Shown piece after piece: positions 1 through 64,000 of a stretch of DNA of 64,000 bases. The stretch is from contig JBGSUB010000067.1 in the NCBI GenBank assembly GCA_041753535.1, positions 138,017 through 202,016 of the forward strand. The letters are read 5' to 3'. The notes under the pieces are model-generated. The model was given only the letters and a program-made list of their open reading frames with translations, ran no database searches and was not told the DNA's origin. Within the stretch, counting starts at the first letter, position 1, and each line of letters begins with the position of its first letter. The translations under genes were made by a program, and so were the position numbers. Source of the DNA: Lentimicrobiaceae bacterium (lineage in GTDB: Bacteria > Bacteroidota > Bacteroidia > Bacteroidales > UBA4417).

Positions 1-187
1 AGGTAGTAAAGAGTTAATTGCAAACTTCATTTAATTATTGTTGGCATTTTATTTTTATTCTCCAACTTTTACACAGTTATTTTACATTTCATCCGTTATC
101 TTCGACAATTCAGTAACTCTTATTTTGAAAGTGACCACACGCAACCCAATTTTGCAGCGTGAAATTTATTTAAAAACACTGTAGAAG

Positions 188-2350
188 ATGAAAATATTCG
201 TGGTTATCATTTTTGTGTTTTCCGGCTGGATGGAGATATATTGCCAGACAATCATTTCGGGGAAAGTAGTGTGTAATGAAGGCGCACTCCCCGGAGCCAA
301 TGTTTATATTGACGGGAGCTATGACGGAGCTTCGACCAACTCAAACGGCGAATTCAGTTTTGTGACTTCCCGAAAAGGTAAAGTTATACTCAAGGCTGAA
401 TTTATGGGTTATGAGCCATTTGCAAAAGAATTGGAACTTACTACATCTAATTTGAGACTGGATATCAAGCTTGTAGAAGCATTTAATAAACTAGATGCAG
501 TTACAATTACTGCCGGTACTTTCGAAGCCGGGGACAAAAAACAGGCTGTGATTTTAAGTTCGCTCGATATGGTTACTACTGCCGGTGCCGTGGGTGATGT
601 ATATGGGGCTTTGCAGAGTTTGCCGGGAACAACTACCAACGGAGAATCGGGGAAACTTTTCGTGAAAGGCGGCGACAGCGACGAATCACAGACGTTTATT
701 GATGGTTCGCTGGTATATGCGCCTTACAACTCCTCAGCTCCTAATATGTCAACGCGTGGTCGGTTTAACCCTTTCATGTTTAAAGGAACCATTTTCAGCA
801 CCGGCGGTTACTCGGCTGAATACGGTCAGGCTCTTTCCTCAGTTTTGCTGCTTAGTACCAATGATATGCCAGCTCAGGACCAGCTCGATATTTCAATATT
901 GTCAGTGGGGGCCGAACTGGCAGGGACAAAACTTTGGAAGTCTGGTGCTGTAACGGCAACAGTTTCATACAATAATCTTGAACCCTATATGCGTATTGCC
1001 CCGCAGAATTATAGCTGGATTCATTCGCCCGAATACGGATCAGGAGCTTTAAGCATCAGGCAAAAGACCGGAAAAACAGGGATGTTAAAAATCTATGGTA
1101 GTTTCGGCGGTTCAAAATATATTCTTTCTGTCGAGGATCTGAATTCGGAGAACAGGTACATTGATTACAACCTGCAAAACAGCAATAGTTTTATCAATGC
1201 TTCCTGGCGAAGCAGTCTTGGAACTAGATGGTCGGTAGCTATTGCGGCATCGTACACCAACAATTCGGACGATGTGAAATTTGAGAGCAGCGCATTTGAA
1301 AAGCAACTTGTTGGAACTCATCTGAAAAGTGTATTTTCCAATCAGGTTACTGAAAAGGTTACGCTAAAGTTTGGCGGAGAGCTCTTTGCAAAAGACTACA
1401 GCGAAGATTTTTATTCCGTAGCTGATACTTTTTTAAATTCATACCATAACACTTTAGTTTCCGGATTTGCTGAGGCCGAATTGTACGCTTCAAAGAAATT
1501 GGTTTTCCGTTTGGGAAGCCGTTTCGAGTACGGCGATTACCTTGATCGGGCTACTGTATCACCACGTATTTCGGCAGCATATAAAATTAACAGTTTCAGC
1601 CAGTTTTCAGCAGCTTACGGATGGTTTTTCCAGGATCCTTCGGACGAATACCTTTTGTACACCAATGGATTGGAATATGAGAGAGCCGATCATTATACTT
1701 TCAGCTACCAGTTATCGGAAAACAACCGCACGTTCAGGGCCGAAATTTATTACAAGGACTACAAAAACCTGGTGAAACTGAACGGGGCTGCTTTTTATCT
1801 GCCCGAAAACTATTCCAACGCTGGCAATGGCTACGCCAAAGGGATGGATATTTTCTGGCGCGATAAGAAAACCATTAAATATGGCGATTACTGGATTTCC
1901 TATTCGTACCTCGATACAAAAAGGAATTACAAAGACTTCCCGCTTGAAGCAATTCCCTCTTTTACAAGCAAACATAATTTTGCTGTTGTTTATAAACATT
2001 GGTTTGGCGGTTTGCGTTCGTTGGCAGGTGTGAATTTAAAATATTCGTCTCCGAGAGTTTATAATAATCCGAATTCAACAGTTTTTAATGGTGAAAAAAT
2101 GTTGCCTTACCGAAGCCTCGATGTGAGCTGGAGCTTCCTTTACAGGCAGAATGTAATTTTTTACGCAGCCGTTACCAATGTGTTGGGATTCAAGCAGGAA
2201 TATGGTAATAACTATGCAACTATACCTGATGAGAACGGGGTGTACCGTTCGGCACCTATTGTTGCAGGATCGGACAGGTTTTTTGTGGTAGCATGTTTTA
2301 TTACGCTGACCAAAAGAGGAGAGGAGAATCAGCTGGATAAGATCGAGTGA
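188..2350 (+). CDS. TonB-dependent outer-membrane receptor (CarboxypepD_reg-like domain + plug + barrel), no SusD partner
   Basis: 720-aa ORF with ATG start. Signal peptide MKIFVVIIFVFSGWMEIYCQ. Carboxypeptidase-regulatory-like segment ISGKVV..GANVYIDGSYDGASTNSNGEFSF. Plug-like LDAVTITAG and DMVTTAGAVGD..LQSLPG. Long beta-strand-rich C-terminal part. Confidence 0.85.
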   Translation: MKIFVVIIFVFSGWMEIYCQTIISGKVVCNEGALPGANVYIDGSYDGASTNSNGEFSFVTSRKGKVILKAEFMGYEPFAKELELTTSNLRLDIKLVEAFNKLDAVTITAGTFEAGDKKQAVILSSLDMVTTAGAVGDVYGALQSLPGTTTNGESGKLFVKGGDSDESQTFIDGSLVYAPYNSSAPNMSTRGRFNPFMFKGTIFSTGGYSAEYGQALSSVLLLSTNDMPAQDQLDISILSVGAELAGTKLWKSGAVTATVSYNNLEPYMRIAPQNYSWIHSPEYGSGALSIRQKTGKTGMLKIYGSFGGSKYILSVEDLNSENRYIDYNLQNSNSFINASWRSSLGTRWSVAIAASYTNNSDDVKFESSAFEKQLVGTHLKSVFSNQVTEKVTLKFGGELFAKDYSEDFYSVADTFLNSYHNTLVSGFAEAELYASKKLVFRLGSRFEYGDYLDRATVSPRISAAYKINSFSQFSAAYGWFFQDPSDEYLLYTNGLEYERADHYTFSYQLSENNRTFRAEIYYKDYKNLVKLNGAAFYLPENYSNAGNGYAKGMDIFWRDKKTIKYGDYWISYSYLDTKRNYKDFPLEAIPSFTSKHNFAVVYKHWFGGLRSLAGVNLKYSSPRVYNNPNSTVFNGEKMLPYRSLDVSWSFLYRQNVIFYAAVTNVLGFKQEYGNNYATIPDENGVYRSAPIVAGSDRFFVVACFITLTKRGEENQLDKIE

Positions 2351-2355
2351 GGCTA

Positions 2356-2647
2356 CAAATGCCAAATGCCAAATTCCAAGATCCAAATCCCAAATTCCAA
2401 AATCATAAACCCTTAGTGAAACTTTGTGCTCTTAGTGCCTTAGTAGTTAAAAAAAATCAAAAATCACAAAACACAAAATTCCAAAAACCAAAAACCAAAT
2501 TCCAAGTCCTTAGTGAAACTTAGTGCTCTAAGTGCCTTAGTGGTTTAAAAAAATCACAATTCACAATTCACAATTCAAAAATCAAAAATCACAAATTCCA
2601 AAATCCAAAACCCCAAAAATTAATTAATCTCTAAAAACCAAAACATC
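2356..2647 (+). repeat. Composite C/A-rich word-repeat element; contains two 38-nt near-identical copies (2411-2448, 2508-2545)
   Basis: Blocks of CCAAAT/TCCAAA words, then ccttagtgaaacttTgtgctctTagtgccttagtAgtt versus ccttagtgaaacttAgtgctctAagtgccttagtGgtt (35/38 identical, 97 nt apart), then AAAATCA/CACAA words. By my reading there is no G from about 2544 to the ATG at 2648. Confidence 0.8.
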
Positions 2648-3298
2648 ATGAAAAAGACCATTTTAACCACCGCAGTTATTTTACTGGCTATGATCAGCCA
2701 GGCTGGAAACCCCGAATTTATGAAAGCAATGGGTGAAACCCTGGGGCAATATCAGTATTGTAAAAATGTTGATGACTTCCAATCGCTTGCCAATAAATTC
2801 GAAAGAATATCGAATGCCGAAAAAGGGGAGTGGCTGCCACTCTATTATCATGCACATTGTTACATTATCATGAGTTTTATGGAACCAACGGATGCAAAAA
2901 AGAAAGATGAATACCTTGATGCTGCCGAAAAATCAATCGAGAAAATAATTATTATGGCTCCAGGTGAAGCTGAAGTGTTTGCTCTGCAAGGATTTTTATA
3001 TACAGGCCGGCTTGTAGTAAATCCGATGGAACGCGGACAGAAATACAGCATGCTTTCCGGACAGGCATTGGGAAAGGCGCTTGTCATGGAGCCTGGAAAT
3101 CCAAGAGCGAGTATTCTTAAATTACAAAACGAAATGGGTACCGCTCAGTTTTATGGCAACGATCCGGCAGAATATTGCAGCCAGGCGTTTGAATTGCTGG
3201 CAAGTTGGGATAACTACAAACCAAAATCACCCATTTATCCCGCATGGGGAAAGGACCAGGTGGAAGGAGTTGTAGAAAGATGCAAAGCCGGGAAGTAA
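2648..3298 (+). CDS. Secreted helical (TPR-like?) protein of unknown function
   Basis: 216-aa ORF. Signal peptide MKKTILTTAVILLAMISQAG. Alpha-helical composition with no motif I recognise. Followed by a hairpin at 3310-3343. Confidence 0.7.
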   Translation: MKKTILTTAVILLAMISQAGNPEFMKAMGETLGQYQYCKNVDDFQSLANKFERISNAEKGEWLPLYYHAHCYIIMSFMEPTDAKKKDEYLDAAEKSIEKIIIMAPGEAEVFALQGFLYTGRLVVNPMERGQKYSMLSGQALGKALVMEPGNPRASILKLQNEMGTAQFYGNDPAEYCSQAFELLASWDNYKPKSPIYPAWGKDQVEGVVERCKAGK

Positions 3299-3309
3299 AG
3301 GTAAGCTCA

Positions 3310-3343
3310 AAGGGCAAGAGCCTTTTGTACGGCTCCTGCCCTT
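3310..3343 (+). terminator. Putative intrinsic terminator after the 2648-3298 gene
   Basis: aagggcaagagcc / ggctcctgccctt form a 13-bp stem with 1 mismatch and an 8-nt loop (ttttgtac). The downstream U-tract is weak (aaccttt). Confidence 0.45.
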
Positions 3344-3410
3344 AACCTTTAAGTATAAATAATGGCAGATGCATTGCTCAAATAGTTAATTTTAACCCAA
3401 ATAAACAGAT

Positions 3411-4454
3411 ATGAAATATATAACGGAATTGATTAAACCGTTCAGCATTGTGCAATACATCCTTATCAATCTGGGTGCCAGCCTGCTTATAGTTGCAATT
3501 TTCATGAACCAATATATTCACAGTATCCAGGGGTTTCTTTATAGCACATTGTGGGCATTTAGTATTTTTATTACTCAGTGGTCAGGTGCTGTACTTGTTA
3601 ATCATCTGATAGATCGTAAGATAAAATGGGTAGAAAAACCAGTCCTGCGGTCAATAACCGGGATAGTATTTCTGGTAATTTATTCGTTGGTAGCTTATAC
3701 ATTGGTTAATACCCTGATGTATTATATCAAATATGGTACTGTAATTTCAGGCGGATGGTTTGCTATTGCCAGGTCAGGAATTTTTACTTTAATAATATCA
3801 TTTAATATTTCGCTTGTTTTTACGGCAATAGGTTTTTTCAGAGCCTGGAAAAAGTCGATTGAAAGAGAAGAAAAGTTAAAAGTTGAAATGATGTCGTACA
3901 AATACGAATCACTTCGAAACCAGATCAATCCTCACTTCCTTTTCAACAGTTTTAATGTACTCAGCGACCTGGTGTATGCCGATCAGGCAATGGCCGTAAA
4001 ATTTATTAACCAGCTCAGCGAACTGTTCAGGTATGTGCTCGATAGCCGTGATAAAGAGTTGGTCCCCTTGGCGGATGAACTGGCATTTATGAACTCCTAT
4101 ATTTACCTGCTGAAAACCAGGTTTGAGAATAAACTTGAACTCATTGTCGATTTAAAAGCTGAACCTGATGACCTTATTGTGCCAATGACTCTGCAAATGT
4201 TGGTTGAAAATGCCGTGAAACATAATGAAGTTTCGGAAGCTTTTCCCCTGCAAATCCGAATTCGTCGCAATGGTTCGTTTCTTGAAGTAGAGAATTCGTT
4301 AAGAGTAAAGCTGGTAGGGGAGGATTCGAAAAATACAGGCTTGAGGAATATTATTCAGCAATTCAGTTATTTTACTGATAAACAGGTGGACGTGAAGGAT
4401 ATTGATGGCAAGTTTCTTGTTAGTATTCCCATATTAAAAGATTCAGAGAAATGA
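3411..4454 (+). CDS. Membrane sensor histidine kinase, LytS/YehU (His_kinase PF06580) type
   Basis: 347 aa. Multi-pass hydrophobic N-terminus. Diagnostic NPHFLFNSFNVL motif and an HATPase-like region LQMLVENAVKHN. The 4-bp ATGA overlap with the downstream regulator suggests an operon. Confidence 0.88.
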   Translation: MKYITELIKPFSIVQYILINLGASLLIVAIFMNQYIHSIQGFLYSTLWAFSIFITQWSGAVLVNHLIDRKIKWVEKPVLRSITGIVFLVIYSLVAYTLVNTLMYYIKYGTVISGGWFAIARSGIFTLIISFNISLVFTAIGFFRAWKKSIEREEKLKVEMMSYKYESLRNQINPHFLFNSFNVLSDLVYADQAMAVKFINQLSELFRYVLDSRDKELVPLADELAFMNSYIYLLKTRFENKLELIVDLKAEPDDLIVPMTLQMLVENAVKHNEVSEAFPLQIRIRRNGSFLEVENSLRVKLVGEDSKNTGLRNIIQQFSYFTDKQVDVKDIDGKFLVSIPILKDSEK

Positions 4455-5200
4455 AGGTAGTGATCCTCGAAGATGAAACCCGTGCAGCCAGTTACCTGGA
4501 AAGGCTTATCCGGAAAGTTGCGCCTGAAATGACGGTGATTGCTAAATTTGAATCCATACGCGATGCGGTTCCATTCCTGGAATCACATTCAGATATTGCT
4601 TTGATTTTTTCGGATGTTCAGCTAGCTGATGGCTTAAGTTTCGAAATCTTCAGTAAGGTTACTGTAAAATGCCCCATTATATTTACTACTGCCTACGATC
4701 ATTATGCCATCGAAGCTTTTAAAACCAATGGCATTGACTATCTGCTAAAACCTATTGAAGAAGAGCGACTTGTAAAAGCGATTGAAAAATCAAAATTTTT
4801 TTCGCCATCCATTGCGCTTGAGAAATTGTTGATTCTGGGTACTACTGCGGTTTCCAAAACATACAAATCGCGTTTTATGGTGAAAGTTGGAGATAAGATA
4901 AAAAGCATCCCTACCGAAGAGATTCTTGCTTTTTACAGCCTCGAAAAAGCAACTTATATGCACACCACTTCCAACCGCGATTATTGCATTGATTATTCGA
5001 TTGACCAACTCGAAACACTACTCGATTCCGTTTTGTATTTTCGTATCAGCAGAAAATATATCGTTTCCATTCAGGCATGTACAAATATCCTGGCATGGAC
5101 TAACAGTCGGTTACGATTAAAAATTGAAGGAATAGCTGATGATGAAATAATTGTTGCCCGCGAGCGGGTTCAGGAATTTAAGGAGTGGCTCGACAGGTAG
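4451..5200 (+). CDS. LytR/AlgR-family response regulator (REC + LytTR DNA-binding domain)
   Basis: 249 aa. REC domain (KVVILEDE.., FSDVQLADG, DYLLKPI) and C-terminal LytTR-like region (FRISRKYIVS). Confidence 0.88.
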   Translation: MKVVILEDETRAASYLERLIRKVAPEMTVIAKFESIRDAVPFLESHSDIALIFSDVQLADGLSFEIFSKVTVKCPIIFTTAYDHYAIEAFKTNGIDYLLKPIEEERLVKAIEKSKFFSPSIALEKLLILGTTAVSKTYKSRFMVKVGDKIKSIPTEEILAFYSLEKATYMHTTSNRDYCIDYSIDQLETLLDSVLYFRISRKYIVSIQACTNILAWTNSRLRLKIEGIADDEIIVARERVQEFKEWLDR

Positions 5201-5262
5201 TTCCTTTAATCGTTGTACGACTTTTCAAGCCATGATTTCAATTTGGCTGGCCCCCAAATTAT

Positions 5263-6012
5263 TTAAAACTCAATTTTCCCTCTGAAAGCCACCGTTTTAT
5301 GAAACTGGTTTGTTCCCTCAAAGTTAAATACTGAGCCAGTTTCGTTTCCTCGCAGTATGTTGAGCGAGTCGCCAGGCAATGTTTCCTTCATAAAGTTAAC
5401 CGATAACTTTTTGGGATAATGGCTCTTATGAAAATCGATTGTAAATGTATCCATCATCCAGTCGACATAGCGTGTAGAGGTAACATGCCTGTTCAGATCA
5501 AAATCGAAATATCCTGCATGTACTTCATAAGCATCGCCATCAACGGCAGCAGGAAGACGTTCAGGCGATTCGCTCAAACCATGTTTATCTTTCAGATGAA
5601 CAAACATTTCGGAATGAATGCCATCGATAATTTTTGGTTTCTTGGATTCTGTATCAATAGCAAGCCATCCCGAAGTGGCACGTGCAATAATATTCTGTTC
5701 CATGTCGCGAATAATGTAATCGCGTGTGTAAAGCAATCCTTCAACTGATTTCGGCCAGGTTTCTACTATAGCTTCCTGGTTCCAGGTAATGGGTTGATAA
5801 ATTTCGATAGTTAAACGGCTAAGCACCCAATAAAGTTTTTGCTCCATCAGGTTTTTAAATCCAAAGCCGAGGTTTTCGGCCGAATTGATTGCTGATTGAA
5901 TCAACATATTAACCACAGCACCGAGTCGTATGCGCAGGTACATGTCAGTATCTGCCGAAGTTAGTTTAAATGTAGTATAAATAGTGAGGTTGTTTTCGGT
6001 GAGTTCTTTCAT
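5263..6012 (-). CDS. Acyl-[acyl-carrier-protein] thioesterase
   Basis: Double hot-dog Acyl-ACP_TE pattern (YTTFKLTSADTDMYLRIRLGAVVNMLQ.., second half with DFDLNRHVTSTRYVDWMMD). The track ORF starts at a TTG (6036). I prefer the in-frame ATG at 6012 (MKELTEN..) because 6044-6079 is a terminator hairpin. Confidence 0.8.
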   Translation of the reverse strand: MKELTENNLTIYTTFKLTSADTDMYLRIRLGAVVNMLIQSAINSAENLGFGFKNLMEQKLYWVLSRLTIEIYQPITWNQEAIVETWPKSVEGLLYTRDYIIRDMEQNIIARATSGWLAIDTESKKPKIIDGIHSEMFVHLKDKHGLSESPERLPAAVDGDAYEVHAGYFDFDLNRHVTSTRYVDWMMDTFTIDFHKSHYPKKLSVNFMKETLPGDSLNILRGNETGSVFNFEGTNQFHKTVAFRGKIEF

Positions 6013-6033
6013 AGAGATATCAGGTGTAAACGT

Positions 6034-6041
6034 CAAAAATA
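6034..6041 (-). promoter_or_regulatory. Candidate Bacteroidetes -7 box (TATTTTTG) for the thioesterase gene
   Basis: Plus-strand caaaaata equals minus-strand TATTTTTG, matching TAnnTTTG. It lies 22-29 nt upstream of the ATG at 6012 and coincides with the T-tract of the upstream terminator. Confidence 0.3.
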
Positions 6042-6043
6042 CG

Positions 6044-6079
6044 AAAACGGATGATCCGGATTTTCAGATCATCCGTTTA
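6044..6079 (-). terminator. Intrinsic terminator closing the PUL operon (after GH3)
   Basis: Perfect 12-bp inverted repeat aaacggatgatc / gatcatccgttt with a 10-nt loop. On the minus strand it is followed by ttttcgtattttt. It sits 22 nt downstream of the GH3 stop. Confidence 0.8.
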
Positions 6080-6100
6080 TATTTGTTTTAATCGCATATT

Positions 6101-8389
6101 TTATTTTATCAGTTCAAAACCTGCTTCGAGACCACTTGCCGAATTGGTGCCAACATATACCTTAAAATCACCGGGTTCAGCCTTGAATTTCAACTCTGAA
6201 TTATAAAATGCAAGATCATCAGTTTTAAGAGTAAACGTAAGAGTTTTGCTTTCACCTGCTTTAAGGAATACTTTTTGAAATCCTTTCAGCTCTTTAACAG
6301 GTCGGGTAATACTTCCGACCATATCGTGGATATACAATTGTGCAACTTCAGTTCCATCGTATTTGCCTGTGTTTGTGAGCTTTACAGAAACAGTAATTGT
6401 CCCGTTCGCCGTCATTTTCTGTTTGTCAAGTTTCAGATCGCTATAGTTGAAAGCGGTATAACTTAGTCCATACCCGAAAGGATACAATGGTGCATTTTCC
6501 ACATCAAGGTAGCGACTTTTGTATTTATCGTTTTTGTTACCAACATAGGGCCGGCCTGTATTTTTGTGGTTGTAATAAATTGGAATCTGACCCACGTTAA
6601 CAGGATAAGTCATAGTGAGCTTTCCTGAAGGATTGTATTTCCCAAACAAAACATCTGCAACAGCATTTCCGGCTTCGGTTCCGCCATGCCACGCCTGAAG
6701 TATTGCAGGAACATTGGCAGCTTCGAATTCGAGCGTTAACGGACGACCACTCATGAGGACTAATACTACCGGTTTACCTGTTTTCAGCAGGGTTTTGAGA
6801 AGTTCAAGCTGACGGCCGGGTAATCCGATATCAGTACGGCTGGATGCTTCACCACTCAATTCTGCGGGTTCACCCAATACAGCAACGATGATATCAGCAT
6901 TAGATGCGGTATGATAGGCCTCGGTGATCATCTCATCGTCAGTTCGCGGATCTACATAATCAGCACCACTAATTCTTGATTGAAAAGCTTTGTCGGTAAG
7001 AAGGTTGCAGCCCATTGCATATTGAACTTTTGCGGAAGACCCAAGCAGCCCTTTCATTCCGCTTAGCACACTTATAGCATGAATTAAGTCGCCGGCAGCA
7101 CGCCACGAACCTATTAATTCGCGCTGGTTATCGGCTAAAGGGCCAATCAGAGCTATCTTTTTCGAAGGATCAAGCGGAAGCAGCTGATTGTCGTTTTTTA
7201 AAAGAACTATAGATTGTGCAGTAATATTACGGGCAGCTTTGCGGTTTTCGGGCGTAAGGATTTCATTTTTAGCTCTTTCATCATTAATGTAGCGATAAGG
7301 ATCGTTGAATAAACCCAGTTTATATTTGGCTTCCAATATCCGGCGGCAAGCATCATCAATGGTTTTCAGCGAAACTTTTCCCTCCTTAACCAATTCTTCG
7401 GTGTGTAAAAGGAAACCTTCGCCAACCATATCCATATCAATTCCTGCATTGAGAGCCAGTGCCGAAACTTCTTTCAAATCCTTACCAACGCCGTGTTCAA
7501 TCATTTCATTTATTGCAGTATAATCAGTTACCACGAAACCGCCAAATCCCCATTGTTTCCGCAGCAGATCGGTCATCAGCCATTTATTACCGGTTGCTGG
7601 AATTCCGTCAATTTCGTTGAACGAACTCATAGCACTGCCGGCACCGGCATTAAATGCTGCAAGATAAGGTGGCAGGTATTCGTTGTACATTCTTACCTTA
7701 CTCATATCCACCGTATTGTAATCGCGGCCAGCTTCGCCTGCTCCGTAAAGCGCAAAGTGTTTCACACATGCCATGATTGTATTGTTTTTACTGAGGTCGT
7801 CGCCCTGGTAACCTTTAACCATGGCAGCGGCAACTTTCGAACCCAGGAAGGGATCTTCTCCTGCGCCTTCAGCCACACGTCCCCAGCGTGGATCGCGGGC
7901 AATATCAACCATAGGACTAAAAGTCCAGTTAAGACCTTCGGCGGAAGCTTCCTGTGCAGCAATGCGTGCGCTTTGTTCAATCAGTTCCATATCCCAGGTG
8001 CAGGATAAAGCAAGAGGTATCGGAAAAATTGTTTTATATCCGTGTATCACGTCGAGGCCAAAGATCAGCGGTATTTTAAGGCGGTTTTCTTCGACTGCAA
8101 TCCGCTGAGCTTCGCGTATTCTAGGAATGGAAGTAATATTTAATACTCCGCCAACTTTTGCATCTTTTATTTTCTTCCCTACGTCGGAACTTGTTGATGC
8201 ACCAGTCGTAAAATCGCCCCCGGCAGGCAAATTCAGCTGACCGATTTTCTCATCAAGAGTCATTTTTTTCATCAGGCCGTCGATAAAGGGTTTCATCTTC
8301 GGATCAGCATGAGTGCTGCTAACCTGAGCTTTTACTAATGTTTGGCAGAAAATCAGAAGGCATCCGATTAGGAGAATAGGATATTTCAT
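6101..8389 (-). CDS. bglX: Periplasmic GH3 beta-glucosidase (BglX-like)
   Basis: 762 aa. Signal peptide MKYPILLIGCLLIFCQTLVKAQ. GH3 motifs KHFALYG and nucleophile region GFGGFVVTDY. C-terminal Fn3-like tail. Last gene of the locus. Confidence 0.9.
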   Translation of the reverse strand: MKYPILLIGCLLIFCQTLVKAQVSSTHADPKMKPFIDGLMKKMTLDEKIGQLNLPAGGDFTTGASTSSDVGKKIKDAKVGGVLNITSIPRIREAQRIAVEENRLKIPLIFGLDVIHGYKTIFPIPLALSCTWDMELIEQSARIAAQEASAEGLNWTFSPMVDIARDPRWGRVAEGAGEDPFLGSKVAAAMVKGYQGDDLSKNNTIMACVKHFALYGAGEAGRDYNTVDMSKVRMYNEYLPPYLAAFNAGAGSAMSSFNEIDGIPATGNKWLMTDLLRKQWGFGGFVVTDYTAINEMIEHGVGKDLKEVSALALNAGIDMDMVGEGFLLHTEELVKEGKVSLKTIDDACRRILEAKYKLGLFNDPYRYINDERAKNEILTPENRKAARNITAQSIVLLKNDNQLLPLDPSKKIALIGPLADNQRELIGSWRAAGDLIHAISVLSGMKGLLGSSAKVQYAMGCNLLTDKAFQSRISGADYVDPRTDDEMITEAYHTASNADIIVAVLGEPAELSGEASSRTDIGLPGRQLELLKTLLKTGKPVVLVLMSGRPLTLEFEAANVPAILQAWHGGTEAGNAVADVLFGKYNPSGKLTMTYPVNVGQIPIYYNHKNTGRPYVGNKNDKYKSRYLDVENAPLYPFGYGLSYTAFNYSDLKLDKQKMTANGTITVSVKLTNTGKYDGTEVAQLYIHDMVGSITRPVKELKGFQKVFLKAGESKTLTFTLKTDDLAFYNSELKFKAEPGDFKVYVGTNSASGLEAGFELIK

Positions 8390-8550
8390 CAGGGTTTGTT
8401 TTGGGATTTATTTTTAATGTTCACTAATTTTTAGTTTTTAAACGTTTAGGTAACAAAATTCTGCTTGTATTGAAATCAATCGGATTTAGCTATTGCGACT
8501 TAGTTTCTGAACGGTCTTCATGCAGCTTCAGGCATTACAAACAAAACTAA

Positions 8551-10710
8551 TCACTTACGTTCGATCAGCTTGGTTTCCGCATCAAGTTTCTTTAATCCGT
8601 TTTGAATTTCAGGGGTTTGCATAAAAATTTTCCAGATTAGCCCGGTGCGGTAGTTTTCGATCATCACTACCATCGGAGCCTGGTTAAGACCCATGTAAAT
8701 TTCGGAACACCAGTTATTTGTGAGATCAAAGGCATCTCTGAAACCATATTCACCCCAAAGGAATTTACCATAGTTATTATAATAGTTTTTAAGTGCTTTC
8801 ATGGATTCCTCGGGTGTGTACGGAAATGAACTGATGGCACCTGTTGGGGCAATTTTCCCGTAATCCTGCCAGGGGACAGGTTCATCCGCCGAATAATTAA
8901 AAGGTCCATCGCTTGCTGTTAATCCCCAGGCATTTTCGCCATAACCTTTAAAGTTTTTGGGATTTTGAACGCAATACAGGTAATTGATTTTTGCAATATT
9001 CTGATTGTTAACAAAGTAATTGGTGTACTTGTCAGTTATAAAATGCGGATCGTATCCCATATATGAATAATGTGTAAAGAATAGCGGGCCGCCATTTGAA
9101 ACACCAACATCGAGCTTAATTCCGAAATAGGTATTGCTGTTTGTGTACATTGAACCATCCACAGTTTGCCCCCAATTTGAGCGGTATCTGATTCCGGTGC
9201 TGTCCTGGTTTGCCCAGCCGGTATAGTATAGACTTGCGGGAATTGGGTGAGTAGGTGAAGCGATAGCCAGTAAATAAGTGACCATCGTTTCATTCCAGCC
9301 TATCAGATTGTGATTTATCACCCAGCCCTGGTCGGGAGACCAATGCCAATATAGGAATTTACTATCAGGATATTGCCTGAACCAATCCCATTCCGCTTTC
9401 TCCCAGATGGCGGTAATCTTATTTCTGATCAGTTCTTCCTGTTTGGTATTACCTGAAAAATACTGTCGTGCGGCCAGTAATCCCTGTAGTAGAAATGAAG
9501 TTTCAACCAGGTCGGCACCGTTATCGCGTTTTCCAAAAAACGGTTCCACCTTTCCGGTCGGGCCATCAATAAAATGTGGATATACTCCATGAAAGGTTTC
9601 AGCCTTTTCAAGGAAATTTACAATTTTAATAAAACGGGAAATTGATTCTTCCTTTGTGATAAAACCTCTTTCGGTCCCTGCAATCAGGGCCATAATCCCA
9701 AATCCTGACGCACCTGAAGCAATCATAGTATGCCTTCCCGGGATATTTTCTTTTGCTAATCCGCTGGTAGTTTCAGCAGCTTCCCAATAATACCGGAAAC
9801 TGGCTTCCTGTACCATGATAAGTAATTCATCATCGGTCATGGGTTTTGTTGAAATACTCACAGGAGTGGAGTGTTCAGTCTCCTCGTAACTGCTGTTCAA
9901 AAAGGAAATTTTGTAAAAATATTTTTTACCGGTTTCGCCGGTATAATCTGCATAACGGTGAATATACGGTTGCTGAATGCCAACAGGCTTGAAATCTTTC
10001 CCATTTTCAGAACGATAAATATTTACAAGGTGGATATTTTTATTGGTGATATTATCCCACGTAATATCAATATGTTTGGCATATCCAGTGGCTGATAGTA
10101 TCGCCGGAACTGTAGAAATTTTCGCGGAATTCACCGAGGGCAGAAATTCTATATCATCAACATAAATTACATTCTCCTTAGCCTCTTTTGCACTTTGCTG
10201 TGAAAAAACTATGGCAATACAATTTCCGGGTTGGTTTGCATCAATATCTTTAATTGTAGCCAGCGGAATAGTTACATGTTGCCACTGATTAACTTTTCCT
10301 GATGGGATTTCAAAAACCGATGTCAGGCTACTATCTTTTTTCATTAACTGAACAGCCGGTAATTCATCAGGAGATTTAGCATAAATCCAGAACAATAAAA
10401 ATTCCGCTTTTCTGAAATGATCCATACCTCGTTTTTCCTGTCGGTAAATTACGGCTTCCCAGTTTCCATTTGCAGCATTTTTGTACCTCAGTTCCAATGC
10501 ATTACCTGGAGTATGAAATATAGTATCGCTTACGGGAATTTTATCGATTATATTTTTTATAAATGAATCGCCACTACTACTTGTTTTGCTAAAGAAATAG
10601 TGACCAGGCATTGCACTGTTCGAGAACAAGGTATTTGTATATTCATACTCCTGTGCTGTTGTTGCAAGAGTAATGAGTATTAAATACGCAATCAGCCTGA
10701 TTCTTAACAT
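8551..10710 (-). CDS. GH144-family (Pfam Glycoamylase/DUF3131) putative endo-beta-1,2-glucanase with N-terminal CBM-like + Fn3-like modules
   Basis: The track ORF is 8551-10755. I prefer the internal ATG at 10710 because a signal peptide begins there (MLRIRLIAYLILITLATTAQ). The C-terminal domain shares a motif set with three paralogs in this window: FRYYWE, SGASGFGIMAL, FHGVYPHF, NGADLVETSFLLQGLL, YWHWSP, GWNE, FFTHYSYMGYDP, WGLTASDGP, FPYTPE, YGFRDAF, APMVVMIENYRTGLIW. Confidence 0.8.
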   Translation of the reverse strand: MLRIRLIAYLILITLATTAQEYEYTNTLFSNSAMPGHYFFSKTSSSGDSFIKNIIDKIPVSDTIFHTPGNALELRYKNAANGNWEAVIYRQEKRGMDHFRKAEFLLFWIYAKSPDELPAVQLMKKDSSLTSVFEIPSGKVNQWQHVTIPLATIKDIDANQPGNCIAIVFSQQSAKEAKENVIYVDDIEFLPSVNSAKISTVPAILSATGYAKHIDITWDNITNKNIHLVNIYRSENGKDFKPVGIQQPYIHRYADYTGETGKKYFYKISFLNSSYEETEHSTPVSISTKPMTDDELLIMVQEASFRYYWEAAETTSGLAKENIPGRHTMIASGASGFGIMALIAGTERGFITKEESISRFIKIVNFLEKAETFHGVYPHFIDGPTGKVEPFFGKRDNGADLVETSFLLQGLLAARQYFSGNTKQEELIRNKITAIWEKAEWDWFRQYPDSKFLYWHWSPDQGWVINHNLIGWNETMVTYLLAIASPTHPIPASLYYTGWANQDSTGIRYRSNWGQTVDGSMYTNSNTYFGIKLDVGVSNGGPLFFTHYSYMGYDPHFITDKYTNYFVNNQNIAKINYLYCVQNPKNFKGYGENAWGLTASDGPFNYSADEPVPWQDYGKIAPTGAISSFPYTPEESMKALKNYYNNYGKFLWGEYGFRDAFDLTNNWCSEIYMGLNQAPMVVMIENYRTGLIWKIFMQTPEIQNGLKKLDAETKLIERK

Positions 10711-10739
10711 AAGACGGTGTTTAGTTTCTTCAAGATATT

Positions 10740-12101
10740 TTATTTCTTTAGCCATGGACTGTCAAACTCAAGTTTCGCAAGGCCTTCAATCACTTCGGGA
10801 CAGCTCATAAACAGATTCCATAACAAGCCGCTCCTGTAATTTTCGATCATTACTATTTGCGGTCCCTGGTCTATGGCCAGATAATCAGTTGGATACCAAT
10901 CCTCCTCCTCGCTGAAAGCATCATAAAAACCATACTTCCCCCAGATTTTATCTCCTAGATTATAATAAAAATGCTTGAGTGCCTGCATCGAAAACTCAGG
11001 TGTATACGGAAATGATGACAAAGCCGCAGTAGGTGAAATTACGCCAAGATCATTCTTCAGACCTGGTGCATGAGCGCCATAAAACCTGGTTGAATAACTT
11101 GCAGTAAGTCCCCAGCAATTTTCGCCGTAACCTATGTAACCTTTCGGATTTTCGATGCACCATTGCCTGTTGATGAGTGTTTGGTTTTTGTTTTCATCCC
11201 AGTAATTCGCGTATCTGTCCTTCAGGTTCCGCGGATCGAGACCAAGGTATGAATAATGCGCCCAGAACAGAGAACCTCCGTACTCAGGATTATCATTATG
11301 TTTCAATGAAAGCGTATAGCCATACTTGGTGCTTTTGCCTTTGATACCGCCGTTTCTGGCCCAGCCCTTGTGGTATGTTTCAGCCTGAATGGGATAAGTA
11401 GGAGAGGAGGCAGCCATCACGTAAGTTATAAGGCATTCGTTGTAGCCTTCGACCTTGACATTCATTTTCCATCCTTTATCGGGCGACCAATGCCAGAACA
11501 TCACATCCTGTCCGCCTTGTGTAAACCACGACCATTCAACTTCCTTCCAAAGCTTGTCAATATCAGCAGCCAATTGTTTTTCAGCTTCATTCCCATCCTT
11601 AAAATACTGCCGCACACAGAGCAAACCTTGCATAAGGTATGCTGTTTCAACGATATCAGCTCCGTTGTCATTCGGACTGAAAGGCCTTACTTTTCCGGTT
11701 TCACCATACATCCAATGCGACCATGCACCATGAAACCGTTCCGATTTTGAAAGCCAGTCGACATTTTTTCTCAAATGACGAAATCCTTCGTCGCGGCTGA
11801 TAAACGTGCGTTCAATCCCGACAAGTATTGCCATAACCCCAAAACCGGAACCACCTGAAGTAATCACAGATTTGTCGTTTTCAGGATAATTACCATCAAG
11901 ATGGATGCGCTCACAAGCCAGTCCTGAAACAGGTTCGGCTCCTTCCCAAAAATATTGAAATGTATTGTACTGAACCAGGTTCAGTAGTGAATCGTCAGAG
12001 ATAACTGCGCGATTTTCCTGCACCGATATTTTCGCAGGCTGACTTTTACAAGCCAGGAAGCTGAATAAACTTAGAAATAGAACCAGTTTTAGAGTGTGCA
12101 T
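10740..12101 (-). CDS. GH144-family putative endo-beta-1,2-glucanase lipoprotein (catalytic domain only)
   Basis: 453 aa. Lipobox LFSFLAC. Motifs FQYFWEGAEPVSGLA, GGSGFGVMAI, RFHGAWSHW, NGADIVETAYLMQGLL, FWHWSP, GYNE, FWAHYSYLGLDP, WGLTAS, FPYTPE, YGFYDAF, IDQGPQIVMIENYRSGLLW. Confidence 0.82.
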   Translation of the reverse strand: MHTLKLVLFLSLFSFLACKSQPAKISVQENRAVISDDSLLNLVQYNTFQYFWEGAEPVSGLACERIHLDGNYPENDKSVITSGGSGFGVMAILVGIERTFISRDEGFRHLRKNVDWLSKSERFHGAWSHWMYGETGKVRPFSPNDNGADIVETAYLMQGLLCVRQYFKDGNEAEKQLAADIDKLWKEVEWSWFTQGGQDVMFWHWSPDKGWKMNVKVEGYNECLITYVMAASSPTYPIQAETYHKGWARNGGIKGKSTKYGYTLSLKHNDNPEYGGSLFWAHYSYLGLDPRNLKDRYANYWDENKNQTLINRQWCIENPKGYIGYGENCWGLTASYSTRFYGAHAPGLKNDLGVISPTAALSSFPYTPEFSMQALKHFYYNLGDKIWGKYGFYDAFSEEEDWYPTDYLAIDQGPQIVMIENYRSGLLWNLFMSCPEVIEGLAKLEFDSPWLKK

Positions 12102-12142
12102 CTGCTCCTTATTTTTAATTAAACACGAATTGAAAAGAAATG

Positions 12143-15100
12143 TTACAGATGTATATCCACAACGTTAAGTTGTTGATTTAAAAAGGATAAAAACAGATCA
12201 GAAGGAATAACAGCCCCACCTTTGCGGTATTTGTTTTCTTCCAACGTAAAGTCAATTTCATTTCCATTGACGCTTATCTCTTTGGGGCTGAAGTTATCGT
12301 GCTTTACATTGTACTTGAATGTGATTGCATGATCCATAAAGTCGATTGTAGCCGATAAACCATCCATCGAATGAGGAATCACAGGATCAATTATTACTTT
12401 TCCAACTTCTGGCCGTAACCCAAGCAACCGGGAAATAACCAGCGTAATGTAAATTCCGGGCCCGCTGGAATATACACGCCATCCGCCCCGGAGAGTGATT
12501 TTACCGGTTTTGATTTCATCATAACGCTCATCGGCTTCGTACCTGCTTTTGAATGCCACATCCGAACTGCTGTAATAGCAGTTGGCCTGGCGGATATCGC
12601 CACACGGCACAACATCGCGGTAACCTACAGGATTTGCCTGGCGGAGTGCTTTTACAAATGCGTCTGTATTGCCTGTAATGGCCTGTGATTCAGCATAGCG
12701 AATGTGCTCGTGAACATACATGATGCCTATTTCACGACCGAAATGTGTGGCACTTTCGGCACGTTGAAAAATAGTCTGAATTCCACCTTTGTATTTTAAA
12801 GGGCGGTCCATCAATCGCGCTCCATCAGGACCTTTCAAATGTTTCTCAATCAATTGCTGATGGTGTTGTGCTTGTTCTTTTGTAAAAATGCCGCTTATCA
12901 CTCCGCGATCCATCGGTAACAAACTATAATGTATGCCGGTTGTGGTATCGCTGGGATGAAGCAAGACACTGATACTTCCATCTTTCTCAAGCAGTCCGTA
13001 TCCGGCAACTACACCATCTTTAACCAGGTATTTGTTGAAATCGGATTTAATCTTAGTACAGATATCGTCTAATTCTTTTGCTTTTCCGGTGTTTCCGGTC
13101 TGCAGATACACATTTTTGTACTCATTAAATGCCTGGTAATTCATTTCCACCGTCCAACTCGAAATCATGCGTTCAGCCAGTTCTTTGCTTACGGGTTGGA
13201 GCGAATCGTTCCAGTCGCCGCCGCCAAAAGGCACAAGCGCAGTGCCTGGAATGTATGAATCTGTAATCATCTTTACGAGCCTGTCGAGATGTTCGCTTAA
13301 CGGAGTTTTTTCGGCGTAAGCAACACCTTTTTCGTGGTAATACGGAAGAATTTCATCGAGGAATTTCACATCGCCTGTAACTTTAATATAGCTGCTTAGC
13401 GCGATGATGCACCAGTAATAAACATCGCCATGGCAATCGCCGGCACGGATATTGAAATAGCTGTCGAACATCCACCACTGAGGCCAATCGCCAACCGTAT
13501 TCTGATTGGAGAAGATGGTACGGAGCACTTGTTTGGATTCATCAAACTTTTGTAAATTCAACAGAAGGTCAAAAGGTCCCTGCGAAACATCACGTGTTCC
13601 CCAGGCAGCGCCGCCAAATTGTTCCAGGCCGTGAGGCGTTAGAAAATGAGTAACTGCATTCATGCAAAACCAGGGCAGGATTTCCTGAATAGCGGCTGAA
13701 TCTTCATCCTTTCCTTTCAGCGAAAGGTTTAAACTCATGTCGCTCAAACCTGACTGGGCATCAGAGCAATCCGATTGAAATTGCTGATCTGTATTTTTTA
13801 TTTTTTCAATTGGGATGATTTCGCAAACCTCACCAACAAAACTCATTGAAAAACAGTCGGTTTTTTTTATATCAAGCACGAAAAATGAATCACCCCGTCT
13901 TATAGATTCAAAATTAACTGCCTCATTACCGAAAGCATTAAATTCCGAATTGCTGTTTACCAATATCCGGAATTGCGCTTTCGGGAATTTCTCTGCAATC
14001 ATACTTCCAACTTTAGGTTTGGAAACAAATTCTCCGGGACTATTTCCCGGAAGAACCGTCCATCCATTGCTTTCGTCAAAGTTATTTGTAATAAGCAATT
14101 TAACCTTTTCACCGCTTAAAACTTTAAAATCAATGTTTACGCGTGGAGATGTTTTTGAAGTCCATGTTCGGACCTGAAAAATATTCTCCCCAAATTTGTA
14201 TATCCAGCGGAAGTGGTTTAATCCCATTTCGAAAGCAGAAGGAACACCCAGCAAATATGACTTTCCATCGATTTCAACAAAAATTCTCTGACCTGTTTCC
14301 GGCTCATCGTTAAACTGGCTGGTGCAGACTGAAAGAAAAATATTAAAATTTGTATTGCCTTGTGTAACATGCGAATTGAAAATCCCGCCTGCAAAACAAG
14401 TAGTTGAAACAATGTTTTCATCCGCTTTGTATCCTGCCTGTGCCTGTATAATATTTCCGTGCGGCCGGTCAGCCAGGATTTCTTTTTCGCGCAATACTAC
14501 ATGGTTATTCGGTCCATAGAAAAACGATAACAACTTCCCGTTTTCGGTTTCGGTTTGCCTTCTGTTTTGATCAAAAAAGTGATTAATTTCTTCATCGTTC
14601 AGATCATCAACTGGCAAAAATGCTGAAGTGTTAAATAAGTTATGTGTAGGGGATAAGAACTTTTCTTCCTTATCAATTGAAATATCATTTTGAAATTCCA
14701 GCATCAAACCCGGAAGTTTTATTAAATCATCTGCTGATGTTGCTGTTGGATGATCAGGCAAATAAGTTGCAACAAAAACGCTGTTATGTGCTTCACCGGA
14801 AGGGAGTGAAAATGGACTTTCCTGCAAAGCAACCATCGACAATTCTCCTGCATATTCACCTCCGAGTGATTCTGCTTTCAATCCTTCAGGAATTCCGGTT
14901 CCACGAAAAGTTTTTCCCAGGAACTGCATTCCATCTGTACTTGCTGAAACTGCCTGGTTTTTACATGCAAGCATGATCCATGGATTACCTGTCGATTCCT
15001 TTGTATTCTGACGGCAGCAAACCACTGAACCATATTGTTTATCTTCAAGAATAAGTCTTTCAATATACTGGCTTACATAATATTCGTTAACCAATCCAGT

Positions 15101-15484
15101 TGAGATTGGCTTTAATCCGACATCCTGAACATAAATTAAATCGAGCTCAATAGTTTTGTGAGATTTGTTCTTAATATCAATGCTCCACTGCCAGCACATG
15201 CTTTTCTTCGAAAGCTGCATAATACACTCATAATCAAGTCCGTCCCAACTTCCTTGTGCAACAAATGACTCATTCTTTGTAAGGAAATGACTATTGCTTT
15301 CCGGACCTAATAGTGCCTTGAATTCGAACGGATTACTCCTTTTACGCAGGTATATGTTGGCTCCCGATTTTGAATACAATGTTGCAGTTTTTAGGCTAAT
15401 CCGTATCGGATCGGCTTCAATATGCTTAATCGATCCATTTTCGAGGAAATCGATTGAGAGGCCGGAGGAATTTTTAATGTTCAT
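12143..15484 (-). CDS. GH94 glycoside phosphorylase, long form (1,2-beta-oligoglucan phosphorylase-like)
   Basis: 1113 aa with no signal peptide. GH94 catalytic-domain motifs GGAAWGTRDVSQG and FGGGDWNDSLQP (GDWND catalytic Asp motif), plus RGGWRVYSSGPGIY. The length fits the ~1100-aa sophoro-oligosaccharide phosphorylase subgroup rather than ~800-aa cellobiose phosphorylases. Confidence 0.8.
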   Translation of the reverse strand: MNIKNSSGLSIDFLENGSIKHIEADPIRISLKTATLYSKSGANIYLRKRSNPFEFKALLGPESNSHFLTKNESFVAQGSWDGLDYECIMQLSKKSMCWQWSIDIKNKSHKTIELDLIYVQDVGLKPISTGLVNEYYVSQYIERLILEDKQYGSVVCCRQNTKESTGNPWIMLACKNQAVSASTDGMQFLGKTFRGTGIPEGLKAESLGGEYAGELSMVALQESPFSLPSGEAHNSVFVATYLPDHPTATSADDLIKLPGLMLEFQNDISIDKEEKFLSPTHNLFNTSAFLPVDDLNDEEINHFFDQNRRQTETENGKLLSFFYGPNNHVVLREKEILADRPHGNIIQAQAGYKADENIVSTTCFAGGIFNSHVTQGNTNFNIFLSVCTSQFNDEPETGQRIFVEIDGKSYLLGVPSAFEMGLNHFRWIYKFGENIFQVRTWTSKTSPRVNIDFKVLSGEKVKLLITNNFDESNGWTVLPGNSPGEFVSKPKVGSMIAEKFPKAQFRILVNSNSEFNAFGNEAVNFESIRRGDSFFVLDIKKTDCFSMSFVGEVCEIIPIEKIKNTDQQFQSDCSDAQSGLSDMSLNLSLKGKDEDSAAIQEILPWFCMNAVTHFLTPHGLEQFGGAAWGTRDVSQGPFDLLLNLQKFDESKQVLRTIFSNQNTVGDWPQWWMFDSYFNIRAGDCHGDVYYWCIIALSSYIKVTGDVKFLDEILPYYHEKGVAYAEKTPLSEHLDRLVKMITDSYIPGTALVPFGGGDWNDSLQPVSKELAERMISSWTVEMNYQAFNEYKNVYLQTGNTGKAKELDDICTKIKSDFNKYLVKDGVVAGYGLLEKDGSISVLLHPSDTTTGIHYSLLPMDRGVISGIFTKEQAQHHQQLIEKHLKGPDGARLMDRPLKYKGGIQTIFQRAESATHFGREIGIMYVHEHIRYAESQAITGNTDAFVKALRQANPVGYRDVVPCGDIRQANCYYSSSDVAFKSRYEADERYDEIKTGKITLRGGWRVYSSGPGIYITLVISRLLGLRPEVGKVIIDPVIPHSMDGLSATIDFMDHAITFKYNVKHDNFSPKEISVNGNEIDFTLEENKYRKGGAVIPSDLFLSFLNQQLNVVDIHL

Positions 15485-17917
15485 TTAACTCAACTTGATG
15501 GTAAGAATCATTACATGTTTATGTTTGTGACTGTAAATCATAGCTATCCGTTTTTCGTCACGGATTTCTCTGACAGATTCTCCGTTTAAATTGGCGGAAC
15601 TGATCTTTTTAACACCCGGACCCTCGAAAACTATTTCTCCTGCCAGGTCACGATCGCCATAAAGGGTAATTTCAACCTGATTTTCAGTTTTAACAATTCC
15701 AAGAATATCAGAAGTGCAATGCAGAATAGATAATCCGTCAGAAACTTTCATACATACCGGGCTTAGTATGCCATACAAGGCAGGCCAAAGCATCTCTCCA
15801 TGTGCATAAGGAATGGTTATAGTTTCTCCGTTTTCAGGATGTGTGTATGTGATTTTGCCTGTTTGTTCTTCGTTGTAATAATTGGCTACGAAAAGAACTG
15901 CGGCTTTGTCGCTGGTAAATCGTTCGCGAACAGCAATATTTTGATTGTTGGTCGAAGCTTGTCTGAGTTTAGCTTTTGATAGGTTAAGAAGCGCTTCATA
16001 CACAGGTTTCTGACCTTCCGTATCAAAACCAATCCACGTTCCGAGATGAGTAAGCGATCCGTTTCCGAGTGATTTTGTAAATCCGCATACCGAATTCCGG
16101 AGTGTTCGTGCAATTATTTTAGCACCAACCAGCGATTTTTCCGAATATACAACAAGAGGATTAGCGCACTTGATATCCTGCAGGTCAAAAACATCGATAA
16201 GTGGCGAATCAATAATTTCCTTTCCGGAAGGATAAACCGACAAAGCATCGCGAGTTATTGAACATGGTTTCTGCGACATTTCACGATCGGGGAGGTAGGG
16301 GAAAAGTACAAGGTTCCCGCCAGCTTTTGTATATTCAACAATGGTTTTCTGATCCGACGCATTCATTTCATCTGTGCTGAATGCCCAAACCTGTTTGTAA
16401 TTTCTCATTGATTCAGCTGAGGCTTTGGTAAGATCCATCATATCGTAATCAATATTAAGTATCTGAAGAACTTTCAATAAACCATCGAAATAAGCAGGCC
16501 TTCGAATAGCAGAAGGGTTAAATAGGAGTTCACAGGCTCCGTCAACAGGTCGTTCCAACTCCGAAGCGTAATATGGCGGATAAAAAAGGACGCAAACTTC
16601 AGCCTTACGCTTCGAATCAACGATAAGGCTTTCGGAAGTTTTAATGATTTTATTCATCCGTTGAACCAACGGAAAAGCACTTGTGCGCTCACCTTCAGGA
16701 GTGAGCGGGTTAAACCAATAGAAGGTGGAGCCTGAATAACCAGTGTGCCTGGTGTTTCGTCCTTGCGAAAACATATAGTAATTCCAGCCGGTGAGGCCGT
16801 TTGCAATGCTGGCTTTGTAGAAAAGTTCCATTTCACGCGGATTGGTAACCACATGATATTCGCGAGATCCACTCTGAAACTCGGCAGCAAACAAAGGCTT
16901 GTTGCCTTGCATGGCAAAGGTTATGTCATTTATAATCCGGTCGTCGTGCATATTGCGGTACGACAGGAATTCCGGGATATGATCGACACCGAATATAATC
17001 TCGCTTTTATCAAGAAACAGATCTTCGTACATCGTAATATTGACGGGGAATTCATAGCCATTACCATAAATCCAGCCCGGAAGATTGTGATACAAAGGAA
17101 CACTAACTCCTCTTTCTCTTGCCATGGCAGTTAGCATTCTCAGGTAGTCGCCATAATATGTCCGCCAGAAATTATGCCATTCGTGATCGCGGCCACGATC
17201 TGCTTTTGAAGCATAGGGAAGTCTTCCGTCAGGTGGAAGTTCAACGTTGGCAAAATCCTTGTAATTGGTTGCCCAAAGGCTGTTGAGTTCGTCAACATCA
17301 GTAAATTTCGTAATTAAATAGGCGGTGAAACGATCTTTCACTGCTTCGCAATAGTCAGCCTGGTGTGCCAGCCACGAGAAAACGCCGATCTCGTTGCAGA
17401 TCTGCATCATAATTATCGGTCCGCCGTTTGAAAGCTGGCGTTCGCTGATAAAAGGCATGATCTTATCGTACCAGAGTGTTACCTTTTCGAGGTATTTTTC
17501 GTTAAAAAGACTTACACCATCACTTGCAACAATGCCTCCTTTGCTGTTACGCATCTTAACTTCATCGCTGTATTGATCCATAAACCAGTCGGGCAAACCT
17601 GCACCGCGATACTCGGCAAGAATGAATGGTCCAGGTTTTACAATGCAATGCATTCCGTGAGCCTGGCAACTATCAATCCATCCTTTCAGATCACGTTCCG
17701 GACTAGAGGAACCATCAAAATCAAAAACACCTTCTACAGATTCGTGAAATGCCCATGGAACGTAAGTGCTGACTGTTGTAAGGCCCGCTTCTACGGCTGC
17801 ATCCAGATGCTTATCCCACAGCTCGCGTTTAATACGGAAATAATGTATTTCTCCCGAATTGAGAAACACCTTTTTGTCGTTAAGATAGAAGTTATTTTCC
17901 TTGATAGTGAAGGTCAT
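15485..17917 (-). CDS. Cytoplasmic GH35-family enzyme (formally beta-galactosidase family; context suggests action on beta-1,2-gluco-oligosaccharides)
   Basis: 810 aa with no signal peptide. GH35 TIM-barrel motifs TYVPWAFHE, acid/base region IIMMQICNEIG and nucleophile region PLFAAEFQSGS. Its stop codon (15485-15487) directly abuts the GH94 ATG (15482-15484). Confidence 0.8.
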   Translation of the reverse strand: MTFTIKENNFYLNDKKVFLNSGEIHYFRIKRELWDKHLDAAVEAGLTTVSTYVPWAFHESVEGVFDFDGSSSPERDLKGWIDSCQAHGMHCIVKPGPFILAEYRGAGLPDWFMDQYSDEVKMRNSKGGIVASDGVSLFNEKYLEKVTLWYDKIMPFISERQLSNGGPIIMMQICNEIGVFSWLAHQADYCEAVKDRFTAYLITKFTDVDELNSLWATNYKDFANVELPPDGRLPYASKADRGRDHEWHNFWRTYYGDYLRMLTAMARERGVSVPLYHNLPGWIYGNGYEFPVNITMYEDLFLDKSEIIFGVDHIPEFLSYRNMHDDRIINDITFAMQGNKPLFAAEFQSGSREYHVVTNPREMELFYKASIANGLTGWNYYMFSQGRNTRHTGYSGSTFYWFNPLTPEGERTSAFPLVQRMNKIIKTSESLIVDSKRKAEVCVLFYPPYYASELERPVDGACELLFNPSAIRRPAYFDGLLKVLQILNIDYDMMDLTKASAESMRNYKQVWAFSTDEMNASDQKTIVEYTKAGGNLVLFPYLPDREMSQKPCSITRDALSVYPSGKEIIDSPLIDVFDLQDIKCANPLVVYSEKSLVGAKIIARTLRNSVCGFTKSLGNGSLTHLGTWIGFDTEGQKPVYEALLNLSKAKLRQASTNNQNIAVRERFTSDKAAVLFVANYYNEEQTGKITYTHPENGETITIPYAHGEMLWPALYGILSPVCMKVSDGLSILHCTSDILGIVKTENQVEITLYGDRDLAGEIVFEGPGVKKISSANLNGESVREIRDEKRIAMIYSHKHKHVMILTIKLS

Positions 17918-17992
17918 ATAAATTATTTTTGCTGTAAGTTTCTGGTAACTAATTACTGGTTTCCGGCACTAAGCACCCTGCCCAAGGTGTAT

Positions 17993-20089
17993 TTATGAAT
18001 CTTCCCAGTGTGGCCTTTTAGCATTAATCTCTAAATTTGCATGATTCGCATTCCTTTTCTTAAGCAGGTCTTTGATTTCGTGCGAGCGTTTCTCGGTAAG
18101 TGAGTACCTCAGAACAAAGAAAATTGAGAAAATACTCAACAACATGGGAAGTCCGATTTCAACTACACGCATCATCAACAGTGTATAGGGTGATTGAATC
18201 GTTAGCTGAACAGTATCGGTTTCGAGAGTGCTGAGCTCTTTGTCCAGTTGATCCAAAGGCATATCTGTGGTTATTCTTGCCAGTTTTTTATCTACTCCAA
18301 TGCTGTTTTGAATAATTTGAGCGTAATGTTCCCTGCTTTTATCCGATTCAAGCGATTTGCCTTCAAGGTGTGCCAAAAGCTCAAAAGAATTCAGTCTCGC
18401 TTTTTCTAGTTTAGGCTGAAGTATTAAAGGGATAGCTGTGTTTAAAACGGTTTTGGTCAATGAGTCAGGTGATTGAGTGCTGATATTTCCCAATTGCACC
18501 TGTAATTTCTCCAATTCACTTATCGTTGATTTAGTGGTTAAGATTACCTCCGATAACTTGTTTTTCCGTTGATTTTTATATTCCGCAACATTCTGATAGG
18601 TTTCGTCCTGCTTTTTTACTGATTCTTTTTCAAGAACTTTTACATAGAGTTTTGAGTCATCGATTGCCTCAGCGACCTCTTTTTTTGTGTTCTGAAGCAA
18701 AGTTGTATTTGTACCAGACAAGCCCTGATCGCCCTGCCAGTCTTTGATATCACTCCTTATTTCCCTGATATTTCCCTGCAAACTGTCCACTTTTGTAACC
18801 TGTGTTTCATCAAAAAGGGTAAAGACAATCAACGCACCCGCGATTAAACTAGCTAGCGCTGTTCCCATTTTAATAAACCACCAGAAAACGGAATAGAAAC
18901 TTCCTTCGGAGCGGTGACCGGTTTTTAATTCATCTTCATCGCAGATATCGCCAACCATGGATGATCCCAAGGTAAAGAAAAATAACATACCTGCGGAAAG
19001 CAATACAGTCGGGATAAGTACAAGATACGGATAGGTTGGATTGTAGCACACAATTTTCGAAGCTTGTGCTAAAACCATGAGAATAATTGCAATGGTGAGG
19101 GTTTTTCGCTTACCAAGCCTCGGACTTATCCAGTTGAGTGGAAAAACGGCAAGCACTCCGGTTATGGCCCAAACTGTACCATTGATTCCAAGAAGCGTGG
19201 CTCCTGCAACTTTATCGCCACCATAAATATAAAATATAGGAATGTACGAACCCAGCAGGCTCACAAAATTGAAACCCATTGCCAGGGTGAAAATGGTAAG
19301 CGTAAGCATGATAAAATTCCTGTTGTTGGCAGTGCGTTTCATGTCAGTCCAGAAAGGTGTTTTTTCCTGCGTCTCAACTTTTTTAAATCCCGGTTCGCGC
19401 AATTTTAAAAACCACCAGAAGGAAAGTGGAATCAGGACAGCCGCGATAAGTATGGAAACATAACGCATTCCATCCATTTCGTTGCCACCCGGACCTTTGA
19501 ATATTTCCATACTTGCAAGTGCAAACAGCCATGGTGTGCTCATGGCAAAAAGATTGCCAACGAAACTTTTAGCGCTGAATAGTCGGGTTCGTTCATGGTA
19601 ATCGGTCGTCATTTCCATTCCTAAAGCTCCGTGAGGAATTTCGAAGATATTCACTGCCGTGAAAAAGATCAGAAGAGATATCAGAATATAGACAAGCTGA
19701 AACGCCTGAAAACCGGAGTCGGTCGGGAACCAGCTATGTACCAGTTCACCTTTTGGAATCCACCATATAACAACAAACGAGAGCGCTACAGCAATTCCTC
19801 CCAATAACAGATATGGACGACGGCGGCCCCAGCGCGTGCGGGTATTATCCGAAAGATGACCAATGATTGGATCGGACAGCGCATCCCACAAACGGGGCAC
19901 AATCAGTATCGCTCCAAGCCAGAAAGCGCTCAATCCCAGGCTTATATTGCCCATCAAGCCTACAAGTATTCCGGCTACGTTGAAAAGTGCAATAGGAATT
20001 ATCCCTCCGGCTCCATAGGCAGCCAATTGTGAAAAGCGGATTTTGTCCTCTGCCTTTGTGCTTCTGTCGACCGTAATTTCTTCTTCCAT
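17993..20089 (-). CDS. GPH-family (glycoside-pentoside-hexuronide:cation symporter) MFS transporter with a large insert before the last TM helix
   Basis: 698 aa. GPH signature DALSDPIIGHLSDNTRTRWGRRRPYLL after TM2. There are 11 hydrophobic helices, then a ~215-aa hydrophilic, heptad-rich segment (residues ~427-640), then a 12th helix VVEIGLPMLLSIFSIFFVL. Confidence 0.85.
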   Translation of the reverse strand: MEEEITVDRSTKAEDKIRFSQLAAYGAGGIIPIALFNVAGILVGLMGNISLGLSAFWLGAILIVPRLWDALSDPIIGHLSDNTRTRWGRRRPYLLLGGIAVALSFVVIWWIPKGELVHSWFPTDSGFQAFQLVYILISLLIFFTAVNIFEIPHGALGMEMTTDYHERTRLFSAKSFVGNLFAMSTPWLFALASMEIFKGPGGNEMDGMRYVSILIAAVLIPLSFWWFLKLREPGFKKVETQEKTPFWTDMKRTANNRNFIMLTLTIFTLAMGFNFVSLLGSYIPIFYIYGGDKVAGATLLGINGTVWAITGVLAVFPLNWISPRLGKRKTLTIAIILMVLAQASKIVCYNPTYPYLVLIPTVLLSAGMLFFFTLGSSMVGDICDEDELKTGHRSEGSFYSVFWWFIKMGTALASLIAGALIVFTLFDETQVTKVDSLQGNIREIRSDIKDWQGDQGLSGTNTTLLQNTKKEVAEAIDDSKLYVKVLEKESVKKQDETYQNVAEYKNQRKNKLSEVILTTKSTISELEKLQVQLGNISTQSPDSLTKTVLNTAIPLILQPKLEKARLNSFELLAHLEGKSLESDKSREHYAQIIQNSIGVDKKLARITTDMPLDQLDKELSTLETDTVQLTIQSPYTLLMMRVVEIGLPMLLSIFSIFFVLRYSLTEKRSHEIKDLLKKRNANHANLEINAKRPHWEDS

Positions 20090-20110
20090 CTTAAATTTTA
20101 TTAATTGAAT

Positions 20111-23100
20111 TTAGTAATAGATAACCACTTCTGCAGGAATCACCTTAACAGAAATCTCTTTTTCATTAAACTCTTTAATAACCGTTCCGTTCACGGTTAT
20201 TTTTGCCGGAAGCTTCGATCCATTGAAGTTTTTAATTTTCATGCCGTTTGCCGGAAGTTTTACATCGCCGGTAATGGAGAAGCGATAATTGCTGCTTTCT
20301 TTTTTGATTGAATAGGAAATCTCACCGTAGTAGGTTGGCAGATTTTCAATGGACATTCCCTGTGGCGCATCAATCCAATCCTGGTAAAGTGCCGAAGCTA
20401 GCACAAGCGATTGATCATACTCATTTTCGTATACAAACATGGAACGTATGGAATTGATAAAATCGCTACCAACCCAGGTATGCGGCATATCTCCGATAAA
20501 ACCGGGGAAACGGTCGTTTTTCCAAACCACTTCAGCCCAGTGGTTCCAGCCTTGCGGTTTTTGATCCTTCAGGAAAAAGTCAATTAACTCATGGGCCCTG
20601 TCCGGCTGATCCAGAATTATAAAAGAACCGATCAGGCGGTTTTCGTAGGGAGTATAATTCACCCAGTCGAGTTTGCCATCCCTGCGGTTTTTGAAAAATC
20701 CGTAATATTTATCAAACGTGTTGTAAACCTGTGGTTTTGGCAGGTTTTTCAGTTCGTTGCAGGGTGTTAATGCTACGGTTGTTGAGGTGGCATCAAAATC
20801 ACCCAGTTCGGCACAACCGGGGATGTAATCAATTTTCCTGTTTTTCATCGCGAGTTGCAGAGAGTTGTAAAGATTCTCCTTAAACGTATCGCGAAGTTTG
20901 GTTATGCGTTCATAATCAGCGGTTTTGCCAAGTATTTTCTGAATCTCCACGGCATCCTTCAATCCTTTGATGGTAAAGAAATTATCCCAGTAGGAGTGCA
21001 TAGGTTTGGCTGAATATCCTTCGTGGCTGATGGATTCCGGAACCAGGCCATAATGTGCTCTTACACTTTCGTTCCCGTTTTTAAAATAATCTGTCGAGCG
21101 CTCGGCCACCAGGGCTTCGATGTATTCAACAGCCTTCAACACATGGTTGTTGTTCGATTTCAGAAAAGCAGTGTCGTGGGTAAAGTTGAAATATTCGCGG
21201 ATCAGGTAAATCAGTTGCCCGTGGCTGTCGTTTTCGGGAACAGGGTCGGGGCCCCTGAAATCAACCACGCAGGGAACCTTGCCGTTTTCGTATTGGTGGG
21301 CTGCATACCAGACGATAAAATCTTTTACTTCCTGTACGATTCCGGATTTTAAAAGTGCGGATGAAGTGAGGGAGCCGTCGCGGATCCAGCTTCGCTCGTA
21401 TGAGCGTGAGCCGGGTTGAATGCCTGCCTTGTCCCGGTTCAATAAAATATACCCCAGGTTCGATTTATATGTATTTACAATCCTGTCGCCCGAGGGGGGC
21501 AGATTGAAACGGATATGGCTGGTTTTTTCTTTCCAGAATTCAGCAGATTTCGCAAATTCAACTGAAGTGTTGTCGGCGCTGAGTTTTCCGTCGGGAGTAT
21601 TTTTACCATAGAAGGGAACTGCCAAAAACAATTCCGTACTTTCGCCCGGATTAAGAAGTAAACTGTATTTAACCAAACCATTTGCCAGGCCGTTTTTATC
21701 AACGGCTGATTTACTTACCGGCATTTTCCCCTGCCGAACAAGGTCAACAATATTTCCTTCATCAAAAGCGCTTGCTCCGAAGGAATCGTATTTCTTTTGA
21801 AAAAGCACAACTTTATCGTCCACTGACACATAATTGCCGGCTTCTTCTTTGATGGATTTGATTTTTCCGGCCCCACCGGTCATATTCAGAAACTGGTAGT
21901 ATGGATTAACCTGGTACGGACGGATAAGCAGGTAAAACTCAAAATCCTGCGGCTTGTCCGAGGTGTTATGTAAAAAGTACCTGATGTCGAGTTTTGAATT
22001 TTTGTTAGCCTCGCCGGTTGCTGTAACACTGCTAACTAATGTGAGGTTTTTTAACTGCCAGGTGACCGACGGAATAAAATCAAATTCACGCTGATCTTTT
22101 GAGTTCCCCATCGATTGGCTGGCTTTTACATTGTGCCAGTTATAAATTGAATCCCCCATTTTAATAAGCGGCTCGATGGAAAAGAGGCCTTTATCCACTT
22201 CTACAATCCCGTCCTCGCTGATCATGGCTTCTTTTACATCATTGTTTACACCGGCAACGGTCCAGAAGGATGCCAGCTCCGAAAAGTACCTCGGGTAGTT
22301 TCCAACAGGAGAGTTTTTTGCTGTGTAAATCAGGAAATCATTCGGTAATAAGGATTCTTTAATGCTCAGAAATTTAATTTCGCTGATTGCATAACCTTCG
22401 GAATTACTGTTTATAAGGTTTATCTTCATGAACCTGGCTTCAGCCTCGGGCAACCGGATAAAACTTACATTACTCTGATTGGACTGAACGGAATAAACTT
22501 TTTCCCAGTTTTTTTCGTCAGTTGAAAGTAGTATATCAAAGCTTTTTGCTGATTTGTCTTTCAGCCAGTCGATCTGCAAACCGCCGAATTCCCTGCGGGC
22601 TTTGAAATCAATAGTAACGATCTGAGCTGCAGATTTGCTGCTTTGCCAGGAGGTTTTATCCGATTTATCAAATAATAAAGCTGTATTCTGTTTTTTTTGC
22701 GAAGAAGTTGCTGTTGCAACAGGCTGCGGATAAGTTTGCGTTTCGGGCGGCAAAGCTTCAAATTTGAAATCATCGAGCCAGATGGTTCCTTTTCCGCCAA
22801 CAAAGGATGCGATTGTGAATTCAATCCGGTCGATACGTTTTAAATTCTGGTCGGTGGTTGGTCCCCATGCAAAACTTATGTGTCTTTTTTTGATGGTTAT
22901 CTTTTTCCATTCAGTCGGGAAATCGTAGTTGCGGTTGCTCACCCACCAAACGTTGTCACCTGATTTATCTGCAAATTTTATTTCAAAATTATTGGCAGGC
23001 GATTCGGCTTTCACATAAAACGTAAACTGGTAATTTTCAGGCATGTCAATCGGGATGAGTTTCTGAATTCCGCCGTAACCGGTTCCGTGAGTGAAATCGT

Positions 23101-23293
23101 AATCAAATCGTATGGCATTGCCGGTTAATCCTTTTTCGTTGGATAAGTTAAGATTAACACCATCGGACTGTATGAAATACCATCCGTTTTTGTTCTCGAA
23201 CTCATCGAGGGTTTTTATTTGAGCATGGATCAGGTTGATTGTGAGTAACAACATGATCAATACTGCAGTTTTTTTTCTGAATAGCTTTTCCAT
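20111..23293 (-). CDS. Secreted multidomain protein: jelly-roll CBM-like + F5/8 type C (discoidin) + beta-sandwich + (alpha/alpha)6-like putative glycoside hydrolase, family unassigned
   Basis: 1060 aa. Signal peptide ..LLLTINLIHAQ. N-terminal CBM11/CIA30-like module ending TIWLDDFKFE. Discoidin module (DKTSWQS.., FGGLQIDW, YAISEIKF). Helical region with the glucoamylase-like motif SYERSWIRDGS. C-terminal beta-sandwich. Confidence 0.6.
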   Translation of the reverse strand: MEKLFRKKTAVLIMLLLTINLIHAQIKTLDEFENKNGWYFIQSDGVNLNLSNEKGLTGNAIRFDYDFTHGTGYGGIQKLIPIDMPENYQFTFYVKAESPANNFEIKFADKSGDNVWWVSNRNYDFPTEWKKITIKKRHISFAWGPTTDQNLKRIDRIEFTIASFVGGKGTIWLDDFKFEALPPETQTYPQPVATATSSQKKQNTALLFDKSDKTSWQSSKSAAQIVTIDFKARREFGGLQIDWLKDKSAKSFDILLSTDEKNWEKVYSVQSNQSNVSFIRLPEAEARFMKINLINSNSEGYAISEIKFLSIKESLLPNDFLIYTAKNSPVGNYPRYFSELASFWTVAGVNNDVKEAMISEDGIVEVDKGLFSIEPLIKMGDSIYNWHNVKASQSMGNSKDQREFDFIPSVTWQLKNLTLVSSVTATGEANKNSKLDIRYFLHNTSDKPQDFEFYLLIRPYQVNPYYQFLNMTGGAGKIKSIKEEAGNYVSVDDKVVLFQKKYDSFGASAFDEGNIVDLVRQGKMPVSKSAVDKNGLANGLVKYSLLLNPGESTELFLAVPFYGKNTPDGKLSADNTSVEFAKSAEFWKEKTSHIRFNLPPSGDRIVNTYKSNLGYILLNRDKAGIQPGSRSYERSWIRDGSLTSSALLKSGIVQEVKDFIVWYAAHQYENGKVPCVVDFRGPDPVPENDSHGQLIYLIREYFNFTHDTAFLKSNNNHVLKAVEYIEALVAERSTDYFKNGNESVRAHYGLVPESISHEGYSAKPMHSYWDNFFTIKGLKDAVEIQKILGKTADYERITKLRDTFKENLYNSLQLAMKNRKIDYIPGCAELGDFDATSTTVALTPCNELKNLPKPQVYNTFDKYYGFFKNRRDGKLDWVNYTPYENRLIGSFIILDQPDRAHELIDFFLKDQKPQGWNHWAEVVWKNDRFPGFIGDMPHTWVGSDFINSIRSMFVYENEYDQSLVLASALYQDWIDAPQGMSIENLPTYYGEISYSIKKESSNYRFSITGDVKLPANGMKIKNFNGSKLPAKITVNGTVIKEFNEKEISVKVIPAEVVIYY

Positions 23294-23310
23294 AGTTAAT
23301 TATGCTTCCA

Positions 23311-23400
23311 TTTCAGATTTATCTATGTGCTTTTCTATTGTGTTCTATGTGCCTATGTGTTTTTTATTCTTGAACCACATAGACACAATAGATCACATAG
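23311..23400. repeat. Imperfect palindrome built from CTATGTG-type words
   Basis: Left arm atCTATGTGcttttCTATTGTGttCTATGTGcCTATGTG, loop tttttattcttgaac, right arm CACATAGaCACAATAGatCACATAGg. Lies between two same-strand PUL genes. Confidence 0.75.
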
Positions 23401-23497
23401 GAAATGAAATTTGATTTTATCTGATGAATAATGAATTCTGATTGTCAGTTCTAATCCAGGCCTTAGAGATTTTTTCTTATTTATGAAATCTCAGAGA

Positions 23498-24895
23498 CTA
23501 TTTTAAATATGCGTACCCAAGTCTGGTAAGGCCTTTCTGTATAATCGGATCCTTCATTACATAATCCCACACCAGTCCGGTTCTGAAATTTTCGATCATT
23601 ATCAACATTGGTCCTTGATCAATTCCGATAAAGTCATTGTTGACCCACTTTATTGTCGGATTAAAGGAATCATAATACCCGTATTTTCCCCATAATTCCT
23701 TACCATATTTTGCATTGATCGATTTCATGGTAGGTAAAACGATTTCAGGTGCAAACGGCAGGGATGACATAGGGCCGTATGGGGCGATGGTTCCGTCTTC
23801 AGCAATTGTGTGATCCCGTCCACTGCTTCCTCTGCCTGCATATCCTTCAAACTTTTTATCCCCGAAATTAAATGAACTCCCGGGTCCGTCGCTGGCAGTA
23901 AATCCCCAGCACAGGGAATCATAGCCAACCCATCCTTTTGGGTTTTCTATGGCATATTCCCTTTGAACGAAAGTGGCACGCCGGGAATTTTCGAAATAAT
24001 CAATACCTTTTTCTTTCATGTATTTGTCCCCAAGCCCACGATAATCAATAAACGCCTGCGAAAACTGGTGACCGAATAAAGGAGGAAAAGCCACATGCGA
24101 AAGTCCTTCGTAAGGTGTTTTCCAGTCGTAGGTCGAAAGCCAGGAATTATAACTTTTCTCTACATCTTTCATACCTGTTCCGGCAGCAAGAACATACAAA
24201 AACAGACCTTCATTATATCCGCTCCAGCCATGGTTAAGCAATCCTTCCTCCGGCGACCATGCCATCGATATGCAATTAGCATGTTTTCCGCTTGGTGGCA
24301 TCAGGAAAAAACTCCAGTCCATTCTCCCAAGCAACATGGCTGAGAGTTCCCGAATCTGCTTTTCATCCGCGTTGTCGAGGTTATAATAGTTTCGGGCAAA
24401 TAGTATACCCATCATCAGCAAGCCTGTATCAATGGATGAAAGCTCGCACTTCCATTCGCGGGTGCCGGAATTCATACGAAGGAAATGGTAATAAAAACCC
24501 TTGTACCCTGTTGCATTTGTATCAGTGCTTTGAACGGAATTGGCAAAGAATTTCAGCATATTTAGTGTAATCTCTGCTGCCTGCTTCCTAGTGATCCAGT
24601 TTCTTTCGGCACCAATTGCGAGTGAGGGAATACCAAATCCTGTGGATGCAATGCTGGCAGGAGCCCATGATGCGGCACGGTCTTTAACAATTCCCATTTC
24701 AGGGTGATGCTCGTTTAAGAAGAAAAGGAACGTTTTATACTGAATGGAATCCAGCATAGCTGTTTCATCAGCAGTCAGAGGGTAATTAATCTTTCCCTGC
24801 GATTGGAATTCGGTTTTCTGCGATTGAGCACAACCCGAAACCGCCATCAGAATAAAAAAGAATAATATTTTACTGAGTTTTAGCTTGTTTTTCAT
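23498..24895 (-). CDS. Divergent GH144-like (DUF3131 superfamily) lipoprotein, putative beta-glucanase
   Basis: 465 aa. Lipobox MAVSGC. It follows the same motif order as the other GH144 copies but is clearly diverged: YKTFLFFLNEHHPEMGIV, STGFGIPSLAIG, GFYYHF, SIDTGLLMMGILFA, MAWSPEEG, GYNE, WGFTASDGP, LPFAPE, YGYYDSF, IDQGPMLIMIENFRTGLVW. Confidence 0.7.
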   Translation of the reverse strand: MKNKLKLSKILFFFILMAVSGCAQSQKTEFQSQGKINYPLTADETAMLDSIQYKTFLFFLNEHHPEMGIVKDRAASWAPASIASTGFGIPSLAIGAERNWITRKQAAEITLNMLKFFANSVQSTDTNATGYKGFYYHFLRMNSGTREWKCELSSIDTGLLMMGILFARNYYNLDNADEKQIRELSAMLLGRMDWSFFLMPPSGKHANCISMAWSPEEGLLNHGWSGYNEGLFLYVLAAGTGMKDVEKSYNSWLSTYDWKTPYEGLSHVAFPPLFGHQFSQAFIDYRGLGDKYMKEKGIDYFENSRRATFVQREYAIENPKGWVGYDSLCWGFTASDGPGSSFNFGDKKFEGYAGRGSSGRDHTIAEDGTIAPYGPMSSLPFAPEIVLPTMKSINAKYGKELWGKYGYYDSFNPTIKWVNNDFIGIDQGPMLIMIENFRTGLVWDYVMKDPIIQKGLTRLGYAYLK

Positions 24896-24993
24896 TTTAC
24901 TGATTTATGTAATTAGTTCTTTACCGGATACCTGCAAAAATAAATTTAGCCCAACCATAATGAAGAGAGATTTCAAGTCTACGATATTAAGAA

Positions 24994-26967
24994 TTATTTG
25001 TAGTTGTATCCCAGTTTCGTTAATCCTGTCTGTACCTCGGGAGCGCTCATAAAAAGATCCCATAACAATCCTGTACGGTAATTTTCAATCATACAGATTT
25101 CCGGGCCCTGGTCGATGGCAATGTAGCTGCTTGCCCACCAGTTATCCGAAACACTGAATGCATCATAAAAGCCGTAGGGTCCCCAGAGTTTATCTCCTAA
25201 TATGTAGTAGAAATACCTGATGGCATCCATGGATTGTTCGGGTGAATAGGGGAGCGATGAAACAGCTGCCGTAGGTGCAATTACCCCCCTGTCGTTGGTG
25301 GGTTCGCTTACGCCGTATCCTGAAGGAATATCGCTGGCTGTGAGTCCCCAGCAGAACTCATTATAGTTTATGTATTTCTTAGGATTTGTATCGCAGTGTT
25401 TCCAGTTGATAAGGGAATGATTTTGGTTTTGAGTCCAGTAGTTGGCATAAGCGTCCGAAAGGTTTCTCGGATCAAGACCCAGGAATGAATAATGAGCAAA
25501 GAAAAGAGGTCCACCATAATCGTAACCTACCGGTAACACATAACCGTAAAAAGTTTTACCGTTAAGTATTGCCCCGTTGCGTGCATATCCCTGGTGATAA
25601 GCTGTGGCCGGAATAGTATGGATAGGGGATGCGGCTGCCAGAATGTAAGTAATAAGTGTTTCGTTGTATCCCCGGAGCTGGAAATTCATATCCCAGCCAT
25701 AATTTGGCGACCAGTGCCAATAAAGAACATTCTGACCACCACGGGTGTACCAGTCCCATTCCACAGTATTGTAAAGGTGGGTAATTTTAACAGCTAGTTC
25801 ATTTTCATCAGGTTGTGAAAGGTTAAGATATTGCCTTGCTGCCAGCAATCCCTGTATCATAAATGCAGTTTCAACCAGGTCGCCACCATTGTCTTTTGTG
25901 CCAAAAGGAATCACTTTTCCGGTACTGCCATTTATCCAGTGCGACCAGGCCCCGTGAAAACGATCTGCAGTTTCGAGGAATGAAACTATTTTAGTTAAGT
26001 GTATTATGCCTTCGGTTCGGGTAATAAAACCGCGTTCGATTCCTACAATTATAGCCATTACGCCGAATCCGGACCCGCCGGTTGTAACTACATCACCAGA
26101 TCCGTAACGTTCGCGTGCCATGCCACTGGCCGGGTGAGCATAATCGTAAAAATATTTAAACGTCTGGTGCTGAACAAGCGTCAGGAGATCATCGTCACTT
26201 ATCAGAGGGAATTTAAGTGAAGAATCGAGAGCTGTAAAAAATGAATTGTTGAATCCTTGAAATGAATATCCGTTTACGCCTAGCAGATCGGGAGAAATAG
26301 AGAAATTATAATTAGAGTATCCTTTAAAATTTTGTCCGAAAGAAACTTCTACATTTTTAACATTATTCGAAGTATTAATTATCATTGGTATACCGCCTGA
26401 AATGTAGAAGAAGGAAGCAAGCTGTTGTGTACTGACCGGATCCGAAAACTCAATATTTATTGTTGTTCCGGCCAGCGAAATATTTTTTACTTTGGCAGGA
26501 GGAAGAAAGTCCTGGTTGTTAATAGTAATTGTATTGATAGTAAGTACTCCATTAGTTGTGACAAAAGCGAATTGAAGCCCTGGAAAGGTTTCACCATTTT
26601 TACCACGTAAAGCGGAAGAAATATCCAGAGTGTACCCTGTTACTTCTTCAAGTTGATTTGTTGGTGACAGAACTACGGTTTTGGATTCGTTCGTAAAATG
26701 GATTTGGTAATCTATTTCTGTTGTGTTCTTTTTAATCCTGATGTTGTTCAATGCTGACATACTGTCAATTGCGGCTGAAAAGTTTATAATTATGTCTTCA
26801 TTATATGGAACATCAGTTGTATTTCCCGGGTAATTCAGCGGCACCGTTCCAACGGTACATGATGATAACTGCATCACGCCCGCATTTTCGGTATTATCTT
26901 CTTTACAGGAGTAAACCAGGATACATGCAGCAAATCCAATAATTAGTATAGCGGCTGAACGTTTCAT
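24994..26967 (-). CDS. GH144-family putative endo-beta-1,2-glucanase lipoprotein with two N-terminal Ig-like (SbsA/Big_5-type) modules
   Basis: 657 aa. Lipobox ILVYSC. ~240-aa N-terminal Ig-like repeats. GH144 motifs FKYFYDYAHPASGMA, GGSGFGVMAI, RFHGAWSHW, NGGDLVETAFMIQGLL, YWHWSP, GYNE, FFAHYSFLGLDP, WGLTASD, LPYSPE, YGFYDAF, IDQGPEICMIENYRTGLLW. Confidence 0.82.
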   Translation of the reverse strand: MKRSAAILIIGFAACILVYSCKEDNTENAGVMQLSSCTVGTVPLNYPGNTTDVPYNEDIIINFSAAIDSMSALNNIRIKKNTTEIDYQIHFTNESKTVVLSPTNQLEEVTGYTLDISSALRGKNGETFPGLQFAFVTTNGVLTINTITINNQDFLPPAKVKNISLAGTTINIEFSDPVSTQQLASFFYISGGIPMIINTSNNVKNVEVSFGQNFKGYSNYNFSISPDLLGVNGYSFQGFNNSFFTALDSSLKFPLISDDDLLTLVQHQTFKYFYDYAHPASGMARERYGSGDVVTTGGSGFGVMAIIVGIERGFITRTEGIIHLTKIVSFLETADRFHGAWSHWINGSTGKVIPFGTKDNGGDLVETAFMIQGLLAARQYLNLSQPDENELAVKITHLYNTVEWDWYTRGGQNVLYWHWSPNYGWDMNFQLRGYNETLITYILAAASPIHTIPATAYHQGYARNGAILNGKTFYGYVLPVGYDYGGPLFFAHYSFLGLDPRNLSDAYANYWTQNQNHSLINWKHCDTNPKKYINYNEFCWGLTASDIPSGYGVSEPTNDRGVIAPTAAVSSLPYSPEQSMDAIRYFYYILGDKLWGPYGFYDAFSVSDNWWASSYIAIDQGPEICMIENYRTGLLWDLFMSAPEVQTGLTKLGYNYK

Positions 26968-26986
26968 TATATTAATTCAAATTGTT

Positions 26987-27027
26987 AAAAAAAAGGAGGG
27001 ATCAGGAAATCCCATCACCCTCCCTCC
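26987..27027 (-). terminator. Putative partial terminator/attenuator between the LamG lipoprotein gene and downstream enzymes
   Basis: The minus strand reads ggagggtgatgggatttcctgatccctcc followed by eight T. GC-rich pairing is GGAGGG/CCCTCC (6 bp) or GGGAT/ATCCC (5 bp). The stem is short but the U-tract is long. Confidence 0.4.
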
Positions 27028-27047
27028 AACCTCAAATCAAACCTGTT

Positions 27048-28295
27048 TTAAAGTTTTTCTGATTTGTACATTAAATCAACTTCAGCAGCAGTAATTGCTT
27101 TGTTGAATATCCTAACGTCATCGAGTTGACCCTTAAAGTGGTTAGCACCAGGGATTTCATATCCGCCCCATGGTTCGGTATCCCACATGGTTCCTGCTCT
27201 TGACTGAATAAATCCGAATGCAAGTTCGTTAACAACATCAGGTGCTTTTCCGCCATACAACAAGCCGGTAACTTTTACCCATTTGTCGGTAACCGGCCAC
27301 AAATTGAAATCCTGTGATTTAACTGCTTCGCCGTTCATATAGATGGTACCTACGCGGGTAGTGCTGTTGTATGTACAAACTACATGAGCCCAAGTGTCTT
27401 TCAGAAGGCTTGGTATTCCGCCTGAACCGGTCATGTCTTTGTTAACAGTCCAGCCTTGCCAGCCTCCGTTATCTTTAGTTTTACCGTCGCCATTCCACCA
27501 GTTGTCAGTGAAAATAGCTGTATCGCCACCTCCCTGGTAAGAATATGCTGCTGCTAATTTGCAGTTAGTGAAGTCACCGGCTATTTCGAACTGGAATCCG
27601 TAGAAAGCACCAAGACCCATTACGAAATGTCCTTTATCCTGCGATAATGCTTTTACCCAGAAACTTAAAGTGAAATCAGGATTCATAAGCTGATCGCCAT
27701 TCGGAATTTCAATAATGCTTGAAGTTCCGTTGAATGTAGCAGCTTTACCGGCGGCGGTGCTGTGGGAAGCTGTGTAAGTAACAGCAACCGTAGCACTTGC
27801 ATTGAACGATCCTACCTGATCATTTGCATTATCTTCGAAATTCCACCATGCAATTTGTCCTGACGGGGCAAATGTTCCAATGGTGGTAAATGTTCTTTCC
27901 AACGCTGTAAGTGCTTGTCCTTCAGTTGATTTAATGGATGCAGCAAAATTTAGTTTGAAAAGTGCTCCACTTGCTAAAACTTCGTTAGGAACTATGGTAA
28001 TCTTATTATCAGCAACAGTAACAGTCAGAGGAATTGCGGTATTGTCGTAATTTCTCATCATAGTGATACTTGAATTGTTGGCTGTAGCGGCATCAACACT
28101 AGTAGTGAAGGTTGCAACAATTGTTGGATCAACAGAAACGTTACTCGGAGCCACTGCGCCATTCATATCAATGTCGTCTGCTACGAGAGTTTGAAGAGTA
28201 AGAGCTGTTGGATCATCATCTTTACAGCTGTTCATTCCGGCAAGTAATACTACGGCCAGAATAAGTGTACTTAAATAAGCAATCTTGTTTTTCAT
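27048..28295 (-). CDS. Surface lipoprotein with Ig-like + LamG/concanavalin-A-like lectin domain (SusE/F-position surface glycan-binding protein candidate)
   Basis: 415 aa. Lipobox LLAGMNSC. Big_5-like N-module. LamG_3-type C-terminus (..FKGQLDDVRIFNKAITAAEVDLMY). Sits immediately downstream of susD. Confidence 0.75.
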   Translation of the reverse strand: MKNKIAYLSTLILAVVLLAGMNSCKDDDPTALTLQTLVADDIDMNGAVAPSNVSVDPTIVATFTTSVDAATANNSSITMMRNYDNTAIPLTVTVADNKITIVPNEVLASGALFKLNFAASIKSTEGQALTALERTFTTIGTFAPSGQIAWWNFEDNANDQVGSFNASATVAVTYTASHSTAAGKAATFNGTSSIIEIPNGDQLMNPDFTLSFWVKALSQDKGHFVMGLGAFYGFQFEIAGDFTNCKLAAAYSYQGGGDTAIFTDNWWNGDGKTKDNGGWQGWTVNKDMTGSGGIPSLLKDTWAHVVCTYNSTTRVGTIYMNGEAVKSQDFNLWPVTDKWVKVTGLLYGGKAPDVVNELAFGFIQSRAGTMWDTEPWGGYEIPGANHFKGQLDDVRIFNKAITAAEVDLMYKSEKL

Positions 28296-28340
28296 AGGTT
28301 GATTTTAATTAAGGGTTTGACATTATTGATTTGAAGTTAT

Positions 28341-29828
28341 TTACCAATTTGGATTTTGAGTTAATGAGCCTTGCGAAATATCAATTTCACTTTGTGGTAT
28401 GGGTAAGAGCTCGTGCTGACCGGTTACAAAGCCATACGGACCTAATACCAGAGTTGCTTTTCCGGTACGCACCAGATCCCAGAACCTTTGCCCTTCCAGA
28501 GCAAGTTCATGGCGGCGCTCAGTCAGAATAAGATCGCGTAATAAAGTTTTATCTGTAGTTGTAACATCAGGTAATATGGCAGAGTTTCCTTCGCGGGCAC
28601 GCTCACGGACCTTGTTCAGATGTATTAACGCATCATCTGGCTTATTATTCTCATTGAGAGCTTCAGCAGCCATTAATAATACATCAGCATAGCGAATGAT
28701 CCTGCGGTTGTGGTTAAATTGCGAGGGAACATCGTTGCCTGGTGTCCATACTTTGCGGTTATAACACTCAGTTTCAAGTATATTGCCATTGGCATCCGTA
28801 GTAACATCGGGTGTAAGTCCGTCGCCGGCAATTAATATTCCATCCAGAATATCTCCCAAATCGATGATTGTTCCTTTCATACGGGGATCATCAGTTTCGA
28901 ACGAGTTGCGCAGGTTCGGTGTCGGCCGGTTAAATCCCCAACCTCTGTTTGGAGTGCCTCTCACACCCTGAACATTGGCATACTGATTGCCAGCTTCAGC
29001 TTCTACTCCAAGTGCACCAATTTCAAAAACTGATTCGATGCCGTGTTCTCCGTTAACCCCGTTGGCATCAGTAAACACCGGCTCTAATCCATACGTCCCG
29101 GGAGTGATCACTTCCAAAGCATATTTTTCTGCATTGGAGAAATCGCCTTTAAAAAGATAAACCTTTGCCAGCAAAGCTTTTGCTGCCCCTTTTGTTGCTC
29201 TGCCAAGTTCTGTTGTTGGAATTTCGCTTTTTTCAGTAAGATCAGGAATGGCAGCGAGCAGATCCGATTCAATTTGTAAGTAAATATCTTCCTTCGAAGA
29301 ACGTTCGAGTTTTAAAGGAGGATTGAGAGCTGTTACAAGCGGAACACCTCCCCATGCTCTTACGAGGTCAAAATAGTAAAGGGCACGCAGAAATTTCGCT
29401 TCAGCAATGTACCTGTTCCTGAGAGTGACATCCATTTCTATAGCAGGTACCTTTTCAATCACCACGTTGGTTCTTTTGATCCCTTCATAAAGTGTTGACC
29501 ACCAAGAAGCGAGTTCACTTCCAGTGGTAGTGAACCCAAAATTGTCGTAAGGTCCTATTGTCGATGCCTGATCGTTCGGATTGCTGCCTTTTCGGGCATC
29601 ATCCGACATAATATCGAGCAAAGGAAAAGTTCCGGAGTGATAGCCAACATTACGTAATGTTGAATAGGCAGCATTTGTTGCCAGCAGTGCATCTGATGAA
29701 GAAACAGGGAATGTGTTCTGCGTTAGGTCACCCTGTGGCTCCTTATCAAGGAAAGTTTCACATCCTGATAATATAATTGCAAGAGAAACTGCCAGAGCCG
29801 AAAAGTATGTTTCTATATTGGTTTTCAT
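28341..29828 (-). CDS. SusD/RagB-family nutrient-binding outer-membrane lipoprotein
   Basis: 495 aa. Lipobox IILSGC. TPR-like SusD pattern (AEAKFLRALYYFDLVRAWGGVP, RYADVLLMAAEA, ERRHELALEGQRFWDLVR). Only 5 nt after susC. Confidence 0.92.
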   Translation of the reverse strand: MKTNIETYFSALAVSLAIILSGCETFLDKEPQGDLTQNTFPVSSSDALLATNAAYSTLRNVGYHSGTFPLLDIMSDDARKGSNPNDQASTIGPYDNFGFTTTGSELASWWSTLYEGIKRTNVVIEKVPAIEMDVTLRNRYIAEAKFLRALYYFDLVRAWGGVPLVTALNPPLKLERSSKEDIYLQIESDLLAAIPDLTEKSEIPTTELGRATKGAAKALLAKVYLFKGDFSNAEKYALEVITPGTYGLEPVFTDANGVNGEHGIESVFEIGALGVEAEAGNQYANVQGVRGTPNRGWGFNRPTPNLRNSFETDDPRMKGTIIDLGDILDGILIAGDGLTPDVTTDANGNILETECYNRKVWTPGNDVPSQFNHNRRIIRYADVLLMAAEALNENNKPDDALIHLNKVRERAREGNSAILPDVTTTDKTLLRDLILTERRHELALEGQRFWDLVRTGKATLVLGPYGFVTGQHELLPIPQSEIDISQGSLTQNPNW

Positions 29829-29833
29829 GTCCG

Positions 29834-32800
29834 TTAAAATGTTAAGTTTATACCAAAGGAATAAATCGCACTGATCGGATATATACCGGTATCAATACCG
29901 TTTGACAGTACATCGTTGCTGCCGATTTCGGGAGTATAACCTGTGAATTTGGATAAAGTGTAAATGTTGTTTCCCTTGATATACAAGCGGCATTGCTGCA
30001 TATGAATTTTATCGCTTATAACTTTTGGCAATGAATAGCCCAAAACAAGACTCCGCAGCCTTACAAACGATCCGTCCTGTATATATTTATCAGATGGAAT
30101 GTAGTTATAACCGCCGAATGTTGCTCTTGGTTCGCTATTGCTGGTTCCCGGACCGGTCCATCTATCCATAACGTGTTGTTCAAAATTGTAGGCATCAGGG
30201 CGCACAATTTCTTTGCCATTAAATATTTTATTCCCGGTTTGTCCCTGAATATTGAAAGAAAAGTCAAAATTATGGTAGGTGAGTTCCACGTTTAAACCAA
30301 AAATCATTTTTGGTATCGGGGAACCCAGGTCAGTTCTGTCATTTCCATCTATTACATTATCACCGTTAACGTCAACACGGCGAAGATCACCCACCTGGGC
30401 GTCACTTGTGTGCGGATATGCAGCAAGTTCATCCTGTGATTGGAAAATTCCATCGGTTTTATAACCCCAGAAGGAGCCTATCGGCAATCCTTCACGGCTT
30501 TGAGTTACATAACCATAAACATTTCCGCCAAAAAGTAATGAATCGATACCACTGTTGCCACCAACACTTAGTACTTCATTCTTGATAGTCGAAGCCAGAA
30601 TTCCAACACTGTAGCCTAATTCACCGATTTTGTCTCGCCAGTTGATATTCGCTTCCAAACCACTGTTAAGCACTTCACCTGCATTATAAGTAATTCGTTG
30701 TCCTTGCCCGTTGCCCAGATAACCGGGGGTAGAGAGCTCTACCAGGATATCATCGGTAATGCGTTGATAATAGTCAAATTCACCGGTAAGTCTGTCATTA
30801 AGCATGCCTATTTCCAGTCCTATATCTGTTTGGGTTGTTGTTTCCCATACAAGATCAGGGTTACCGCTTTTGGCATATGAAACTGCAGGGTATTGAATAT
30901 CTCCCTGTCCGAAAACAGCCATCAGGTTTTGAGTTAACGAAAACCGGTTTGTATACGCAATCTTTTCATTTCCTATCTTACCCCAGCTGGCGCGAAGTTT
31001 CAGTTTGTTTACTGTTGAGATACTTTGCATGAACTCTTCCTGAGATATATTCCATCCGGCTGCAAATGAAGGGAAATTACTGTAACGGTTTTCAACAGCA
31101 AATTTCGATGAACCATCGCGGCGGAAAGTGGCAGTAAGAATATATTTGTTGTTATAGGTATAGTTAGCCCGGAAAAGGTACGATAACATTGAATAGTACT
31201 GGTGCATATCAACACCGTTACTGAAATTGCCGTTTATTCCGCTGCCGAATAGATTGTTGTATTGCAAGTACCAGAAATCTTCGCCATCACGGATAATATT
31301 TTCACCTGAAGCATTCATGTATTCGGAAGTGGTATTCTGCATAGTATATCCTGCTACAGCATTGATTGAATGTTTTTCGATAACTTTACTATAGGTGAGC
31401 GTGTTTTCCCACAACCAGGTAAGGTTTTCAGATGTTCCTTTCGATAGGCTGCTTTTGGTATGTTTCTGAAGCGATTCAGTGCCATCATAGTAAAATACTG
31501 TATAGGCCGGTGAGAAGTTCTCATTTTTATTATAACCAGCATCAATACCAAAACTTGATTTTGCGGTAAATCCATCGAGGAAAGCTGCTTCAACAAATAA
31601 ATTTCCTACAGCTCGTAATCCTTTATTGAAACTGTTGTTGTATTCAATATCAGCAAGCGGATTGCCTACTCCCGGAACTCCTGCATAGCTTCCGTCAGCC
31701 CGGTATGGCTCAAGAGTTGGCCATGCACGGTAAACCTGAAAAGTAACTCCCGGTTCGTTTTGTTGCTTATAAGGGGAGATAGTAATATTATTTCCGAATT
31801 TGAAATGATTCGTCAGGTTGTATGTATTGTTGAATTTTAATGTAATGCGCTCGTAACCTGACTTGTCAACAATACCTTTCTGATTAAAATAACCGATACC
31901 TATATAATACTGTGTCTTTTTGGAAGATCCCCATGCTGACAGCTGATGATTGTTGATAGGTGTCGGGTTGAAAATAAGATCCTGCCAGTCGGTATTGGGA
32001 ACTGCATCAATATTATTGTAACTCGGATCACCGGGTATTTCGTTGGCAATAGTGGCAAATTCCTTTCCGTCGAGCAGATCAATCTGTTTAGCCAGATTTT
32101 GAATGCTGTACTCACCCGAATAGCTGAAATTGGTCTTCTCTTCACCTATAGTCCCGCTTTTAGTTGTGATAAGGATTACACCGTTTGCTCCCCGGGAACC
32201 ATACATTGCCGTTGCAGAAGCATCTTTTAATATTTCCATGGATTCAATATCGGCAGTATTCAGGAATGAAATATTATCTAAAATCACGCCGTCAACAACA
32301 TAAATAGGGGAGGAGTTATTAAAAGTTCCCACACCACGTATCCTTACTGAAGGAGTGGCACCGGGAGCTCCTGATGTGCTGGTAACCTGCACACCGGCGG
32401 CTTTCCCTTGTAAGCTTTGCTCCGCATTCAGCGAAGTGACTTTGGTGAGTTCCTTAGCCTTTACTGAACCAACTGAACCGGTGAGGTCACTTTTACGAAC
32501 AGTACCGTAACCGATTACTACCAACTCCGAGAGCATGACTTTGCTCGGCTCAAGCTCAATATTAAAGATGCTAAGAGTCCCAATTGCAACTTCCTGTGTT
32601 TCATAACCTACAAAGGAAATGGTTAAAATGGCATCAGTCGGATTAACTTCCAACGTAAATTTGCCGTCAATATCCGTTGATGTTCCCCTGCTGGTTCCTT
32701 TAATCGCTATTGTTGCACCTGGCAAAGTTTCCTTTGTGTCGGCAGCAGTGATAAGCCCTGTTACAGGTCTTGTCTGTGCAAATGATTGAACTGCAGAACC

Positions 32801-32875
32801 AAAGAATAGCAAAAGAATTAATGCTATTGCCCGGAAAGCAATTTTTAAATGATCTGATCGTAAAGTTTTCATCAT
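29834..32875 (-). CDS. SusC/RagA-family TonB-dependent transporter
   Basis: 1013 aa. Signal peptide, CarboxypepD_reg domain (VTGLITAADTKETLPGATIAIKG), TonB-box/plug region (ELVVIGYGTVRKSDLTGSV, ILKDASATAMYGSRGANGVILITTK), terminal ..FGINLTF. Confidence 0.93.
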   Translation of the reverse strand: MMKTLRSDHLKIAFRAIALILLLFFGSAVQSFAQTRPVTGLITAADTKETLPGATIAIKGTSRGTSTDIDGKFTLEVNPTDAILTISFVGYETQEVAIGTLSIFNIELEPSKVMLSELVVIGYGTVRKSDLTGSVGSVKAKELTKVTSLNAEQSLQGKAAGVQVTSTSGAPGATPSVRIRGVGTFNNSSPIYVVDGVILDNISFLNTADIESMEILKDASATAMYGSRGANGVILITTKSGTIGEEKTNFSYSGEYSIQNLAKQIDLLDGKEFATIANEIPGDPSYNNIDAVPNTDWQDLIFNPTPINNHQLSAWGSSKKTQYYIGIGYFNQKGIVDKSGYERITLKFNNTYNLTNHFKFGNNITISPYKQQNEPGVTFQVYRAWPTLEPYRADGSYAGVPGVGNPLADIEYNNSFNKGLRAVGNLFVEAAFLDGFTAKSSFGIDAGYNKNENFSPAYTVFYYDGTESLQKHTKSSLSKGTSENLTWLWENTLTYSKVIEKHSINAVAGYTMQNTTSEYMNASGENIIRDGEDFWYLQYNNLFGSGINGNFSNGVDMHQYYSMLSYLFRANYTYNNKYILTATFRRDGSSKFAVENRYSNFPSFAAGWNISQEEFMQSISTVNKLKLRASWGKIGNEKIAYTNRFSLTQNLMAVFGQGDIQYPAVSYAKSGNPDLVWETTTQTDIGLEIGMLNDRLTGEFDYYQRITDDILVELSTPGYLGNGQGQRITYNAGEVLNSGLEANINWRDKIGELGYSVGILASTIKNEVLSVGGNSGIDSLLFGGNVYGYVTQSREGLPIGSFWGYKTDGIFQSQDELAAYPHTSDAQVGDLRRVDVNGDNVIDGNDRTDLGSPIPKMIFGLNVELTYHNFDFSFNIQGQTGNKIFNGKEIVRPDAYNFEQHVMDRWTGPGTSNSEPRATFGGYNYIPSDKYIQDGSFVRLRSLVLGYSLPKVISDKIHMQQCRLYIKGNNIYTLSKFTGYTPEIGSNDVLSNGIDTGIYPISAIYSFGINLTF

Positions 32876-33053
32876 ACTATTGGTTGTTTGGTCGGTAAAT
32901 ATGATTTGAGATTTGGTTTTTGCTATAATAATAACATGCAGAAAGCTGATTAGTTGTTAAAGTTAAGCATAAATCAGCATGATCCCAACAATTCAATTGT
33001 ACTTTTTCGCAATTTTCCTGTACAAATAAACCAGCAAAATTCTTCATATCAAA

Positions 33054-33061
33054 CAAATTTA
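33054..33061 (-). promoter_or_regulatory. Candidate -7 box (TAAATTTG) for the susC operon
   Basis: This is the only TAnnTTTG match I found on the minus strand between susC and the regulator. It is ~180 nt upstream of the susC ATG, inside a ~600-bp AT-rich spacer. Confidence 0.3.
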
Positions 33062-33472
33062 AATTCATCACTATTACTTCATTAAATATGACAGTTAAAT
33101 GCGTACCTATACAATACTACTACATTATAATTGTATGCATTTGTAATAAATTGAAAAACAATATTATAGATTCTTTTTATAATATGAATTATTTTATATT
33201 TTTTTATAGTGAAAAGCAACAATGAGAAATAAGGTATTTATGTAGAACTGATTAGATTATAAATAATATATAATAATTAGTCGTTGAAAGTAAAATTATT
33301 TATAAAGAATAGGAATACTATCATTTTTTCAATTGAGAACTACAGGAAGTCCAAAATAGAGATTGATTTGAAATCATGAAAAATCTTCTTTTGTGAAGAT
33401 AACATAATAATTATTGAACTAATCTGTTAAATGAGGTAGTGATCCGGAATAATTGTCTGAAAAGTAATTATG

Positions 33473-36319
33473 TTAAAACTGCATAATGTATTCAACCAGG
33501 TTGTCATCGCCCGAAAGTGAAAGCCTTTTGCGTAAGCGGTAGCGACGAATCTCAACTCCACGTATGGAAATATTAAGCAATGGTGCAATTTCTTTCGACG
33601 ACAGGTTCAGTTTCAGGTAAGCGCACAATTTCAGATCGCTCTGAGTAAGATCGGGAAAGGAATGTTTCAATCGTTTAAAGAAATTTTCATGAGCCTGGTC
33701 GAACAGGGCTTCAAATATTTCCCAGTCGTTATCATTCGAAATATTTTTATCAATAAGTGTAGTCAACTTCTGCAGGTAACGCGCCGGGTAACGCGGCCCG
33801 AGTTCTTCTTTCTGTTTTTCAAGTTCCTGTTTAATTTCAATCAGAACTTCATTTTTTCGTATTATCGAAATGGTTGAGTCGGCAAGTTGCATGTTTTTAT
33901 GCGAAATCTCAGCTTGTAATTTGTCATTCTGTAACTTAATAATTTCCTGCTCAGCATGTTCTTTTTCGGTCTCACGCTTTTCATCAGCAAGGCGACGAAG
34001 ATTTTCATGCTGTTTCCTTAATCGTTTCCGAAACAAATACTGGCTGAGCAGAATCCCTCCCAGAGCTATTAGAATGTAAATTATTGTAGCAGGAACAGAT
34101 GCATACCACGGTGGTTTAACACTGAATTCGATAGTTGTGGGTTCTGTTACACCACCATTCCCGCTAAGGGTGCGCACTTTAAACTTGTATTTTCCAACAG
34201 GAAGCCGTGTATATTTAGCCTGATTATTTTCCGACCAATTGCTCCATCCGGCATCTATGCCTTCGAGCAGAAATTGATAAAGTTTCTTTGAACAGGGGTT
34301 TTTCAGGGATGAAAATGAGATTGAAATATTGTTGTAGGAATTTCTTAAAGAAAATGAAGTTGATTCCAGCCCGATGTTCTGCATTTCGCCATCTGCATTG
34401 CTGCATACAAATTCACGAAAAACCACTATCGGATCGGCTGCTCCTGTTTTTAGAAAGGTACGGTTAAATATAGCAAAACCATTATCAAGACATATTAAAT
34501 GCTGATACTCGTTTAAGGGGACAACATTCTCGTATCCATCTACTAAGCTTACTTTATACTGAGGAAGAATCAGCCGGTATTGGATTTCAGCTTTATTCCC
34601 GGAAATACTAAAAATAGCAGCTTCATCTCTGGTAACAAACCAATAGTTGTTTTCATCAATCCCCGAAATAAATGAAGCTGCCTGGAATCCATCCAACTTG
34701 TTGTTTAAATCGGAATAGGGGATTATTCTTTGATTCAGATCATCCCAGGTAAACAACTCACTTCCATTTGAAAATACTACCCGGTTGGCTATTTTGTAAA
34801 CCCGGATATTAAAGTCGGATGGCAAGCCGTCCTTTACCCCGTAAATGTATTTTTCTTTAACACTATCAAGTTTTGCCGATAGTCGTAGCCGGTACAATCC
34901 TTTTACAGCATGGCCTATCCATATATTTCCAAGGTGGTCGGCCTCAATAAAACGGGCTGGTTCAATAAATCCGTTTACCAGTTGGTGGAATTCCCAAGTG
35001 TTCCCTTTTTTTCTATAGATTACAAGATTTGAATACGTGCTTTGGATCAGAAATTCATCTCCTTTCAGATTGATTTTCTGGATCATATACCCACCACTCA
35101 CGTTCGATATCATCCGTAGTGAATTGTTATCGATCATGTAAGTTCCGCTTGTATGTCCGCAGAATAGTTCACCGTCAATTTCTTTGAGTTGCCATACCTG
35201 CCCTTGCGAATTCTTCAGAAAACCTTTGTAAATAAAGCGTTCACCAACTTCTGAGTATGTAAATATTCCACGGTTTGTACCCACAAATAAAGTGCCTTTC
35301 CAGAGAGCAGCAGTATAAACAGCGCCAAAAGCGTCGTTCCTTGCCGGGTATATTTCTACTGGGCTGGGAATGGTGATATTATCAACACCATTATCAAGCC
35401 CTACCCATATTCCTTGATTGTTATCGTTGCAAAGAGCCAGTACAGTATTATTCTGAAGGTCGTTTTCGCTGTTCAGATGGTTCAGTATTCTGCCATTGGT
35501 ATCAAGAATGAATAGCCCTTTTACTATGGTTCCGAAAACGATTTTATTGTCGAAAATTATCCCGTTATTGATCTGGAATTCCTTAAATAACGAATTAGCT
35601 TCTGTATTCCAGGGCGTTATGGTTTTTCCATCAAGGACAAACACCCCTTTTGAGGAAGTCCCAAGCAGAAACATGCCTTTTCTGTAGGGAAGTATTGTCC
35701 TTACTTCGGTTCCGGTTAAAACGCTGCTGTTACCAATGCTGATAAATTTATCGTTAATGATTTCGTACAATGTACCTTGAACTGCTTGTGCAAAAAGCCT
35801 GTTTCCGGCTTTTAAAAGGAACACTATAGTTCCCGGCAGTTGTATTGATTTTACAGTTTTGTGATCGTAAACAAACAAGCATGAAAATCCCTGGAAATAA
35901 ACTTTGTTTCCCAACTCAACAATTTTCCATATTTCATGATTGTGTAGATCGGGATTGTTCAGCAAGGGTACAAGTGAATAGTATTTCAATCCTTTTACTG
36001 CATCCTTTTTCCAGTATCCGAAATCTTCGTGTGAACCGGTGTAGATCAAATCGTCTTGACTACATGCAACTGAACGTAGTATCGTTCGCGAAGGGAGAGG
36101 AAATATTTTCCAGTTAACACCATCATAAACCATCAGCCCTTTATTGTTGGCAACATATACAAAGCCCTGCTTGTCCATATCCACCGACCAGTTCTGGCTT
36201 CCGGCGGCATACTGGTTGCGCGAATATTGAGTAACATGGTAGGAAGTCTGTGCCACAGTTATATTATGTGGAAAACAGAAAATGCTGCAGATAAAAAATG
36301 ATATAAAGGCCGTTCTCAT
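33473..36319 (-). CDS. Membrane-anchored one-component regulator: periplasmic beta-propeller/Y_Y_Y sensor + single TM + coiled coil + LuxR/GerE HTH
   Basis: 948 aa. Signal peptide. Repeated propeller-like segments (WVGLDNG, IWIGHAVKGLY). Y_Y_Y-like region (YQFLLEGIDAGWSNW.., KYKFKVR). TM helix VPATIIYILIALGGILLSQYLF. 185-aa cytoplasmic tail ending in the HTH LTQSDLKLCAYLKLNLSSKEIAPLLNISIRGVEIRRYRLRKRL. No HisKA, HATPase or REC motifs seen. Confidence 0.8.
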   Translation of the reverse strand: MRTAFISFFICSIFCFPHNITVAQTSYHVTQYSRNQYAAGSQNWSVDMDKQGFVYVANNKGLMVYDGVNWKIFPLPSRTILRSVACSQDDLIYTGSHEDFGYWKKDAVKGLKYYSLVPLLNNPDLHNHEIWKIVELGNKVYFQGFSCLFVYDHKTVKSIQLPGTIVFLLKAGNRLFAQAVQGTLYEIINDKFISIGNSSVLTGTEVRTILPYRKGMFLLGTSSKGVFVLDGKTITPWNTEANSLFKEFQINNGIIFDNKIVFGTIVKGLFILDTNGRILNHLNSENDLQNNTVLALCNDNNQGIWVGLDNGVDNITIPSPVEIYPARNDAFGAVYTAALWKGTLFVGTNRGIFTYSEVGERFIYKGFLKNSQGQVWQLKEIDGELFCGHTSGTYMIDNNSLRMISNVSGGYMIQKINLKGDEFLIQSTYSNLVIYRKKGNTWEFHQLVNGFIEPARFIEADHLGNIWIGHAVKGLYRLRLSAKLDSVKEKYIYGVKDGLPSDFNIRVYKIANRVVFSNGSELFTWDDLNQRIIPYSDLNNKLDGFQAASFISGIDENNYWFVTRDEAAIFSISGNKAEIQYRLILPQYKVSLVDGYENVVPLNEYQHLICLDNGFAIFNRTFLKTGAADPIVVFREFVCSNADGEMQNIGLESTSFSLRNSYNNISISFSSLKNPCSKKLYQFLLEGIDAGWSNWSENNQAKYTRLPVGKYKFKVRTLSGNGGVTEPTTIEFSVKPPWYASVPATIIYILIALGGILLSQYLFRKRLRKQHENLRRLADEKRETEKEHAEQEIIKLQNDKLQAEISHKNMQLADSTISIIRKNEVLIEIKQELEKQKEELGPRYPARYLQKLTTLIDKNISNDNDWEIFEALFDQAHENFFKRLKHSFPDLTQSDLKLCAYLKLNLSSKEIAPLLNISIRGVEIRRYRLRKRLSLSGDDNLVEYIMQF

Positions 36320-36495
36320 TCGTTTATAATTAAAGGCAATAGTTCAGATGTGTGCTGCTAAAATTAAATTATTTCTGTCTATTACAGGTGCTTTGTCATA
36401 AAAAATCGGGTGGTTATAATTTTAACCGGCTTTTCAATAAAAAAAGCCACACCAGAAAATGATGTGACTTTCTAAAAAAAATACTTTAAATATGC

Positions 36496-39381
36496 TTATT
36501 CAACCGTTATTTCATCAACGAAAAGCCATGCCTTTTTACCAGCTCCCGGGTGATTATCAGGGCATTTTCCGCGATTAAAAACCAATAATCTTACGAACGA
36601 AGCCTGTGTTTCAGGGAAATTGATGGTAGCTTCACCCTTATTGGCAGCTATGTTCCAATTGTTATTGTCGAAATCATAGATCCCGGCAGAATTGTAAGTG
36701 GTTCCGTCAACTGATGTTTCTACGATAAATGAATGAGGCGCAAATATCCATGAGCTACTGTTTTGAAGGTAACTCAATGTTACTTTCGACACTTTGTACG
36801 TTCCTCCAAGTGAAACGATAGCACTCAGGTTATCGCCTTCATAACCAAGCCAGTTGCCATCATCAGTATTTTCTGAAGCTTTAACAGCATCGGTCAGCGT
36901 TGCTCCGAACCGGGCCTTGTGTTTTTCGGAAGGCTGAGGCGAAATGGTAACTGGTTTTCCAAAAGAGACCGGGATTTGAACTGTGCTGACATCGCCGGCT
37001 GGCTGGTTTTTGTTAATGGCAATGGCTTTTATTAAAGCTGGAAGTTCAGTTTCAAAAGGTTTATCATACTGCTTGCTTCCTGAAAAAGGAACTGATCCGT
37101 CGGTAGTATAACTCAGCGTGAAGTCGCCTCCAAGTGGTTGCAACGTAACCAGAACCTTGTTATTCCCGGAATAAGTCATCGAAATTTTAACCTGAGGCAT
37201 GTTTTCGTTAACATATTCGTTAGCTGCATTGTAAAGGGTAAGTGCATATTTGTTCACATCTCCGGTGGTGGGAGATTTGGTCAAAGAGCCTGGTTTATTG
37301 ATCCAATTGTCTTCCCATACATTAAAATCAATAGTTTCACCTTTTTCGAGTGATTTTGCGTAAGCACTCCACCTGCCCAGGTAATAACCTCTTATCATTC
37401 CGCTCCACACTTTGGATGCGTATTCGTGGAGAACTGGGGTTGAACTGTTTCCCCATTGAGTGAGTTGTCGTTTGGCATTAGCTTCAAAATAATCTGATTC
37501 TTCTTTGTTCAGACCGTATTTTCTTGCGTTATCAATCATACGTTCAAGCCGCTGATCAGGCATTGTCGAAGTTAGTCCGTCCATCATGAGCATAAGTTCA
37601 AAGGCACGTTCAAATGCCCGTTTGCTATCGGAAGTGAGACCCAGTTTGTTCAATTCCATAGCCCTTTTCAGGAGGATATCAACTTTATTACCGGCATACT
37701 GGGTAACTACAAGTGCAAGATCAGTTTTGAATAAAGGACTGGTACCGAATTTATCCGTAGATTTAATAAACAAAGCTGTAGCCCGGTCGAATGCCAGGTC
37801 ATCGTTCACATTCACATTCGAACTGTACAGAGGGCGAGCCTGGTAAAGGTTCAATGCATGTTCGTTGTTCTTCGAATAAACCGATCCAAGTAAGGATAGC
37901 CAGGCTTCGTTGATATCATTATCTGTTTGCCCGTAACGCTGAAGGGTATATTCTTCCCAATAGCTTTTAATATTTACTTCTTTTGAAGTCCAGGCCATTT
38001 GTGTAAGCAATTCATAAACGACTTCGTTATTTTCTATTCCTTCGGGTGATATGCCAAACCCGGCGACATTCCCTTTTTTAGGATTTGCAAGCATTGCCGG
38101 TGCGTCAGAAGCAAGGAAGGGAAGGTTACCCCCTAATTGCGAGTTGCCGCCGTAATTATTTATAGTACTGTATATCCAGGGTTTACCATAAAATCCTTCA
38201 TGTTTCTTCCACCCGGCATAACTTTCGTTGGCAAGGTCGATTATTACCATTTTATCATTCGGCACCTGGCTGAGGAATGCTTTTACAGCACTTTTGTCCC
38301 AGAAATTTTGATTATTATTGAACATCCAGCCCTGCATAACCCATATTCCATCAGGGTCAGCGGCGGTTATAGCTTCGGATACTGATTTACCGTATGTAGC
38401 CAGTTCATCATTTCTGTTTGCTGCTGAAACTGGTACTTCATTTTCATTAAAAAGGTCTGCAAGATAATAATGAAATTCACCATAAGTGCGTTTGTATGCT
38501 TCAATAAAATTTTTCCCGATAGTAGTAAAGTCTGATGTCCCGGGAGCAAGAATGTAGGATTTGTCTTCTTCAGGGAAATTGCACCAGCCTTTCATTTCAC
38601 GAAGCTGTGCTGCGGGATTAATGCGCGAATATGCAGCAGGAACAATCCCGGCGAAACCCGGAATAATGGGGTTCATTCCAAGTTGTTTCATACGGGTTAA
38701 TACCTGTTTCTGCAGTTCAAGTGACTGGTCAATGTACGACTGTGGTAAAGGCCCGCCATGTTTGTAAATATTTCCCATTCGTTGCCAGGGTAAAAAAGCA
38801 GGACCGGTAAAAAATGCTGATAATTCTTCGGCAGTTATGCCCATATCCTTGTACACTTTCTGCCATATGGCTTCCTGTCCGCCCATAGCGAGAGGCATAT
38901 TGATTCCATGCAATGCCATCCAGTCGAGTTCCTTTTCCCAGTCTTCAAAATGCCAGAAGGCAGTGCTGTAACCATAGGTACAAACATTATAATATTGCCT
39001 CATTTTATAAGGAGAAACAGTGCGGGGAATGTTCAGATCGGGCAGGTCTTTTGGTAGATTTATCTGCTGGCTGCTCCATGTATACTGCACATTGCATGCT
39101 TTTCGCATATAATCGTAAGCGCCGCGGGTCATAGCAATGGTGCCTGAACCCTTCACCTGCACTTTGCCGCCGAGTGCTATAACTTCATAAACATCATGCC
39201 CATTCTCGGAAGGTATTTTTTCAAACTGAAAAGAAGAAGCTTTCATGCCAACGGTCCGCATCAGTACCTGCCTGGCGGCCATAATTTCCTTTTCCGAATT
39301 ATCTTTTTCTTTATTCTGAGCTAAACTTATAAATGGTAATGTAGCTAATAGGGTGATTAACAGCAAGTAGGTTTTTTTCAT
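36496..39381 (-). CDS. GH89 alpha-N-acetylglucosaminidase (NAGLU-like) with C-terminal F5/8 type C (CBM32-like) domain
   Basis: 961 aa. Signal peptide ..LPFISLAQ. NAGLU motifs GPAFLPWQRMGN and PWIYSTINNYGGNSQLGGNL. Discoidin-like C-terminus. Confidence 0.85.
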   Translation of the reverse strand: MKKTYLLLITLLATLPFISLAQNKEKDNSEKEIMAARQVLMRTVGMKASSFQFEKIPSENGHDVYEVIALGGKVQVKGSGTIAMTRGAYDYMRKACNVQYTWSSQQINLPKDLPDLNIPRTVSPYKMRQYYNVCTYGYSTAFWHFEDWEKELDWMALHGINMPLAMGGQEAIWQKVYKDMGITAEELSAFFTGPAFLPWQRMGNIYKHGGPLPQSYIDQSLELQKQVLTRMKQLGMNPIIPGFAGIVPAAYSRINPAAQLREMKGWCNFPEEDKSYILAPGTSDFTTIGKNFIEAYKRTYGEFHYYLADLFNENEVPVSAANRNDELATYGKSVSEAITAADPDGIWVMQGWMFNNNQNFWDKSAVKAFLSQVPNDKMVIIDLANESYAGWKKHEGFYGKPWIYSTINNYGGNSQLGGNLPFLASDAPAMLANPKKGNVAGFGISPEGIENNEVVYELLTQMAWTSKEVNIKSYWEEYTLQRYGQTDNDINEAWLSLLGSVYSKNNEHALNLYQARPLYSSNVNVNDDLAFDRATALFIKSTDKFGTSPLFKTDLALVVTQYAGNKVDILLKRAMELNKLGLTSDSKRAFERAFELMLMMDGLTSTMPDQRLERMIDNARKYGLNKEESDYFEANAKRQLTQWGNSSTPVLHEYASKVWSGMIRGYYLGRWSAYAKSLEKGETIDFNVWEDNWINKPGSLTKSPTTGDVNKYALTLYNAANEYVNENMPQVKISMTYSGNNKVLVTLQPLGGDFTLSYTTDGSVPFSGSKQYDKPFETELPALIKAIAINKNQPAGDVSTVQIPVSFGKPVTISPQPSEKHKARFGATLTDAVKASENTDDGNWLGYEGDNLSAIVSLGGTYKVSKVTLSYLQNSSSWIFAPHSFIVETSVDGTTYNSAGIYDFDNNNWNIAANKGEATINFPETQASFVRLLVFNRGKCPDNHPGAGKKAWLFVDEITVE

Positions 39382-39641
39382 TTGGTTTTGATTTTGGGTG
39401 GTAAAGATAGCATTTTGCCTTTAAAAACGGCAATATCCATGCCTTAGTATCAGTTTAAGGTTTTTTAACAATGCGATTGATGGGTTTGAAAGGTTGAGAC
39501 ACTAAACCTTCGACTCGACTCATTCAATAAGGTTTAATAGGTTTGAATAATTTGCATCCAATATAAATTAAATACCACAAAATTCATCCAATCAGAATTT
39601 TATGAATTATGATCAAGATTCGGCTTCTGAATAAATAAGAG

Positions 39642-40808
39642 TTACTTTTTACTTCTCCGTTTCCTTTCCTGTTCGAGCAGGCTTAGCTCGCGGCCTGTTT
39701 GCCCGGCAATGGATGTGTTTTCCTCGGCACGGCGGATAAGGTAAGGTAGTATATTGCGAACGGGACCGTAAGGGATGTATTTGGTAACGTTATATCCTTC
39801 ATCGGCAAGGTTAAAACTTATATGGTCACTCATTCCATACAGCTGCGAAAACCATATACGGCTGTCATTTCGTGCAAGTCCGAGTTTTTGCATAAGTTCG
39901 GTAAGCAGCCGGTTGCTGTTTTCGTTGTGCGAACCATTAAAAACTGAAATCCTGTCGAGATGGGCAACCGAAAAGGCTATACCTTCATCGTAATTCCTGT
40001 CAGTTGCAGCTTTATCGGGTTGAATGGGTGAAGGATAACCCATTTCTGCTGCACGTTTCCGTTCCTTTTCCATATATGCGCCACGAACGAATTTCACACC
40101 CAGGAAATAATCCCCTTCTTCCGCTTTGAGCAGCGATTGTTTCAGGAAATCAAGCCTGTCAATCCGATACATTTGTAGAGTGTTGTAAACGATGGCTTTC
40201 TTTTTGTTGTATGTCTCCATCATTTCGGTAACTACCTGGTCGACAAAAGGCTGATACCATGAGTCTTCGGCATCAATCATGATGGGTATATCATTTTCCC
40301 AAGCAGTTTTGCAAAGTTTTGCAACGCTTTCTTTAAAAAAAAGGACATCCCCAGCCGTTTCGCTGTCAATATCCGAATTCCCTGAAGCAAGGGTAAGCAC
40401 CCGTTGTGAAGCAAAAGCCGTAGGTTTAAATACCGAAAACGGGATATCAGGATGTTTTGCGGCATTTATTACAGAACGTAAGGTTTCGTCAAGTGTACGT
40501 TGCATGGTTTCGCGATCTTTGCCGCCTTCAACCGAGTAATCGAGAATCGATTTTACCTTGTAGGTACTCAGTAATTTTACAGTTTTTTCACATTCTTCAA
40601 GAGTTTCACCCCCAACAAAATGCTTGTAAAGCGTAGGTTTTATGGCCCAGGCAATAGGTAAATGTAATTTTAACGCAAAGTATGTCAGCGATTTACCAAC
40701 TTTCACGAGGCCTGGGTTAGCAATAGTGCTAAAAAGCATGCGTGCCCGCGAAAGATCTAAATTACTTTTGTAGCGGAAAGCGATTTGTGTATTTTCGAAT
40801 GAAAGCAT
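39642..40808 (-). CDS. Proline dehydrogenase
   Basis: Motifs LDYSVEG, IDAEDSW, YNTLQMYR, GVKFVRGAYME, FSQLYGMSD, LPYLIRRAEENTS. The track ORF extends to 40946. I prefer the ATG at 40808 (MLSFENTQIAF..) because the 46-aa extension is low-complexity and basic. Confidence 0.85.
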   Translation of the reverse strand: MLSFENTQIAFRYKSNLDLSRARMLFSTIANPGLVKVGKSLTYFALKLHLPIAWAIKPTLYKHFVGGETLEECEKTVKLLSTYKVKSILDYSVEGGKDRETMQRTLDETLRSVINAAKHPDIPFSVFKPTAFASQRVLTLASGNSDIDSETAGDVLFFKESVAKLCKTAWENDIPIMIDAEDSWYQPFVDQVVTEMMETYNKKKAIVYNTLQMYRIDRLDFLKQSLLKAEEGDYFLGVKFVRGAYMEKERKRAAEMGYPSPIQPDKAATDRNYDEGIAFSVAHLDRISVFNGSHNENSNRLLTELMQKLGLARNDSRIWFSQLYGMSDHISFNLADEGYNVTKYIPYGPVRNILPYLIRRAEENTSIAGQTGRELSLLEQERKRRSKK

Positions 40809-41151
40809 AACAGTTTTATATTTACTAATGCAAATGTATAAAGCTTTTAATACGTCTGAATAGCTGGATTGATTTATGTGAAATATTTTCGGGTTTATTA
40901 CACTAAAACTGTTTTTAATCCGCTTTTTGGGTAACGAAATTCTCAATACACTGCTGTAAATATTGCCTGCTGAAAATCATTTTTCTTTCTAAACAGTAAT
41001 AAATCAGGCTTAATTTATCACTTAACAATTTGAACATGTACCTTTGTCGAATGTTAACAATATAATATCATTAGCTTTGTCGAGGCAAGCAGGAATAAAT
41101 CAGTGTTAACAGTATTATTAAATTGTTATTTAATCTCAATCTCAGAAAGTT

Positions 41152-42246
41152 TTGATCTATCCGAAAAGCATAAGCAAAGAAGATTACCTGCATTCAGGCG
41201 AAAACGGGTGGTTGGTGTTGCAGGAATTACTCCGGGAATACAAGGTTTCAGGCATCTACATATTGGTTGATGAGAATACACGAAAATTATGTTTACCGAT
41301 ATTGATAGAAAAATGTCCGGGGCTTCGTAACGCAACAATCATTGAATTAGAAGGAAGAGAATCAGGTAAAACTATCGAAGGTGCCGAAAAAGTTTGGCGC
41401 AGCCTGGTCGAAGGAAAGGCTGTGCGGAGTTCATTACTTGTTTGCTTTGGAGGTGGTATGATAACCGATATCGGTGGTTTTGCAGCAGCAACATACAAAA
41501 GGGGAATGGATTTTATTCATATTCCAACAACTTTGTTATCAATGGTCGATGCTGCGTTAGGTGGTAAAACCGGTGTAAACCTTGATACAATTAAAAACCA
41601 GATAGGTCTTTTTGCCATGCCCAAGGCTGTTTTTGTATTTGCTGAATTCCTCAGGACACTAACTGCACGACAGCGTCTTTCTGGTTACGCCGAAATGATT
41701 AAACACGCTATGATCGACAGCAAAACCCATTTCGAGAATCTGCTAATACTTAACTCACCCGAAAAAGTCTGTAATGAAAAAAGCTTACTTGATTCAGCGA
41801 AGGTCAAACTGGAAATAGTAGCCAGGGATTTCAACGAAAAAGGAGTACGAAAAGCACTGAATTTCGGGCATACCATCGGGCACGCAATCGAATCGTATTC
41901 ACAAAAAAATGATCCTGATCCGCTTTTACATGGTGAAGCCATTGCTATCGGACTTATTTGTGAAAGTTTTATCTCCATGCGAATGTTTGGGATGGATGAA
42001 AACGACCTAAGAAAAATGGCCAGCCTCGTAAGCTGGCATTTCCCGCATTACCGTTTTAAACCTGGTACTGCAGATGAACTAATTGCAACAATGAGTCACG
42101 ATAAAAAAAACAGTGACAGCTCACAAATTAATTTTTCCCTTATCCGTGCTATCGGGGAGCCTGTTTGGGATCAGTACCCTGGCGAAAAACTTATTCGCGA
42201 GAGCCTTCATTTTTATGTTAACCTGGAAATCGGATTTTTTGTATAA
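41152..42246 (+). CDS. aroB: 3-dehydroquinate synthase
   Basis: 364 aa. Motifs GGGMITDIGGFAAATYKRGMDFIHIPTTLLSMVDAALGGKTGVN, GHTIGHAIE, LHGEAIAIGL. The only in-frame start after the upstream stop (41131) is the TTG at 41152. Confidence 0.9.
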   Translation: MIYPKSISKEDYLHSGENGWLVLQELLREYKVSGIYILVDENTRKLCLPILIEKCPGLRNATIIELEGRESGKTIEGAEKVWRSLVEGKAVRSSLLVCFGGGMITDIGGFAAATYKRGMDFIHIPTTLLSMVDAALGGKTGVNLDTIKNQIGLFAMPKAVFVFAEFLRTLTARQRLSGYAEMIKHAMIDSKTHFENLLILNSPEKVCNEKSLLDSAKVKLEIVARDFNEKGVRKALNFGHTIGHAIESYSQKNDPDPLLHGEAIAIGLICESFISMRMFGMDENDLRKMASLVSWHFPHYRFKPGTADELIATMSHDKKNSDSSQINFSLIRAIGEPVWDQYPGEKLIRESLHFYVNLEIGFFV

Positions 42247-42293
42247 AGCATTCAATGTGGTTTAGTTAAGAAAATTGGATGCTGATATGTTTT

Positions 42294-42414
42294 AAACGCA
42301 AAGAGCGCTGAGAAGAAGCAAAGGGCCGCAGAGCAAGCAGGATTTGTATTTCTTTGCGGTTCCCTGTCTGCCGACAGGCAGGTCTTCAATAAACTTTGCG
42401 GTTCTCTGCGGTTA
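42294..42414. repeat. Imperfect palindrome built from CGCAAAG/CGCAGAG words with a small GC hairpin in the right arm
   Basis: Left arm aCGCAAAGagcgctgagaagaaGCAAAGggcCGCAGAGcaagcagg. Right arm CTTTGCGgt..ctgcc-gaca-ggcag..aaaCTTTGCGgttCTCTGCGgtt. Lies between aroB and aroA. Confidence 0.7.
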
Positions 42415-42518
42415 ATTCTTTTCTTTCCCTTAACTTAACGACTTTGATAAAGCATTTCTTAATCTCTGAATTGTAAAATGCTAAATTTGCAATTCATGTT
42501 ACAAAAACTCCTCTCCGG

Positions 42519-43784
42519 ATGCGTTGTGTCACAAATCATCAAACTACTATTAATTGCCGGGTAACTTTACCTTCAAGTAAAAGTATCCTCAACCGTTTGT
42601 TGGTTATTCTCTATCTTTCGGGCAACCATAGCATGGATAGAATATTCTCTGAAGCTTCAGACGTTTTAACAATGCAAAAACTGTTGCTCGAAATACGGCG
42701 AAACAGAGGCAAAACAAAGATTGATGTTGAAATTAATACAGGAAATGCAGGCACTGTAATGCGTTTTCTAACCTCAGTTCTTTCACTTACGCCCGGAAGA
42801 TGGATGCTGACCGGCGACGAGCGTATGCAAAACCGGCCGATTCTGCCGCTTACCGAAGCATTGCGAAGCCTGGGAGCAGATATTGTTTTCGAAAATATTC
42901 ACGGTTTCCCGCCATTAGCCATCAACGGCCATTCAAATCTAACAGGTGGAACTCTGAGCCCCTATGCCGGAATAAGCAGCCAGTTTATCAGTTCACTGAT
43001 GATGATCGGCCCGCTTTTGAAAGGTGGTCTTATTATTGAATTACAGGGTAGCATCATTTCGGGCTCCTATATTCGCATGACACAGTCACTGATGCAAAAA
43101 GCCGGTGCTGAGGTAAGTTTCGATGGAAACATTATAGTGATAAAGGAAGGTAAATACAATATCCCGGATTTCTCTACCATGACTGAACCTGACTGGAGTG
43201 CAGCGGCATTCTGGTACGAGCTGGTATCACTGGCACCGCAGGCCGATATATTTTTAGAAGGCTTATGCAAAAACAGTATACAGGGAGATTCCGTGTTACC
43301 TGCAATATATGCAAATCTGGGGGTAAGTTCAGTTTTTACAAAAGAGGGTGTGCATCTTACAAAATCAGGTTCGAATTCAGTCACTGAGTTTAATTATGAT
43401 TTCACCGAATGCCCTGATCTTGCTCAACCCGTTATTGTAAGTTGTGCTGCTCTTGGTATTAAAGGTTGTTTTAGCGGGATTAAAACTTTACGGGTAAAAG
43501 AAACCGACCGTATTACAGCGTTGAAAAATGAACTTACAAACCTAGGCTATGGAATTACAGTAATCGGTGATGAGATTTTACTTGATGGGAAAATCCATTC
43601 AGTTCATACTAAAATACTGCAAGGGAAAGTGAATTGTTATGATGATCACCGTATGGCAATGTCGTTTGCTCCCTTAGCTTTAAAGCTTGGGAGTATCTGT
43701 TTTGACGATATTGATGTAGTTAAAAAATCGTATCCCCGGTATTGGAAGGATATAGAGATGGCCGGGTTCTCTCTGAGTGAGTAG
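42519..43784 (+). CDS. aroA: 3-phosphoshikimate 1-carboxyvinyltransferase (EPSP synthase)
   Basis: 421 aa. Motifs LPSSKSILNRLL, GNAGTVMRFL, DERMQNRPI, SSQFISSLMM, RVKETDRI, DDHRMAMSFA. Confidence 0.92.
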   Translation: MRCVTNHQTTINCRVTLPSSKSILNRLLVILYLSGNHSMDRIFSEASDVLTMQKLLLEIRRNRGKTKIDVEINTGNAGTVMRFLTSVLSLTPGRWMLTGDERMQNRPILPLTEALRSLGADIVFENIHGFPPLAINGHSNLTGGTLSPYAGISSQFISSLMMIGPLLKGGLIIELQGSIISGSYIRMTQSLMQKAGAEVSFDGNIIVIKEGKYNIPDFSTMTEPDWSAAAFWYELVSLAPQADIFLEGLCKNSIQGDSVLPAIYANLGVSSVFTKEGVHLTKSGSNSVTEFNYDFTECPDLAQPVIVSCAALGIKGCFSGIKTLRVKETDRITALKNELTNLGYGITVIGDEILLDGKIHSVHTKILQGKVNCYDDHRMAMSFAPLALKLGSICFDDIDVVKKSYPRYWKDIEMAGFSLSE

Positions 43785-43826
43785 GGGGTAAAAAAAGTTA
43801 ACAGGAGGTGAGAGTTGATCAAAGTT

Positions 43827-43875
43827 GTTCAATGTTCAATGTTCAATGTTCAATGTTCAATGTTCAATGTTCAAT
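43827..43875 (+). repeat. Perfect tandem heptanucleotide repeat (GTTCAAT)x7
   Basis: Seven uninterrupted copies counted directly from the sequence. Confidence 0.95.
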
Positions 43876-43899
43876 TCCCAAACAAGCAGACATGCACCC

Positions 43900-43978
43900 T
43901 TGAACTCTTGAACCTTTGAACCTTTGAACCATTGAACTCTTCAAACTCTTCAAACTCTTCAAACCCTTCAAACTCTTC
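43900..43978 (+). repeat. Tandem 8-9 nt words (TTGAACYY x5, TTCAAACYC x4), inverse-complementary to the heptamer array
   Basis: ttgaactc ttgaacct ttgaacct ttgaacca ttgaactc ttcaaactc ttcaaactc ttcaaaccc ttcaaactc. TTGAAC is the reverse complement of GTTCAA. Confidence 0.9.
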
Positions 43979-44064
43979 TATCAACAACCGGTTAATAACT
44001 TCTTCATGCCAAGCAGCTATTTTTTGATATTTTTGCCTTTGAAACAGAAAAACGCCCCTAATTC

Positions 44065-44787
44065 ATGACGGTAGACATATTTATCCCTTGTTTTATTGAC
44101 CAGATTTATCCTGAAACCGGATTTAATATGGTTAAAATTCTTGAAAAACTCGGCGTGGAAGTTCATTATAATAATAAGCAGACCTGTTGCGGTCAGATGG
44201 CCTATAACAGTGGTTTCTGGGAAGAAGCCAAAGCAGTAGGGGCGAAGTTTATCCGTGATTTCCCTAACAACCGTTATATTGTTGGCCCTTCAGCCTCCTG
44301 TGCAGGTTTTGTAAGGAATTATTATGATGAAATGTTTTATAATTCAGCCTTGCATATTGAATACCACCAGTTAAAGAAGAATTTCTACGAGTTTACTGAT
44401 TTCCTGGTTAATGTATTGAATGTTACGGATGTAGGAGCAACTTTTGAACACATAATTACCTACCACGATTCCTGCGCAGCCTTACGCGAATATGGCTTAA
44501 CCAACCAGCCCCGCGAATTACTCAAACATGTTAAGGGCCTTGAAATCCGTGAGATGCAGGAAATAAATACCTGCTGTGGGTTTGGCGGAACTTTTTCGGT
44601 GAAACATGAGCCTATTTCAACAGCGATGGCTGAGCAAAAAGTACTTCATGCCATAGAAACCGGTGCGGAGTACATTGTGAGTACCGATTCGTCGTGCCTC
44701 ATGCACCAGCAAGGCTATATTGATAAGCACAAGTTGCCGATAAGAACAATGCATATAATTGATCTGCTCGCTCAAGGATTAGAGTAA
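44065..44787 (+). CDS. lutA: (Fe-S)-binding CCG-domain oxidoreductase subunit, LutA/YkgE-like
   Basis: 240 aa. Two CCG-type cysteine motifs (QTCCGQ.., PSASC; CCGFGGTF.., DSSCLMH). No lutB or lutC follows on this strand. Confidence 0.8.
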   Translation: MTVDIFIPCFIDQIYPETGFNMVKILEKLGVEVHYNNKQTCCGQMAYNSGFWEEAKAVGAKFIRDFPNNRYIVGPSASCAGFVRNYYDEMFYNSALHIEYHQLKKNFYEFTDFLVNVLNVTDVGATFEHIITYHDSCAALREYGLTNQPRELLKHVKGLEIREMQEINTCCGFGGTFSVKHEPISTAMAEQKVLHAIETGAEYIVSTDSSCLMHQQGYIDKHKLPIRTMHIIDLLAQGLE

Positions 44788-44816
44788 ACTGGGTATAGAT
44801 CACGAAATTTTTGAGG

Positions 44817-45614
44817 CTAGTTATATCGTTTCCCGAAATGAAACCCGAGGTAGCCGGTCAGAAAAAAATAATTAGGGTCATCAAAAGCCATGATTGGAAC
44901 CGGTTTAGGAAATACGTCCACAGTTACTCCTACTTCAATGGCTTTAATCCTGTCATTCTGGTCACTGAATTCAAAATTAAACCCACCTTTTGCATATAAT
45001 CCAGGGTACAATTTTATTTTATTAAACCCACTGAGAATGGGTCCCCTTCCGTATATTTCGCAGAGGCAGTTTGTGTTAACTCCGATGTATGGGAAATGGT
45101 TGTCCGGGTCATAGCGTTCAAGTGAATTTCGTTCGAGTATAAACTGGTTGTCAACAACCTTATAATAAGCTATATACAGATATGTTGGTTTGGCAATTCC
45201 TACGTCAAGTCCTCCGTAGTAAAATCCACGCACTTCGACACCACCCCAGTAGGGTTTCCTGTTTATGAGGACTTGTCTTCCAATTCCGGCACGAAGAATA
45301 AACAGGCTATTCAATTTTCCGTAAACATAGCTCCGGGGGTTGGCATACCTCTCGTTATAGCGCCTCGTCTGTTCAGGAGCTTTCATCTCGAGAAGGTCGA
45401 ATTCGAACATGCGGTTCTTATAGTAGGTTTTGTTTACGCCAAAACGGTATCCAAAACCGTAACCCAAGGTATGTAACATGACATTACCCGATTTTTCTTT
45501 GCGCAACAAAAAACCCATATCAACGGTATCAGCTTCCATACCATCCTGGGCAAGTAAAGTTGCAGGAAAAGCAATGGTAAGTATTACGATGAAAAAAATA
45601 GGGAAAAACCGCAT
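44817..45614 (-). CDS. Putative outer-membrane beta-barrel protein, unknown function
   Basis: The track ORF runs to 45749. A signal peptide (MRFFPIFFIVILTIAFPATLLAQ) starts at the ATG at 45614. Alternating aromatic/Gly beta-strand pattern, C-terminal ..GYLGFHFGKRYN. Confidence 0.65.
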   Translation of the reverse strand: MRFFPIFFIVILTIAFPATLLAQDGMEADTVDMGFLLRKEKSGNVMLHTLGYGFGYRFGVNKTYYKNRMFEFDLLEMKAPEQTRRYNERYANPRSYVYGKLNSLFILRAGIGRQVLINRKPYWGGVEVRGFYYGGLDVGIAKPTYLYIAYYKVVDNQFILERNSLERYDPDNHFPYIGVNTNCLCEIYGRGPILSGFNKIKLYPGLYAKGGFNFEFSDQNDRIKAIEVGVTVDVFPKPVPIMAFDDPNYFFLTGYLGFHFGKRYN

Positions 45615-45700
45615 GAGCTGTGTTTTTAGTAAATTAACAACTAAGCTACGGTTTGGTTGCATTGAACAGGATGAACTTATAATGCCTGAAACCGGAATTG

Positions 45701-45826
45701 TTATCTGCTTTCGACGCGGTAGCGCTTGTGTTCGCCATAAGCGGCACATTGATCAGTTGAGCCACAGGATTGAAGCAGAATGGAGAGAATGACGATAGTC
45801 GCAAGGAAAGCTGCTATTTTCTTCAT
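45701..45826 (-). CDS. Small lipoprotein (41 aa), below the ORF-track length cutoff
   Basis: My translation is MKKIAAFLATIVILSILLQSCGSTDQCAAYGEHKRYRVESR*. Classic lipobox LLQSC. It is 86 nt upstream of and co-directional with the OM-barrel gene. A TACTTTTG -7 box sits ~45 nt upstream. Confidence 0.5.
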   Translation of the reverse strand: MKKIAAFLATIVILSILLQSCGSTDQCAAYGEHKRYRVESR

Positions 45827-45869
45827 ATGTTGTAGGAAGTAATTACTTTATACTTATCAGTTTGATTCA

Positions 45870-45877
45870 CAAAAGTA
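45870..45877 (-). promoter_or_regulatory. Candidate -7 box (TACTTTTG)
   Basis: Plus-strand caaaagta equals minus-strand TACTTTTG (TAnnTTTG), 44-51 nt upstream of the small-lipoprotein ATG. Confidence 0.4.
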
Positions 45878-46131
45878 TTCAGATTTTGTATAACTATAAC
45901 AAGGAATCTATATATTTATTGTATTTTATTAACTCAGGGCTGTTAAAAACTTTTAACGAATGTTTTAGGTTTTAGATGTCAGGGGTTTGAGGAGTTCCGG
46001 TTTTGTAACCAGTTCGTTGTATCTATCTGTTTATTTGAACTATAGAATGATTAAACCCGAAAGAAATCGTGGGCCAAGGAAATGTTTATGACAAGCCAGA
46101 TACAACTATCAGGAAACAATATTCAATTTTT

Positions 46132-46899
46132 CTAATACCTTACTTGCCAGAACCAGGGTTCCTCCGCTGCTTTACGCTCTTTGATCTGTTTTTGCACTAG
46201 TTCCTGGTATTCGGCTGAATTGATTTTTTTACCCTTGATTTTTTCGGGAACATCAAGTTCTGTAGTCAGCGTTTTCAGATCTATTTTATCTGCTGTCATC
46301 ACCAAGGCTCCGCTATTGATATCCACTTCCAGTATTATTCCTGGCAAGCCAAAAAATCTTTCGGGTCCGGCATTGTTCGGCATATCAAGAGCAAACCACA
46401 CAATTGTATTCTGTTTGCGAAGGGTGTCGGTCAACGAAGCATTCATACAGATATGTCCGGCTACTTCTTTCATGTCGTTAAGGATTTTCCAGGAAGGTGG
46501 TGTTATAGTGTCGTGAATCAGGTATGTTTTTCCAAGAAAAGTAATGCCATCGTACATAGAGTTTTTAGCAAAATCCCGTTTCATAAAAAATGTTTCCTTA
46601 CGGTTGCTCCAACCTTCCGAGCCAGGTTCGGCTTCTTCTTCCGAGTCCTCATATTTCGACTCATTGGCAGTAAAATGAAGCGTGGTATATGATTTCCATT
46701 CGGATCGGGTTCCCCACATATACATCATCCGGTCGCGCTGGTTTTTGCTTATATAATCAACGGTCGACATCATTTTTGCCCAGTTCTGTGTGCGCAGGTA
46801 ACGGATTGTACCTTCCGGAGCCTGGGCTTTCAACCCATTGTTTTTCAGTACTATAAGCGCAATAAAAACTATGATGGTGATTGAAATGCCTTTTTTCAT
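46132..46899 (-). CDS. GLPGLI-family protein (Bacteroidota-specific, function unknown)
   Basis: 255 aa. Signal peptide. Family-defining motif present as FGLPGIILEV. Confidence 0.85.
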   Translation of the reverse strand: MKKGISITIIVFIALIVLKNNGLKAQAPEGTIRYLRTQNWAKMMSTVDYISKNQRDRMMYMWGTRSEWKSYTTLHFTANESKYEDSEEEAEPGSEGWSNRKETFFMKRDFAKNSMYDGITFLGKTYLIHDTITPPSWKILNDMKEVAGHICMNASLTDTLRKQNTIVWFALDMPNNAGPERFFGLPGIILEVDINSGALVMTADKIDLKTLTTELDVPEKIKGKKINSAEYQELVQKQIKERKAAEEPWFWQVRY

Positions 46900-46955
46900 G
46901 CTGAAGTTTTATTTGATAAAATTTTCTGAAAATTACTGAAACTGAAAAAATGATT

Positions 46956-49778
46956 CTACCAGAAACGATTTTTTTGAAGTTTGTTTTCAAATCCTTTCAT
47001 GTTGTATGTTACACTAAGCATAAAATATCGTGCAAGTGTGTTGGTTTCACTGGTTTGTACATAATTATTGGTTGCATACTGGCTTATGCTTATGTTTTGG
47101 TTGAATATATCGAAAGCAGCAAGACGCATTTCGAATTTATTCGTTTTGCCAATAATGCGGCGTACCGAAGCATTCCACAAAGGAATTGCCTGATCGTAGC
47201 CAAAATCATTGTTTTTATACACTGAGTAATTGAAATTACTTTCGAAAAACATACGGGTTGCAAACTGCCATTTTACCGACGAACGAAGGGTATAATTGTA
47301 ATAATCTTGGTCATACTCTTCGAAAACATCGTACCTGATCTGGTGGAAACCACCCCAAAAACCGGCGGTGAGAACAAGTTTTGTGCCCGGAGTAAAATTA
47401 ATGTTGCCCCCAAGGTTTAGTCCTTTCGATTTCGAATCGTCCTGAACTCCATTTATACGTGTAGGCGAATTATTTAAATCGAAGCCACCGTTTACGTCGA
47501 CCGTTAACTTTGTTTTAATAATCGGAATGCTGGACCATAACCACGAATCTACATTAGAACTCTGCTCCATATTTTCAGGAGTTGTAGTTGTTATCATTCC
47601 TGTTCCGGGTTCAAAAACCGAAAGTTTGGTATATACTATGGAGTTGTTGGTAATACCAAAATCAACATTGAAGCCAATGTTAGCAAAGGACGACGGGTTC
47701 CAGTAATAAAGCCCGGTACTGATGCTATGCGAGTTTTCGGGAAGCAGGTTAGGGTTGCCAATTACCTGGTAGGCCGGGTTACTGGTATTATTAATGGGTT
47801 GCAGGTCGCTGAACTGTGGAGCACTTATATCGTTGGTATAGCCTACCTCCAGCCTGATATTATTCTTGAATTCATAATTGAAATTCAGATTGGGCGTAAA
47901 GTTTGGATACGATTTTGTAACGCCCAGCGAATCCCATGGCATTCCTTTGTCAGGAGCGTATTTCCCTGTAAGGTTAAGTTGTTGTTGCGCAAATCCCAGT
48001 GAAGCGTTAATTCCGTTAAAGGAATATCTTATCACGGTTCCTAACCTGTTATATAATGTAACCTGTTCGTAATAATTGCTTAGGCTGTCGATATGTTCTT
48101 CCATCATGTACGGATATGCCTGCCTGTTGCTGTTATTTTTAAGCTGACTGAAGTTATAGAAAAATTCGAGATACCATTTTTTTGATAATGGCTCGGTATA
48201 TAATGCACTTGATTTTATTTCCTGCACATTTTTATCGTTATTGATTAGTTGCCTGATTTGCTCTTTTGGTGTTGTAGCATCGAAAAACTCGTTCAGCGAA
48301 TTATAATTTTCGGTTCCGTTGCTGAGATTGAGATTATATCCGCCACTCACAGCAACCGACCGGCCTTTCTTTTTAAACAAGTGTCTGTAAATAACTGCAG
48401 TGGTGACTTTATCGGCTGCTAAATCATTGCTGTTGTCGAGTTTAAGTGAGTTATACGGCTGAAGAGTATAATCTGAGAAAGTCTGGTTGTTCAAAGCATG
48501 ATTTTCGTTGCCTGAGAAGCGGAAATTTGCTTTCACGATAAGCCTGTTGCTCGAGTCGAATTCCCTCTCAAAGCGGCTTCCGATGCTGTGGCTCGACCTG
48601 AAAGCGGAATTATAAAGCGTATCCAGTTGCGAGAAAGTATTTTCTTCGTCAAGGAATGTTTGCCTGAAACTACGCTGGTCGAAGTCCTGCTGGGTTTGGT
48701 TATAGAAATAACTTGCGTTGAGTTTGGTCCCTTTGTGATCGTAATTAAAATTTGTACCGCCTCCGTAATTTTTAGTCATCCCTTTGCCGTTGTAATTATT
48801 TAGCGGTGATTCATCATCGCTGAAAAAGTAATATCCACGTCCATAGCGGTTAAATCCGAAATCGCCGTTATCAAAATCATTAAAGGTATTATTACCTTTA
48901 AATTCGCCATAGTCTTCCCAGTTTACACCGGTTTGGTTTATATTATTGCCGTACCCGATAACCGAAAATTGTGTTTTGTCGTTAAACCGGTTATAGTTGC
49001 CCCGGGCGGCCCAGCGTTCCTCGTTACCGCCAGCAACGGTAACTTTCCCGAAAGAACCTTTTTTGTATTCCTCCTTAAGTTCCAGGTTCATGGCTTTTTC
49101 TTTCGACCCGTCATCCACGCCGGTAAGTTTCGATTGTTCCGATTTTTCATTGTAAACCTGAACTTTCGAAATAGCTTCAGCACCTAAGTTTTTGGTAACG
49201 CTTTTAGGGTCGTCGCCAAAAAAGGTTTTGCCATCAACATATAATCGTTTCACATCTTTTCCCTGTGTACTGATATTGCCATCGGCATCCACTTCAATTC
49301 CCGGCAACCGGCGCAGCAAGTCCTCAACAGTTGATCCCGGAGGAACTTTAAAGGTAGTAGCATCGTATTCAACCGTGTCGCCTCTTATGCGAAGCGGTGC
49401 CTTTGCCGCGCGTATAACCACCTCCATCAATAACTGCGAAATGGGTTTCATGCCAACCACTTTCAGGTCATTAACAGCTGTTTGCGAAGGCTCAATAATT
49501 TGCTGCAACGGGAGGAAACTCACATGCGAAGCTTTAAAAATGTAGGTGATGTTTTTAACATTATTCATAGTAAAATCACCTTTATCGTTCGAAGTAGTGA
49601 AACTAACGAGCGACGAATCGGTTGTGTTAAGCAACATTACTGTTGCAAAAGGGATTGCTTCGTGAACAGTATCCTGCAGAGTGCCTTTAATAGTAACCCG
49701 TGTTGGTTTCTGGGCTTGTAAAAAAGAGCTGAAAAATACAATCATCAGCAAGGGTAGGAAAAGTGCAATTCTCATCAT
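46956..49778 (-). CDS. Outer-membrane beta-barrel/TonB-dependent-receptor-like protein with CarboxypepD_reg domain
   Basis: 940 aa. Signal peptide ..SSFLQAQ. CarboxypepD_reg (VTIKGTLQDTVHEAIPFATVMLL). Plug-like TVEDLLRRLPGIEVD. Terminal ..KNRFW. Confidence 0.8.
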   Translation of the reverse strand: MMRIALFLPLLMIVFFSSFLQAQKPTRVTIKGTLQDTVHEAIPFATVMLLNTTDSSLVSFTTSNDKGDFTMNNVKNITYIFKASHVSFLPLQQIIEPSQTAVNDLKVVGMKPISQLLMEVVIRAAKAPLRIRGDTVEYDATTFKVPPGSTVEDLLRRLPGIEVDADGNISTQGKDVKRLYVDGKTFFGDDPKSVTKNLGAEAISKVQVYNEKSEQSKLTGVDDGSKEKAMNLELKEEYKKGSFGKVTVAGGNEERWAARGNYNRFNDKTQFSVIGYGNNINQTGVNWEDYGEFKGNNTFNDFDNGDFGFNRYGRGYYFFSDDESPLNNYNGKGMTKNYGGGTNFNYDHKGTKLNASYFYNQTQQDFDQRSFRQTFLDEENTFSQLDTLYNSAFRSSHSIGSRFEREFDSSNRLIVKANFRFSGNENHALNNQTFSDYTLQPYNSLKLDNSNDLAADKVTTAVIYRHLFKKKGRSVAVSGGYNLNLSNGTENYNSLNEFFDATTPKEQIRQLINNDKNVQEIKSSALYTEPLSKKWYLEFFYNFSQLKNNSNRQAYPYMMEEHIDSLSNYYEQVTLYNRLGTVIRYSFNGINASLGFAQQQLNLTGKYAPDKGMPWDSLGVTKSYPNFTPNLNFNYEFKNNIRLEVGYTNDISAPQFSDLQPINNTSNPAYQVIGNPNLLPENSHSISTGLYYWNPSSFANIGFNVDFGITNNSIVYTKLSVFEPGTGMITTTTPENMEQSSNVDSWLWSSIPIIKTKLTVDVNGGFDLNNSPTRINGVQDDSKSKGLNLGGNINFTPGTKLVLTAGFWGGFHQIRYDVFEEYDQDYYNYTLRSSVKWQFATRMFFESNFNYSVYKNNDFGYDQAIPLWNASVRRIIGKTNKFEMRLAAFDIFNQNISISQYATNNYVQTSETNTLARYFMLSVTYNMKGFENKLQKNRFW

Positions 49779-49949
49779 TTAAATAGGTTAAATTACAGAT
49801 GTTGAAAAGGACTATATTACTCCCCAAAGTAACGGTGAAAACTATATTTATTGTAGTTAAAAAATAATAAAAGTTGTTAAAATTCAAGAAGCTTTCTACT
49901 GAAATGCAAGATGAAAAATAGTGTTTGATTATCAATAGGTTATATATTG

Positions 49950-50999
49950 TCAGACTTTTTTTAATGTAAATGAGAATGTTGATCCCACCCCAGGTGCACT
50001 GCGTACATTAATGGTCTGATTATGTGCTTCGATAATATGTTTTACGATTGCCAGTCCTAATCCTGAGCCGCCCTGCGCTCTTGAGCGGTGTTTATCAACA
50101 CGGTAAAATCGTTCGAAAAGCCTCGAAATATGATGTTCTTCAATACCAACCCCGTTATCGGATATTTCTATAAGGTAGTTTTCGTCCATATCATAAAAAC
50201 TCACCTTGGTACGACCGCCGTCTTTTCCGTACTTTATCGAATTCAGCATCAGGTTAGTCAATACCGTACGTATTTTTTCCTTGTCGGCACTAACCATCAT
50301 ATTATCATTGTATTCGGCGGCAAATACAAGTTTAATCTGATTTTCGGTGGCAGTTGGTTCAAGAAATTCCATAACCTCACGAGCCAGCATAGTAACTGAA
50401 AAAGTAGAAAGCAAGGGAGTGGCTTCACCGGTTTCGAGCCTCGAAATAACTTCAAGGTCTTCGACTATGGTAATCATTCTTTCAATATTTTTTTGTGATT
50501 TGCTCAGGAAGTCAACATTCACATTCGGGTCGTGAATTCCTCCATCCATAAGTGTGAGAATAAATCCCTGAAGATTAAAAAGCGGGGTTTTAAGTTCATG
50601 CGATACGTTACCCAGGAATTCGCGACGGTAAAGTTCCATTTTCTTTAGTTCATCAATTTCCTCCTTACGATCGTTAGCCCAGTTTTCGACCTCTTCGTTT
50701 ACTTTTCCGATAATATCGCCGTGAATGCTTGTTATCTGTTCTTTTTTATCGTCCTTCCTGAGTTTTTGCTTGTGTATTGATTTGTAAACCAGTTTTATAC
50801 GGCTGTAAATAAAGCGTTCGAGTGAATACCTGAGCACATAATACTGAATAATTACAAGAAATATCAGAGCGGCGGCAACAAGCAGCCAGTAGTATGGTTT
50901 GCTTTCTATACCTTCGAAAAGCAGGAACAAGCCGGCAGCCAGCAGCGACAGAATGACTGATAGAATAATTGCTAGTCGTTTCGGAGTGGTTTCGGCCAT
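49950..50999 (-). CDS. Sensor histidine kinase, PhoR-like (two TM helices, minimal periplasmic loop)
   Basis: 349 aa. H-box FLGNVSHELKTPL, N-box NLMLNSIKYG, G1/F DNGVGIEEHHISRLFERFYRVD, G2 GGSGLGLAIVKHI. Confidence 0.85.
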   Translation of the reverse strand: MAETTPKRLAIILSVILSLLAAGLFLLFEGIESKPYYWLLVAAALIFLVIIQYYVLRYSLERFIYSRIKLVYKSIHKQKLRKDDKKEQITSIHGDIIGKVNEEVENWANDRKEEIDELKKMELYRREFLGNVSHELKTPLFNLQGFILTLMDGGIHDPNVNVDFLSKSQKNIERMITIVEDLEVISRLETGEATPLLSTFSVTMLAREVMEFLEPTATENQIKLVFAAEYNDNMMVSADKEKIRTVLTNLMLNSIKYGKDGGRTKVSFYDMDENYLIEISDNGVGIEEHHISRLFERFYRVDKHRSRAQGGSGLGLAIVKHIIEAHNQTINVRSAPGVGSTFSFTLKKV

Positions 51000-51004
51000 T
51001 TTAT

Positions 51005-51232
51005 GATTTGCGATTTGTGATTTTCGATTTTCGATTTTACACTGAGCGTATCCGAAGTGTTACGATTTACGATTAATGACGTTCAATTTTCAGATGAATT
51101 TCGAATTACGTTTTAAGATGTACTATTTCGGAATTAAAGGATTGGTTTTTTGGTTTTTAAATTTTTAAATTTGGAACTTTGAATTTGGGACTTGTAATTT
51201 GGTCCCGCTTCTGGCGGGAGGAATTTGGGACC
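51005..51232 (-). repeat. Inverted copy of the C/A-rich composite word element seen at 2356-2647, with a 6-bp GC hairpin
   Basis: The minus strand reads ggtCCCAAATTCCtcccgccagaagcgggaCCAAATTacaagtCCCAAATTCaaagtTCCAAATTt.. then ..AAAATCGAAAATCGAAAATCACAAATCGCAAATC. Block order is the same as at 2356-2647. Hairpin tcccgc-ttctg-gcggga at 51202-51218. Confidence 0.75.
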
Positions 51233-51284
51233 TTCAATCAACAAACTCATTCGTACATTGTACCTTCTCAGTCGTCAATACTAA

Positions 51285-51971
51285 CTAACGCGGGTCAAAT
51301 TTATATCCGACTCCTTTTATTGTTTTAATATGGTCGGTTCCTGTTTTTTCACGGATCTTGCGTATATGGACGTCAATGGTGCGTTCGCCTACTACTACAT
51401 CGTCGTCCCAAACACGCATAAGAATGTCTTCGCGCGTAAAAACTTTGCCCGGCTTTGATGCGAGAATGTTGAGTAGTTCAAATTCCTTGCGTGCGAGCTG
51501 TATTTCGCTTCCATCAATTATAATCAGGTATTTTTCCCTGTCGATGGTAATGTCTCCTGCCTGGAAAACCTTTGAGTCTTCAACTACAACCGGTATCCTG
51601 CGGAGCAAGGAATTCACTTTACTGATTAATACCGAAGGTTTTATAGGTTTGGTAATATAGTCGTCGGCTCCGGCATCCAGTCCAAGTATTTGAGTGAAAT
51701 CTTCGCTTCGGGCAGTAAAGAAAACTATAATTGTATCTTTAAGTTCTGGGAATCGTTTCAGCTCCTGGCAAGTTTCGATGCCGTCCATTTCGGGCATCAT
51801 CAGATCGAGAAGTATAAGGTGAGGAACGTCTTTTTGCACAATTTTTATCGCATCACGGCCATTCAGGCAGGTCACAACATTAAATCCTTCTTTTCGCAGG
51901 TTGTAGCCTACAAAATCGAGTATGTCCTGCTCGTCGTCAACCAGGAGGATGGTGTATTTTGATTTATCCAT
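51285..51971 (-). CDS. OmpR/PhoB-family response regulator
   Basis: 228 aa. REC domain (ILLVDDEQDILDF, DLMMPEMDG, YITKPIKPSVL). Winged helix (TIDVHIRKIREK..GVGYKFD). Confidence 0.9.
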   Translation of the reverse strand: MDKSKYTILLVDDEQDILDFVGYNLRKEGFNVVTCLNGRDAIKIVQKDVPHLILLDLMMPEMDGIETCQELKRFPELKDTIIVFFTARSEDFTQILGLDAGADDYITKPIKPSVLISKVNSLLRRIPVVVEDSKVFQAGDITIDREKYLIIIDGSEIQLARKEFELLNILASKPGKVFTREDILMRVWDDDVVVGERTIDVHIRKIREKTGTDHIKTIKGVGYKFDPR

Positions 51972-52086
51972 TTGGATTGTGTTTGATTAGTGATGGTAGT
52001 GTGTGTTAGACCGCAAGTTTTGATGAAAATATCCAAGATGTAGGCAAAGAAAAGATTTGTTTAAGTGTTAGTTAAATTGTATCTGT

Positions 52087-52908
52087 TTATTTTACAGGAA
52101 CATACCCTGCTTTGAGAACAATCTGTTGACCGGTATGTGAGAGTACAAAACCGATAAATGGACTTATTGCATCTTTCAGGTTATCAGGGTAAATATAATA
52201 GAGTGGCCGGGAAATGGGATAAGAGTTGTTTTTAACCGATTCTACCGATGGAGCTATAAAAGTAGTGCCTTTATCACCTGAAATCTCCAGAGGTTTCAAA
52301 GTTCTGTCGAGATAAGCTAATCCGACATAACCAATTGCGCCTTCTATCTGGCTCACGCTCTGCGCAATCGCACCTGTTGCAGGCATATGCAACGCAGTTG
52401 ATGAATAGTTTTTCCCATTCAGAACATGCTCTTTAAAAAACTCATAGGTTCCTGAACTGCTTTCACGTATGTACAATGCTATTTCCAGATTGGCTCCTCC
52501 AACATCTTTCCAGTTTGAAATTTTACCGGTGAAAATAGCTTCGAGTTGCTGCAAGGTAAGATGGTCAACTTTATTGGAAGGATTAACAATGACGGCCAGG
52601 GCATCGTAAGCAATAATGGTTTCGGTAACTGTAATTCCGGCTTTTTTCAGCTGAACTTTCTCATCGGCTGATATTTCTCTTGCTGATTGAGTGATATCAG
52701 TTTCTCCGGCAAGCAGCGCTGCAATTCCGGTACCCGAACCACCACCGTTTATCAGAATGGAAGCATCAATATTCCGTTTCTTATATTCTTCAGCCATCAT
52801 TTGGGCAAGTGGGAACATGGTATCGCTTCCCTTAATTCGTAACTTTTGAGCAAATATCTGATTTGCAGTTAAGAAGAGTATTAACACAAAAAGACCGGAT
52901 GACTTCAT
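52087..52908 (-). CDS. PstS-family phosphate-binding periplasmic protein (no pstCAB adjacent)
   Basis: 273 aa. Signal peptide. PBP_like_2 motifs GSDTMFPLAQ, GGGSGTGIAALLAGETDI, RESSSGTYEFF. Confidence 0.8.
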   Translation of the reverse strand: MKSSGLFVLILFLTANQIFAQKLRIKGSDTMFPLAQMMAEEYKKRNIDASILINGGGSGTGIAALLAGETDITQSAREISADEKVQLKKAGITVTETIIAYDALAVIVNPSNKVDHLTLQQLEAIFTGKISNWKDVGGANLEIALYIRESSSGTYEFFKEHVLNGKNYSSTALHMPATGAIAQSVSQIEGAIGYVGLAYLDRTLKPLEISGDKGTTFIAPSVESVKNNSYPISRPLYYIYPDNLKDAISPFIGFVLSHTGQQIVLKAGYVPVK

Positions 52909-53089
52909 AAAGGCAAAATTACATTATTTGTTAAATAATTGTAAAGTAAGTCACATGATATTACGTGCCGGTTATTCCAATGTTAAATAAATATTAAGAT
53001 AAAAATCTGTTTTTTGCAAAAAAAGCAATGATTTTACAGTTTCTATACTAATAGTAAGAAAATCAGAATATAACCTGATCTATTCATAA

Positions 53090-53188
53090 ACTTTGTGAAA
53101 TCTTAGTGTAACCCTTTGTGCAACTTGGTGGTACAACTTTTTTGTAATACAAAGGACCTCAAAGCTAACCAAAAAGTAACACTAAGAG
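53090..53188. repeat. Imperfect palindrome built from CTTTGTG/CTTAGTG words (same word type as 2411-2448)
   Basis: Left arm CTTTGTGaaatCTTAGTGtaaccCTTTGTGcaaCTTGGTGgta. Right arm aataCAAAGgacctCAAAGctaaccaaaaagtaaCACTAAGag. Confidence 0.7.
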
Positions 53189-53261
53189 ATCGAGTTAACT
53201 AGAAAGATTTTTGAATTCTCCAGGTTATATAAAGAGATTTTTATAACCGCAGTTAAACAGT

Positions 53262-53290
53262 AACTGCCGGATGAAATTAACCCGGCAGTT
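53262..53290 (-). terminator. Hairpin downstream of the 758-aa PiT gene (possible terminator)
   Basis: aactgccgg / ccggcagtt form a 9-bp stem with an 11-nt loop, 40 nt after the stop. The U-tract on the minus strand is poor. Confidence 0.35.
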
Positions 53291-53329
53291 TTAGCTGAAA
53301 TAAATTCTGATATTTCTGAAAAAAGGATT

Positions 53330-55603
53330 TTATAAATCCTGTTTAGAGCCAGTTTTCCGGGCTGAGATTTCGAAATCTCTGCTGGATTTGAGTAAATTTA
53401 CTACAAACAACGAAAGGTTTTTAACTTCATGAAGGATGTTCAGATAGAGGATACTGTTGCGTGTGCCGGTTTCGGAATTTTTAATACGTTTTATCTGTTT
53501 TTTACGCGTTTCTTCAATAATCTGCTGTACATTATGCTGTCTTTCAACAACAATATCAAAATCTTCGAAGTTTTTAGCCTGCAGCATCCGCATAATTTCA
53601 CTGTACAAAATGGACATTTCACCGATTAATCTCGAAAGTTCTTCTATCTGCAATGGTATTAAGGGCTTATGATTATTTTCCACATATTCGTAGCTGGGTA
53701 TGGCTATAAATGACACGCAATGATTGATTTCGCGCAGGTAATCAATAGACTGCACATAAAAATGACCCGACTCAATGGATTCATCCTTAAGATTGGCCAA
53801 TGTTGGACTAATATGTAGTTTAAGGCGTTTTGTTGCGGCATTAAGTGCATCAGAACCATTTTTGGCACTTTTAAGTATTCTCCTATCCTCATCCATAAGC
53901 CCCATTAAAGCCTCTTTGAAAACAAAAAGACTGTTTTCCAGCACCTGTTGTATTGTAAGCGAACATTTGTGAAACAAGGTTTCGGTGCCGAACTCATCAG
54001 TTATTGAATTTTCAAGGTCTTCAGCAATCCGGTCATTGGCCCGGCGGACATGAATCCTGTGTGTGCGGTAAATAAGAAAACCTGTGAGTCCCAAAAGTGC
54101 AAGAGTTGCTACCATCCCACCATAAAAGAGGATTACAGCAGCAATAAGTGAGACAACAAAAGCCGCAAGAGCTGTAAAAAACCAGCCGCCAATAACCGAT
54201 AGAACTCCTGTTATCCGGTAAACGGCACTTTCGCGTCCCCATGCCCGGTCAGATAGAGATGTTCCCATTGCAACCATAAAGGTGACATATGTTGTTGAAA
54301 GTGGCAGTTTGAGCGAAGTGCCGAGTGCAATAAGCATACTGGCTACTACCAGGTTAACACTGGCCCTGAGCATATCAAAAGCTGCACCTGCTGGCATTTG
54401 GTCAATTGTTATTTTATCTGGGGGATCGAACCTGCTTTCGAGCCACTTGCTGATTTTTGAAGGAGTATGCCGGTCAATTGCCGAAGCCATATTTCTTGTT
54501 CCTCTTACCAGGTTTCTTGAAAGTATAGAAGAGTTGAATCTTTCGGCACCTTCGCCTTGCCTGCTGAGGTCAACAGATGTTTCTATTACTGTTCGGGCCT
54601 TTTTCGAAGTCCATAAAGTAATGGCCATTATTACTCCTGCAATCAGGAGCATCCAGGTTTCAGTTTTTACATCGTCGGCCAGACCTGTCATCAGGAAAGT
54701 GTCGGGATCGGCTCCGGGAGCAGCTACAAATAACTGGTAAGCTTTTAGTCCTGCCAAAGGAACGCCTATAAAGTTAACAAGATCATTACCGGCAAATGCC
54801 ATAGCTAATGCGAACGTTCCGGTAAGGACAATGAGTTTAAGTACATTTAACCTGAACAAAAGCATACATAATTGCATAAGAATTGTCCATGAAGCGAAAC
54901 TGATCAACAGGATAACAGAGGTGTGCTCATGAATAAACTCAAGATGTTCTTTCGTCATAAATGATGCTCCTTTAGCACCTTTAATAAGCATAAAATATGT
55001 AATACCGGTTATGGCAAGCCCTCCCCATATGGCTGCATAATATTTAAGGTTGTACCTGATATTAAATGTAAACAAGACCCTGGTAATGTATTGTATCAGG
55101 GTTCCGAAGCTGAAAGCAATAGCTACCGAAACAAGTATACCTGCGATTATTGCCAGCGCTTTGGCCGTATTGATATATTGCCCGATTTCAGCGATAGTAT
55201 GATCTGACCCGGATATCTTTATAACAGCAACAGCTACTGATGCACCCAAAAGTTCAAATACAATAGAAACCGTAGTGGAGGTGGGCAGCCCGAAGGTATT
55301 GAATAAATCAAGCAGGATCACATCAGTTATCATTACTGCCAGAAAGATAATTATAACTTCACTGAAACTGAATTGACCGGGGTAGAAAAGTCCTTTTCTG
55401 GCAATTTCCATGAGCCCGCTCGAAAAGGTGGCCCCTACCATTACCCCTACACTGGCGACAACCAAAATAGTTTTAAAAGAAGCAGCTTTGGCTCCGACAG
55501 CAGAGTTGAGGAAGTTTACAGCGTCGTTGGCAACTCCTACCATAAGGTCGGATGCGGCCAGAAAGAACAAGATGATAACAAAAACTAAGTAAATACTCTC
55601 CAT
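53330..55603 (-). CDS. PiT-family inorganic phosphate transporter fused to a ~236-aa C-terminal helical (PhoU/DUF47-like?) cytoplasmic domain
   Basis: PHO4-type repeats GVANDAVNFLNSAVG and FAGNDLVNFIGVPLAG. The hydrophilic helical tail starts at ..RRANDRIAEDL. The track start at 55606 is a TTG; the adjacent ATG at 55603 (MESIYLV..) is preferred. Confidence 0.82.
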   Translation of the reverse strand: MESIYLVFVIILFFLAASDLMVGVANDAVNFLNSAVGAKAASFKTILVVASVGVMVGATFSSGLMEIARKGLFYPGQFSFSEVIIIFLAVMITDVILLDLFNTFGLPTSTTVSIVFELLGASVAVAVIKISGSDHTIAEIGQYINTAKALAIIAGILVSVAIAFSFGTLIQYITRVLFTFNIRYNLKYYAAIWGGLAITGITYFMLIKGAKGASFMTKEHLEFIHEHTSVILLISFASWTILMQLCMLLFRLNVLKLIVLTGTFALAMAFAGNDLVNFIGVPLAGLKAYQLFVAAPGADPDTFLMTGLADDVKTETWMLLIAGVIMAITLWTSKKARTVIETSVDLSRQGEGAERFNSSILSRNLVRGTRNMASAIDRHTPSKISKWLESRFDPPDKITIDQMPAGAAFDMLRASVNLVVASMLIALGTSLKLPLSTTYVTFMVAMGTSLSDRAWGRESAVYRITGVLSVIGGWFFTALAAFVVSLIAAVILFYGGMVATLALLGLTGFLIYRTHRIHVRRANDRIAEDLENSITDEFGTETLFHKCSLTIQQVLENSLFVFKEALMGLMDEDRRILKSAKNGSDALNAATKRLKLHISPTLANLKDESIESGHFYVQSIDYLREINHCVSFIAIPSYEYVENNHKPLIPLQIEELSRLIGEMSILYSEIMRMLQAKNFEDFDIVVERQHNVQQIIEETRKKQIKRIKNSETGTRNSILYLNILHEVKNLSLFVVNLLKSSRDFEISARKTGSKQDL

Positions 55604-55692
55604 CAAAGCAATTTTTTAAGTCGTTTGCAAGATTAAGGAATCATGAAGCAAGCAATAGACTTGTAATATTAAGTTAATGTTAATTCTGTGAT

Positions 55693-57390
55693 TTATTTTG
55701 TGTTACTTGCAATGGCCTGGTTAACATTTATAATGTGATCAGCCAGAATTTCACAGTATTTGATCAACTCAATATAAAATTCGGCATGTTTGTAATCATA
55801 CTCGCCCGTTTCAATCCTGAGTTTGTGTTTTTTAAGAAGATTATCTCGTAAATCATTAATTAGAATTTCATTTTCCGATGCTTTCGCCAATATCCCGGGA
55901 CGGTAGTCCTGCGAAAGGTTTTCGTTCATTGTAAATAGGGCTTTGTTAATAATGCTGAAAAGGGTAAACAGTTCATCCCTCATTTCCTGCGAGAACCACG
56001 CTTTTGCTTCATTTTTTCTCTGAATTGTGCGTTCCATCTGAATGCATTGATCTGCAATGCTTTCAATATCATCGGCTATCTTAAACATTGCTGTAATTTG
56101 TCGCGAGTTGGCTTCAGAAAGGTTGTTTTCAGCAATTCGGGTTAGGAAATGTGTGATTTGCCGATCCATTTCGTTCGACTGTTCTTCGTATTTATAAATC
56201 CGTTTGCGTAGTTTTTCGTATTTATCATCCCCTTTCTCCAACAGGTAGGCCGGAATAAGATTAAACATGTCAGCTGTATGTTTACCAAAATTATGTAGTT
56301 CTTCATGTACCTGCAGAATATCAATCTCATTCATCGCCAGAAAACGCGATTTAAAATAACGCAACTTGTAGCTTTTCTTTTCACCTACTTTCAAGGGAAT
56401 AATTTTTTCGAGTAACTGTTTAAATGAGGGTATGAACCATGCAAGAATAAGCGTGTTAGTGAGATTAAACCCGGTGTGAAGGATAGAAAGCCCCAGAGGG
56501 TAGATTGTGGTTGTGGAAACATTGGAGTTACCTGCAATTAGTATTGCGGCACCAGATGAAAAACTTACCAGGGAATTAAAAAAAGCAAATGCCCATATCA
56601 GTCCGAAGAAATTAAACAGAGCATGTCCTAATGCAAGACGCTTAGCGGCACGATTAGCCATAATAGCCGCCAGATTTGCTGTAATAGTGGTTCCAAGGTT
56701 TTCGCCAAGTACCATCGCGGCCGCTGCATCGTATGATATATAACCTTTACTGCACATTACAATTGTTAAAGCAATTGTTGCACTTGATGATTGAATTATC
56801 ATTGTTATTATCACACCGGCACCAGCAAAAATAAGGTATTTAAAAGTGACTTGTTTCGAAATTGCAGTAAAAAAGGAAAGAAGAGATGAATTTTCATTTA
56901 TGTCGGGCAAGGAATTCTTCATAAACTGAAGACCCAGGAAAAGGATAACAAAACCAAGTAAAAATTCTCCTATTGAGCGGTTTCGAACGCCAGGCATAAA
57001 CAGCAAAGGCAAAATCAGTCCAAGGAGCGGTAAAAGAAGAGCCGAAAACTCGAATTTGAAACCAAAGAGAGTTATGAGCCAGGCTGTAACTGTTGTACCG
57101 ATATTTGCTCCCATCATAAGGCCAAGAGCCTGTGTGAGTGAAAGCAAACCGGCGTTTATAAAACTCACCAGCATTACCGTCACCGCTGATGATGATTGTA
57201 TGATTCCGGTTATTACAAAACCGGCAGTGATAGCTTTTAATTTGTTTGAAGCGATACTCGAGAAAAAAGCTTTCAGGCGGATCCCTGAAAATCGTTGCAG
57301 GCTTTCACTCATTAACTTCATTCCATAAAGAAAAAGCGTGAGGGAACCCAGTATGGTAAGAATTGTAATGATTGTAATAAAATTTCCCAT
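55693..57390 (-). CDS. Na+/phosphate cotransporter (NptA/Na_Pi_cotrans family) with C-terminal PhoU-like domain
   Basis: Motifs LFLYGMKLMSESLQ, QSSSAVTVMLVSF, GANIGTTVTAWL, QSSSATIALTIVM, GENLGTTITANL, plus a helical C-terminus (EMDRQITHFL.., IADDIESIADQC). The track start is 57447. I prefer the ATG at 57390 (MGNFITIITIL..), which begins directly at the first TM helix. Confidence 0.85.
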   Translation of the reverse strand: MGNFITIITILTILGSLTLFLYGMKLMSESLQRFSGIRLKAFFSSIASNKLKAITAGFVITGIIQSSSAVTVMLVSFINAGLLSLTQALGLMMGANIGTTVTAWLITLFGFKFEFSALLLPLLGLILPLLFMPGVRNRSIGEFLLGFVILFLGLQFMKNSLPDINENSSLLSFFTAISKQVTFKYLIFAGAGVIITMIIQSSSATIALTIVMCSKGYISYDAAAAMVLGENLGTTITANLAAIMANRAAKRLALGHALFNFFGLIWAFAFFNSLVSFSSGAAILIAGNSNVSTTTIYPLGLSILHTGFNLTNTLILAWFIPSFKQLLEKIIPLKVGEKKSYKLRYFKSRFLAMNEIDILQVHEELHNFGKHTADMFNLIPAYLLEKGDDKYEKLRKRIYKYEEQSNEMDRQITHFLTRIAENNLSEANSRQITAMFKIADDIESIADQCIQMERTIQRKNEAKAWFSQEMRDELFTLFSIINKALFTMNENLSQDYRPGILAKASENEILINDLRDNLLKKHKLRIETGEYDYKHAEFYIELIKYCEILADHIINVNQAIASNTK

Positions 57391-57937
57391 TGAATTATTA
57401 CTAAAACTATACTTTAACCCGCGTATAAAGCGACAGAAAAATAGCATTGTGCAATTACTACCTTTATATGGCTATAGGTACGTATGTTCAACTTGATATA
57501 GCAGGCATTTGATACGAAGCTGCCTTTAATTGTCGAATTAACGCCACATAAGTAATCTGCCGATCTGTTTTTTTACACTGTTTGGGGTAATTTTCAACAA
57601 AGTTAATCAGTTTACAGTTTTGATTGCTTGAACGAAATAAAATAGTTTTGCTTAACTCTAAAAAAATTCAACCAGACCGGCTAAGCCAAAAAGCTTATTT
57701 ACTATGATCTAAGGAAATAAAGTTCAGGAATTATCTGATTTTCAGGGAAGTTTATTTTAATATGTAAGGTCAGATGTTTGCCTGCGATAGATAAATGAGA
57801 AGTGAGAAATATTCGTAAATCGGCCAGCAACTCTTGTAATTCAATTCGTTCTCTACACTGCTTGATTTGTCCAAAGGTCAGAAAAGACTGATGTATATTT
57901 AAATAGCTTGAATTTTCTGAAATGTAAAACTTTGACT

Positions 57938-58987
57938 CTATTTAGTCCAACCCATTAGAATAAAGAAGTAATATACCAACGCTGCAATAATCATTGAAAC
58001 CGGAATGGTGAGTATCCATGCATACAAAAGGTTAATAGTTACACCCCAGCGAACTGCTGTAATACGTTTTGTAAGTCCGGTTCCCATAATCGCTCCTGTT
58101 ATAGTATGTGTAGTACTTACAGGAATTCCAAAAGCTTCGGTGCCAAATAACATGATTGCACCAGCACCCTCAGCAGCCACACCTTCGAAGGGCGTCAGTT
58201 TAGTAATTTTCCCACCCATGGTTTTAATAATCCGCCAGCCACCCATCAGTGTTCCGGCTGCAATAGCTGAATGGCAACCAATTACTATCCAAAAGGGAAT
58301 GGTATGTATTTTTCCTGCCGAAGTAAATGTTATATTGGCCCAATGAGGTATTTGTGATGAGTCAACACCATTATAATATACCAGAAGTGCTGCCGAAATG
58401 ATTCCCATTACTTTCTGCGCGTCGTTACCACCATGCCCAAGGCTGAATAATGCTGAAGAAGCCAATTGCCCGACTTTAAACCATTTACTTAACTTGAAGG
58501 GACTAAAAAATCTGAAAATCCATAAAAGACATATTGATAACACATATGACATTATCATTCCGAGTAGGGGTGCAAGGAAGATAAATGCGGCTATTTTTAA
58601 TATTTTTCCTGTATGCACCACTTCCCAGCCCGCATAAGCAATGGCTGCCCCGGCAAACCCACCAACCAGGGTATGTGACGAACTTGACGGAATGCCTAAA
58701 TACCAGGTAAATAAATTCCAGATAATAGCAGCAATAAGACCTGCAAGTATTACATGTAAATTGATCGCAGAAGTATCAACAGTTTTGGCTATAGTATCCA
58801 CAATATGAAGTTCGAAAACCAGGAAGGCCACCAGATTAAAAAAAGCTGCCCAGATAACTGCCTGCAATGGCGTAAGAACTTTTGTAGAGACTACAGTCGC
58901 AATTGAATTTGCAGCATCGTGAAACCCATTGATAAAATCGAATATGAGGGCTAGTGCAATTATTACAATAAGTAAAGTGAAGCTCAT
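57938..58987 (-). CDS. pitA: PiT-family inorganic phosphate transporter
   Basis: 349 aa. FDFINGFHDAANSIATVVST and GHGGNDAQKVMG PHO4 motifs. Confidence 0.9.
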   Translation of the reverse strand: MSFTLLIVIIALALIFDFINGFHDAANSIATVVSTKVLTPLQAVIWAAFFNLVAFLVFELHIVDTIAKTVDTSAINLHVILAGLIAAIIWNLFTWYLGIPSSSSHTLVGGFAGAAIAYAGWEVVHTGKILKIAAFIFLAPLLGMIMSYVLSICLLWIFRFFSPFKLSKWFKVGQLASSALFSLGHGGNDAQKVMGIISAALLVYYNGVDSSQIPHWANITFTSAGKIHTIPFWIVIGCHSAIAAGTLMGGWRIIKTMGGKITKLTPFEGVAAEGAGAIMLFGTEAFGIPVSTTHTITGAIMGTGLTKRITAVRWGVTINLLYAWILTIPVSMIIAALVYYFFILMGWTK

Positions 58988-59048
58988 CAGCAGCAGATTA
59001 ACCGGTTTTTGTTTTCAAGTTATTTTCAATAGTGAAAATTATTAACGA

Positions 59049-59696
59049 TTAACCCATTTTTACGATTAATGTCGAAAATACTTTGCCAACATCATCACAC
59101 TTATCTATTGCTTTTTCGAGAGCTGTGAGTATATCACGTTTTTTAATCAGTTCAATGGCATTAATTTCATTTTCAAATAGGTTTGCCAGGTATGATTGAT
59201 AAATATCATCAACCTCAGTTTCCATATCACTGAGTTTGGTACACGAATTAATGTATATTTTGAAATCATTTACATTTTTAACATTTCGTAAAACCAGTTG
59301 TATTTCCAAAACAGCTGTGCGTATTATGGTAGCAATCTGTAAAAATTCTTTTGGAAATATGGATAAATTATAGATGTTAATTCTTTTAGATGCACTATGG
59401 ATCAAATCTACTATACTATCCATTTTATCCACTAATATATGTATATCCTCCCTTTCGAACGGGGTGATAAAAGTTCCGTTCAATTCATTCATTAGATTTC
59501 GGGTCAGATCGTCGCCATGCTGTTCAGCCTTTTTTATTGCTAGCATCAATTCCAATCTCTTGTTCAAATCCGGCTCGCCAAGTAATTTGACTAAAAGTTC
59601 AGATGCTACTACCAGGTTATCAGCGGCTTCATTAAAAAGTGGGAAAAACTTGCGATCTTTCGGTACCAGGAAACTAAAAACCTTGTCGAGTTCCAT
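59049..59696 (-). CDS. DUF47/PhoU_div-family phosphate-transport regulator-like protein
   Basis: 215 aa, all-helical. FFPLFNEAADNLV.., HGDDLTRNLMNEL..FITPFEREDI. Shows the canonical pairing, immediately upstream of a PiT gene. Confidence 0.85.
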   Translation of the reverse strand: MELDKVFSFLVPKDRKFFPLFNEAADNLVVASELLVKLLGEPDLNKRLELMLAIKKAEQHGDDLTRNLMNELNGTFITPFEREDIHILVDKMDSIVDLIHSASKRINIYNLSIFPKEFLQIATIIRTAVLEIQLVLRNVKNVNDFKIYINSCTKLSDMETEVDDIYQSYLANLFENEINAIELIKKRDILTALEKAIDKCDDVGKVFSTLIVKMG

Positions 59697-59928
59697 TAAG
59701 TATTGGATTATTTTATTTGATTTATGGTAGGGCGAAAGTATTCTTTTAGTATTAAGCTTGTGTTAAGTGTATATTTCTTTATTGTTAAGCTCAATTTCTC
59801 AATTCTTTATTTTGTTGAGAATGTATTTACTGTGTTTAGCTTGTTTAGTTTTTGTGTAAGCTGTCAAACAAAAAATATCAAGTCTGTTAACTACTCCACA
59901 AGCGATCCTGTTAATTTCTAAGCAATAT

Positions 59929-59955
59929 AAAAAGCCGCCCCATAACCGGGGCGGC
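59929..59955 (-). terminator. Intrinsic terminator after the T9SS-sorted protein gene
   Basis: gccgcccc / ggggcggc form an 8-bp GC stem with a 6-nt loop. On the minus strand it is followed by TTTTTAT. It lies 30 nt after the stop at 59985. Confidence 0.75.
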
Positions 59956-59984
59956 AATAAACTAAATAATGAAATATAGCAATG

Positions 59985-61577
59985 TTATTTCACAATCATT
60001 TTTAATGAACTACTGGTAATCCCGTTAGTAATCTGAACGAAATACATCCCTTTAACCAGGCCCGAAGCATCGAACTTTACTTCGTTTTCACCCGATTTAT
60101 ACTGTTCGTTTTGTGCTATTGAAGCGACTTTTTTACCTGTTATATCATAAAGAGATATACTTAGGCTTTGCGATTTATCGAGCATAAAACTTATAGTAGC
60201 ATTTGCAGAAACGGGATTAGGATAGACGGAAGCTTCGAAAGCAATTTTATTTTCGTTCAATCCGGTTTGAGGCCAAACTGATCCAGATTTGAGTTCCGAT
60301 CCGCTTTGTAACAGGAAGTTAGGCTGACCAAGGTTGAAAGGATCAACGTACATTAATAAATCATTGGTAGCCATGGTATCGTTTCCGAAACTTGCAGTTT
60401 TGAAAAAATCGCGGTCAAACTGGCTGACAAAAAATGAACCCATGCCTGAAAGAACTGTGCGCTGTATTTTCATATCGCCAGTAGTTGCGTTTCCTTGTGA
60501 AGCAGTTCCATCAATAAACAAACCCAAAGGCCAGCCGGCAAAAACTGAATTATAAACAGTTGTCCTGGTATTGCGGCGCAGGTGGAGAGCACGTTTGAAA
60601 TTTGAATTTACTGAAGTTCCTACGGTATATTTTGGACCAAAGCTGGAAACATTACTGAAAATCGGCTGCGTAACCGGTGTATTGGTAGATCCTGAACCAT
60701 CGTTATCCGATTCAAAACTATTGGAGCCCGAACCTGGATCTGCAATATCTTTATCCCTTAAGGAAACAGCATACTGAATCATGCCACGGTAGCCGAAATC
60801 GGTATCGAAATCGTCGTCCCAGCCGCGATAAGCTATGAGGTGTTTCGCATTTACTTTACCGCCGAACCATTCGTATGAATCATCGCCGCAATAGGATACC
60901 TGAATATAATCGAGTGTTGTTCCGCTACCTACTGCACCCATAGTGAGTCCGTTAATTTCTTTGTCTGGTACGAAAGGAATACCCGGGAACTCTATACGAA
61001 CGAATTTAAGGCTTCCGCTGTTGTCAGCATCATCCGGACTGGCACCACCTCCGTAAACGGATGTCGGGCCTCCTTCGATAATAGCCGTACCGCCCGGAAC
61101 GTTAATAGCTGCTTTTCCGCAAAGTACTACTCCACCCCAGTCACCATAAGCGCGACTACCGGCTGCTTTATTTGATGTAAATACAATTGGCTGGCTCGAG
61201 GTTCCGTTAGCAATAAGTTTTGCTCCACGTTCGATAAGTAAGGTACCTTTTGTATCCTGATCGCCACGGATAACAGTACCTTGCTGTATGGTAAGGGTTG
61301 CTCCATCACGAACATAATAGAACCCTTTGATAAGGTAAACATTGTTAGATGTCCAGGTTGTACTGTTTGTTAATTCACCTTCGATGGTTACTGTAGTTGC
61401 ACCATAGTTGGTATTTTGCGGATCCCAGTTGGCCCAGCCGGATGTCCAGTCAACGCTGGTTCCGAAAGCACCCCTGAAAGATACCTGATCAAAGAAAGGA
61501 TCGTTAATTGTGTTTTGGCTGAAGCCGCTCATTACCAGGCATATCAGCGTGAAATAAAGGAGTAATGATTTTTTCAT
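59985..61577 (-). CDS. Secreted protein with T9SS type-A C-terminal sorting domain; central region possibly beta-helix; function unknown
   Basis: The signal peptide MKKSLLLYFTLICLVMSGFSQ starts at the ATG at 61577 (track ORF starts at 61619). C-terminal CTD ..SVYPNPVSANATISF..LYDITGKKV..KGMYFVQI... Conserved-looking N-region FFDQVSFRGAFG..DWTSGWANW. Confidence 0.75.
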   Translation of the reverse strand: MKKSLLLYFTLICLVMSGFSQNTINDPFFDQVSFRGAFGTSVDWTSGWANWDPQNTNYGATTVTIEGELTNSTTWTSNNVYLIKGFYYVRDGATLTIQQGTVIRGDQDTKGTLLIERGAKLIANGTSSQPIVFTSNKAAGSRAYGDWGGVVLCGKAAINVPGGTAIIEGGPTSVYGGGASPDDADNSGSLKFVRIEFPGIPFVPDKEINGLTMGAVGSGTTLDYIQVSYCGDDSYEWFGGKVNAKHLIAYRGWDDDFDTDFGYRGMIQYAVSLRDKDIADPGSGSNSFESDNDGSGSTNTPVTQPIFSNVSSFGPKYTVGTSVNSNFKRALHLRRNTRTTVYNSVFAGWPLGLFIDGTASQGNATTGDMKIQRTVLSGMGSFFVSQFDRDFFKTASFGNDTMATNDLLMYVDPFNLGQPNFLLQSGSELKSGSVWPQTGLNENKIAFEASVYPNPVSANATISFMLDKSQSLSISLYDITGKKVASIAQNEQYKSGENEVKFDASGLVKGMYFVQITNGITSSSLKMIVK

Positions 61578-61821
61578 GATTTTAATTAATTTGTTTCGAT
61601 GCAAAAGTAGCGGGCACATTTAACATCCATGTTAACCTAATATTAAGAATATTGAATCAAATTGTTATGAGCCGGATATGCATGATTTGTTCTGTTTGTC
61701 AATGTGAATAAGGTTTCTATTCATTTAACACAGGTTTCTCAATCATAATAGTTTGTTAACATTTAATTAATATTAAGAGCGGAATTTTGCTGCTGTTAAT
61801 ACGTCCTTAATATTGAATTTA

Positions 61822-64000
61822 ATGAGAAATAAATATTTAACATTGTTACTGTTGTTTCTTGCACTCGCTTCTTTTGGCCAAACTACAGGAATCAAAGGAG
61901 TTGTGTCGGATAAATCATCTAAAGAAACGCTTGTTGGTGCAACTGTATTAATACAAGGTACTACCACAGGATCTACCACCGACCTCGATGGTAATTATTC
62001 GATTACAGCACTTCCCCCAGGCAGCTATAACCTGGTTATCTCATATATTTCCTACAAAACACAGATTATCGAAAAAGTGAAAGTAGCGAAAGATGTGATG
62101 CTTGATCTTAATATCGAACTTGAAGGAAACAGTGTTGCACTCGAAGGAGTTGTAATTTCGGCAAATCGCCGTGCTGGTTCCGAAATATCTATGCTTTCGT
62201 CGATGAAAATGAGCAGCCTCGTGGTAAGCGGAATCTCCAGCCAGCAAATTAATCGTTCGCAGGATCGAGATGCTTCGGAAGTAATACGTCGTGTTCCCGG
62301 TATAACCATTATGGACGATAGGTTTGTTATGGTTCGTGGACTCAGCCAACGTTACAATACTGTTTGGCTGAATAATGCATCTACACCCAGTTCCGAATCC
62401 GATGTAAGGGCTTTTTCCTTCGATGTGATACCAAGTTCGATGCTCGAGAATATTATGGTTTTTAAAAGTCCGGCACCGGATTTACCCGCCGACTTTTCGG
62501 GAGCAGCCATTAAAATTTACACCAAGAACAACGCAGATAAAAATAGTTTGTCAGTAAGTTATGCCACATCTTTACGTCCGGGTGCTACCTTCAGCGATTT
62601 CAGCAATTACCGCATGAGCAAATACGAATGGTTAGGATTTGATGATGGCAGCAGGGATTTGCCTGATGATTTTCCGGCACATCTGAATGAGGTCGAAGAT
62701 GAAGAAGAAATACAAAGACTTGGTCGTGAGATGAATAAAGTGTGGACACCTGAATTAAGCAAAGCAATTCCGGATCAGCGGTTTCAACTGGGGTTAACCC
62801 GCCGTTTTCTTGCCGGAAAAGTTTCGGTTGGTACCATAAACAGCTTTACCTACAGTTACACACAGGATATTGACGAAATTTACCGTGCCGACTACCAACG
62901 CTATGATACGGTGAATGATATGTCGGATACCAATTATTATTTTAATGATATCCGCAACCGTGCAACAGCTAAAATAGGTGTATTGAGTAACTGGCTTTTT
63001 ATTTTTGGAAACAACCAGAAGATCGAATTCAGGAATTTATATAACCATGTAGGGTATACCCAGGTTATTGACCGTAACGGACGTGATAATTATGGCGGAT
63101 TGACCATACGTGCCAATGAACTCAGTTATAATGGCCGCAATACCTATTCAGGGCAGCTTGCCGGCGATCATAATTTCAATACCAATAATACTCATTTTAA
63201 CTGGACCTTAGGATATTCCTATGCTGACCGCGATCAGCCTGATATAAAACGGCTTTCTTCGTCACTGGTTGAAGATCCCGATAATCAGTATTACGGGCAA
63301 TACGGGGTTAATTTTTCCTTTTCAGCAAACCCTGATCTATCAGGCCGCGTATATCAACATCTGATAGAAAATATTTATAATGGTAACCTTAATTTCGACC
63401 ATAAATTCATTTTTGGTAATTTCAAACCGGAACTTAAAGCGGGTATATACCTCGAGAAAAAGGACCGTGATTTCACAAACCGGAGCATTGGTTATGCTAT
63501 AGCTAATTTTTCGAAATTCAACTGGGGATTGCCTTACGAACCTGTTGATGTGATCTTTGCTGATTCAAATATCAATTATACAACAGGTATAGAAGTTGAC
63601 GAAACAACAAACAAAAGCGATTCCTACAAAGCAACTAACGACTTGGTTGCGGGGTATATAGCAGCCAAATTGCCGTTTACTTCGAAACTGGAATTATACA
63701 CCGGAGTAAGGATGGAGAAAAACCGGCAGCAGATGCATAGCTATTCGAGCGATAATGCAACCGAAGAAGTTAATATAGATCTGGATGAAACCGATTTCTT
63801 TCCCTCGGCAAACCTTAGCTATAACTTCAATCCCAAATCGTTGTTGCGATTATCGTATGGATTTACCATTAATCGTCCTGAATTTCGCGAAATTGCTCCG
63901 TTTGCTTTCTACGATTTCGAAATGAAAAAACTGGTACGTGGTAATCCTGATCTTGAAAATGCCCATATCAACAATTATGATTTCCGTTATGAGTTTTATC
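61822..64000 (+). CDS. TonB-dependent receptor (CarboxypepD_reg + plug + barrel), 3'-truncated by the window end; not in the ORF track
   Basis: My translation from the ATG at 61822 is MRNKYLTLLLLFLALASFGQTTGIKGVVSDKSSKETLVGATVLIQG..DRDASEVIRRVPGITIMDDRFVMVRGLSQRYNTVWLNN.., open without a stop through 64000 (..NRPEFREIAPFAFYDFEMKKLVRGNPDLENA..). Confidence 0.85.
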   Translation, partial: MRNKYLTLLLLFLALASFGQTTGIKGVVSDKSSKETLVGATVLIQGTTTGSTTDLDGNYSITALPPGSYNLVISYISYKTQIIEKVKVAKDVMLDLNIELEGNSVALEGVVISANRRAGSEISMLSSMKMSSLVVSGISSQQINRSQDRDASEVIRRVPGITIMDDRFVMVRGLSQRYNTVWLNNASTPSSESDVRAFSFDVIPSSMLENIMVFKSPAPDLPADFSGAAIKIYTKNNADKNSLSVSYATSLRPGATFSDFSNYRMSKYEWLGFDDGSRDLPDDFPAHLNEVEDEEEIQRLGREMNKVWTPELSKAIPDQRFQLGLTRRFLAGKVSVGTINSFTYSYTQDIDEIYRADYQRYDTVNDMSDTNYYFNDIRNRATAKIGVLSNWLFIFGNNQKIEFRNLYNHVGYTQVIDRNGRDNYGGLTIRANELSYNGRNTYSGQLAGDHNFNTNNTHFNWTLGYSYADRDQPDIKRLSSSLVEDPDNQYYGQYGVNFSFSANPDLSGRVYQHLIENIYNGNLNFDHKFIFGNFKPELKAGIYLEKKDRDFTNRSIGYAIANFSKFNWGLPYEPVDVIFADSNINYTTGIEVDETTNKSDSYKATNDLVAGYIAAKLPFTSKLELYTGVRMEKNRQQMHSYSSDNATEEVNIDLDETDFFPSANLSYNFNPKSLLRLSYGFTINRPEFREIAPFAFYDFEMKKLVRGNPDLENAHINNYDFRYEFY

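What the first reader, a model, noticed from the sequence alone, without database searches (positions are those of the whole stretch)
6101..36319. Thirteen-gene PUL predicted to target beta-1,2-glucan, joining a Sus-type surface/periplasmic GH144 system to a cytoplasmic GH94 phosphorylase + GH35 branch
Seen in the sequence:
- An uninterrupted minus-strand run of regulator, susC, susD, LamG lipoprotein, GH144 x2, the 1060-aa protein, GPH transporter, GH35, GH94, GH144 x2 and GH3.
- Most gaps are under 100 bp.
- The GH35 stop abuts the GH94 ATG (15485/15484).
- The only strong terminator follows GH3 (6044-6079).

Established knowledge, from memory:
- The founding GH144 enzyme (Pfam Glycoamylase/DUF3131) is the Chitinophaga pinensis endo-beta-1,2-glucanase.
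- The ~1100-aa GH94 members are 1,2-beta-oligoglucan phosphorylases (Listeria innocua Lin1839 type).
- GH3 BglX-type enzymes degrade sophorose.

Inference: signal peptides or lipoboxes are present on every GH144 copy, the 1060-aa protein and GH3, but absent on GH94 and GH35. This implies surface and periplasmic depolymerisation, GPH-mediated import, then cytoplasmic phosphorolysis. I am not aware of an experimentally described Sus-type PUL with this hybrid hydrolytic/phosphorolytic design for beta-1,2-glucan (cyclic glucans or osmoregulated periplasmic glucans (OPGs) of other bacteria would be the natural substrates).
Basis: partly seen in the sequence, partly recalled or inferred. Interest (0 to 1): 0.72.

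Follow-up and report, generated by a model that had tools for sequence, protein, structure and literature searches.

The report
Beta-1,2-glucan utilisation locus, one unknown enzyme
This is a 13-gene Bacteroidota gene cluster for eating beta-1,2-glucan, a sugar polymer made by other bacteria; its layout largely matches systems already proposed, but it carries a large, widely conserved, uncharacterised probable enzyme that deserves testing.

Summary
Window 6101-36319 holds 13 co-directional minus-strand genes, with a 14-bp-stem terminator after the last one.

By homology the genes are:
- a BguR-type one-component regulator, SusC, SusD and a LamG surface lipoprotein;
- four GH144 enzymes: three CpSGL-type, one of them full-length like the BDI_3064 sophorohydrolase, and one XcSGL-type;
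- a BT_3567-like GH3;
- an MFS/GPH permease;
- a GH35 that is an IaSGT-type beta-1,2-glucosyltransferase, not a galactosidase;
- a GH94 that is a true 1,2-beta-oligoglucan phosphorylase, with all 14 checkable LpSOGP residues conserved.

Its novelty is overstated. GH144 PULs are reported as very common, BguR regulators are already linked to them, and a hybrid hydrolase/phosphorylase cluster with the same GH35 was described in Ignavibacterium album in 2022.

The new element is the 1060-aa protein "X". It is secreted and carries two CBM-like domains. Its core models confidently (pLDDT 91.7) as beta-sandwich plus (alpha/alpha)6 barrel, GH94/GH15/GH116-like, at 10-13% identity. It has no significant sequence match to any solved structure and reaches no Pfam family threshold.

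X homologues occur in at least 596 species. A GH144 gene lies directly upstream in 55 of 70 loci, and fusions to GH144 or SGNH esterases exist. X is a candidate new beta-1,2-glucan-related glycosidase family.

The parts
33473..36319 (-). BguR-type membrane-spanning one-component regulator (948 aa). It has a signal peptide, a beta-propeller/Y_Y_Y periplasmic sensor, a single TM at aa 740-758, a coiled linker and a C-terminal LuxR/GerE-like HTH. No kinase or receiver domain is present.
   Evidence: Pfam Y_Y_Y E 2.1e-10 and Reg_prop. Weak GerE (E 0.043) and Sigma70_r4_2 at aa 905-943, and no HisKA, HATPase or REC hit even at E<=10. NCBIfam LuxR-type response-regulator C-termini and the BT3442 family. 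Hydropathy scan. The architecture matches BguR, which the authors found associated with GH144 PULs.
32876..33472 (-). 597-nt AT-rich intergenic region between the regulator and susC. Presumed promoter/operator region of the structural genes.
   Evidence: Gap size and sequence. A TAAATTTG match to the Bacteroidota -7 box consensus (TAnnTTTG, from my own knowledge) lies at 33061-33054 on the minus strand. This is a single motif match and was not tested.
29834..32875 (-). SusC-like TonB-dependent transporter (1013 aa)
   Evidence: Pfam CarbopepD_reg_2, Plug and TonB_dep_Rec_b-barrel. The 5-nt gap to susD.
28341..29828 (-). SusD-like lipoprotein (495 aa)
   Evidence: Pfam SusD_RagB E 4.1e-36 and SusD-like_3. 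Lipobox LSGC.
27048..28295 (-). Surface lipoprotein with Big_5 and Laminin_G_3 domains (415 aa). Candidate surface glycan-binding protein.
   Evidence: Pfam. N-terminus ...MNSC-KDDD, a Cys followed by acidic residues typical of surface-exported Bacteroidota lipoproteins (that rule is from my own knowledge). It is syntenic after SusD in many related loci.
24994..26967 (-). Big_5 + GH144 (657 aa), CpSGL-type. Candidate surface endo-beta-1,2-glucanase.
   Evidence: PF10091 E 8.2e-73 plus Big_5. PDB 5gzh endo-beta-1,2-glucanase E 1e-155. Lipobox ...YSC-KEDN.
23498..24895 (-). GH144 (465 aa), XcSGL-type. It is a divergent paralogue, 28-30% identical to the other three, and is the conserved upstream partner of X.
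   Evidence: PF10091 E 1.7e-70. PDB 8xul XCC2207 E 1.4e-106. Paralogue identities. It lies directly upstream of X in 55 of 70 loci. Lipobox VSGC.
20111..23293 (-). Protein X (1060 aa). It has a signal peptide, a CBM11-like beta-sandwich (aa ~27-170), an F5/8-type-C (CBM32-like) domain (193-302), a beta-sandwich (~345-560), an (alpha/alpha)6 barrel (~576-955) and a C-terminal beta-sandwich. Candidate periplasmic glycosidase of an undescribed family.
   Evidence: Pfam and NCBIfam. AF2 core model pLDDT 91.7, pTM 0.93. Foldseek against GH94, GH15-like, GH116 and GH65: E down to 2e-18, TM 0.5-0.6, 10-13% identity. No significant PDB sequence match for the barrel. Sub-threshold GH15, GH78 and GDE_C Pfam hits in 17, 14 and 8 of 21 homologues. 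Family size and synteny.
17993..20089 (-). MFS_2/GPH-type permease (698 aa). A ~200-aa hydrophilic insert (aa ~431-640) precedes the last TM helix. Candidate inner-membrane importer of sophoro-oligosaccharides.
   Evidence: PF13347 E 7.5e-67. TIGR00792 at 160 bits, below its 231-bit cut-off. Hydropathy scan. The length is conserved: median 690 aa among the 43 loci whose MFS ORF exceeds 600 aa (range 622-704; a few are cut by a contig end), at 62-88% identity.
15485..17917 (-). GH35 IaSGT-type beta-1,2-glucosyltransferase homologue (810 aa), cytoplasmic. It carries about 120 extra C-terminal residues compared with IaSGT.
   Evidence: PDB 7vkw beta-1,2-glucosyltransferase E 1.1e-154 over aa 7-687, against 1e-25 for beta-galactosidases. 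IaSGT residues L100, E102, E176, E343 and R349 are conserved in the printed alignment (residue roles). No signal peptide.
12143..15484 (-). [quoted passage not shown] Its start codon abuts the GH35 stop.
   Evidence: Pfam SOGP_N, SOGP_2nd, Glyco_hydro_94 and SOGP_4th. PDB 5h3z E 1.5e-177 over the full length. LpSOGP residues N138, Y141, Q621, G623, A626, R630, D631, W758, D760, R907, R916, E917, Y922 and H924 are conserved (roles).
10740..12101 (-). GH144 (453 aa), CpSGL-type lipoprotein
   Evidence: PF10091 E 3.2e-81. 58% identical to the 657-aa copy. Lipobox FLAC.
8551..10755 (-). GH144 with a ~290-aa N-terminal domain (734-aa ORF; the probable start is Met16 at 10710). Full-length homologue of the BDI_3064 sophorose-releasing exo-enzyme.
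   Evidence: PF10091 E 1.6e-67. PDB 5z06 BDI_3064 E 1.8e-247 over aa 38-726. The signal peptide begins at Met16, and the ORF overlaps the upstream gene by 16 nt.
6101..8389 (-). GH3 beta-glucosidase (762 aa), periplasmic, BT_3567/Lin1840-like
   Evidence: Pfam GH3 N-terminal, C-terminal and Fn3-like domains. PDB 5xxl (periplasmic beta-glucosidase; I take this entry to be BT_3567 from my own knowledge) E 9.7e-295, and 4zoa Lin1840 E 4.5e-181. Signal peptide.
6045..6078 (-). Intrinsic-terminator-like hairpin closing the operon
   Evidence: 14-bp stem, 6 G-C pairs and a T-rich tail. It is the strongest site in the region.

Best explanation
The locus is a beta-1,2-glucan utilisation locus of a Bacteroidales-like bacterium. 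It appears to work in three compartments. Every step below is inferred from homology and signal sequences; none was assayed.

(1) Cell surface. The Big_5-GH144 lipoprotein cuts linear or cyclic beta-1,2-glucan. The LamG lipoprotein and SusD bind the fragments, and SusC imports them.

(2) Periplasm. A BguR-type regulator senses the oligosaccharides and activates transcription directly. Two further endo-type GH144s (one CpSGL-type, one XcSGL-type), the BDI_3064-like enzyme (which releases sophorose), the BT_3567-like GH3 (which releases glucose) and protein X shorten the chains. X is predicted to be a secreted (alpha/alpha)6-barrel glycosidase with two carbohydrate-binding-like modules. It acts together with the XcSGL-type GH144, either on a bond or decoration that GH144 cannot handle, or as a second depolymerase.

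(3) Cytoplasm. The insert-bearing MFS permease imports sophorose or short sophoro-oligosaccharides. SOGP phosphorolyses DP>=3 chains to glucose-1-phosphate plus sophorose.

The GH35 gene abuts the SOGP start codon (gap 0). Its product may solve the problem that SOGP does not act on sophorose. The transferase would convert 2 Sop2 to Sop3 + Glc, and SOGP would convert Sop3 + Pi to Sop2 + Glc-1-P. The net reaction is sophorose + Pi giving glucose + glucose-1-phosphate. This last cycle is my inference, not a published or tested result.
For: Gene identities:
- Four GH144 copies by Pfam. Three of the four were compared with solved structures and match characterised GH144 enzymes; the 453-aa copy rests on Pfam and its 58% identity to the 657-aa copy.
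- SOGP by full-length match and 14 of 14 visible key residues.
- IaSGT-type GH35 with its catalytic residues conserved.
- GH3 nearly as close to 5xxl as to its best hit.
- A SusC/SusD pair.

Compartment assignment comes from the N-termini.

Regulator architecture equals BguR, which is reported to be consistently associated with GH144 PULs.

Operon structure: short gaps, one strong terminator, and abutting GH35/GH94 genes.

Conservation:
- 33 of 54 related loci with enough downstream flank have X-MFS-GH35-GH94 in this exact order.
- 27 of 58 with enough upstream flank have SusC/D.
- 71 of 82 carry a GH144.
- Distant phyla combine X with GH144, or with GH94-domain proteins, Sopn-type ABC transporters and GH1.

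Biochemistry from the literature: IaSGT disproportionates Sop2-5 by single-glucose transfer and prefers Sop2 as donor. SOGP acts on DP 3 or more (abstract of PMC5309861).
Against: - No expression, growth or enzyme data exist for this organism.
- IaSGT has very high Km values for Sopn as acceptors (120-300 mM for Sop2 and Sop3). Its authors favour aryl- or alkyl-glucosides as the natural acceptors, which weakens the proposed Sop2-recycling cycle.
- A periplasmic GH3 could already finish degradation to glucose, making the cytoplasmic branch partly redundant.
- In Bacteroides xylanisolvens a GH144 PUL contains a GH35 that turned out to be a beta-1,2-galactosidase. GH144 context therefore does not guarantee a pure beta-1,2-glucan substrate.
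- Signal-peptide and lipoprotein calls were made by eye.
- The substrate range of the MFS permease is unknown.
- The role of X is inferred only from fold, conservation and synteny.
Confidence: 0.8

Rival explanations
1. The true substrate is not plain bacterial beta-1,2-glucan. It could be a decorated or mixed glycan or glycoside that contains beta-1,2-glucosyl units. Candidates are succinylated, acetylated or phosphoglycerol-substituted cyclic glucans, branched OPGs, alpha-1,6-closed cyclic glucans, sophorosides, or an unknown environmental heteroglycan. X and the GH35 would then supply the specificity for the non-canonical part.
For: - X is fused to SGNH esterases in several homologues, and an esterase gene follows X in I. 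album.
- An acetyl-esterase sits in the S. griseus Sopn cluster.
- The GH144 PUL of B. xylanisolvens contains a beta-1,2-galactosidase.
- Marine GH144 PULs carry sulfatases, which suggests decorated substrates.
- The fold relatives of X include alpha-glucan-active GH15-type enzymes.
Against: - No esterase, sulfatase or non-glucose CAZyme lies within 6101-36319.
- Every identifiable enzyme has its closest characterised homologue acting on undecorated beta-1,2-glucan or Sopn.
Confidence: 0.15
2. X is not an enzyme. It would be a non-catalytic carbohydrate-binding or scaffolding protein that presents beta-1,2-glucan chains to the neighbouring GH144.
For: - X has two N-terminal CBM-like modules.
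- It reaches no catalytic-family threshold.
- It is always paired with a bona fide glucanase, and sometimes fused to one.
Against: - The barrel region is the most conserved part of the protein. Invariant residues across sequences 33-56% identical to the window protein are R630, Y632, W636, R638, D639, E687, D689, H757, E758, Y760, H766, W769, D770, D832, Y883, E884, R886, E921, D935 and H938.
- These residues map to the loops just before alternate barrel helices in the model. That is where (alpha/alpha)6 glycosidases build their active site (my own knowledge of the fold).
- The R-D pair parallels the R630-D631 subsite -1 residues of LpSOGP.
- In locus L084, X-SGNH is the only candidate depolymerase, next to an ABC transporter and a GH1.
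Confidence: 0.15
3. The cytoplasmic GH35 + GH94 pair works anabolically. It would build beta-1,2-glucosides or oligosaccharides from glucose-1-phosphate, for example as osmolytes or signals, rather than catabolise imported sugar.
For: SOGP reactions are reversible and are used synthetically (abstracts of PMC3960220 and PMC11975218). IaSGT is a pure transferase without hydrolytic activity.
Against: The pair is embedded in an operon with an importer, degradative enzymes and SusC/D, under one substrate-sensing regulator. The same module is conserved with depolymerases in many genomes.
Confidence: 0.05

Closest known systems
Ignavibacterium album SGL/IaSGT gene cluster (IALB_1177-1187; Kobayashi et al. 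2022, PMC8861115)
   Same: - The cluster has a TonB-dependent outer-membrane transporter, several GH144s (one of them directly upstream of an X homologue, P0348, 55% identical), a GH35 beta-1,2-glucosyltransferase and an inner-membrane importer. The GH94-type phosphorylase homologue (IALB_1177) is named only in the paper.
- The published model already combines extracellular and periplasmic hydrolysis with cytoplasmic phosphorolysis.
   Different: - I. album uses an ABC transporter with a Sopn-binding protein instead of the long MFS permease.
- No SusD or BguR-type regulator was seen in the fetched stretch.
- An esterase gene sits between X and GH35.
- Its phosphorylase is described as a homologue of the SOGP domain of cyclic glucan synthase, not an LpSOGP-type enzyme.
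- X is one of the genes drawn as 'function difficult to predict'.
- Only IaSGT was characterised.
GH144-containing PULs of Bacteroidota (PULDB; Lapebie et al. 2019, PMC6499787), including the B. thetaiotaomicron SGL cluster with BT_3567
   Same: SusC/SusD plus GH144 plus GH3. These are reported among the most frequently encountered PUL types and are predicted to target beta-1,2-glucans. The GH3 here matches 5xxl at E 9.7e-295.
   Different: The descriptions found do not mention the cytoplasmic MFS-GH35-GH94 branch or protein X. No paper in the searchable library combines GH144, GH94 and PUL in this sense.
Listeria innocua lin1839-1841 and Lachnoclostridium phytofermentans SOGP systems
   Same: An SOGP with the same key residues, together with a GH3 beta-glucosidase that prefers sophorose.
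   Different: These are Gram-positive systems with ABC import. They have no outer-membrane stage, no GH144, no GH35 and no X.
BguR laminarin-PUL regulator of Formosa agariphila (bioRxiv 10.64898/2026.01.10.698779)
   Same: About 940 aa, with a signal peptide, tandem propellers, Y_Y_Y, one TM and a GerE-type HTH, and no phosphorelay domains. It is encoded directly upstream of susC. A clade of homologues is associated with GH144 PULs.
   Different: The HTH here is only weakly recognised by Pfam GerE (E 0.043). The published binding motif is available only as a figure, so it could not be searched for. The ligand here would be beta-1,2- rather than beta-1,3-glucan.
GH94 / GH15 / GH116 / GH65 six-hairpin enzymes (fold relatives of X)
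   Same: Beta-sandwich plus (alpha/alpha)6 barrel plus C-terminal beta-sandwich. Foldseek gives E 2e-18 to 1e-12 and TM 0.43-0.60. An R-D pair sits at a barrel-helix N-terminus, as in LpSOGP R630/D631.
   Different: - Sequence identity is 10-13%.
- No significant HMM match to any PDB sequence.
- Pfam GH15, GH78 and GDE_C hits are all sub-threshold.
- hhalign against the SOGP in the same locus gives probability 2.6%.
- X is secreted, unlike known GH94 and GH65 phosphorylases.

Membership tests
GH144 (endo-beta-1,2-glucanase family; Pfam PF10091) | Match to the family model above the curated threshold | tested here: met
   All four ORFs score 227-272 bits against a 27-bit cut-off.
GH144 | Close similarity to biochemically characterised members (CpSGL, XcSGL, BDI_3064) | tested here: met
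   5gzh at 1e-155 (657-aa copy). 5z06 at 1.8e-247 over the full length (734-aa copy). 8xul at 1.4e-106 (465-aa copy). The 453-aa copy is 58% identical to the 657-aa copy.
GH144 | Conservation of the catalytic residues (for example the CpSGL general acid E211) and activity on beta-1,2-glucan | not tested
   No CpSGL-numbered alignment was made. Activity cannot be tested with these tools.
[quoted passage not shown] | SOGP-specific domain architecture, including the extra N-terminal beta-sandwich | tested here: met
   Pfam SOGP_N 187 bits, SOGP_2nd 168 bits, Glyco_hydro_94 59 bits and SOGP_4th 40 bits, all above cut-off. 5h3z aligns with aa 12-1102.
GH94 SOGP | Catalytic acid D760, the subsite -1/+1/+2 residues and the phosphate-site residues of LpSOGP | tested here: met
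   N138, Y141, Q621, G623, A626, R630, D631, W758, D760, R907, R916, E917, Y922 and H924 are all identical in the alignment (residue list). Y1004, S1005 and S1006 lie in the part of the alignment that was cut off.
GH94 SOGP | Closer to SOGP than to cellobiose, cellodextrin or chitobiose phosphorylases | tested here: met
   E 1.5e-177 against 1.6e-9 or weaker. No tree was built.
GH35 beta-1,2-glucosyltransferase (IaSGT type) | Closest characterised relative is IaSGT rather than a beta-galactosidase or glucosaminidase | tested here: met
   7vkw at 1.1e-154 over aa 7-687. GlmA-type entries at about 1e-57 to 1e-64. Beta-galactosidases at about 1e-25.
GH35 IaSGT type | Nucleophile E343 and acid/base E176, plus E102, L100 and R349, which shape donor and acceptor preference | tested here: met
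   The motifs ILAEY, CNEIGVF and AAEFQxGxRE are conserved in the printed alignment. Transferase activity itself is not testable here.
GH3 beta-1,2-glucan-associated beta-glucosidase (BT_3567 / Lin1840 type) | GH3 N-terminal, C-terminal and Fn3-like domains, with close similarity to the two characterised enzymes | tested here: met
   Pfam. 5xxl at 9.7e-295 and 4zoa at 4.5e-181. Linkage preference is not testable here.
Polysaccharide utilisation locus (Sus-like system) | Adjacent susC-like and susD-like genes with co-directional CAZyme genes | tested here: met
   SusC at 29834-32875 and SusD at 28341-29828, 5 nt apart, followed by 10 co-directional genes.
BguR-type one-component regulator | Signal peptide, propeller plus Y_Y_Y sensor, single TM, and no HisKA, HATPase or REC domain | tested here: met
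BguR-type one-component regulator | [quoted passage not shown] | tested here: inconclusive
   GerE scores only E 0.043, 13.9 bits against a 23.5-bit cut-off. Weak LuxR-type NCBIfam hits support it. The motif sequence is not given in the text of the preprint.
GPH (glycoside-pentoside-hexuronide) cation symporter | Match to the family models | tested here: inconclusive
   Pfam MFS_2 at 226 bits, above its 27-bit cut-off. NCBIfam TIGR00792 at 160 bits, below its 231-bit cut-off. An atypical ~200-aa insert precedes the last TM.
GH15 / GH78 / GH133 / GH94 (for protein X) | Sequence-model match at family threshold | tested here: not met
   - The window protein has no catalytic-domain Pfam hit.
- TIGR01577 scores 22 bits against an 820-bit cut-off.
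- Among 21 homologues, the GH15, Bac_rhamnosid6H and GDE_C hits have best E-values of 1.7e-4, 5.4e-8 and 1e-3.
- There is no PDB sequence match.
- hhalign against SOGP gives probability 2.6%.
Six-hairpin (alpha/alpha)6 glycosidase fold (for protein X) | Beta-sandwich plus (alpha/alpha)6 barrel architecture in a confident model, with fold matches to known glycosidases or phosphorylases | tested here: met
   Model pLDDT 91.7 and pTM 0.93, with 13 helices between aa ~576 and 955. Foldseek top 50 are all GH94, GH15-like, GH116, GH65, GH78, GH133 or GH142-type enzymes.

The most novel reading that the evidence does not exclude
Protein X (20111-23293) may found a new glycoside hydrolase or transglycosylase family dedicated to beta-1,2-glucan metabolism. 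It would be a secreted, CBM-bearing (alpha/alpha)6-barrel enzyme, conserved at 33-86% identity in the sequences examined, from MAGs assigned to Bacteroidota, Ignavibacteria, Calditrichia, Verrucomicrobiota, KSB1, Anaerolineae and others. It would act with XcSGL-type GH144 on a step that no known enzyme covers. Examples are a decorated, branched or alpha-1,6-closed cyclic glucan, or a distinct exo or endo cleavage mode. Together with the insert-bearing MFS permease and the abutting GH35-GH94 pair, it would define a conserved five-gene module (GH144-X-MFS-SGT-SOGP) that has not been described.
Probability: 0.5. Interest if true: 0.72.

Novelty: new variant of a known kind. Interest (0 to 1): 0.55.

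Why it matters
Beta-1,2-glucans (cyclic glucans and osmoregulated periplasmic glucans) are symbiosis, virulence and osmoprotection factors of many Proteobacteria. How they are turned over in soils, sediments and guts is poorly known.

The enzymology has been built one gene at a time from clusters like this one. Each neighbouring gene examined so far has yielded a new activity or a new CAZy family: SOGP, GH144, the sophorohydrolase, IaSGT and GH192-194.

This locus shows the complete Bacteroidota version of the pathway. It also flags the one conserved core gene that is still unassigned. X homologues were found in at least 596 species genomes and form about 980 clusters at 50% identity, so characterising X would annotate thousands of genes. 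It could also reveal which natural form of the glucan is really being eaten.

The proposed SGT+SOGP sophorose-recycling cycle would explain why a puzzling transferase is welded to a phosphorylase. It is directly testable with existing reagents.

Tried and rejected
- Sequence searches of X against all PDB chains. The single sequence, a 53-sequence profile and a barrel-only 21-sequence profile found only the CBM32-like and CBM11-like modules. Nothing significant was found for the barrel.
- A full-length AF2 model of X from 30 close homologues was poor (pLDDT 64.9). It was replaced by a core model built from a more diverse alignment obtained through a profile search.
- hhalign of X against the locus SOGP gave a collinear but non-significant alignment (probability 2.6%). 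I do not claim homology to GH94.
- Identifying the source organism failed. An exact look-up of X found no gene record, and the cluster listing carried no names. The closest genomes are uncultured Bacteroidota/Bacteroidales MAGs at 80-81% identity.
- The BguR operator motif is given only as a figure in the preprint, so it could not be scanned. A repeat search of the regulator-susC spacer failed on a strand-format error and was not repeated.
- The GH89 gene at 36496-39381 was considered as part of the locus. I rejected it provisionally, because it has an unrelated activity and no counterpart in any related locus. The flanks of those loci seldom reach that far.
- The idea that the GH35 is a beta-galactosidase, as in the B. 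xylanisolvens GH144 PUL, was rejected on similarity and active-site residues.
- The sigma-70 promoter scan is uninformative: the counts equal the shuffled expectation, and Bacteroidota use other promoters.
- Literature searches for GH144+GH94+PUL, for IALB genes, and for 2025-26 beta-1,2-glucan enzymes found no description of X or of this PUL variant. The library is incomplete.

Full report
**1. The observation**

The ORF list shows 13 consecutive minus-strand ORFs between 6101 and 36319. The intergenic gaps, from GH3 upstream, are 161, -16, 41, 0, 75, 21, 204, 98, 80, 45, 5 and 597 nt. The GH35 stop and the GH94 start abut at 15485/15484. The strongest terminator-like hairpin in the region has a 14-bp stem and a T-run. 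It lies at 6078-6045 on the minus strand, right after the last gene. Base composition is even, at 0.37-0.44 GC, so nothing suggests a recent insertion.

**2. Gene identities**

Pfam and comparison with solved structures give the following assignments.

| Coordinates | Size | Assignment | Key evidence |
|---|---|---|---|
| 6101-8389 | 762 aa | GH3 | 9.7e-295 to 5xxl (periplasmic beta-glucosidase, which I take to be BT_3567) and 4.5e-181 to Lin1840 |
| 8551-10755 | 734 aa | GH144 with extra N-terminal domain | Matches the BDI_3064 protein over its full length (5z06, 1.8e-247) |
| 10740-12101 | 453 aa | GH144, CpSGL-type | PF10091 E 3.2e-81 |
| 24994-26967 | 657 aa | Big_5 + GH144, CpSGL-type | 5gzh, 1e-155 |
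| 23498-24895 | 465 aa | GH144, divergent paralogue | 28-30% identical to the other three; closest to Xanthomonas XcSGL (8xul, 1.4e-106) |
| 12143-15484 | 1113 aa | GH94, SOGP | SOGP-specific Pfam domains; LpSOGP (5h3z) from residue 12 to 1102 at 1.5e-177 |
| 15485-17917 | 810 aa | GH35, IaSGT-type | 7vkw, 1.1e-154 |

The two characterised GH3 relatives belong to beta-1,2-glucan clusters. The BDI_3064 protein is the Parabacteroides distasonis enzyme that releases sophorose from sophoro-oligosaccharides (function as cited).

For the GH94, cellobiose and chitobiose phosphorylases score only 1e-9 or weaker. In the printed alignment, all 14 LpSOGP residues that can be seen are identical. These are N138, Y141, Q621, G623, A626, R630, D631, W758, the catalytic acid D760, R907, R916, E917, Y922 and H924.

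The best relative of the GH35 is the Ignavibacterium album beta-1,2-glucosyltransferase IaSGT, whereas beta-galactosidases score about 1e-25. The IaSGT nucleophile E343, acid/base E176, and E102, L100 and R349 are all conserved. The GH35 is thus a transglycosylase homologue, not a galactosidase.

**3. Transport, binding and regulation**

SusC (29834-32875) and SusD (28341-29828) are 5 nt apart. The next gene encodes a Big_5 + Laminin_G_3 lipoprotein.

The permease (17993-20089) is MFS_2/GPH-like but 698 aa long. It has eleven hydrophobic segments, then a ~200-aa hydrophilic K/E/Q/L-rich insert, then a last TM helix. This length is conserved: the median is 690 aa in 43 related loci, at 62-88% identity.

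The 948-aa regulator has a signal peptide, Reg_prop and Y_Y_Y domains, one TM helix (aa 740-758) and a C-terminal LuxR-like HTH. It has no kinase or receiver domain. This is the architecture of BguR, a membrane-spanning one-component activator of a laminarin PUL described in a 2026 preprint. Its authors note that a clade of homologues is consistently associated with GH144 PULs.

**4. Compartments**

The N-termini were read by eye.

- The 657-aa GH144 and the LamG protein have a lipobox Cys followed by acidic residues (CKEDN, CKDDD). This is typical of surface-exposed Bacteroidota lipoproteins (from my own knowledge).
- The 453- and 465-aa GH144s have lipoboxes without that acidic stretch.
- X, GH3 and the 734-aa GH144 (from Met16) have SPI-type signals.
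- GH35 and GH94 have no signal.

**5. The cytoplasmic pair**

SOGP acts on DP 3 or more (abstract of PMC5309861). IaSGT transfers single glucose units between sophoro-oligosaccharides and prefers sophorose as donor.

I therefore propose a two-enzyme cycle for the abutting GH35 and GH94:
- GH35: 2 Sop2 gives Sop3 + Glc.
- GH94: Sop3 + Pi gives Sop2 + Glc-1-P.

This would let the cell phosphorolyse sophorose, the product of the BDI_3064-like enzyme. The cycle is an inference. IaSGT has very high Km values for Sopn acceptors, and its authors prefer glucosides as natural acceptors, which counts against it.

**6. Protein X (20111-23293, 1060 aa)**

*Sequence searches.* Pfam sees only an F5/8-type-C domain at aa 193-302. 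PDB sequence searches add a CBM11-like stretch at aa 27-169 and nothing for the C-terminal 750 residues, even with profiles.

*Structure.* A model of residues 320-1060, built from a 70-sequence alignment, is confident (pLDDT 91.7, pTM 0.93). It shows a beta-sandwich, a 13-helix (alpha/alpha)6-type barrel and a C-terminal beta-sandwich. Foldseek matches GH94 phosphorylases, a GH15-like dextran dextrinase and glucodextranase, GH116 beta-glucosidases and GH65. E-values reach 2e-18, TM-scores are 0.5-0.6, and identity is 10-13%.

*Weak family signals.* Sub-threshold Pfam hits to GH15, to the GH78 six-hairpin domain and to GDE_C recur in 17, 14 and 8 of 21 homologues. The window protein gives a faint GH15-type NCBIfam hit.

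*Conserved residues.* Across sequences only 33-56% identical to the window protein, many charged and aromatic residues are invariant. These include R630, R638-D639, E687, D689, H757-E758, D770, D832, E884, R886, E921, D935 and H938. They fall just before alternate barrel helices in the model, which is the usual catalytic face of this fold.

I conclude that X is probably an active, secreted six-hairpin glycosidase or transglycosylase. It is not a member of any family whose threshold I could test.

**7. Context of X elsewhere**

*Family size.* The family is large. There are 982 clusters at 50% identity with E<1e-30. At least 596 species genomes encode a relative.

*Synteny.* tblastn of the window proteins against 82 X-bearing loci gave these counts.

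| Feature | Count |
|---|---|
| XcSGL-type GH144 directly upstream of X | 55 of 70 loci with enough upstream flank |
| Any GH144 in the locus | 71 of 82 |
| X-MFS-GH35-GH94 in exactly this order | 33 of 54 loci with enough downstream flank |
| SusC/D upstream | 27 of 58 loci with enough upstream flank |

*I. album.* In I. album JCM 16511 the X orthologue (P0348, 'putative secreted protein') lies inside the published IaSGT cluster. The order there is TonB-dependent transporter, two unknown genes, GH144, X, esterase, IaSGT, GH144 with a T9SS tail, and an ABC transporter. The paper's supplementary figure marks the unassigned genes as 'prediction of functions is difficult'.

*Fusions.* One fusion joins GH144 to X (P0110, 1516 aa). 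Several join X to an SGNH esterase (about 1260 aa).

*Other phyla.* In locus L084 an X-SGNH fusion is followed by a solute-binding protein, two permeases and a GH1. This mirrors the Streptomyces griseus cluster of a GH193 beta-1,2-glucanase, an ABC transporter, a GH1 and an acetyl-esterase. In MAGs assigned to Anaerolineae and another lineage, X sits among GH144, Sopn-type ABC transporter genes, GH94 and GH1. A Lentimicrobium genome has the five-gene module without SusC/D in the 10 kb fetched upstream.

X is therefore a core, unassigned component of beta-1,2-glucan loci in many phyla. The esterase links hint that the natural substrate may be acylated.

**8. Comparison with what is known**

GH144-containing PULs are reported as among the most frequent PUL types, and they are predicted to target beta-1,2-glucans. 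A hybrid hydrolytic/phosphorolytic model was drawn for I. album in 2022. BguR-type regulators are already tied to GH144 PULs.

I could not find three things in the searchable literature:
- a description of the Bacteroidota variant that joins SusCD to the GH144-X-MFS-GH35-GH94 module;
- any function for X;
- any mention of the insert-bearing permease.

The library is incomplete, and CAZy could not be queried.

**9. Verdict**

Nothing has been tested experimentally.

As a system, this is a new variant of a known kind and not a new kind. The interest lies in X, and to a lesser degree in the GH35-GH94 coupling and the unusual permease. Overall interest is 0.55.

Noticed in passing
window 17993-20089: The MFS/GPH permease carries a ~200-aa hydrophilic, K/E/Q/L-rich (coiled-coil-like) insert between the 11th hydrophobic segment and a final TM helix (aa 642-660). 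The long form is conserved: median 690 aa among the 43 related loci whose MFS ORF exceeds 600 aa. It always follows X. Its function is unknown.
   Followed up: partly
window 49950-59696: A dense phosphate-acquisition cluster on the minus strand. It comprises a histidine kinase, an OmpR-type response regulator, a PstS-like binding protein, two PHO4 transporters, a Na/Pi cotransporter with a PhoU domain, and a PhoU_div protein. One PHO4 protein is 758 aa long with only its N-terminal 334 aa matched. No link to the phosphorylase locus was shown.
   Followed up: no
window 36496-39381: A secreted GH89 alpha-N-acetylglucosaminidase with Fn3_assoc, CHB_HEX_C and F5/8-like C-terminal modules lies 176 nt upstream of the regulator on the same strand. 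Its activity is unrelated to beta-glucan, and no counterpart was seen in related loci.
   Followed up: partly
window 26998-27013: A short hairpin plus T-run lies in the 80-nt gap after the LamG lipoprotein gene. It may be a partial terminator that separates susC-susD-SGBP from the enzyme genes.
   Followed up: no
window 10710-10755: The 734-aa GH144 ORF overlaps the upstream GH144 gene by 16 nt. Its signal peptide starts only at Met16, so the real start is probably at 10710, leaving a 29-nt gap.
   Followed up: partly
L001 17814-19802 (Lentimicrobium sp. MAG): A GH172-family gene is inserted between GH35 and GH94 in an otherwise identical GH144-X-MFS-GH35-GH94 module. That module has no SusC/D in the 10 kb fetched upstream.
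   Followed up: no
L002 4282-8832; L084 3447-7253; L083 13226-13957: Natural fusions exist of GH144 with X (1516 aa) and of X with an SGNH/GDSL esterase (about 1260 aa). A separate alpha/beta-hydrolase esterase gene lies directly after X in Ignavibacterium album. Together these suggest an acylated natural substrate.
   Followed up: partly
window 23498-24895 versus 8551-12101 and 24994-26967: The four GH144 copies fall into two deeply split types. One is XcSGL-like (8xul). Three are CpSGL-like and share 44-58% identity with one another but only 28-30% with the first. Only the XcSGL-like type is the conserved neighbour of X.
   Followed up: yes
window 15485-17917 (aa ~690-810): The GH35 is about 90-120 residues longer at its C-terminus than IaSGT. 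Only a weak BetaGal_dom2 hit (E 1.6e-4, below threshold) covers this extension.
   Followed up: no
window 188-2350 and 46956-49778: Two further CarboxypepD_reg-containing outer-membrane proteins have no adjacent SusD. The second has an OMP_b-brl_3 barrel and is followed by a Porph_ging-family gene.
   Followed up: no

Follow-up and report, generated by a model that had tools for sequence, protein, structure and literature searches.

MFS transporters of glycosides are usually about 400-550 aa long (PMC13543919). AmpG1 of A. baumannii carries a periplasmic domain of ~196 aa between TM11 and TM12, which binds the lytic transglycosylase Slt; this domain is limited to one clade and has been proposed to link periplasmic glycan cleavage to import (PMC13507758). 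The EL7 helical hairpin of QacA is essential for transport, with an allosteric or gate role (PMC10425836), and periplasmic TM11-TM12 extensions are described for Rv1410 and MHAS2168 (essential, with a substrate-guiding role in Rv1410; PMC10576003). The beta-1,2-glucan loci known so far encode ABC importers and a binding protein (PMC8861115). The transporters of these glucans have been described as poorly characterised, and the passage of beta-1,2-glucan fragments across the cytoplasmic membrane is poorly understood, only systems of the ABC and binding-protein type having been studied (PMC13731917). Literature searches for an MFS or GPH transporter tied to GH144 or SOGP, or for a GPH transporter with a large periplasmic loop, turned up no account of the protein treated here. 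We describe this transporter, hereafter the importer, encoded in a window of 64,000 nucleotides from a Lentimicrobiaceae bacterium (contig JBGSUB010000067.1, positions 138,017 to 202,016; Table 1).

Table 1. Features of the importer and of neighbouring genes (positions within the window)
Feature	Position	Strand	Evidence
GPH/MFS_2 cation symporter gene with inserted domain, 698 aa	17993..20089	-	ORF, Pfam MFS_2, Foldseek
Residues 1-426: N-terminal cytoplasmic stretch and TM1-TM11 of the MFS core	18812..20089	-	profile, hydropathy, alignment
Hydrophilic all-helical insert in the TM11-TM12 loop, residues 427-640 (exact mapping); domain proper 427-633	18170..18811	-	hydropathy, insert removal, AlphaFold2
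Helix a1, 428-452, contiguous with TM11; near-invariant FDETQVTKVD..QG, significant heptads	18734..18808	-	model, conservation, shuffles
Helix a2, 461-491; conserved C-terminal half (Y482, L486, E489, K492)	18617..18709	-	model, conservation
Helix a3, 503-535; highest variability of all helices, entropy 2.03	18485..18583	-	model, conservation
Helix a4, 542-581, 40 residues, two prolines; conserved C-terminal half KLEKAR.NSFEL.SHLE.KS	18347..18466	-	model, conservation
Helix a5, 586-605; starts with H588-Y589, invariant in every divergent member examined	18275..18334	-	model, conservation
Helix a6, 612-630; significant heptads; runs into TM12 via conserved LT.QSPYTLLMM	18200..18256	-	model, conservation, shuffles
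TM12, residues about 634-660; R641, E644, I645, G646, P648 invariant	18110..18190	-	hydropathy, insert removal, conservation
Cytoplasmic basic tail, residues 661-698 (RYSLTEKRSHEIKDLLKKRN)	17996..18109	-	sequence; helical in model
GH35-like enzyme with GLMA-like second domain, signal peptide absent; downstream partner	15485..17917	-	profile search
SOGP phosphorylase gene (SOGP_N, SOGP_2nd, SOGP_4th)	12143..15484	-	profile search
Exported 1060-aa protein with F5/8 type C domain, upstream	20111..23293	-	profile search
GH144-type (PF10091) lipoprotein, upstream; candidate periplasmic endo-beta-1,2-glucanase	23498..24895	-	profile search

A GPH symporter in beta-1,2-glucan loci

The Pfam profile MFS_2 matches residues 49-434 of the importer with 226 bits against a gathering cut-off of 27, and the match, which covers profile positions 26-394 of 427, ends just past TM11. 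When residues 431-631 were removed in silico, coverage extended to positions 25-427 of 427 with 242 bits; therefore, the segment past the insert is the canonical TM12. Hydrophobic segments (Kyte-Doolittle, 19-residue windows) reach residue 429 and are followed by only one more, at residues 635-665. The importer thus combines an MFS_2 match above the cut-off with a complete 12-TM core. The more specific profile TIGR00792 ('gph') matched as two stretches with 160 bits, under its curated cut-off of 231, a shortfall that is consistent with the insert combined with sequence divergence and that leaves the superfamily assignment unaffected. The best Foldseek match is MelB (9oli, E 1.9e-6). Orthologues of the importer are 681-712 aa long and 71-97% identical to it; the sole other GPH protein of the same genome is 29% identical and lacks the insert.

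The acidic pair of TM2 is retained, with WDALSDP of the importer aligned to WDAINDP of MelB and WDAFTDP of MFSD2A, and among the orthologues D69 is invariant and D73 nearly so. In alignments to MelB (4m64/8t60) and MFSD2A, importer residues D69/D73, E150 and K407 fall on MelB D55/D59, D124 and K377, respectively. We take MelB D55/D59 and MFSD2A D93/D97 to be the same cation-site pair, with the roles given in the published structures of the two proteins. In the importer core, D69, D73, E150 and K407 thus correspond to residues of the cation and sugar sites of MelB; W128 and R149 of the MelB sugar site are not kept.

These results bear out most of what an earlier note, made from the bare nucleotide sequence, had claimed for this gene, namely a GPH symporter with 11 TM helices ahead of an insert lying between TM11 and TM12, and a final TM helix with a basic tail behind it; its reading of the protein as a GPH-family importer that takes up oligosaccharides across the inner membrane is supported as well.

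In 50 of 51 loci, the importer gene is immediately followed by those for the GH35-like enzyme and SOGP, the GH35-like gene being on the importer's strand and within 6 kb (50/51). The beta-1,2-glucosyltransferase IaSGT belongs to the same family as the GH35-like enzyme (PMC8861115). The synteny with GH35-like and SOGP genes is kept in a divergent family member (G131) and in Verrucomicrobial loci. The gene for the 1060-aa protein is a frequent but not obligatory neighbour (46/54 loci), and the GH144-type (PF10091) lipoprotein gene likewise occurs in 46 of 54 loci; within 10 kb of the importer in the insert-bearing Verrucomicrobial loci, neither the 1060-aa protein nor the orthologue of GH144_465 was found. 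Nearly every locus has GH144-type genes, and a divergent one was seen next to the Verrucomicrobial operon. No Sopn-binding protein of the ABC type is encoded in the present locus. The locus also encodes a one-component regulator (33473-36319) that is tethered to the membrane and has a large sensor in the periplasm. Its exported proteins further include four GH144 paralogues, GH3, a LamG lipoprotein and SusC.

The insert was detected in two of 401 genomes sampled across the phylum, the same two that carry SOGP_N. Thus, the survey of homologs suggested in the earlier note shows that the insert is not a general feature of GPH transporters, and that it is specific to those of beta-1,2-glucan loci. 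In Bacteroidota, all occurrences of SOGP appear to have this family as their dedicated importer, and the family has reached Verrucomicrobia together with the SOGP/GH35 operon. The insert would serve as a sequence marker of beta-1,2-glucan utilisation in metagenomes.

The domain inserted between TM11 and TM12

The hydropathy of the insert peaks at 0.69, compared with 1.7-2.3 for the TM helices (Kyte-Doolittle), so that, as originally noted, it contains no hydrophobic stretch. Its most abundant residues include L (29), K (22), T (21), E (18), S (18) and Q (17); Cys is absent, and the net charge is -5. By the canonical 12-TM topology of MFS transporters, the insert is presumably periplasmic, and all even-numbered loops of the importer, as well as the tail, are K/R-rich, which supports the orientation proposed for this loop at the outset. 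A cytoplasmic insert that docks SOGP or the GH35-like enzyme was rejected because it needs a non-canonical MFS topology despite the complete profile match.

AlphaFold2 modelling of the TM11-insert-TM12 segment predicts six helices, with a pLDDT of 78 in the insert. Over the insert, pLDDT ranges from 70 to 92, and the domain is all-helical both in this model and in that of the full-length protein. In the latter (50-sequence alignment), the core is of low confidence (pLDDT 59.6), too low for the model to show how the insert sits on it. Hydrophobic occupancy of a/d positions exceeded that of shuffled sequences only in the helices at 428-452 (P<0.001) and 612-630 (P=0.011), and the amphipathic moment summed over the six helices was also higher than in shuffles (P=0.0085). 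The insert is clearly helical and amphipathic, and is coiled-coil-like only in its first and last helices. The heptad richness ascribed to it previously thus holds for a1 and a6, whereas the remaining four helices do no better than shuffles. Because strict heptads are limited to these two helices, the domain as predicted is better described as a helical bundle with short loops than as the long coiled-coil extension once envisaged; a reach toward the outer-membrane SusC complex, also suggested in the earlier note, is geometrically unlikely, given that the longest helix has 40 residues, or about 60 A.

Searches for relatives of the insert yielded only noise when it was compared alone with Pfam and NCBIfam, or when 74 orthologous inserts were compared with Pfam, and the best match among PDB sequences had an E-value of 0.027. 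An exhaustive phmmer search against 1.84 billion representatives returned 36 matches; seven transporter-type matches that were examined over their whole length belong to the importer family, as fragments or as divergent members, and a 1614-aa match looked like coiled-coil noise. With the TM11-insert-TM12 model, Foldseek found nothing at E<0.04, and TM-scores did not exceed 0.31; the de novo maquettes, XaxA, BAR domains and trypanosome receptors encountered there are generic long helical bundles and were not taken as relatives. None of the 74 inserts matched 4HB_MCP, HBM or TorS-like sensors in Pfam (TorS, 3o1j, ranked 46th in the fold search, with E 0.38 and TM 0.15), and the insert had no match to Ig-family Pfam profiles. 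No internal duplication was detected: hhalign gave a probability of 0.2% for the N-terminal against the C-terminal half, and self-comparison was no better than shuffles. The insert is an orphan domain, without sequence or fold relatives in Pfam, PDB sequences or the Foldseek search.

Across 78 sequences (the window protein and 77 orthologues), mean column identity is 0.61 in the insert and 0.91 in the core. The insert is under purifying selection, with dN/dS of 0.06-0.38 compared to 0.006-0.12 for the core. Conservation is strongest at the membrane-proximal ends: even when overall insert identity falls to 25-33%, there is no variation in the motifs FDExQVTKVD, H588-Y589 and QxPxTLxxMRxxEIGxP. 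Conservation of the bundle's membrane-facing base, which comprises FDETQVTKVD, LEKES, KLEKAR..FEL.SHL, HY and QSPYTLL, comes close to that of the core, whereas the distal part evolves ~4x faster while keeping its length. When conservation was related to height above the membrane, the up-down orientation model ranked second of 64 (rho 0.21, p 0.007), a modest gradient that is not seen within helices a3 and a5. The up-down topology of the bundle and its packing on the transporter are putative.

An assembly or annotation fusion, or a degenerate insert that is functionless filler, can be set aside as an explanation with near certainty. Nothing was found in its favour, the sole weak point being that every source examined is a metagenome-assembled genome. 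The same architecture occurs uninterrupted in 391 independent species genomes and in thousands of metagenome proteins, the insert has a constant length (214 aa in 61 of 77 orthologues) and a dN/dS far under 1, and TM12, which is required for the full MFS fold, occurs only past the insert. These observations rule out an assembly fusion or frameshift, the artefact by which the earlier note considered that its reading might fail.

Candidate roles of the domain

With the architecture, insertion site, helicity, selection on the insert, phyletic restriction and locus linkage established, we tentatively propose, with a probability of about 0.4, that the insert caps a sophoro-oligosaccharide:cation symporter on its periplasmic side, where it would serve as a vestibule or gate and perhaps also dock enzymes. 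In this scheme, GH144 enzymes would release sophoro-oligosaccharides in the periplasm, and the cation-coupled, GPH/MelB-type symporter would most likely import those of DP 3 or more, which would then pass to the products of the two genes directly downstream, the SOGP phosphorylase of the cytoplasm and the GH35-type enzyme; it is gene context that points to sophoro-oligosaccharides as the substrate. The clade-defining domain of ~207 residues takes the place of the TM11-TM12 loop and would cap the substrate entrance from the periplasmic face, on the side of the C-domain, with the first and last helices of the bundle prolonging TM11 and TM12 into a stalk that has a heptad pattern. Long, rigid oligosaccharides would meet an outward-facing vestibule that the conserved base of the domain lengthens or gates; at a larger scale, such a cap can be likened to the TM-extension hairpins that are essential in QacA and Rv1410. 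The distal, variable part of the bundle would be a spacer, and might provide a docking surface for periplasmic glucanases, similar to the AmpG1-Slt pair. The cap or gate role is suggested because of the conservation pattern together with these precedents.

By analogy with AmpG1, the insert might instead serve to bind one of the exported glucan-cleaving enzymes of the locus, be it a GH144 paralogue, the 1060-aa protein or GH3, such that oligosaccharides would be freed beside the importer and the bundle would take no direct part in the transport cycle. Insertion site, size and logic all match those of AmpG1 (PMC13507758), the near-universal GH144-type genes fit such a partnership, and the distal helices evolve fast under purifying selection, as is often the case for lineage-specific interaction surfaces. 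We nevertheless regard this possibility as somewhat doubtful: across 31 loci, pairwise distances of the insert correlate poorly with those of GH144_465 (r 0.15), and the correlation with the 1060-aa protein (0.62) is no higher than that with the cytoplasmic enzymes (0.60-0.61), so that correlated evolutionary distances in these loci carry no partner-specific signal, cytoplasmic and periplasmic neighbours being tracked equally. The absence of two of the candidate partners from the vicinity of the Verrucomicrobial importers, the fact that the best-conserved residues sit at the junctions near the membrane and not on the distal surface, and the all-alpha fold, as opposed to the Ig-like one of AmpG1, also count against it. 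It is unlikely that the insert itself binds beta-1,2-gluco-oligosaccharides and feeds them to the MFS core in place of a solute-binding protein, with a putative sugar site, right above the transport path, made up of the invariant H588-Y589 and the bundle's conserved base. The SOGP/SGL clusters of Listeria, Ignavibacterium and Chloroflexus do use ABC transporters and Sopn-binding proteins (PMC8861115, PMC13731917). The present locus encodes no such protein while its MFS transporter carries an extra periplasmic domain, and the conserved W451, Y482, Y504, F569, H574 and H588-Y589 could make a sugar platform. All-alpha glycan binders exist, SusD being an example. Against this stand the lack of resemblance to carbohydrate-binding families in Pfam, PDB sequences or the fold search, and the fact that, of these aromatic residues, H588-Y589 alone is invariant in divergent members; moreover, we know of no MFS secondary transporter with a built-in receptor. 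If true, this would be the first with a tethered substrate-capture domain, doing a job like that of ABC binding proteins.

A role of the helices in di- or trimerisation of the transporter through intermolecular coiled coils, or in contacting the periplasmic sensor of the locus regulator (a transceptor), seems improbable. The heptad-patterned helices a1 and a6, the membrane-tethered regulator of the same locus and a weak fold likeness to long helical sensors, among them TorS, and BAR-type bundles could be read in this way. However, the AlphaFold2 insert is a self-contained intramolecular bundle, the fold matches are all insignificant (E>=0.04, TM<=0.31), and the regulator was not found, at the thresholds used, in the flanks of any of 80 related loci, although most of these flanks end before its expected place. 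Whether the 207-residue bundle is a gate, as in the cap model that we prefer, an enzyme dock or a receptor, its role would extend current knowledge of MFS mechanism and polysaccharide utilisation.

Comparison with known transporters

With MelB, structures of which are its top fold matches, and other GPH transporters (TC 2.A.2, MFS_2), the importer shares the 12-TM core, the presumed glycoside substrate class, the cation-site aspartates and the equivalents of D124 and K377. It differs from MelB in sequence, with about 20% identity, and from GPH transporters, whose periplasmic loops are usually short, in its length of 698 aa and its TM11-TM12 loop of 207 aa. The Sopn-binding protein of Listeria and Chy400_4166 of Chloroflexus also deliver sophoro-oligosaccharides to cytoplasmic SOGP (PMC8861115, PMC13731917), but they are separate alpha/beta proteins that work with ATP-driven transporters, and no sequence or fold relation between them and the insert was found.

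The earlier note knew of no characterised precedent for the insert, a statement that is no longer accurate in view of AmpG1 (PMC13507758), QacA (PMC10425836) and Rv1410 (PMC10576003), although each is a precedent only in part. AmpG1, too, belongs to the MFS and imports glycan fragments, and it carries a periplasmic insertion of similar size between TM11 and TM12, but it is a member of the AmpG family and has a 14-TM core and an Ig-like domain, to which no sequence relation of the insert was found, whereas the importer is a GPH protein with 12 TM helices and an all-alpha bundle. QacA and Rv1410 resemble the importer in position and continuation only, that is, in helices that prolong the last two C-domain TM helices beyond the membrane; they are DHA2 exporters of drugs or lipids, with hairpins of about 25-38 residues, compared to the six helices and 207 residues of the insert. 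Because the domain is so much larger than these gates, an additional or different role can be argued. Given that the hairpins of QacA and Rv1410 and the Ig-like domain of AmpG1, all of them demonstrated to be essential for function, share one loop with the present insert, the comparison suggests that the TM11-TM12 loop is a general hot spot for periplasmic accessory functions in MFS transporters.

Insertion site and transport core

The symporter matches Pfam MFS_2 over residues 49-434 (226 bits), covering the profile only to position 394 (26-394 of 427), so that the match stops after TM11; among NCBIfam models, the 'gph' subfamily scores 160 bits, with the MelB and glucuronide transporter models weaker. 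Kyte-Doolittle scanning found hydrophobic segments as far as residue 429 and one further at 635-665. Within the insert, in which L, K, T, E, S and Q abound, Cys is absent and the net charge is -5, no 19-residue window averages more than 0.69, far under every TM segment. Deletion of residues 431-631 in silico completed the MFS_2 match (25-427 of 427) and raised the score to 242 bits, identifying the segment after the insert as the canonical TM12 and placing the insert precisely in the TM11-TM12 loop. A hydrophilic domain without hydrophobic stretches at this site, as described in an earlier note, is thus borne out. The loop lies on the periplasmic side in canonical MFS topology, and the N-terminus, loops 2-3 (GHLSDNTRTRWGRRRP), 4-5, 6-7, 8-9 and 10-11, and the C-terminal tail are rich in K/R, as cytoplasmic segments should be. 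Given the established MFS fold and the complete 12-TM core, we infer that the insert is periplasmic.

Alignments to MelB and MFSD2A equate D69, S72, D73, N147, E150 and K407 with MelB D55, N58, D59, T121, D124 and K377, respectively. Among orthologues D69, E150 and K407 do not vary, and D73 hardly does; with residue roles taken from the published structures of MelB and MFSD2A, the core is expected to work by cation-coupled alternating-access symport. Residues W128 and R149 of the MelB sugar site are not conserved here, consistent with a different substrate. In TM12, two charged residues, R641 and E644, are invariant; they lie in the motif MR..EIGLP (residues 641-648) and are kept even in the most divergent members of the family. 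Such a pair is unusual for the outer 'support' helix of an MFS protein and may couple the insert to the transport cycle.

Features of the transporter and its locus (window positions; helices from the AlphaFold2 model of residues 396-690)
Feature	Position	Strand	Residues	Basis or remark
GPH symporter ORF	17993-20089	-	698 aa	ORF reading
Insert	18170-18811	-	427-640	exact mapping of residues
TM11			398-424	AlphaFold2
a1			428-452	AlphaFold2
a2			461-491	AlphaFold2
a3			503-535	AlphaFold2
a4			542-581	AlphaFold2
a5			586-605	AlphaFold2
a6			612-630	AlphaFold2
TM12 plus tail			634-689	AlphaFold2
TM12	18110-18190	-
Exported F5/8-type-C protein	20111-23293	-	1060 aa	accompanies transporter in 46/54 loci
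Diverged GH144-type lipoprotein	23498-24895	-		accompanies transporter in 46/54 loci
Locus regulator	33473-36319	-

Spread, constraint and genomic context

Searching 5.8 billion proteins gave 2990 relatives of the symporter. The top 120 all measure 681-712 aa, share 71-97% identity with it, come from Lentimicrobium, Bacteroidales, Marinilabiliales and related MAGs, and carry no annotation beyond 'MFS transporter' or 'GPH family symporter'. Scanning one genome per species across 185,579 species, we found 391 loci encoding a relative and kept 80, mostly from Bacteroidales, with some Verrucomicrobiae/Limisphaerales MAGs (L052, L053, L054, L057, L074 and L076) and one Terriglobales MAG contig that is short (L072, 3960 bp; possibly a binning error). 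The insert is 214 aa long in 61 of the 77 complete orthologues (range 210-238). Nei-Gojobori dN/dS in 14 close pairs is 0.06-0.38 for the insert versus 0.006-0.12 for the core, mean column identity is 0.61 versus 0.91, and divergent members share 25-47% versus 77-85% identity with the window protein. These values indicate a protein domain that evolves quickly yet is clearly constrained; together with the recurrence of the architecture in all 391 loci, the largely constant length and the dN/dS values effectively rule out an assembly fusion of two genes, which the earlier note had considered.

The window contains a beta-1,2-glucan utilisation locus, with a membrane-tethered regulator, SusC and SusD, a LamG lipoprotein, four PF10091/GH144-type proteins, the exported 1060-aa protein, the GPH transporter, a GH35-like enzyme and GH3. 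Pfam matches in the regulator, at the threshold used, are Y_Y_Y and Reg_prop only, with no kinase or receiver domain reported, in agreement with its earlier description as a one-component membrane-tethered sensor. Both the GH35-like protein and the phosphorylase SOGP lack a signal peptide, and their substrates, which for SOGP are beta-1,2-gluco-oligosaccharides, must therefore be imported.

The GH35-like and SOGP genes lie directly downstream on the same strand in 50 of the 51 loci with at least 6 kb downstream (a median of ~69 bp separates the MFS match from the GH35 match that follows), and the genes for the 1060-aa protein and GH144 lipoprotein lie upstream where at least 6.5 kb is available (46/54). 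Five-gene synteny is retained even in a divergent member with ~25-33% insert identity (G131). Across 401 genomes sampled from the phylum (the window's genome and 400 others), the insert occurs in two, exactly those with SOGP_N (PF21958), and the insert-bearing MFS is the sole importer seen with SOGP; the only other GPH paralogue in the window's genome (29% identity) lacks the insert. By these sequence comparisons, the insert is specific to the importer of beta-1,2-glucan loci of the SOGP type, not the general GPH feature that the earlier note had allowed for.

Operon identity between Bacteroidales and Verrucomicrobial MAGs (MFS core 83%, GH35 ~75%, SOGP ~68%) points to movement of MFS-GH35-SOGP across phyla. 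Verrucomicrobial loci retain these three genes alone, plus a divergently transcribed GH144-like gene, and lack both the 1060-aa protein and the GH144-type lipoprotein; the divergent gene encodes instead a 728-aa PF10091/DUF3131 protein (L053 6903-9086). L053 also has a DDE_5 transposase gene ~4.6 kb upstream of the transporter.

Predicted fold and conservation of the insert

AlphaFold2 modelling of the full-length protein (m899efd87fc12; 50-sequence alignment, 71-93% identity) did poorly on the MFS core (mean pLDDT 59.6; 34-60 over most of it), which is too uniform within the family to supply covariation, but predicted six insert helices at 70-90. A second model, of residues 396-690 and with 74 orthologues, reached pLDDT 78.4 and pTM 0.64, with helices joined by loops of 3-11 residues. 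In Foldseek, the full-length model matches MelB, MFSD2A and other MFS structures (9oli, E 1.9e-6); the 396-690 model has no significant PDB match, only generic long helical bundles (best E 0.044, TM <=0.31). None of the 74 orthologous inserts matches a Pfam family, sequence search found no relative in the PDB, and a search for internal repeats was negative. Exhaustive phmmer against 1.84 billion cluster representatives retrieved only 36 proteins, and every transporter-type match inspected is either a fragment or a divergent member of this family, with high-GC versions among them. The domain is thus an orphan on a transporter of known kind.

The insert had been proposed to form a heptad-rich coiled-coil extension. 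Helix amphipathicity is above chance overall (P=0.0085), and strict heptad periodicity beats shuffles in a1 and a6, the two helices that run on from TM11 and into TM12, but not in the other four, so that a bundle of six helices on a short stalk of two is the better description of the model. As its longest helix has 40 residues (~60 A), the suggested reach toward the outer-membrane SusC complex is unlikely.

The chief hint of function comes from conservation. Three motifs stay invariant where the remainder of the insert falls to 25-33% identity: FD(E/Q)xQVTKVD..QG at the start of a1, H588-Y589 at the start of a5, and Q.P.TL..MR..EIG.P in the run-in to TM12. Among closer orthologues, the conserved stretches are the N-terminal portion of a1, the C-terminal portions of helices a2, a4 and a6, and the beginning of a5, all of which would face the membrane in an up-down bundle. 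With up-down packing assumed, this model ranks second of 64 orientation assignments by its gradient of conservation with height (rho 0.21, p 0.007), which is carried by a1, a2 and a4, with none from a3 or a5, and offers modest support.

Candidate roles and precedents

TM11 is among the helices at the interface of the MFS N- and C-domains. The conservation pattern and the precedents of QacA and Rv1410 lead us to favour a periplasmic cap, in which the conserved base would lengthen the outward-facing vestibule, or act as its gate, for long beta-1,2-oligosaccharides, the variable distal bundle serving as a spacer or docking surface. The main rival, tentative at best, is an enzyme dock like that of A. 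baumannii AmpG1, in which a periplasmic domain of ~196 aa with an Ig-like fold sits between TM11 and TM12, binding the lytic transglycosylase Slt and coupling cleavage to import (PMC13507758); however, a correlated-distance test over 31 loci, itself weak, found no partner-specific signal. More doubtful still is a tethered sugar receptor in place of an ABC binding protein; the cluster of IaSGT, a GH35 relative and beta-1,2-glucosyltransferase, is comparable and imports through an ABC system that includes a Sopn-binding protein (PMC8861115).

Transporters for beta-1,2-glucan are called poorly characterised in a 2026 paper (PMC13731917), and our literature searches found no published description of this symporter. 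For glycoside transporters of the MFS type, the available part of a 2026 review on the bacterial systems puts the size at 400-550 aa, names Gram-positive lactose permeases as the sole exception and mentions no comparable insert (PMC13543919). Contrary to the earlier statement that no characterised precedent exists, AmpG1, QacA and Rv1410 carry inserts or extensions at the equivalent loop (PMC13507758, PMC10425836, PMC10576003); the site has precedents, and the domain inserted here is an orphan. Transport by QacA and Rv1410/MHAS2168 requires extensions of the corresponding last two helices, which act allosterically on the extracellular gate in QacA (PMC10425836) and guide substrate in Rv1410 (PMC10576003); those extensions are short and helical, whereas the insert described here is a predicted six-helix bundle.

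Follow-up and report, generated by a model that had tools for sequence, protein, structure and literature searches.

The gene under study lies in the window, the whole 64,000-nucleotide stretch of Lentimicrobiaceae DNA that was analysed, within an array in which SusC and SusD are followed by ten co-directional genes down to a GH3 gene at 6101. Together with a regulator at 33473-36319, this arrangement qualifies the array as a PUL, which is composed as follows:

27048..32875, (-): SGBP-like lipoprotein (Big_5 + LamG), SusD (28341-29828) and SusC (29834-32875)
24994..26967, (-): Big_5 + GH144 lipoprotein, probably surface-exposed as judged from the acidic residues after its Cys
23498..24895, (-): GH144 lipoprotein (GH144_c), adjacent upstream; PF10091 E 1.7e-70, 8xul E 1.4e-106
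20111..23293, (-): ORF of the family member under study; complete, 1060 aa plus stop, 100% match to P0001
17993..20089, (-): MFS_2 inner-membrane transporter, directly downstream, 698 aa including a conserved insertion (~210 aa)
6101..17917, (-): remaining co-directional genes, with GH35 IaSGT-like transferase, GH94 SOGP, GH144_b, GH144_a and GH3

The four GH144 genes include XcSGL-like, CpSGL-like and BDI_3064-like proteins; the one adjacent upstream is of the XcSGL/XCC2207-like endo-β-1,2-glucanase type, and GH144_a is a full-length BDI_3064-like sophorohydrolase. The 1060-aa reading frame that had been called from the sequence is indeed complete on the minus strand, and with more than 2,241 homologues, the best 120 of which show 72-100% identity along their entire length, the gene is far beyond chance. 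It had also been described as the largest non-transport protein of the locus, which is wrong, as the GH94 SOGP at 12143-15484 has 1113 aa. The encoded protein is divided into these segments:

23222..23293, (-): signal peptide, aa 1-24, SPI type, cleaved at ...LIHA/QIK, no lipobox Cys
22754..23218, (-): N-terminal β jelly-roll, CBM11-like, aa 26-180 (1v0a, CBM_4_9, DSSP, conservation)
22367..22720, (-): F5/8 type C (discoidin, CBM32-like) module, aa 192-309 (PF00754, CBM32 structures)
21614..22363, (-): β-sandwich "N-domain", aa 311-560 (DSSP of models, Foldseek alignments)
21524..21577, (-): helical linker, aa 573-590 (AlphaFold model)
20435..21496, (-): putative catalytic domain, a six-hairpin (α/α)6 barrel, aa 600-953 (the model shows 12 long helices)
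20114..20434, (-): C-terminal β-sandwich, aa 954-1060 (AlphaFold model)

The N-terminal half agrees with the original prediction. The signal peptide that it recognized is of the SPI type without a lipobox Cys, with cleavage between MEKLFRKKTAVLIMLLLTINLIHA and QIK, and the jelly-roll that it saw, which ends in ...TIWLDDFKFE, is all-β in the AlphaFold model (DSSP). This module matches the CBM11 of C. thermocellum CelH weakly over aa 27-169 (PDB 1v0a, E 1.6e-3), as it does Pfam CBM_4_9; CBM_11 (PF03425) is found in one of 27 family members (E 1.3e-5) and gave no match in the target itself. W38, W116-W117 and W143-G144-P145 of the jelly-roll are near-invariant. The F5/8 type C module, likewise anticipated, is matched by PF00754 over aa 193-302 well above the cut-off (49.7 against 28.2 bits, E 5e-13), and the family profile matches CBM32 structures (4zz5, E 2.4e-7). 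The C-terminal β-sandwich has no Pfam match, and no T9SS sorting domain was detected there.

The AlphaFold model of the target (pLDDT 93.6, pTM 0.91) places the (α/α)6 barrel between β-sandwiches, and the nearest structures found by Foldseek are GH94, GH15, GH65, GH78 and GH116 enzymes at 9-13% identity. GH94 phosphorylases and GH15 glucoamylases are the nearest folds (10-13% identity, TM ~0.55-0.63), and alignments with their multi-domain chains extend over about 800-900 columns. A β-sandwich N-domain precedes the barrel in GH15, GH65 and GH94. The best superposition is with the bacterial glucoamylase 1lf6 (TM 0.58/0.63, rmsd 5.3 Å), the best Foldseek E-value is that of GH94 8ho7 (5e-18), the GH15 structures 9ju0 and 1ug9 reach about 1e-14, and the GH94 domain of cyclic β-1,2-glucan synthase (8rf0) has a TMq of 0.59. 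Residues 310-1060 are covered by no Pfam, NCBIfam or PDB family, and these searches gave no confident match to a characterised GH family over this region, which together with the model agrees with the earlier view of a barrel-type domain of no recognised GH family. Profile comparison by hhalign gave probabilities of 86% for GH94, 14% for GH15 and 0.2% for GH144, the first with the SOGP of the same locus (E 5e-6, about 280 residues) and the last with the four GH144 proteins of the window, to which there is no sequence relation. Among family members, weak Pfam matches occur to GH78 (19 of 27), GH15 (17 of 27) and GDE_C, the amylo-α-1,6-glucosidase model (13 of 27), and Bac_rhamnosid6H (PF17389, GH78) exceeds its cut-off of 24.5 bits in two members with 30.2 and 32.6 bits.

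Within 151 deep representatives, each standing for one 50%-identity cluster, sixteen charged or aromatic barrel residues, eight of them acidic, are invariant in 149-151 of 151: R630, Y632, R638, D639, D689, H757, E758, D770, D832, Y883, E884, R886, E921, D935, H938 and W940. Three segments could contribute to a putative active site:

21374..21406, (-): motif R630-S-Y632-E-R-S-W636-I-R638-D639-G640, putative -1 subsite (conservation, GH15 alignment, TIGR01577)
21014..21034, (-): loop S754-I-S756-H757-E758-G759-Y760 between α5 and α6, with E758 as candidate general acid
20474..20533, (-): loop E921...G934-D935-M-P937-H938-T-W940 between α11 and α12, with the candidate general base

The first motif lies at the N-terminus of helix α2 and is invariant in 150-151 of 151 representatives. 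In A. niger GH15, the substrate-binding motif Y-x3-W-x-R-D consists of Y48, W52, R54 and D55, with which hhalign pairs Y632, W636, R638 and D639; the same alignment also pairs the E687/D689 motif. The GH15-like character that had been ascribed to SYERSWIRDGS (aa 631-641) is real by hhalign and TIGR01577, but it is local only: TIGR01577 matches aa 631-730 (E 4.5e-5) with 22.3 bits against a cut-off of 820.7, and in family members the Pfam GH15 score stays at 19 bits or less (cut-off 22), with matches confined to profile positions given as about 36-69 and as about 7-97. The GH15 reference used for hhalign was validated as 100% identical to 3eqa_A.

In GH15, the general acid is E179 of the W-E-E motif and the general base is E400. 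The SHEGY loop, in which H757 and E758 are invariant in 151/151 representatives, takes the place of the acid loops of GH94 ("GGGDWND") and GH15 ("WEE") in the alignments, and loop topology along with these low-probability alignments makes E758 a candidate general acid. Against this assignment, hhalign puts the GH15 WEE some 20 residues ahead of E758, with a gap in between. It aligns the SOGP "GGGDWND" to a gap just before the target PESISHEGY. In the α11-α12 loop, E921, G934, D935, P937, H938 and W940 are all invariant, and E921 (or D935) is a candidate general base from a topology equivalent to that of GH15 E400...W417; E921 precedes W940 by 19 residues and E400 precedes W417 by 17, with an alignment that is gapped or absent across both loops.

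When compared with GH15 (1lf6, the glucodextranase 1ug9, the dextran dextrinase 9ju0; clan GH-L), the family shares the succession of β-sandwich N-domain, linker and (α/α)6 barrel, the Y-x3-W-x-R-D motif at the start of α2, an E/Q-x-D motif before α4 and, in the two loops, an invariant Glu that may correspond to E179 and E400 of GH15, and both would be exported hydrolases, the activity of the target being predicted. It differs in its 10-13% identity and hhalign value of 14%, in having no PF00723 or NCBIfam match above cut-off (the target has none to PF00723 even at E<=1), in S-H-E-G-Y in place of W-E-E, in two extra N-terminal CBM-like modules, and in a genomic context of β-1,2-glucan and not α-glucan. 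GH94 (cellobiose, chitobiose and 1,2-β-oligoglucan phosphorylases and the cyclic β-1,2-glucan synthase domain; clan GH-Q) has the same four-domain plan, a W-x-x-R-D motif at an equal location and a metabolic pathway in common. Unlike GH94 proteins, which are cytoplasmic, the target is exported and lacks the catalytic GGGDWND loop, PF17167 and PF06165 are unmatched in it and in 27 members, and an invariant Glu appears to occupy the place where phosphorylases bind phosphate, as judged from model and conservation. The GH144/SGL clan (CpSGL, XcSGL, BDI_3064; GH162, GH189, GH192-194) is also built on (α/α)6 barrels, is exported, occurs in the same loci, and provides in GH144 the adjacent or fused partner of the target family, but hhalign gives 0.2%. 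Both absences that had been reported from the sequence are borne out, as neither a WEE motif nor a GH144 signature (PF10091) was found in the target. SGL-clan enzymes are, moreover, single-domain barrels without the β-sandwich N-domain that the target possesses (PMC12102758). Finally, GH78 (Bac_rhamnosid6H) and GDE_C are multi-domain proteins with β-sandwiches and CBM-like modules, and their models weakly match members over about 170 barrel residues; the target itself has no match, TM values are lower (0.37-0.56), and the genomic context is unrelated.

The family comprises 2,310 clusters at 50% identity from at least eight phyla, with Sphingomonas and Croceibacterium among the cultured members, and is annotated in every source merely as "discoidin domain-containing" or hypothetical; it is a very large family of predicted glycosidases, so far uncharacterised. 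Most of its members come from anoxic sediments. Export had been proposed for the target and extends to the family, in which a hydrophobic, signal-type N-terminus occurs in 194 of 222 members, as compared with 0/45 for SOGP, 0/31 for GH35 and 89/106 for GH144 as controls.

Of the 56 loci that are 15 kb or longer, 54 have a GH144 gene no more than 10 kb from the family gene, and these loci span Bacteroidota, Ignavibacteria, Verrucomicrobiota, Calditrichia, Phycisphaerae, Gemmatimonadota and others. Unbiased clustering of neighbours likewise puts GH144 at the top (63 of 80 loci), followed by GH94 (43 of 80). The immediate co-directional upstream gene is GH144 in 40/71 loci, and an MFS transporter is immediately downstream in 28/75. 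In one lineage, and there in several independent assemblies, a natural fusion (P0110) joins a GH144_c orthologue (XcSGL-like) to the mature protein at K27, right after the position of the target's signal peptide. The two loci without GH144 have the gene beside MdoG/OpgG (opgG) and a GT2 (opgH) (L071) or beside GH94 (L078), and a minimal operon of Croceibacterium consists of TBDR, GH144, the family member (with overlapping start and stop) and GH3. Esterases of a separate α/β-hydrolase type recur in related loci, as do, in some of them, GH2-like and GH43 genes. The 54/56 loci, the fusion and the opgGH and GH94 exceptions tie the protein to β-1,2-glucan metabolism more firmly than the position in one PUL from which this tie had originally been drawn.

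As the family is almost always found beside enzymes that digest bacterial β-1,2-glucans, the protein likely supplies a missing step in the breakdown of these polymers. We are fairly confident that it is an active glycosidase of a new family dedicated to β-1,2-glucan/OPG catabolism, and the target is probably a founding member of this unclassified, exported, probably inverting family. It would be a periplasmic glycoside hydrolase of the GH15/GH65/GH94-type superfold (N-terminal β-sandwich, (α/α)6 barrel, C-terminal β-sandwich) and a partner of GH144 endo-β-1,2-glucanases in the use of bacterial cyclic glucans and OPGs. In the proposed pathway, surface GH144 would cut the glucan, SusC/D (or a TonB-dependent receptor in Proteobacteria) would import the fragments, the target enzyme, other GH144s and GH3 would process them in the periplasm, and the MFS transporter would hand sophoro-oligosaccharides to the cytoplasmic GH94 SOGP and GH35 transferase. 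The predicted chemistry is a single-displacement, anomer-inverting hydrolysis in which W636, R638 and D639 would hold the glucosyl residue in subsite -1, E758 of the α5-α6 loop would act as general acid and E921 (or D935) of the α11-α12 loop as general base, and two rigidly attached, highly conserved CBM-like modules would enlarge the surface to which a long or cyclic β-1,2 chain can bind.

The bond that is cut may lie in a linkage or structure whose breakdown GH144 plus GH3 are unable to complete; candidates are the single α-1,6 closure of α-1,6-cyclised β-1,2-glucans and a limit oligosaccharide with branches or substituents. Such glucans are a virulence factor of Xanthomonas-type bacteria and belong to the family-IV OPGs. 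This preference arises because the PUL already holds XcSGL-, CpSGL- and BDI_3064-like GH144s and a GH3, a set that suffices in vitro for plain β-1,2-glucan, and an α-1,6 target is favoured because members resemble α-glycoside hydrolases at the HMM level (GH78, GH15, GDE_C). When α-1,6-cyclised β-1,2-glucans are digested by the GH144 CpSGL and the GH3 BtBGL, a non-degradable glucopentaose remains (bioRxiv 10.1101/2025.04.21.649730), and the recurring esterases suggest that natural substrates are decorated. Removal of succinyl or phosphoglycerol groups, as had been considered, is unlikely for a six-hairpin glycosidase fold, and related loci carry separate esterases; the favoured reading among the options first raised is a cyclic-glucan-opening or other accessory glycosidase. 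Against this substrate, β-glucoside phosphorylases, including the β-1,2-glucan-making GH94 domain of cyclic β-1,2-glucan synthase, head the structural and profile comparisons, a result just as compatible with an enzyme specific for β-1,2 bonds. Two large conserved CBM-like modules would moreover be expected in an enzyme that acts on polymers more than in a trimmer of pentasaccharides, and the argument from non-redundancy is weak, as GH activities within PULs are commonly redundant. Taken in full, a new-family β-1,2-glucan/OPG glycosidase directed at a GH144/GH3-resistant linkage is offered as a tentative proposal, and its narrower form, in which a GH15/GH94-like inverting enzyme cleaves a non-β-1,2 linkage (the α-1,6 closure or an α-1,6-containing pentasaccharide) while the CBM-like modules bind the chain, is doubtful.

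Alternatively, the target may itself be β-1,2-specific, whether as a new family of endo-β-1,2-glucanases, as an exo-acting enzyme that liberates glucose or sophorose, or as a specialist for cyclic or long chains, which we regard as a serious contender that would still rather surprise us. It would then be related to the GH94 β-1,2-oligoglucan phosphorylase, but hydrolytic and periplasmic. Foldseek gives its best E-values with GH94 β-glucoside phosphorylases, to which the one substantial profile match belongs as well (the same-locus SOGP and 8rf0 are among these matches), every neighbour acts on β-1,2 linkages, fusion with an endo-β-1,2-glucanase suggests a common polymer substrate, and the CBM-like modules fit a polymer or cyclic one. 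Yet the locus already has its four GH144 genes, among them the BDI_3064-type sophorohydrolase, which makes the exo-sophorohydrolase suggested at first less likely, and the XcSGL-type endoglucanase, as well as GH3; the minimal Croceibacterium operon keeps the gene beside a GH144 and a GH3 that are enough in vitro for plain β-1,2-glucan, a sequence relation with the SGL clan is absent, and the Pfam-level similarity of members is to α-glycosidase models, not GH94.

It is improbable that the protein remodels β-1,2-gluco-oligosaccharides without hydrolysis, as would phosphorylases and transglycosylases/cyclases of the GH94, GH65 or dextran-dextrinase type. To our knowledge, known glycoside phosphorylases are cytoplasmic, and the export of the whole family, set against the SOGP and GH35 controls without signal peptides, the missing GH94 catalytic loop, the invariant E921 that seems to take the place of the GH15 base, where phosphorylases bind phosphate, and the catabolic context of PUL, TBDR and importers all argue against it, even though GH94, GH65 and the GH15 transglycosylase dextran dextrinase 9ju0 are among the closest folds, one homologue adjoins the OPG biosynthesis genes opgG and opgH (L071), and a transglycosylase, GH35 IaSGT, is known from β-1,2-glucan loci (PMC8861115). 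Equally improbable is a glycosidase of unrelated specificity, such as a divergent GH78-like α-L-rhamnosidase trimming a non-glucan component and linked to β-1,2-glucan only indirectly. Bac_rhamnosid6H is the most frequent weak Pfam match, and the GH2-like and GH43 genes of some loci would fit, but the target has no PF17389 match even at E<=1, GH78 structures superpose worse (TM 0.37-0.43) than those of GH94 or GH15, the conserved W-x-R-D motif is common to glucose-binding GH15 and GH94 SOGP, minimal loci hold glucan enzymes only, and rhamnose-related genes are absent from the PUL of the window. That a non-catalytic pseudo-enzyme presents β-1,2-glucan to GH144 is very improbable: the two CBM-like modules, the GH144 fusion of one lineage and the absence of canonical WEE and DWND motifs speak for it, but eight acidic as well as Arg, His, Tyr and Trp barrel residues are invariant, as is typical of an active site rather than a binding scaffold, the SPI-type periplasmic localisation is unlike that of surface-lipoprotein SGBPs, and the PUL already has a dedicated SGBP-like lipoprotein.

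If the narrower form of the proposal, cleavage of the α-1,6 closure or of the α-1,6-containing pentasaccharide, is indeed realized, the protein would found a new CAZy family and would be the first known enzyme that degrades α-1,6-cyclised β-1,2-glucans.

The open reading frame at 20111-23293 on the minus strand encodes a 1060-residue protein as originally predicted, with an SPI-type signal peptide (…LIHA/QIK), no lipobox cysteine, and an F5/8 type C (discoidin) module that Pfam places at residues 193-302 (49.7 bits vs. a cut-off of 28.2). N-terminal to this module, a CBM_4_9 match at residues 76-133 stays below threshold, and a PDB sequence search weakly relates residues 27-169 to the CBM11 of C. 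thermocellum CelH (1v0a, E 1.6e-3). The motif SYERSWIRDGS is found at residues 631-641, and the resemblance to GH15 that had been read from it is retained in part: residues 631-730 match the GH15-type NCBIfam model TIGR01577, but far below its threshold (22 bits vs. 820). This match is the sole family-level signal within the C-terminal 750 residues, and PDB sequence searches for residues 310-1060 with the protein itself, with a family profile and with the homologue P0152 gave no match. The protein had also been taken for the largest non-transport protein of the locus, which is wrong, as the GH94 protein has 1113 residues.

A full-length AlphaFold2 model, calculated from a 71-sequence alignment (31-83% identity), is confident (pLDDT 93.6, pTM 0.91), and a separate model of residues 311-1060 (pLDDT 92.4) agrees with it. 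The modeled protein is composed as follows.

Modules of the protein in the AlphaFold2 model
Residues 26-180, jelly-roll
Residues 192-309, discoidin module
Residues ~340-560, β-sandwich
Residues 573-590, helical linker
Residues 600-953, twelve-helix (α/α)6 barrel
Residues 954-1060, C-terminal β-sandwich

A Foldseek search of the PDB (to April 2026) found no solved structure of a family member, and all relatives are distant, with 9-13% identity. Foremost are the GH94 cellobiose and chitobiose phosphorylases (E 5e-18, TM 0.58/0.54), together with the GH94 domain of cyclic β-1,2-glucan synthase, and from GH15 dextran dextrinase, glucodextranase and the bacterial glucoamylase 1lf6, which gives the best superposition (TM 0.58/0.63, rmsd 5.3 Å). 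These are followed by GH65, GH116, ExoMA2, GDE and GH78. Profile comparisons by hhalign give a similar picture, with 86% (E 5e-6) for an alignment of GH94 1,2-β-oligoglucan phosphorylases (SOGPs) from the window and related loci, and 14% (E 0.002) for a five-sequence GH15 alignment whose reference was verified as 100% identical to 3eqa. This GH15 profile was used instead of a single fungal GH15 sequence, which scored 0.6% and was misaligned. Kinship with GH144 and the SGL clan is rejected, as the four GH144 proteins of the window reached only 0.2%. In the GH15 alignment, Y632/W636/R638/D639 fall on GH15 Y48/W52/R54/D55 and E687/D689 on Q124/D126, and the catalytic loops GGGDWND of GH94 and WEE of GH15 map at or just before the invariant PESISHEGY loop. 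Weak matches to six-hairpin Pfam models were scored over 27 family members and comprise Bac_rhamnosid6H (GH78) in 19, Glyco_hydro_15 in 17, GDE_C in 13, GH95 catalytic in five and MGH1-like in three. The Glyco_hydro_15 matches are confined to the W-x-R-D/helix-α2 region; those to the GH78 model cover ~170 residues and pass the cut-off in two members, and the protein studied here has no match to that model in Pfam. Fold and profile comparisons together place it in the GH15/GH65/GH94-type superfold, outside each of the families therein.

The protein belongs to a large family. A word-indexed search returned >2,241 homologues, the best 120 of which share 72-100% identity over the full length and are all unnamed or called "discoidin domain-containing"; the family has been overlooked by annotation because only this module is recognized. 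An exhaustive search of 50%-identity representatives counted 2,310 clusters when cut at E<=1e-3, of which 736 also pass E<=1e-30; the majority have ~1,050 residues and the same layout. A GTDB scan matched at least 600 stretches, and relatives are encoded by 597 of the 600 among the matches listed. The best 80 of these at least 600 stretches come from Bacteroidota, Ignavibacteria, Verrucomicrobiota, Calditrichia, Phycisphaerae, Gemmatimonadota, Kryptoniota and Gammaproteobacteria, and the family also occurs in cultured Sphingomonas, Croceibacterium and Porphyrobacter species, with orthologues for instance in Croceibacterium sp. TMG7-5b (WP_347304547.1) and in Sphingomonas panni, S. hankookensis and S. 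alpina. Among 151 sequences (the 150 best-scoring cluster representatives and the protein itself), R630, Y632, R638, D639, D689, H757, E758, D770, D832, Y883, E884, R886, E921, D935, H938 and W940 are invariant in 149-151, a pattern typical of an active site rather than a binding scaffold. Several residues of the N-terminal modules (W38, W143, G144) are nearly invariant as well. Divergent members with 28-31% identity were seen on a plasmid of Methylosinus sp. C49 (locus L083, 11224-14097) and in Methylocystis (H4). They have no signal peptide and no CBM11-like module, carry Val in place of E884, and adjoin a true GH15 gene and a gene for a 1128-residue hypothetical protein, not GH144; they may represent a subfamily of their own, cytoplasmic and differing in function.

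In the AlphaFold2 model, R638/D639 start helix α2, loop α5-α6 contains E758, R886 starts helix α10, loop α11-α12 contains E921, and W940 starts helix α12. Their GH15 counterparts we take to be R54/D55, E179, R305, E400 and W417. From the matching positions in the model and in GH15 we propose an inverting hydrolase in which E758 would be the candidate general acid and E921 (or D935) the candidate general base, and subsite -1 would hold a glucosyl residue. The fold gives neither the linkage nor the anomeric configuration of the bond.

From SusC (29834-32875) through GH3 (6101-8389), every gene of the polysaccharide utilization locus runs in one direction, in the order SusC, SusD, Big_5+LamG lipoprotein, Big_5+GH144, GH144, the discoidin-containing protein, MFS_2 transporter, GH35-like protein, GH94 SOGP, GH144, GH144 and GH3.

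Selected genes of the locus and its border
8551-10755, minus strand, GH144 of 734 residues, full-length homologue of the exo-sophorohydrolase BDI_3064 (5z06, E 1.8e-247)
10740-12101, minus strand, GH144 whose gene precedes that of the BDI_3064 homologue and is overlapped by it by 16 nt
15485-17917, minus strand, GH35-like protein, full-length homologue of IaSGT, the β-1,2-glucosyltransferase from I. album (7vkw, E 1e-154)
17993-20089, minus strand, MFS_2 sugar transporter of 698 residues, Pfam model covering residues 49-434 only
33473-36319, minus strand, regulator of 948 residues with Reg_prop/Y_Y_Y sensor repeats and a weak C-terminal HTH
36496-39381, minus strand, GH89 α-N-acetylglucosaminidase (NAGLU) with a C-terminal discoidin-like module, just beyond the regulator

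The four GH144 paralogues represent at least three types. The one adjoining the discoidin-containing protein has its best match, in a PDB sequence search, in XCC2207/XcSGL (8xul, E 1.4e-106), a validated β-1,2-specific endoglucanase (PMC12102758), and the 16-nt overlap of the two GH144 genes at 8551-12101 suggests translational coupling. The GH35-like gene directly abuts the SOGP gene with zero intergenic gap, and both proteins are without signal peptide. The transporter carries a ~210-residue hydrophilic, coiled-coil-looking insert without Pfam match before its last transmembrane helix, and its unusual length is conserved (median 690 residues for 32 members in 31 related loci). The HTH of the regulator is of the GerE/sigma-70 region-4 type (weak, residues 905-943); since histidine-kinase and receiver domains are both missing, it has the appearance of a one-component regulator that spans the membrane, as opposed to a hybrid two-component system. 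The preprint on BguR is available for comparison (10.64898/2026.01.10.698779). The GH89 gene has no evident tie to β-1,2-glucan.

Judging from the N-termini, Big_5+GH144, the SGBP-like protein and SusD are probably surface lipoproteins, the discoidin-containing protein, the BDI_3064-like GH144 and GH3 would reside in the periplasm, and SOGP and the GH35-like protein in the cytoplasm. A crude check for a hydrophobic N-terminal region was positive for 194 of 222 full-length family members (with few lipoboxes), 89 of 106 GH144s and 19 of 24 GH3s, and for none of 45 SOGPs and 31 GH35-like proteins. Export is thus typical of the family, as it is of the periplasmic hydrolases, and speaks against a phosphorylase.

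Co-occurrence with GH144 and GH94, which the original prediction had wanted examined across Bacteroidota, extends beyond this phylum. Among 56 loci that span 15 kb or more, tblastn with the neighbors from the window detected GH144 within 10 kb of the family gene in 54, GH94 SOGP in 29, GH35-like in 25, MFS in 23 and GH3 in 20. Unbiased clustering of all neighboring ORFs again ranked GH144 first (63/80 loci) and GH94 second (43/80). The immediate co-directional upstream gene is GH144 in 40 of 71 loci, and non-Bacteroidota loci have an ABC sugar transporter in place of SusCD/MFS. In one lineage, an orthologue of the adjacent GH144 (76% identity) is even fused to K27 of the family protein, with one linking residue at the junction (...GLTTLGYKPL-T-KTLDEFEN...) and the family signal peptide exactly removed. 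These XcSGL-like fusions (P0110, P0272, P0280, P0281 and P0284; metagenomic, 1516 residues) were found in several assemblies, one variant on 14 contigs. In Croceibacterium the operon is minimal and consists of a TonB-dependent receptor, GH144 and the family member (start and stop overlap), plus a GH3 close by. The two long loci that lack GH144 keep a connection to glucan: in L078 a GH94 gene stands beside the family member, and L071, from uncultured Gammaproteobacteria, is arranged as follows.

Locus L071
1793-5889 and 6616-13129, ABC sugar importer, then the family member, adjoined by divergent opgG (MdoG/OpgG, E 1.6e-189) and a GT2 gene (opgH-like)

Here, the family gene lies beside genes for the biosynthesis of osmoregulated periplasmic glucans (OPGs), in a probable producer. 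A gene for a 243-residue α/β-hydrolase esterase (Abhydrolase_2, DLH, Esterase) stands directly beside family members in eight loci (L041, 5809-6537, and seven others), and the representative P0138 has a weak GDSL-acylhydrolase-type N-terminal extension, which hints at acylated natural substrates. A 702-residue GH2-like protein recurs in 21 loci, mostly of Ignavibacteria, and GH43+F5/8 in eight. In Xanthomonas sacchari R1 (NZ_CP010410.1; L082, 11119-14177), an unannotated copy downstream of LacI, TonB-dependent receptor, GH144 and ABC transporter is split over reading frames 1/2/1/3, reflecting either a pseudogene or assembly errors. As Xanthomonas makes α-1,6-cyclised β-1,2-glucan, it would be instructive to find unbroken copies in other xanthomonads, and the R1 copy is a lead only.

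As to the bond that is cleaved, the locus already contains endo- and exo-acting GH144s and a GH3. The GH144 CpSGL and the GH3 BtBGL achieve complete β-1,2-glucan degradation in vitro, whereas from α-1,6-cyclised β-1,2-glucans a glucopentaose remains that they cannot degrade (bioRxiv 10.1101/2025.04.21.649730). Because of this enzyme set and this leftover oligosaccharide, and because of the three-enzyme minimal operon, the α-glycosidase-flavored weak HMM matches and the esterases in related loci, we tentatively favor, with somewhat less than even confidence, that the protein acts on a structure resistant to GH144 and GH3, which could be the α-1,6 linkage closing the ring, a branch point, or a limit oligosaccharide bearing substituents. 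A genuine β-1,2-specific hydrolase is the main competing reading, and we consider it only a little less likely; in its favor are the relationship of the protein to GH94, the endoglucanase fusion and the size of the CBM-like modules. An exo-sophorohydrolase, as first suggested, has lost weight, as the locus already encodes a full-length BDI_3064 homologue. Removal of acyl or phosphoglycerol decorations is rejected in view of the six-hairpin glycosidase fold and the occurrence of esterases as separate proteins, apart from the one weak GDSL fusion.

The β-1,2-glucans, both cyclic forms and OPGs, serve many Proteobacteria as osmoprotectants and as factors of symbiosis and virulence. The enzymes acting on them have been inventoried only since 2014 and comprise GH94 SOGP, GH144, GH162, GH186, GH189, GH192-194, GH35 SGT and GH3/GH1 β-glucosidases (PMC12369401, PMC12102758). 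The family described here is absent from the 2025 inventories, and literature searches turned up no account of it; it is at least as tightly tied to GH144 as any inventoried enzyme. We rate it as new at the family level within the six-hairpin glycosidases, with good prospects of a new specificity. As intact copies are present in cultured Sphingomonas and Croceibacterium, it is open to direct testing in cultured Sphingomonadales. Its characterization would probably establish a new CAZy family, improve the annotation of >2,000 protein clusters from sediment, soil and plant-associated bacteria, and provide a tool enzyme for analyzing or producing β-1,2-gluco-oligosaccharides. It would probably also complete the degradation pathway, and could possibly explain the last steps in the breakdown of α-1,6-cyclised, branched or decorated β-1,2-glucans.
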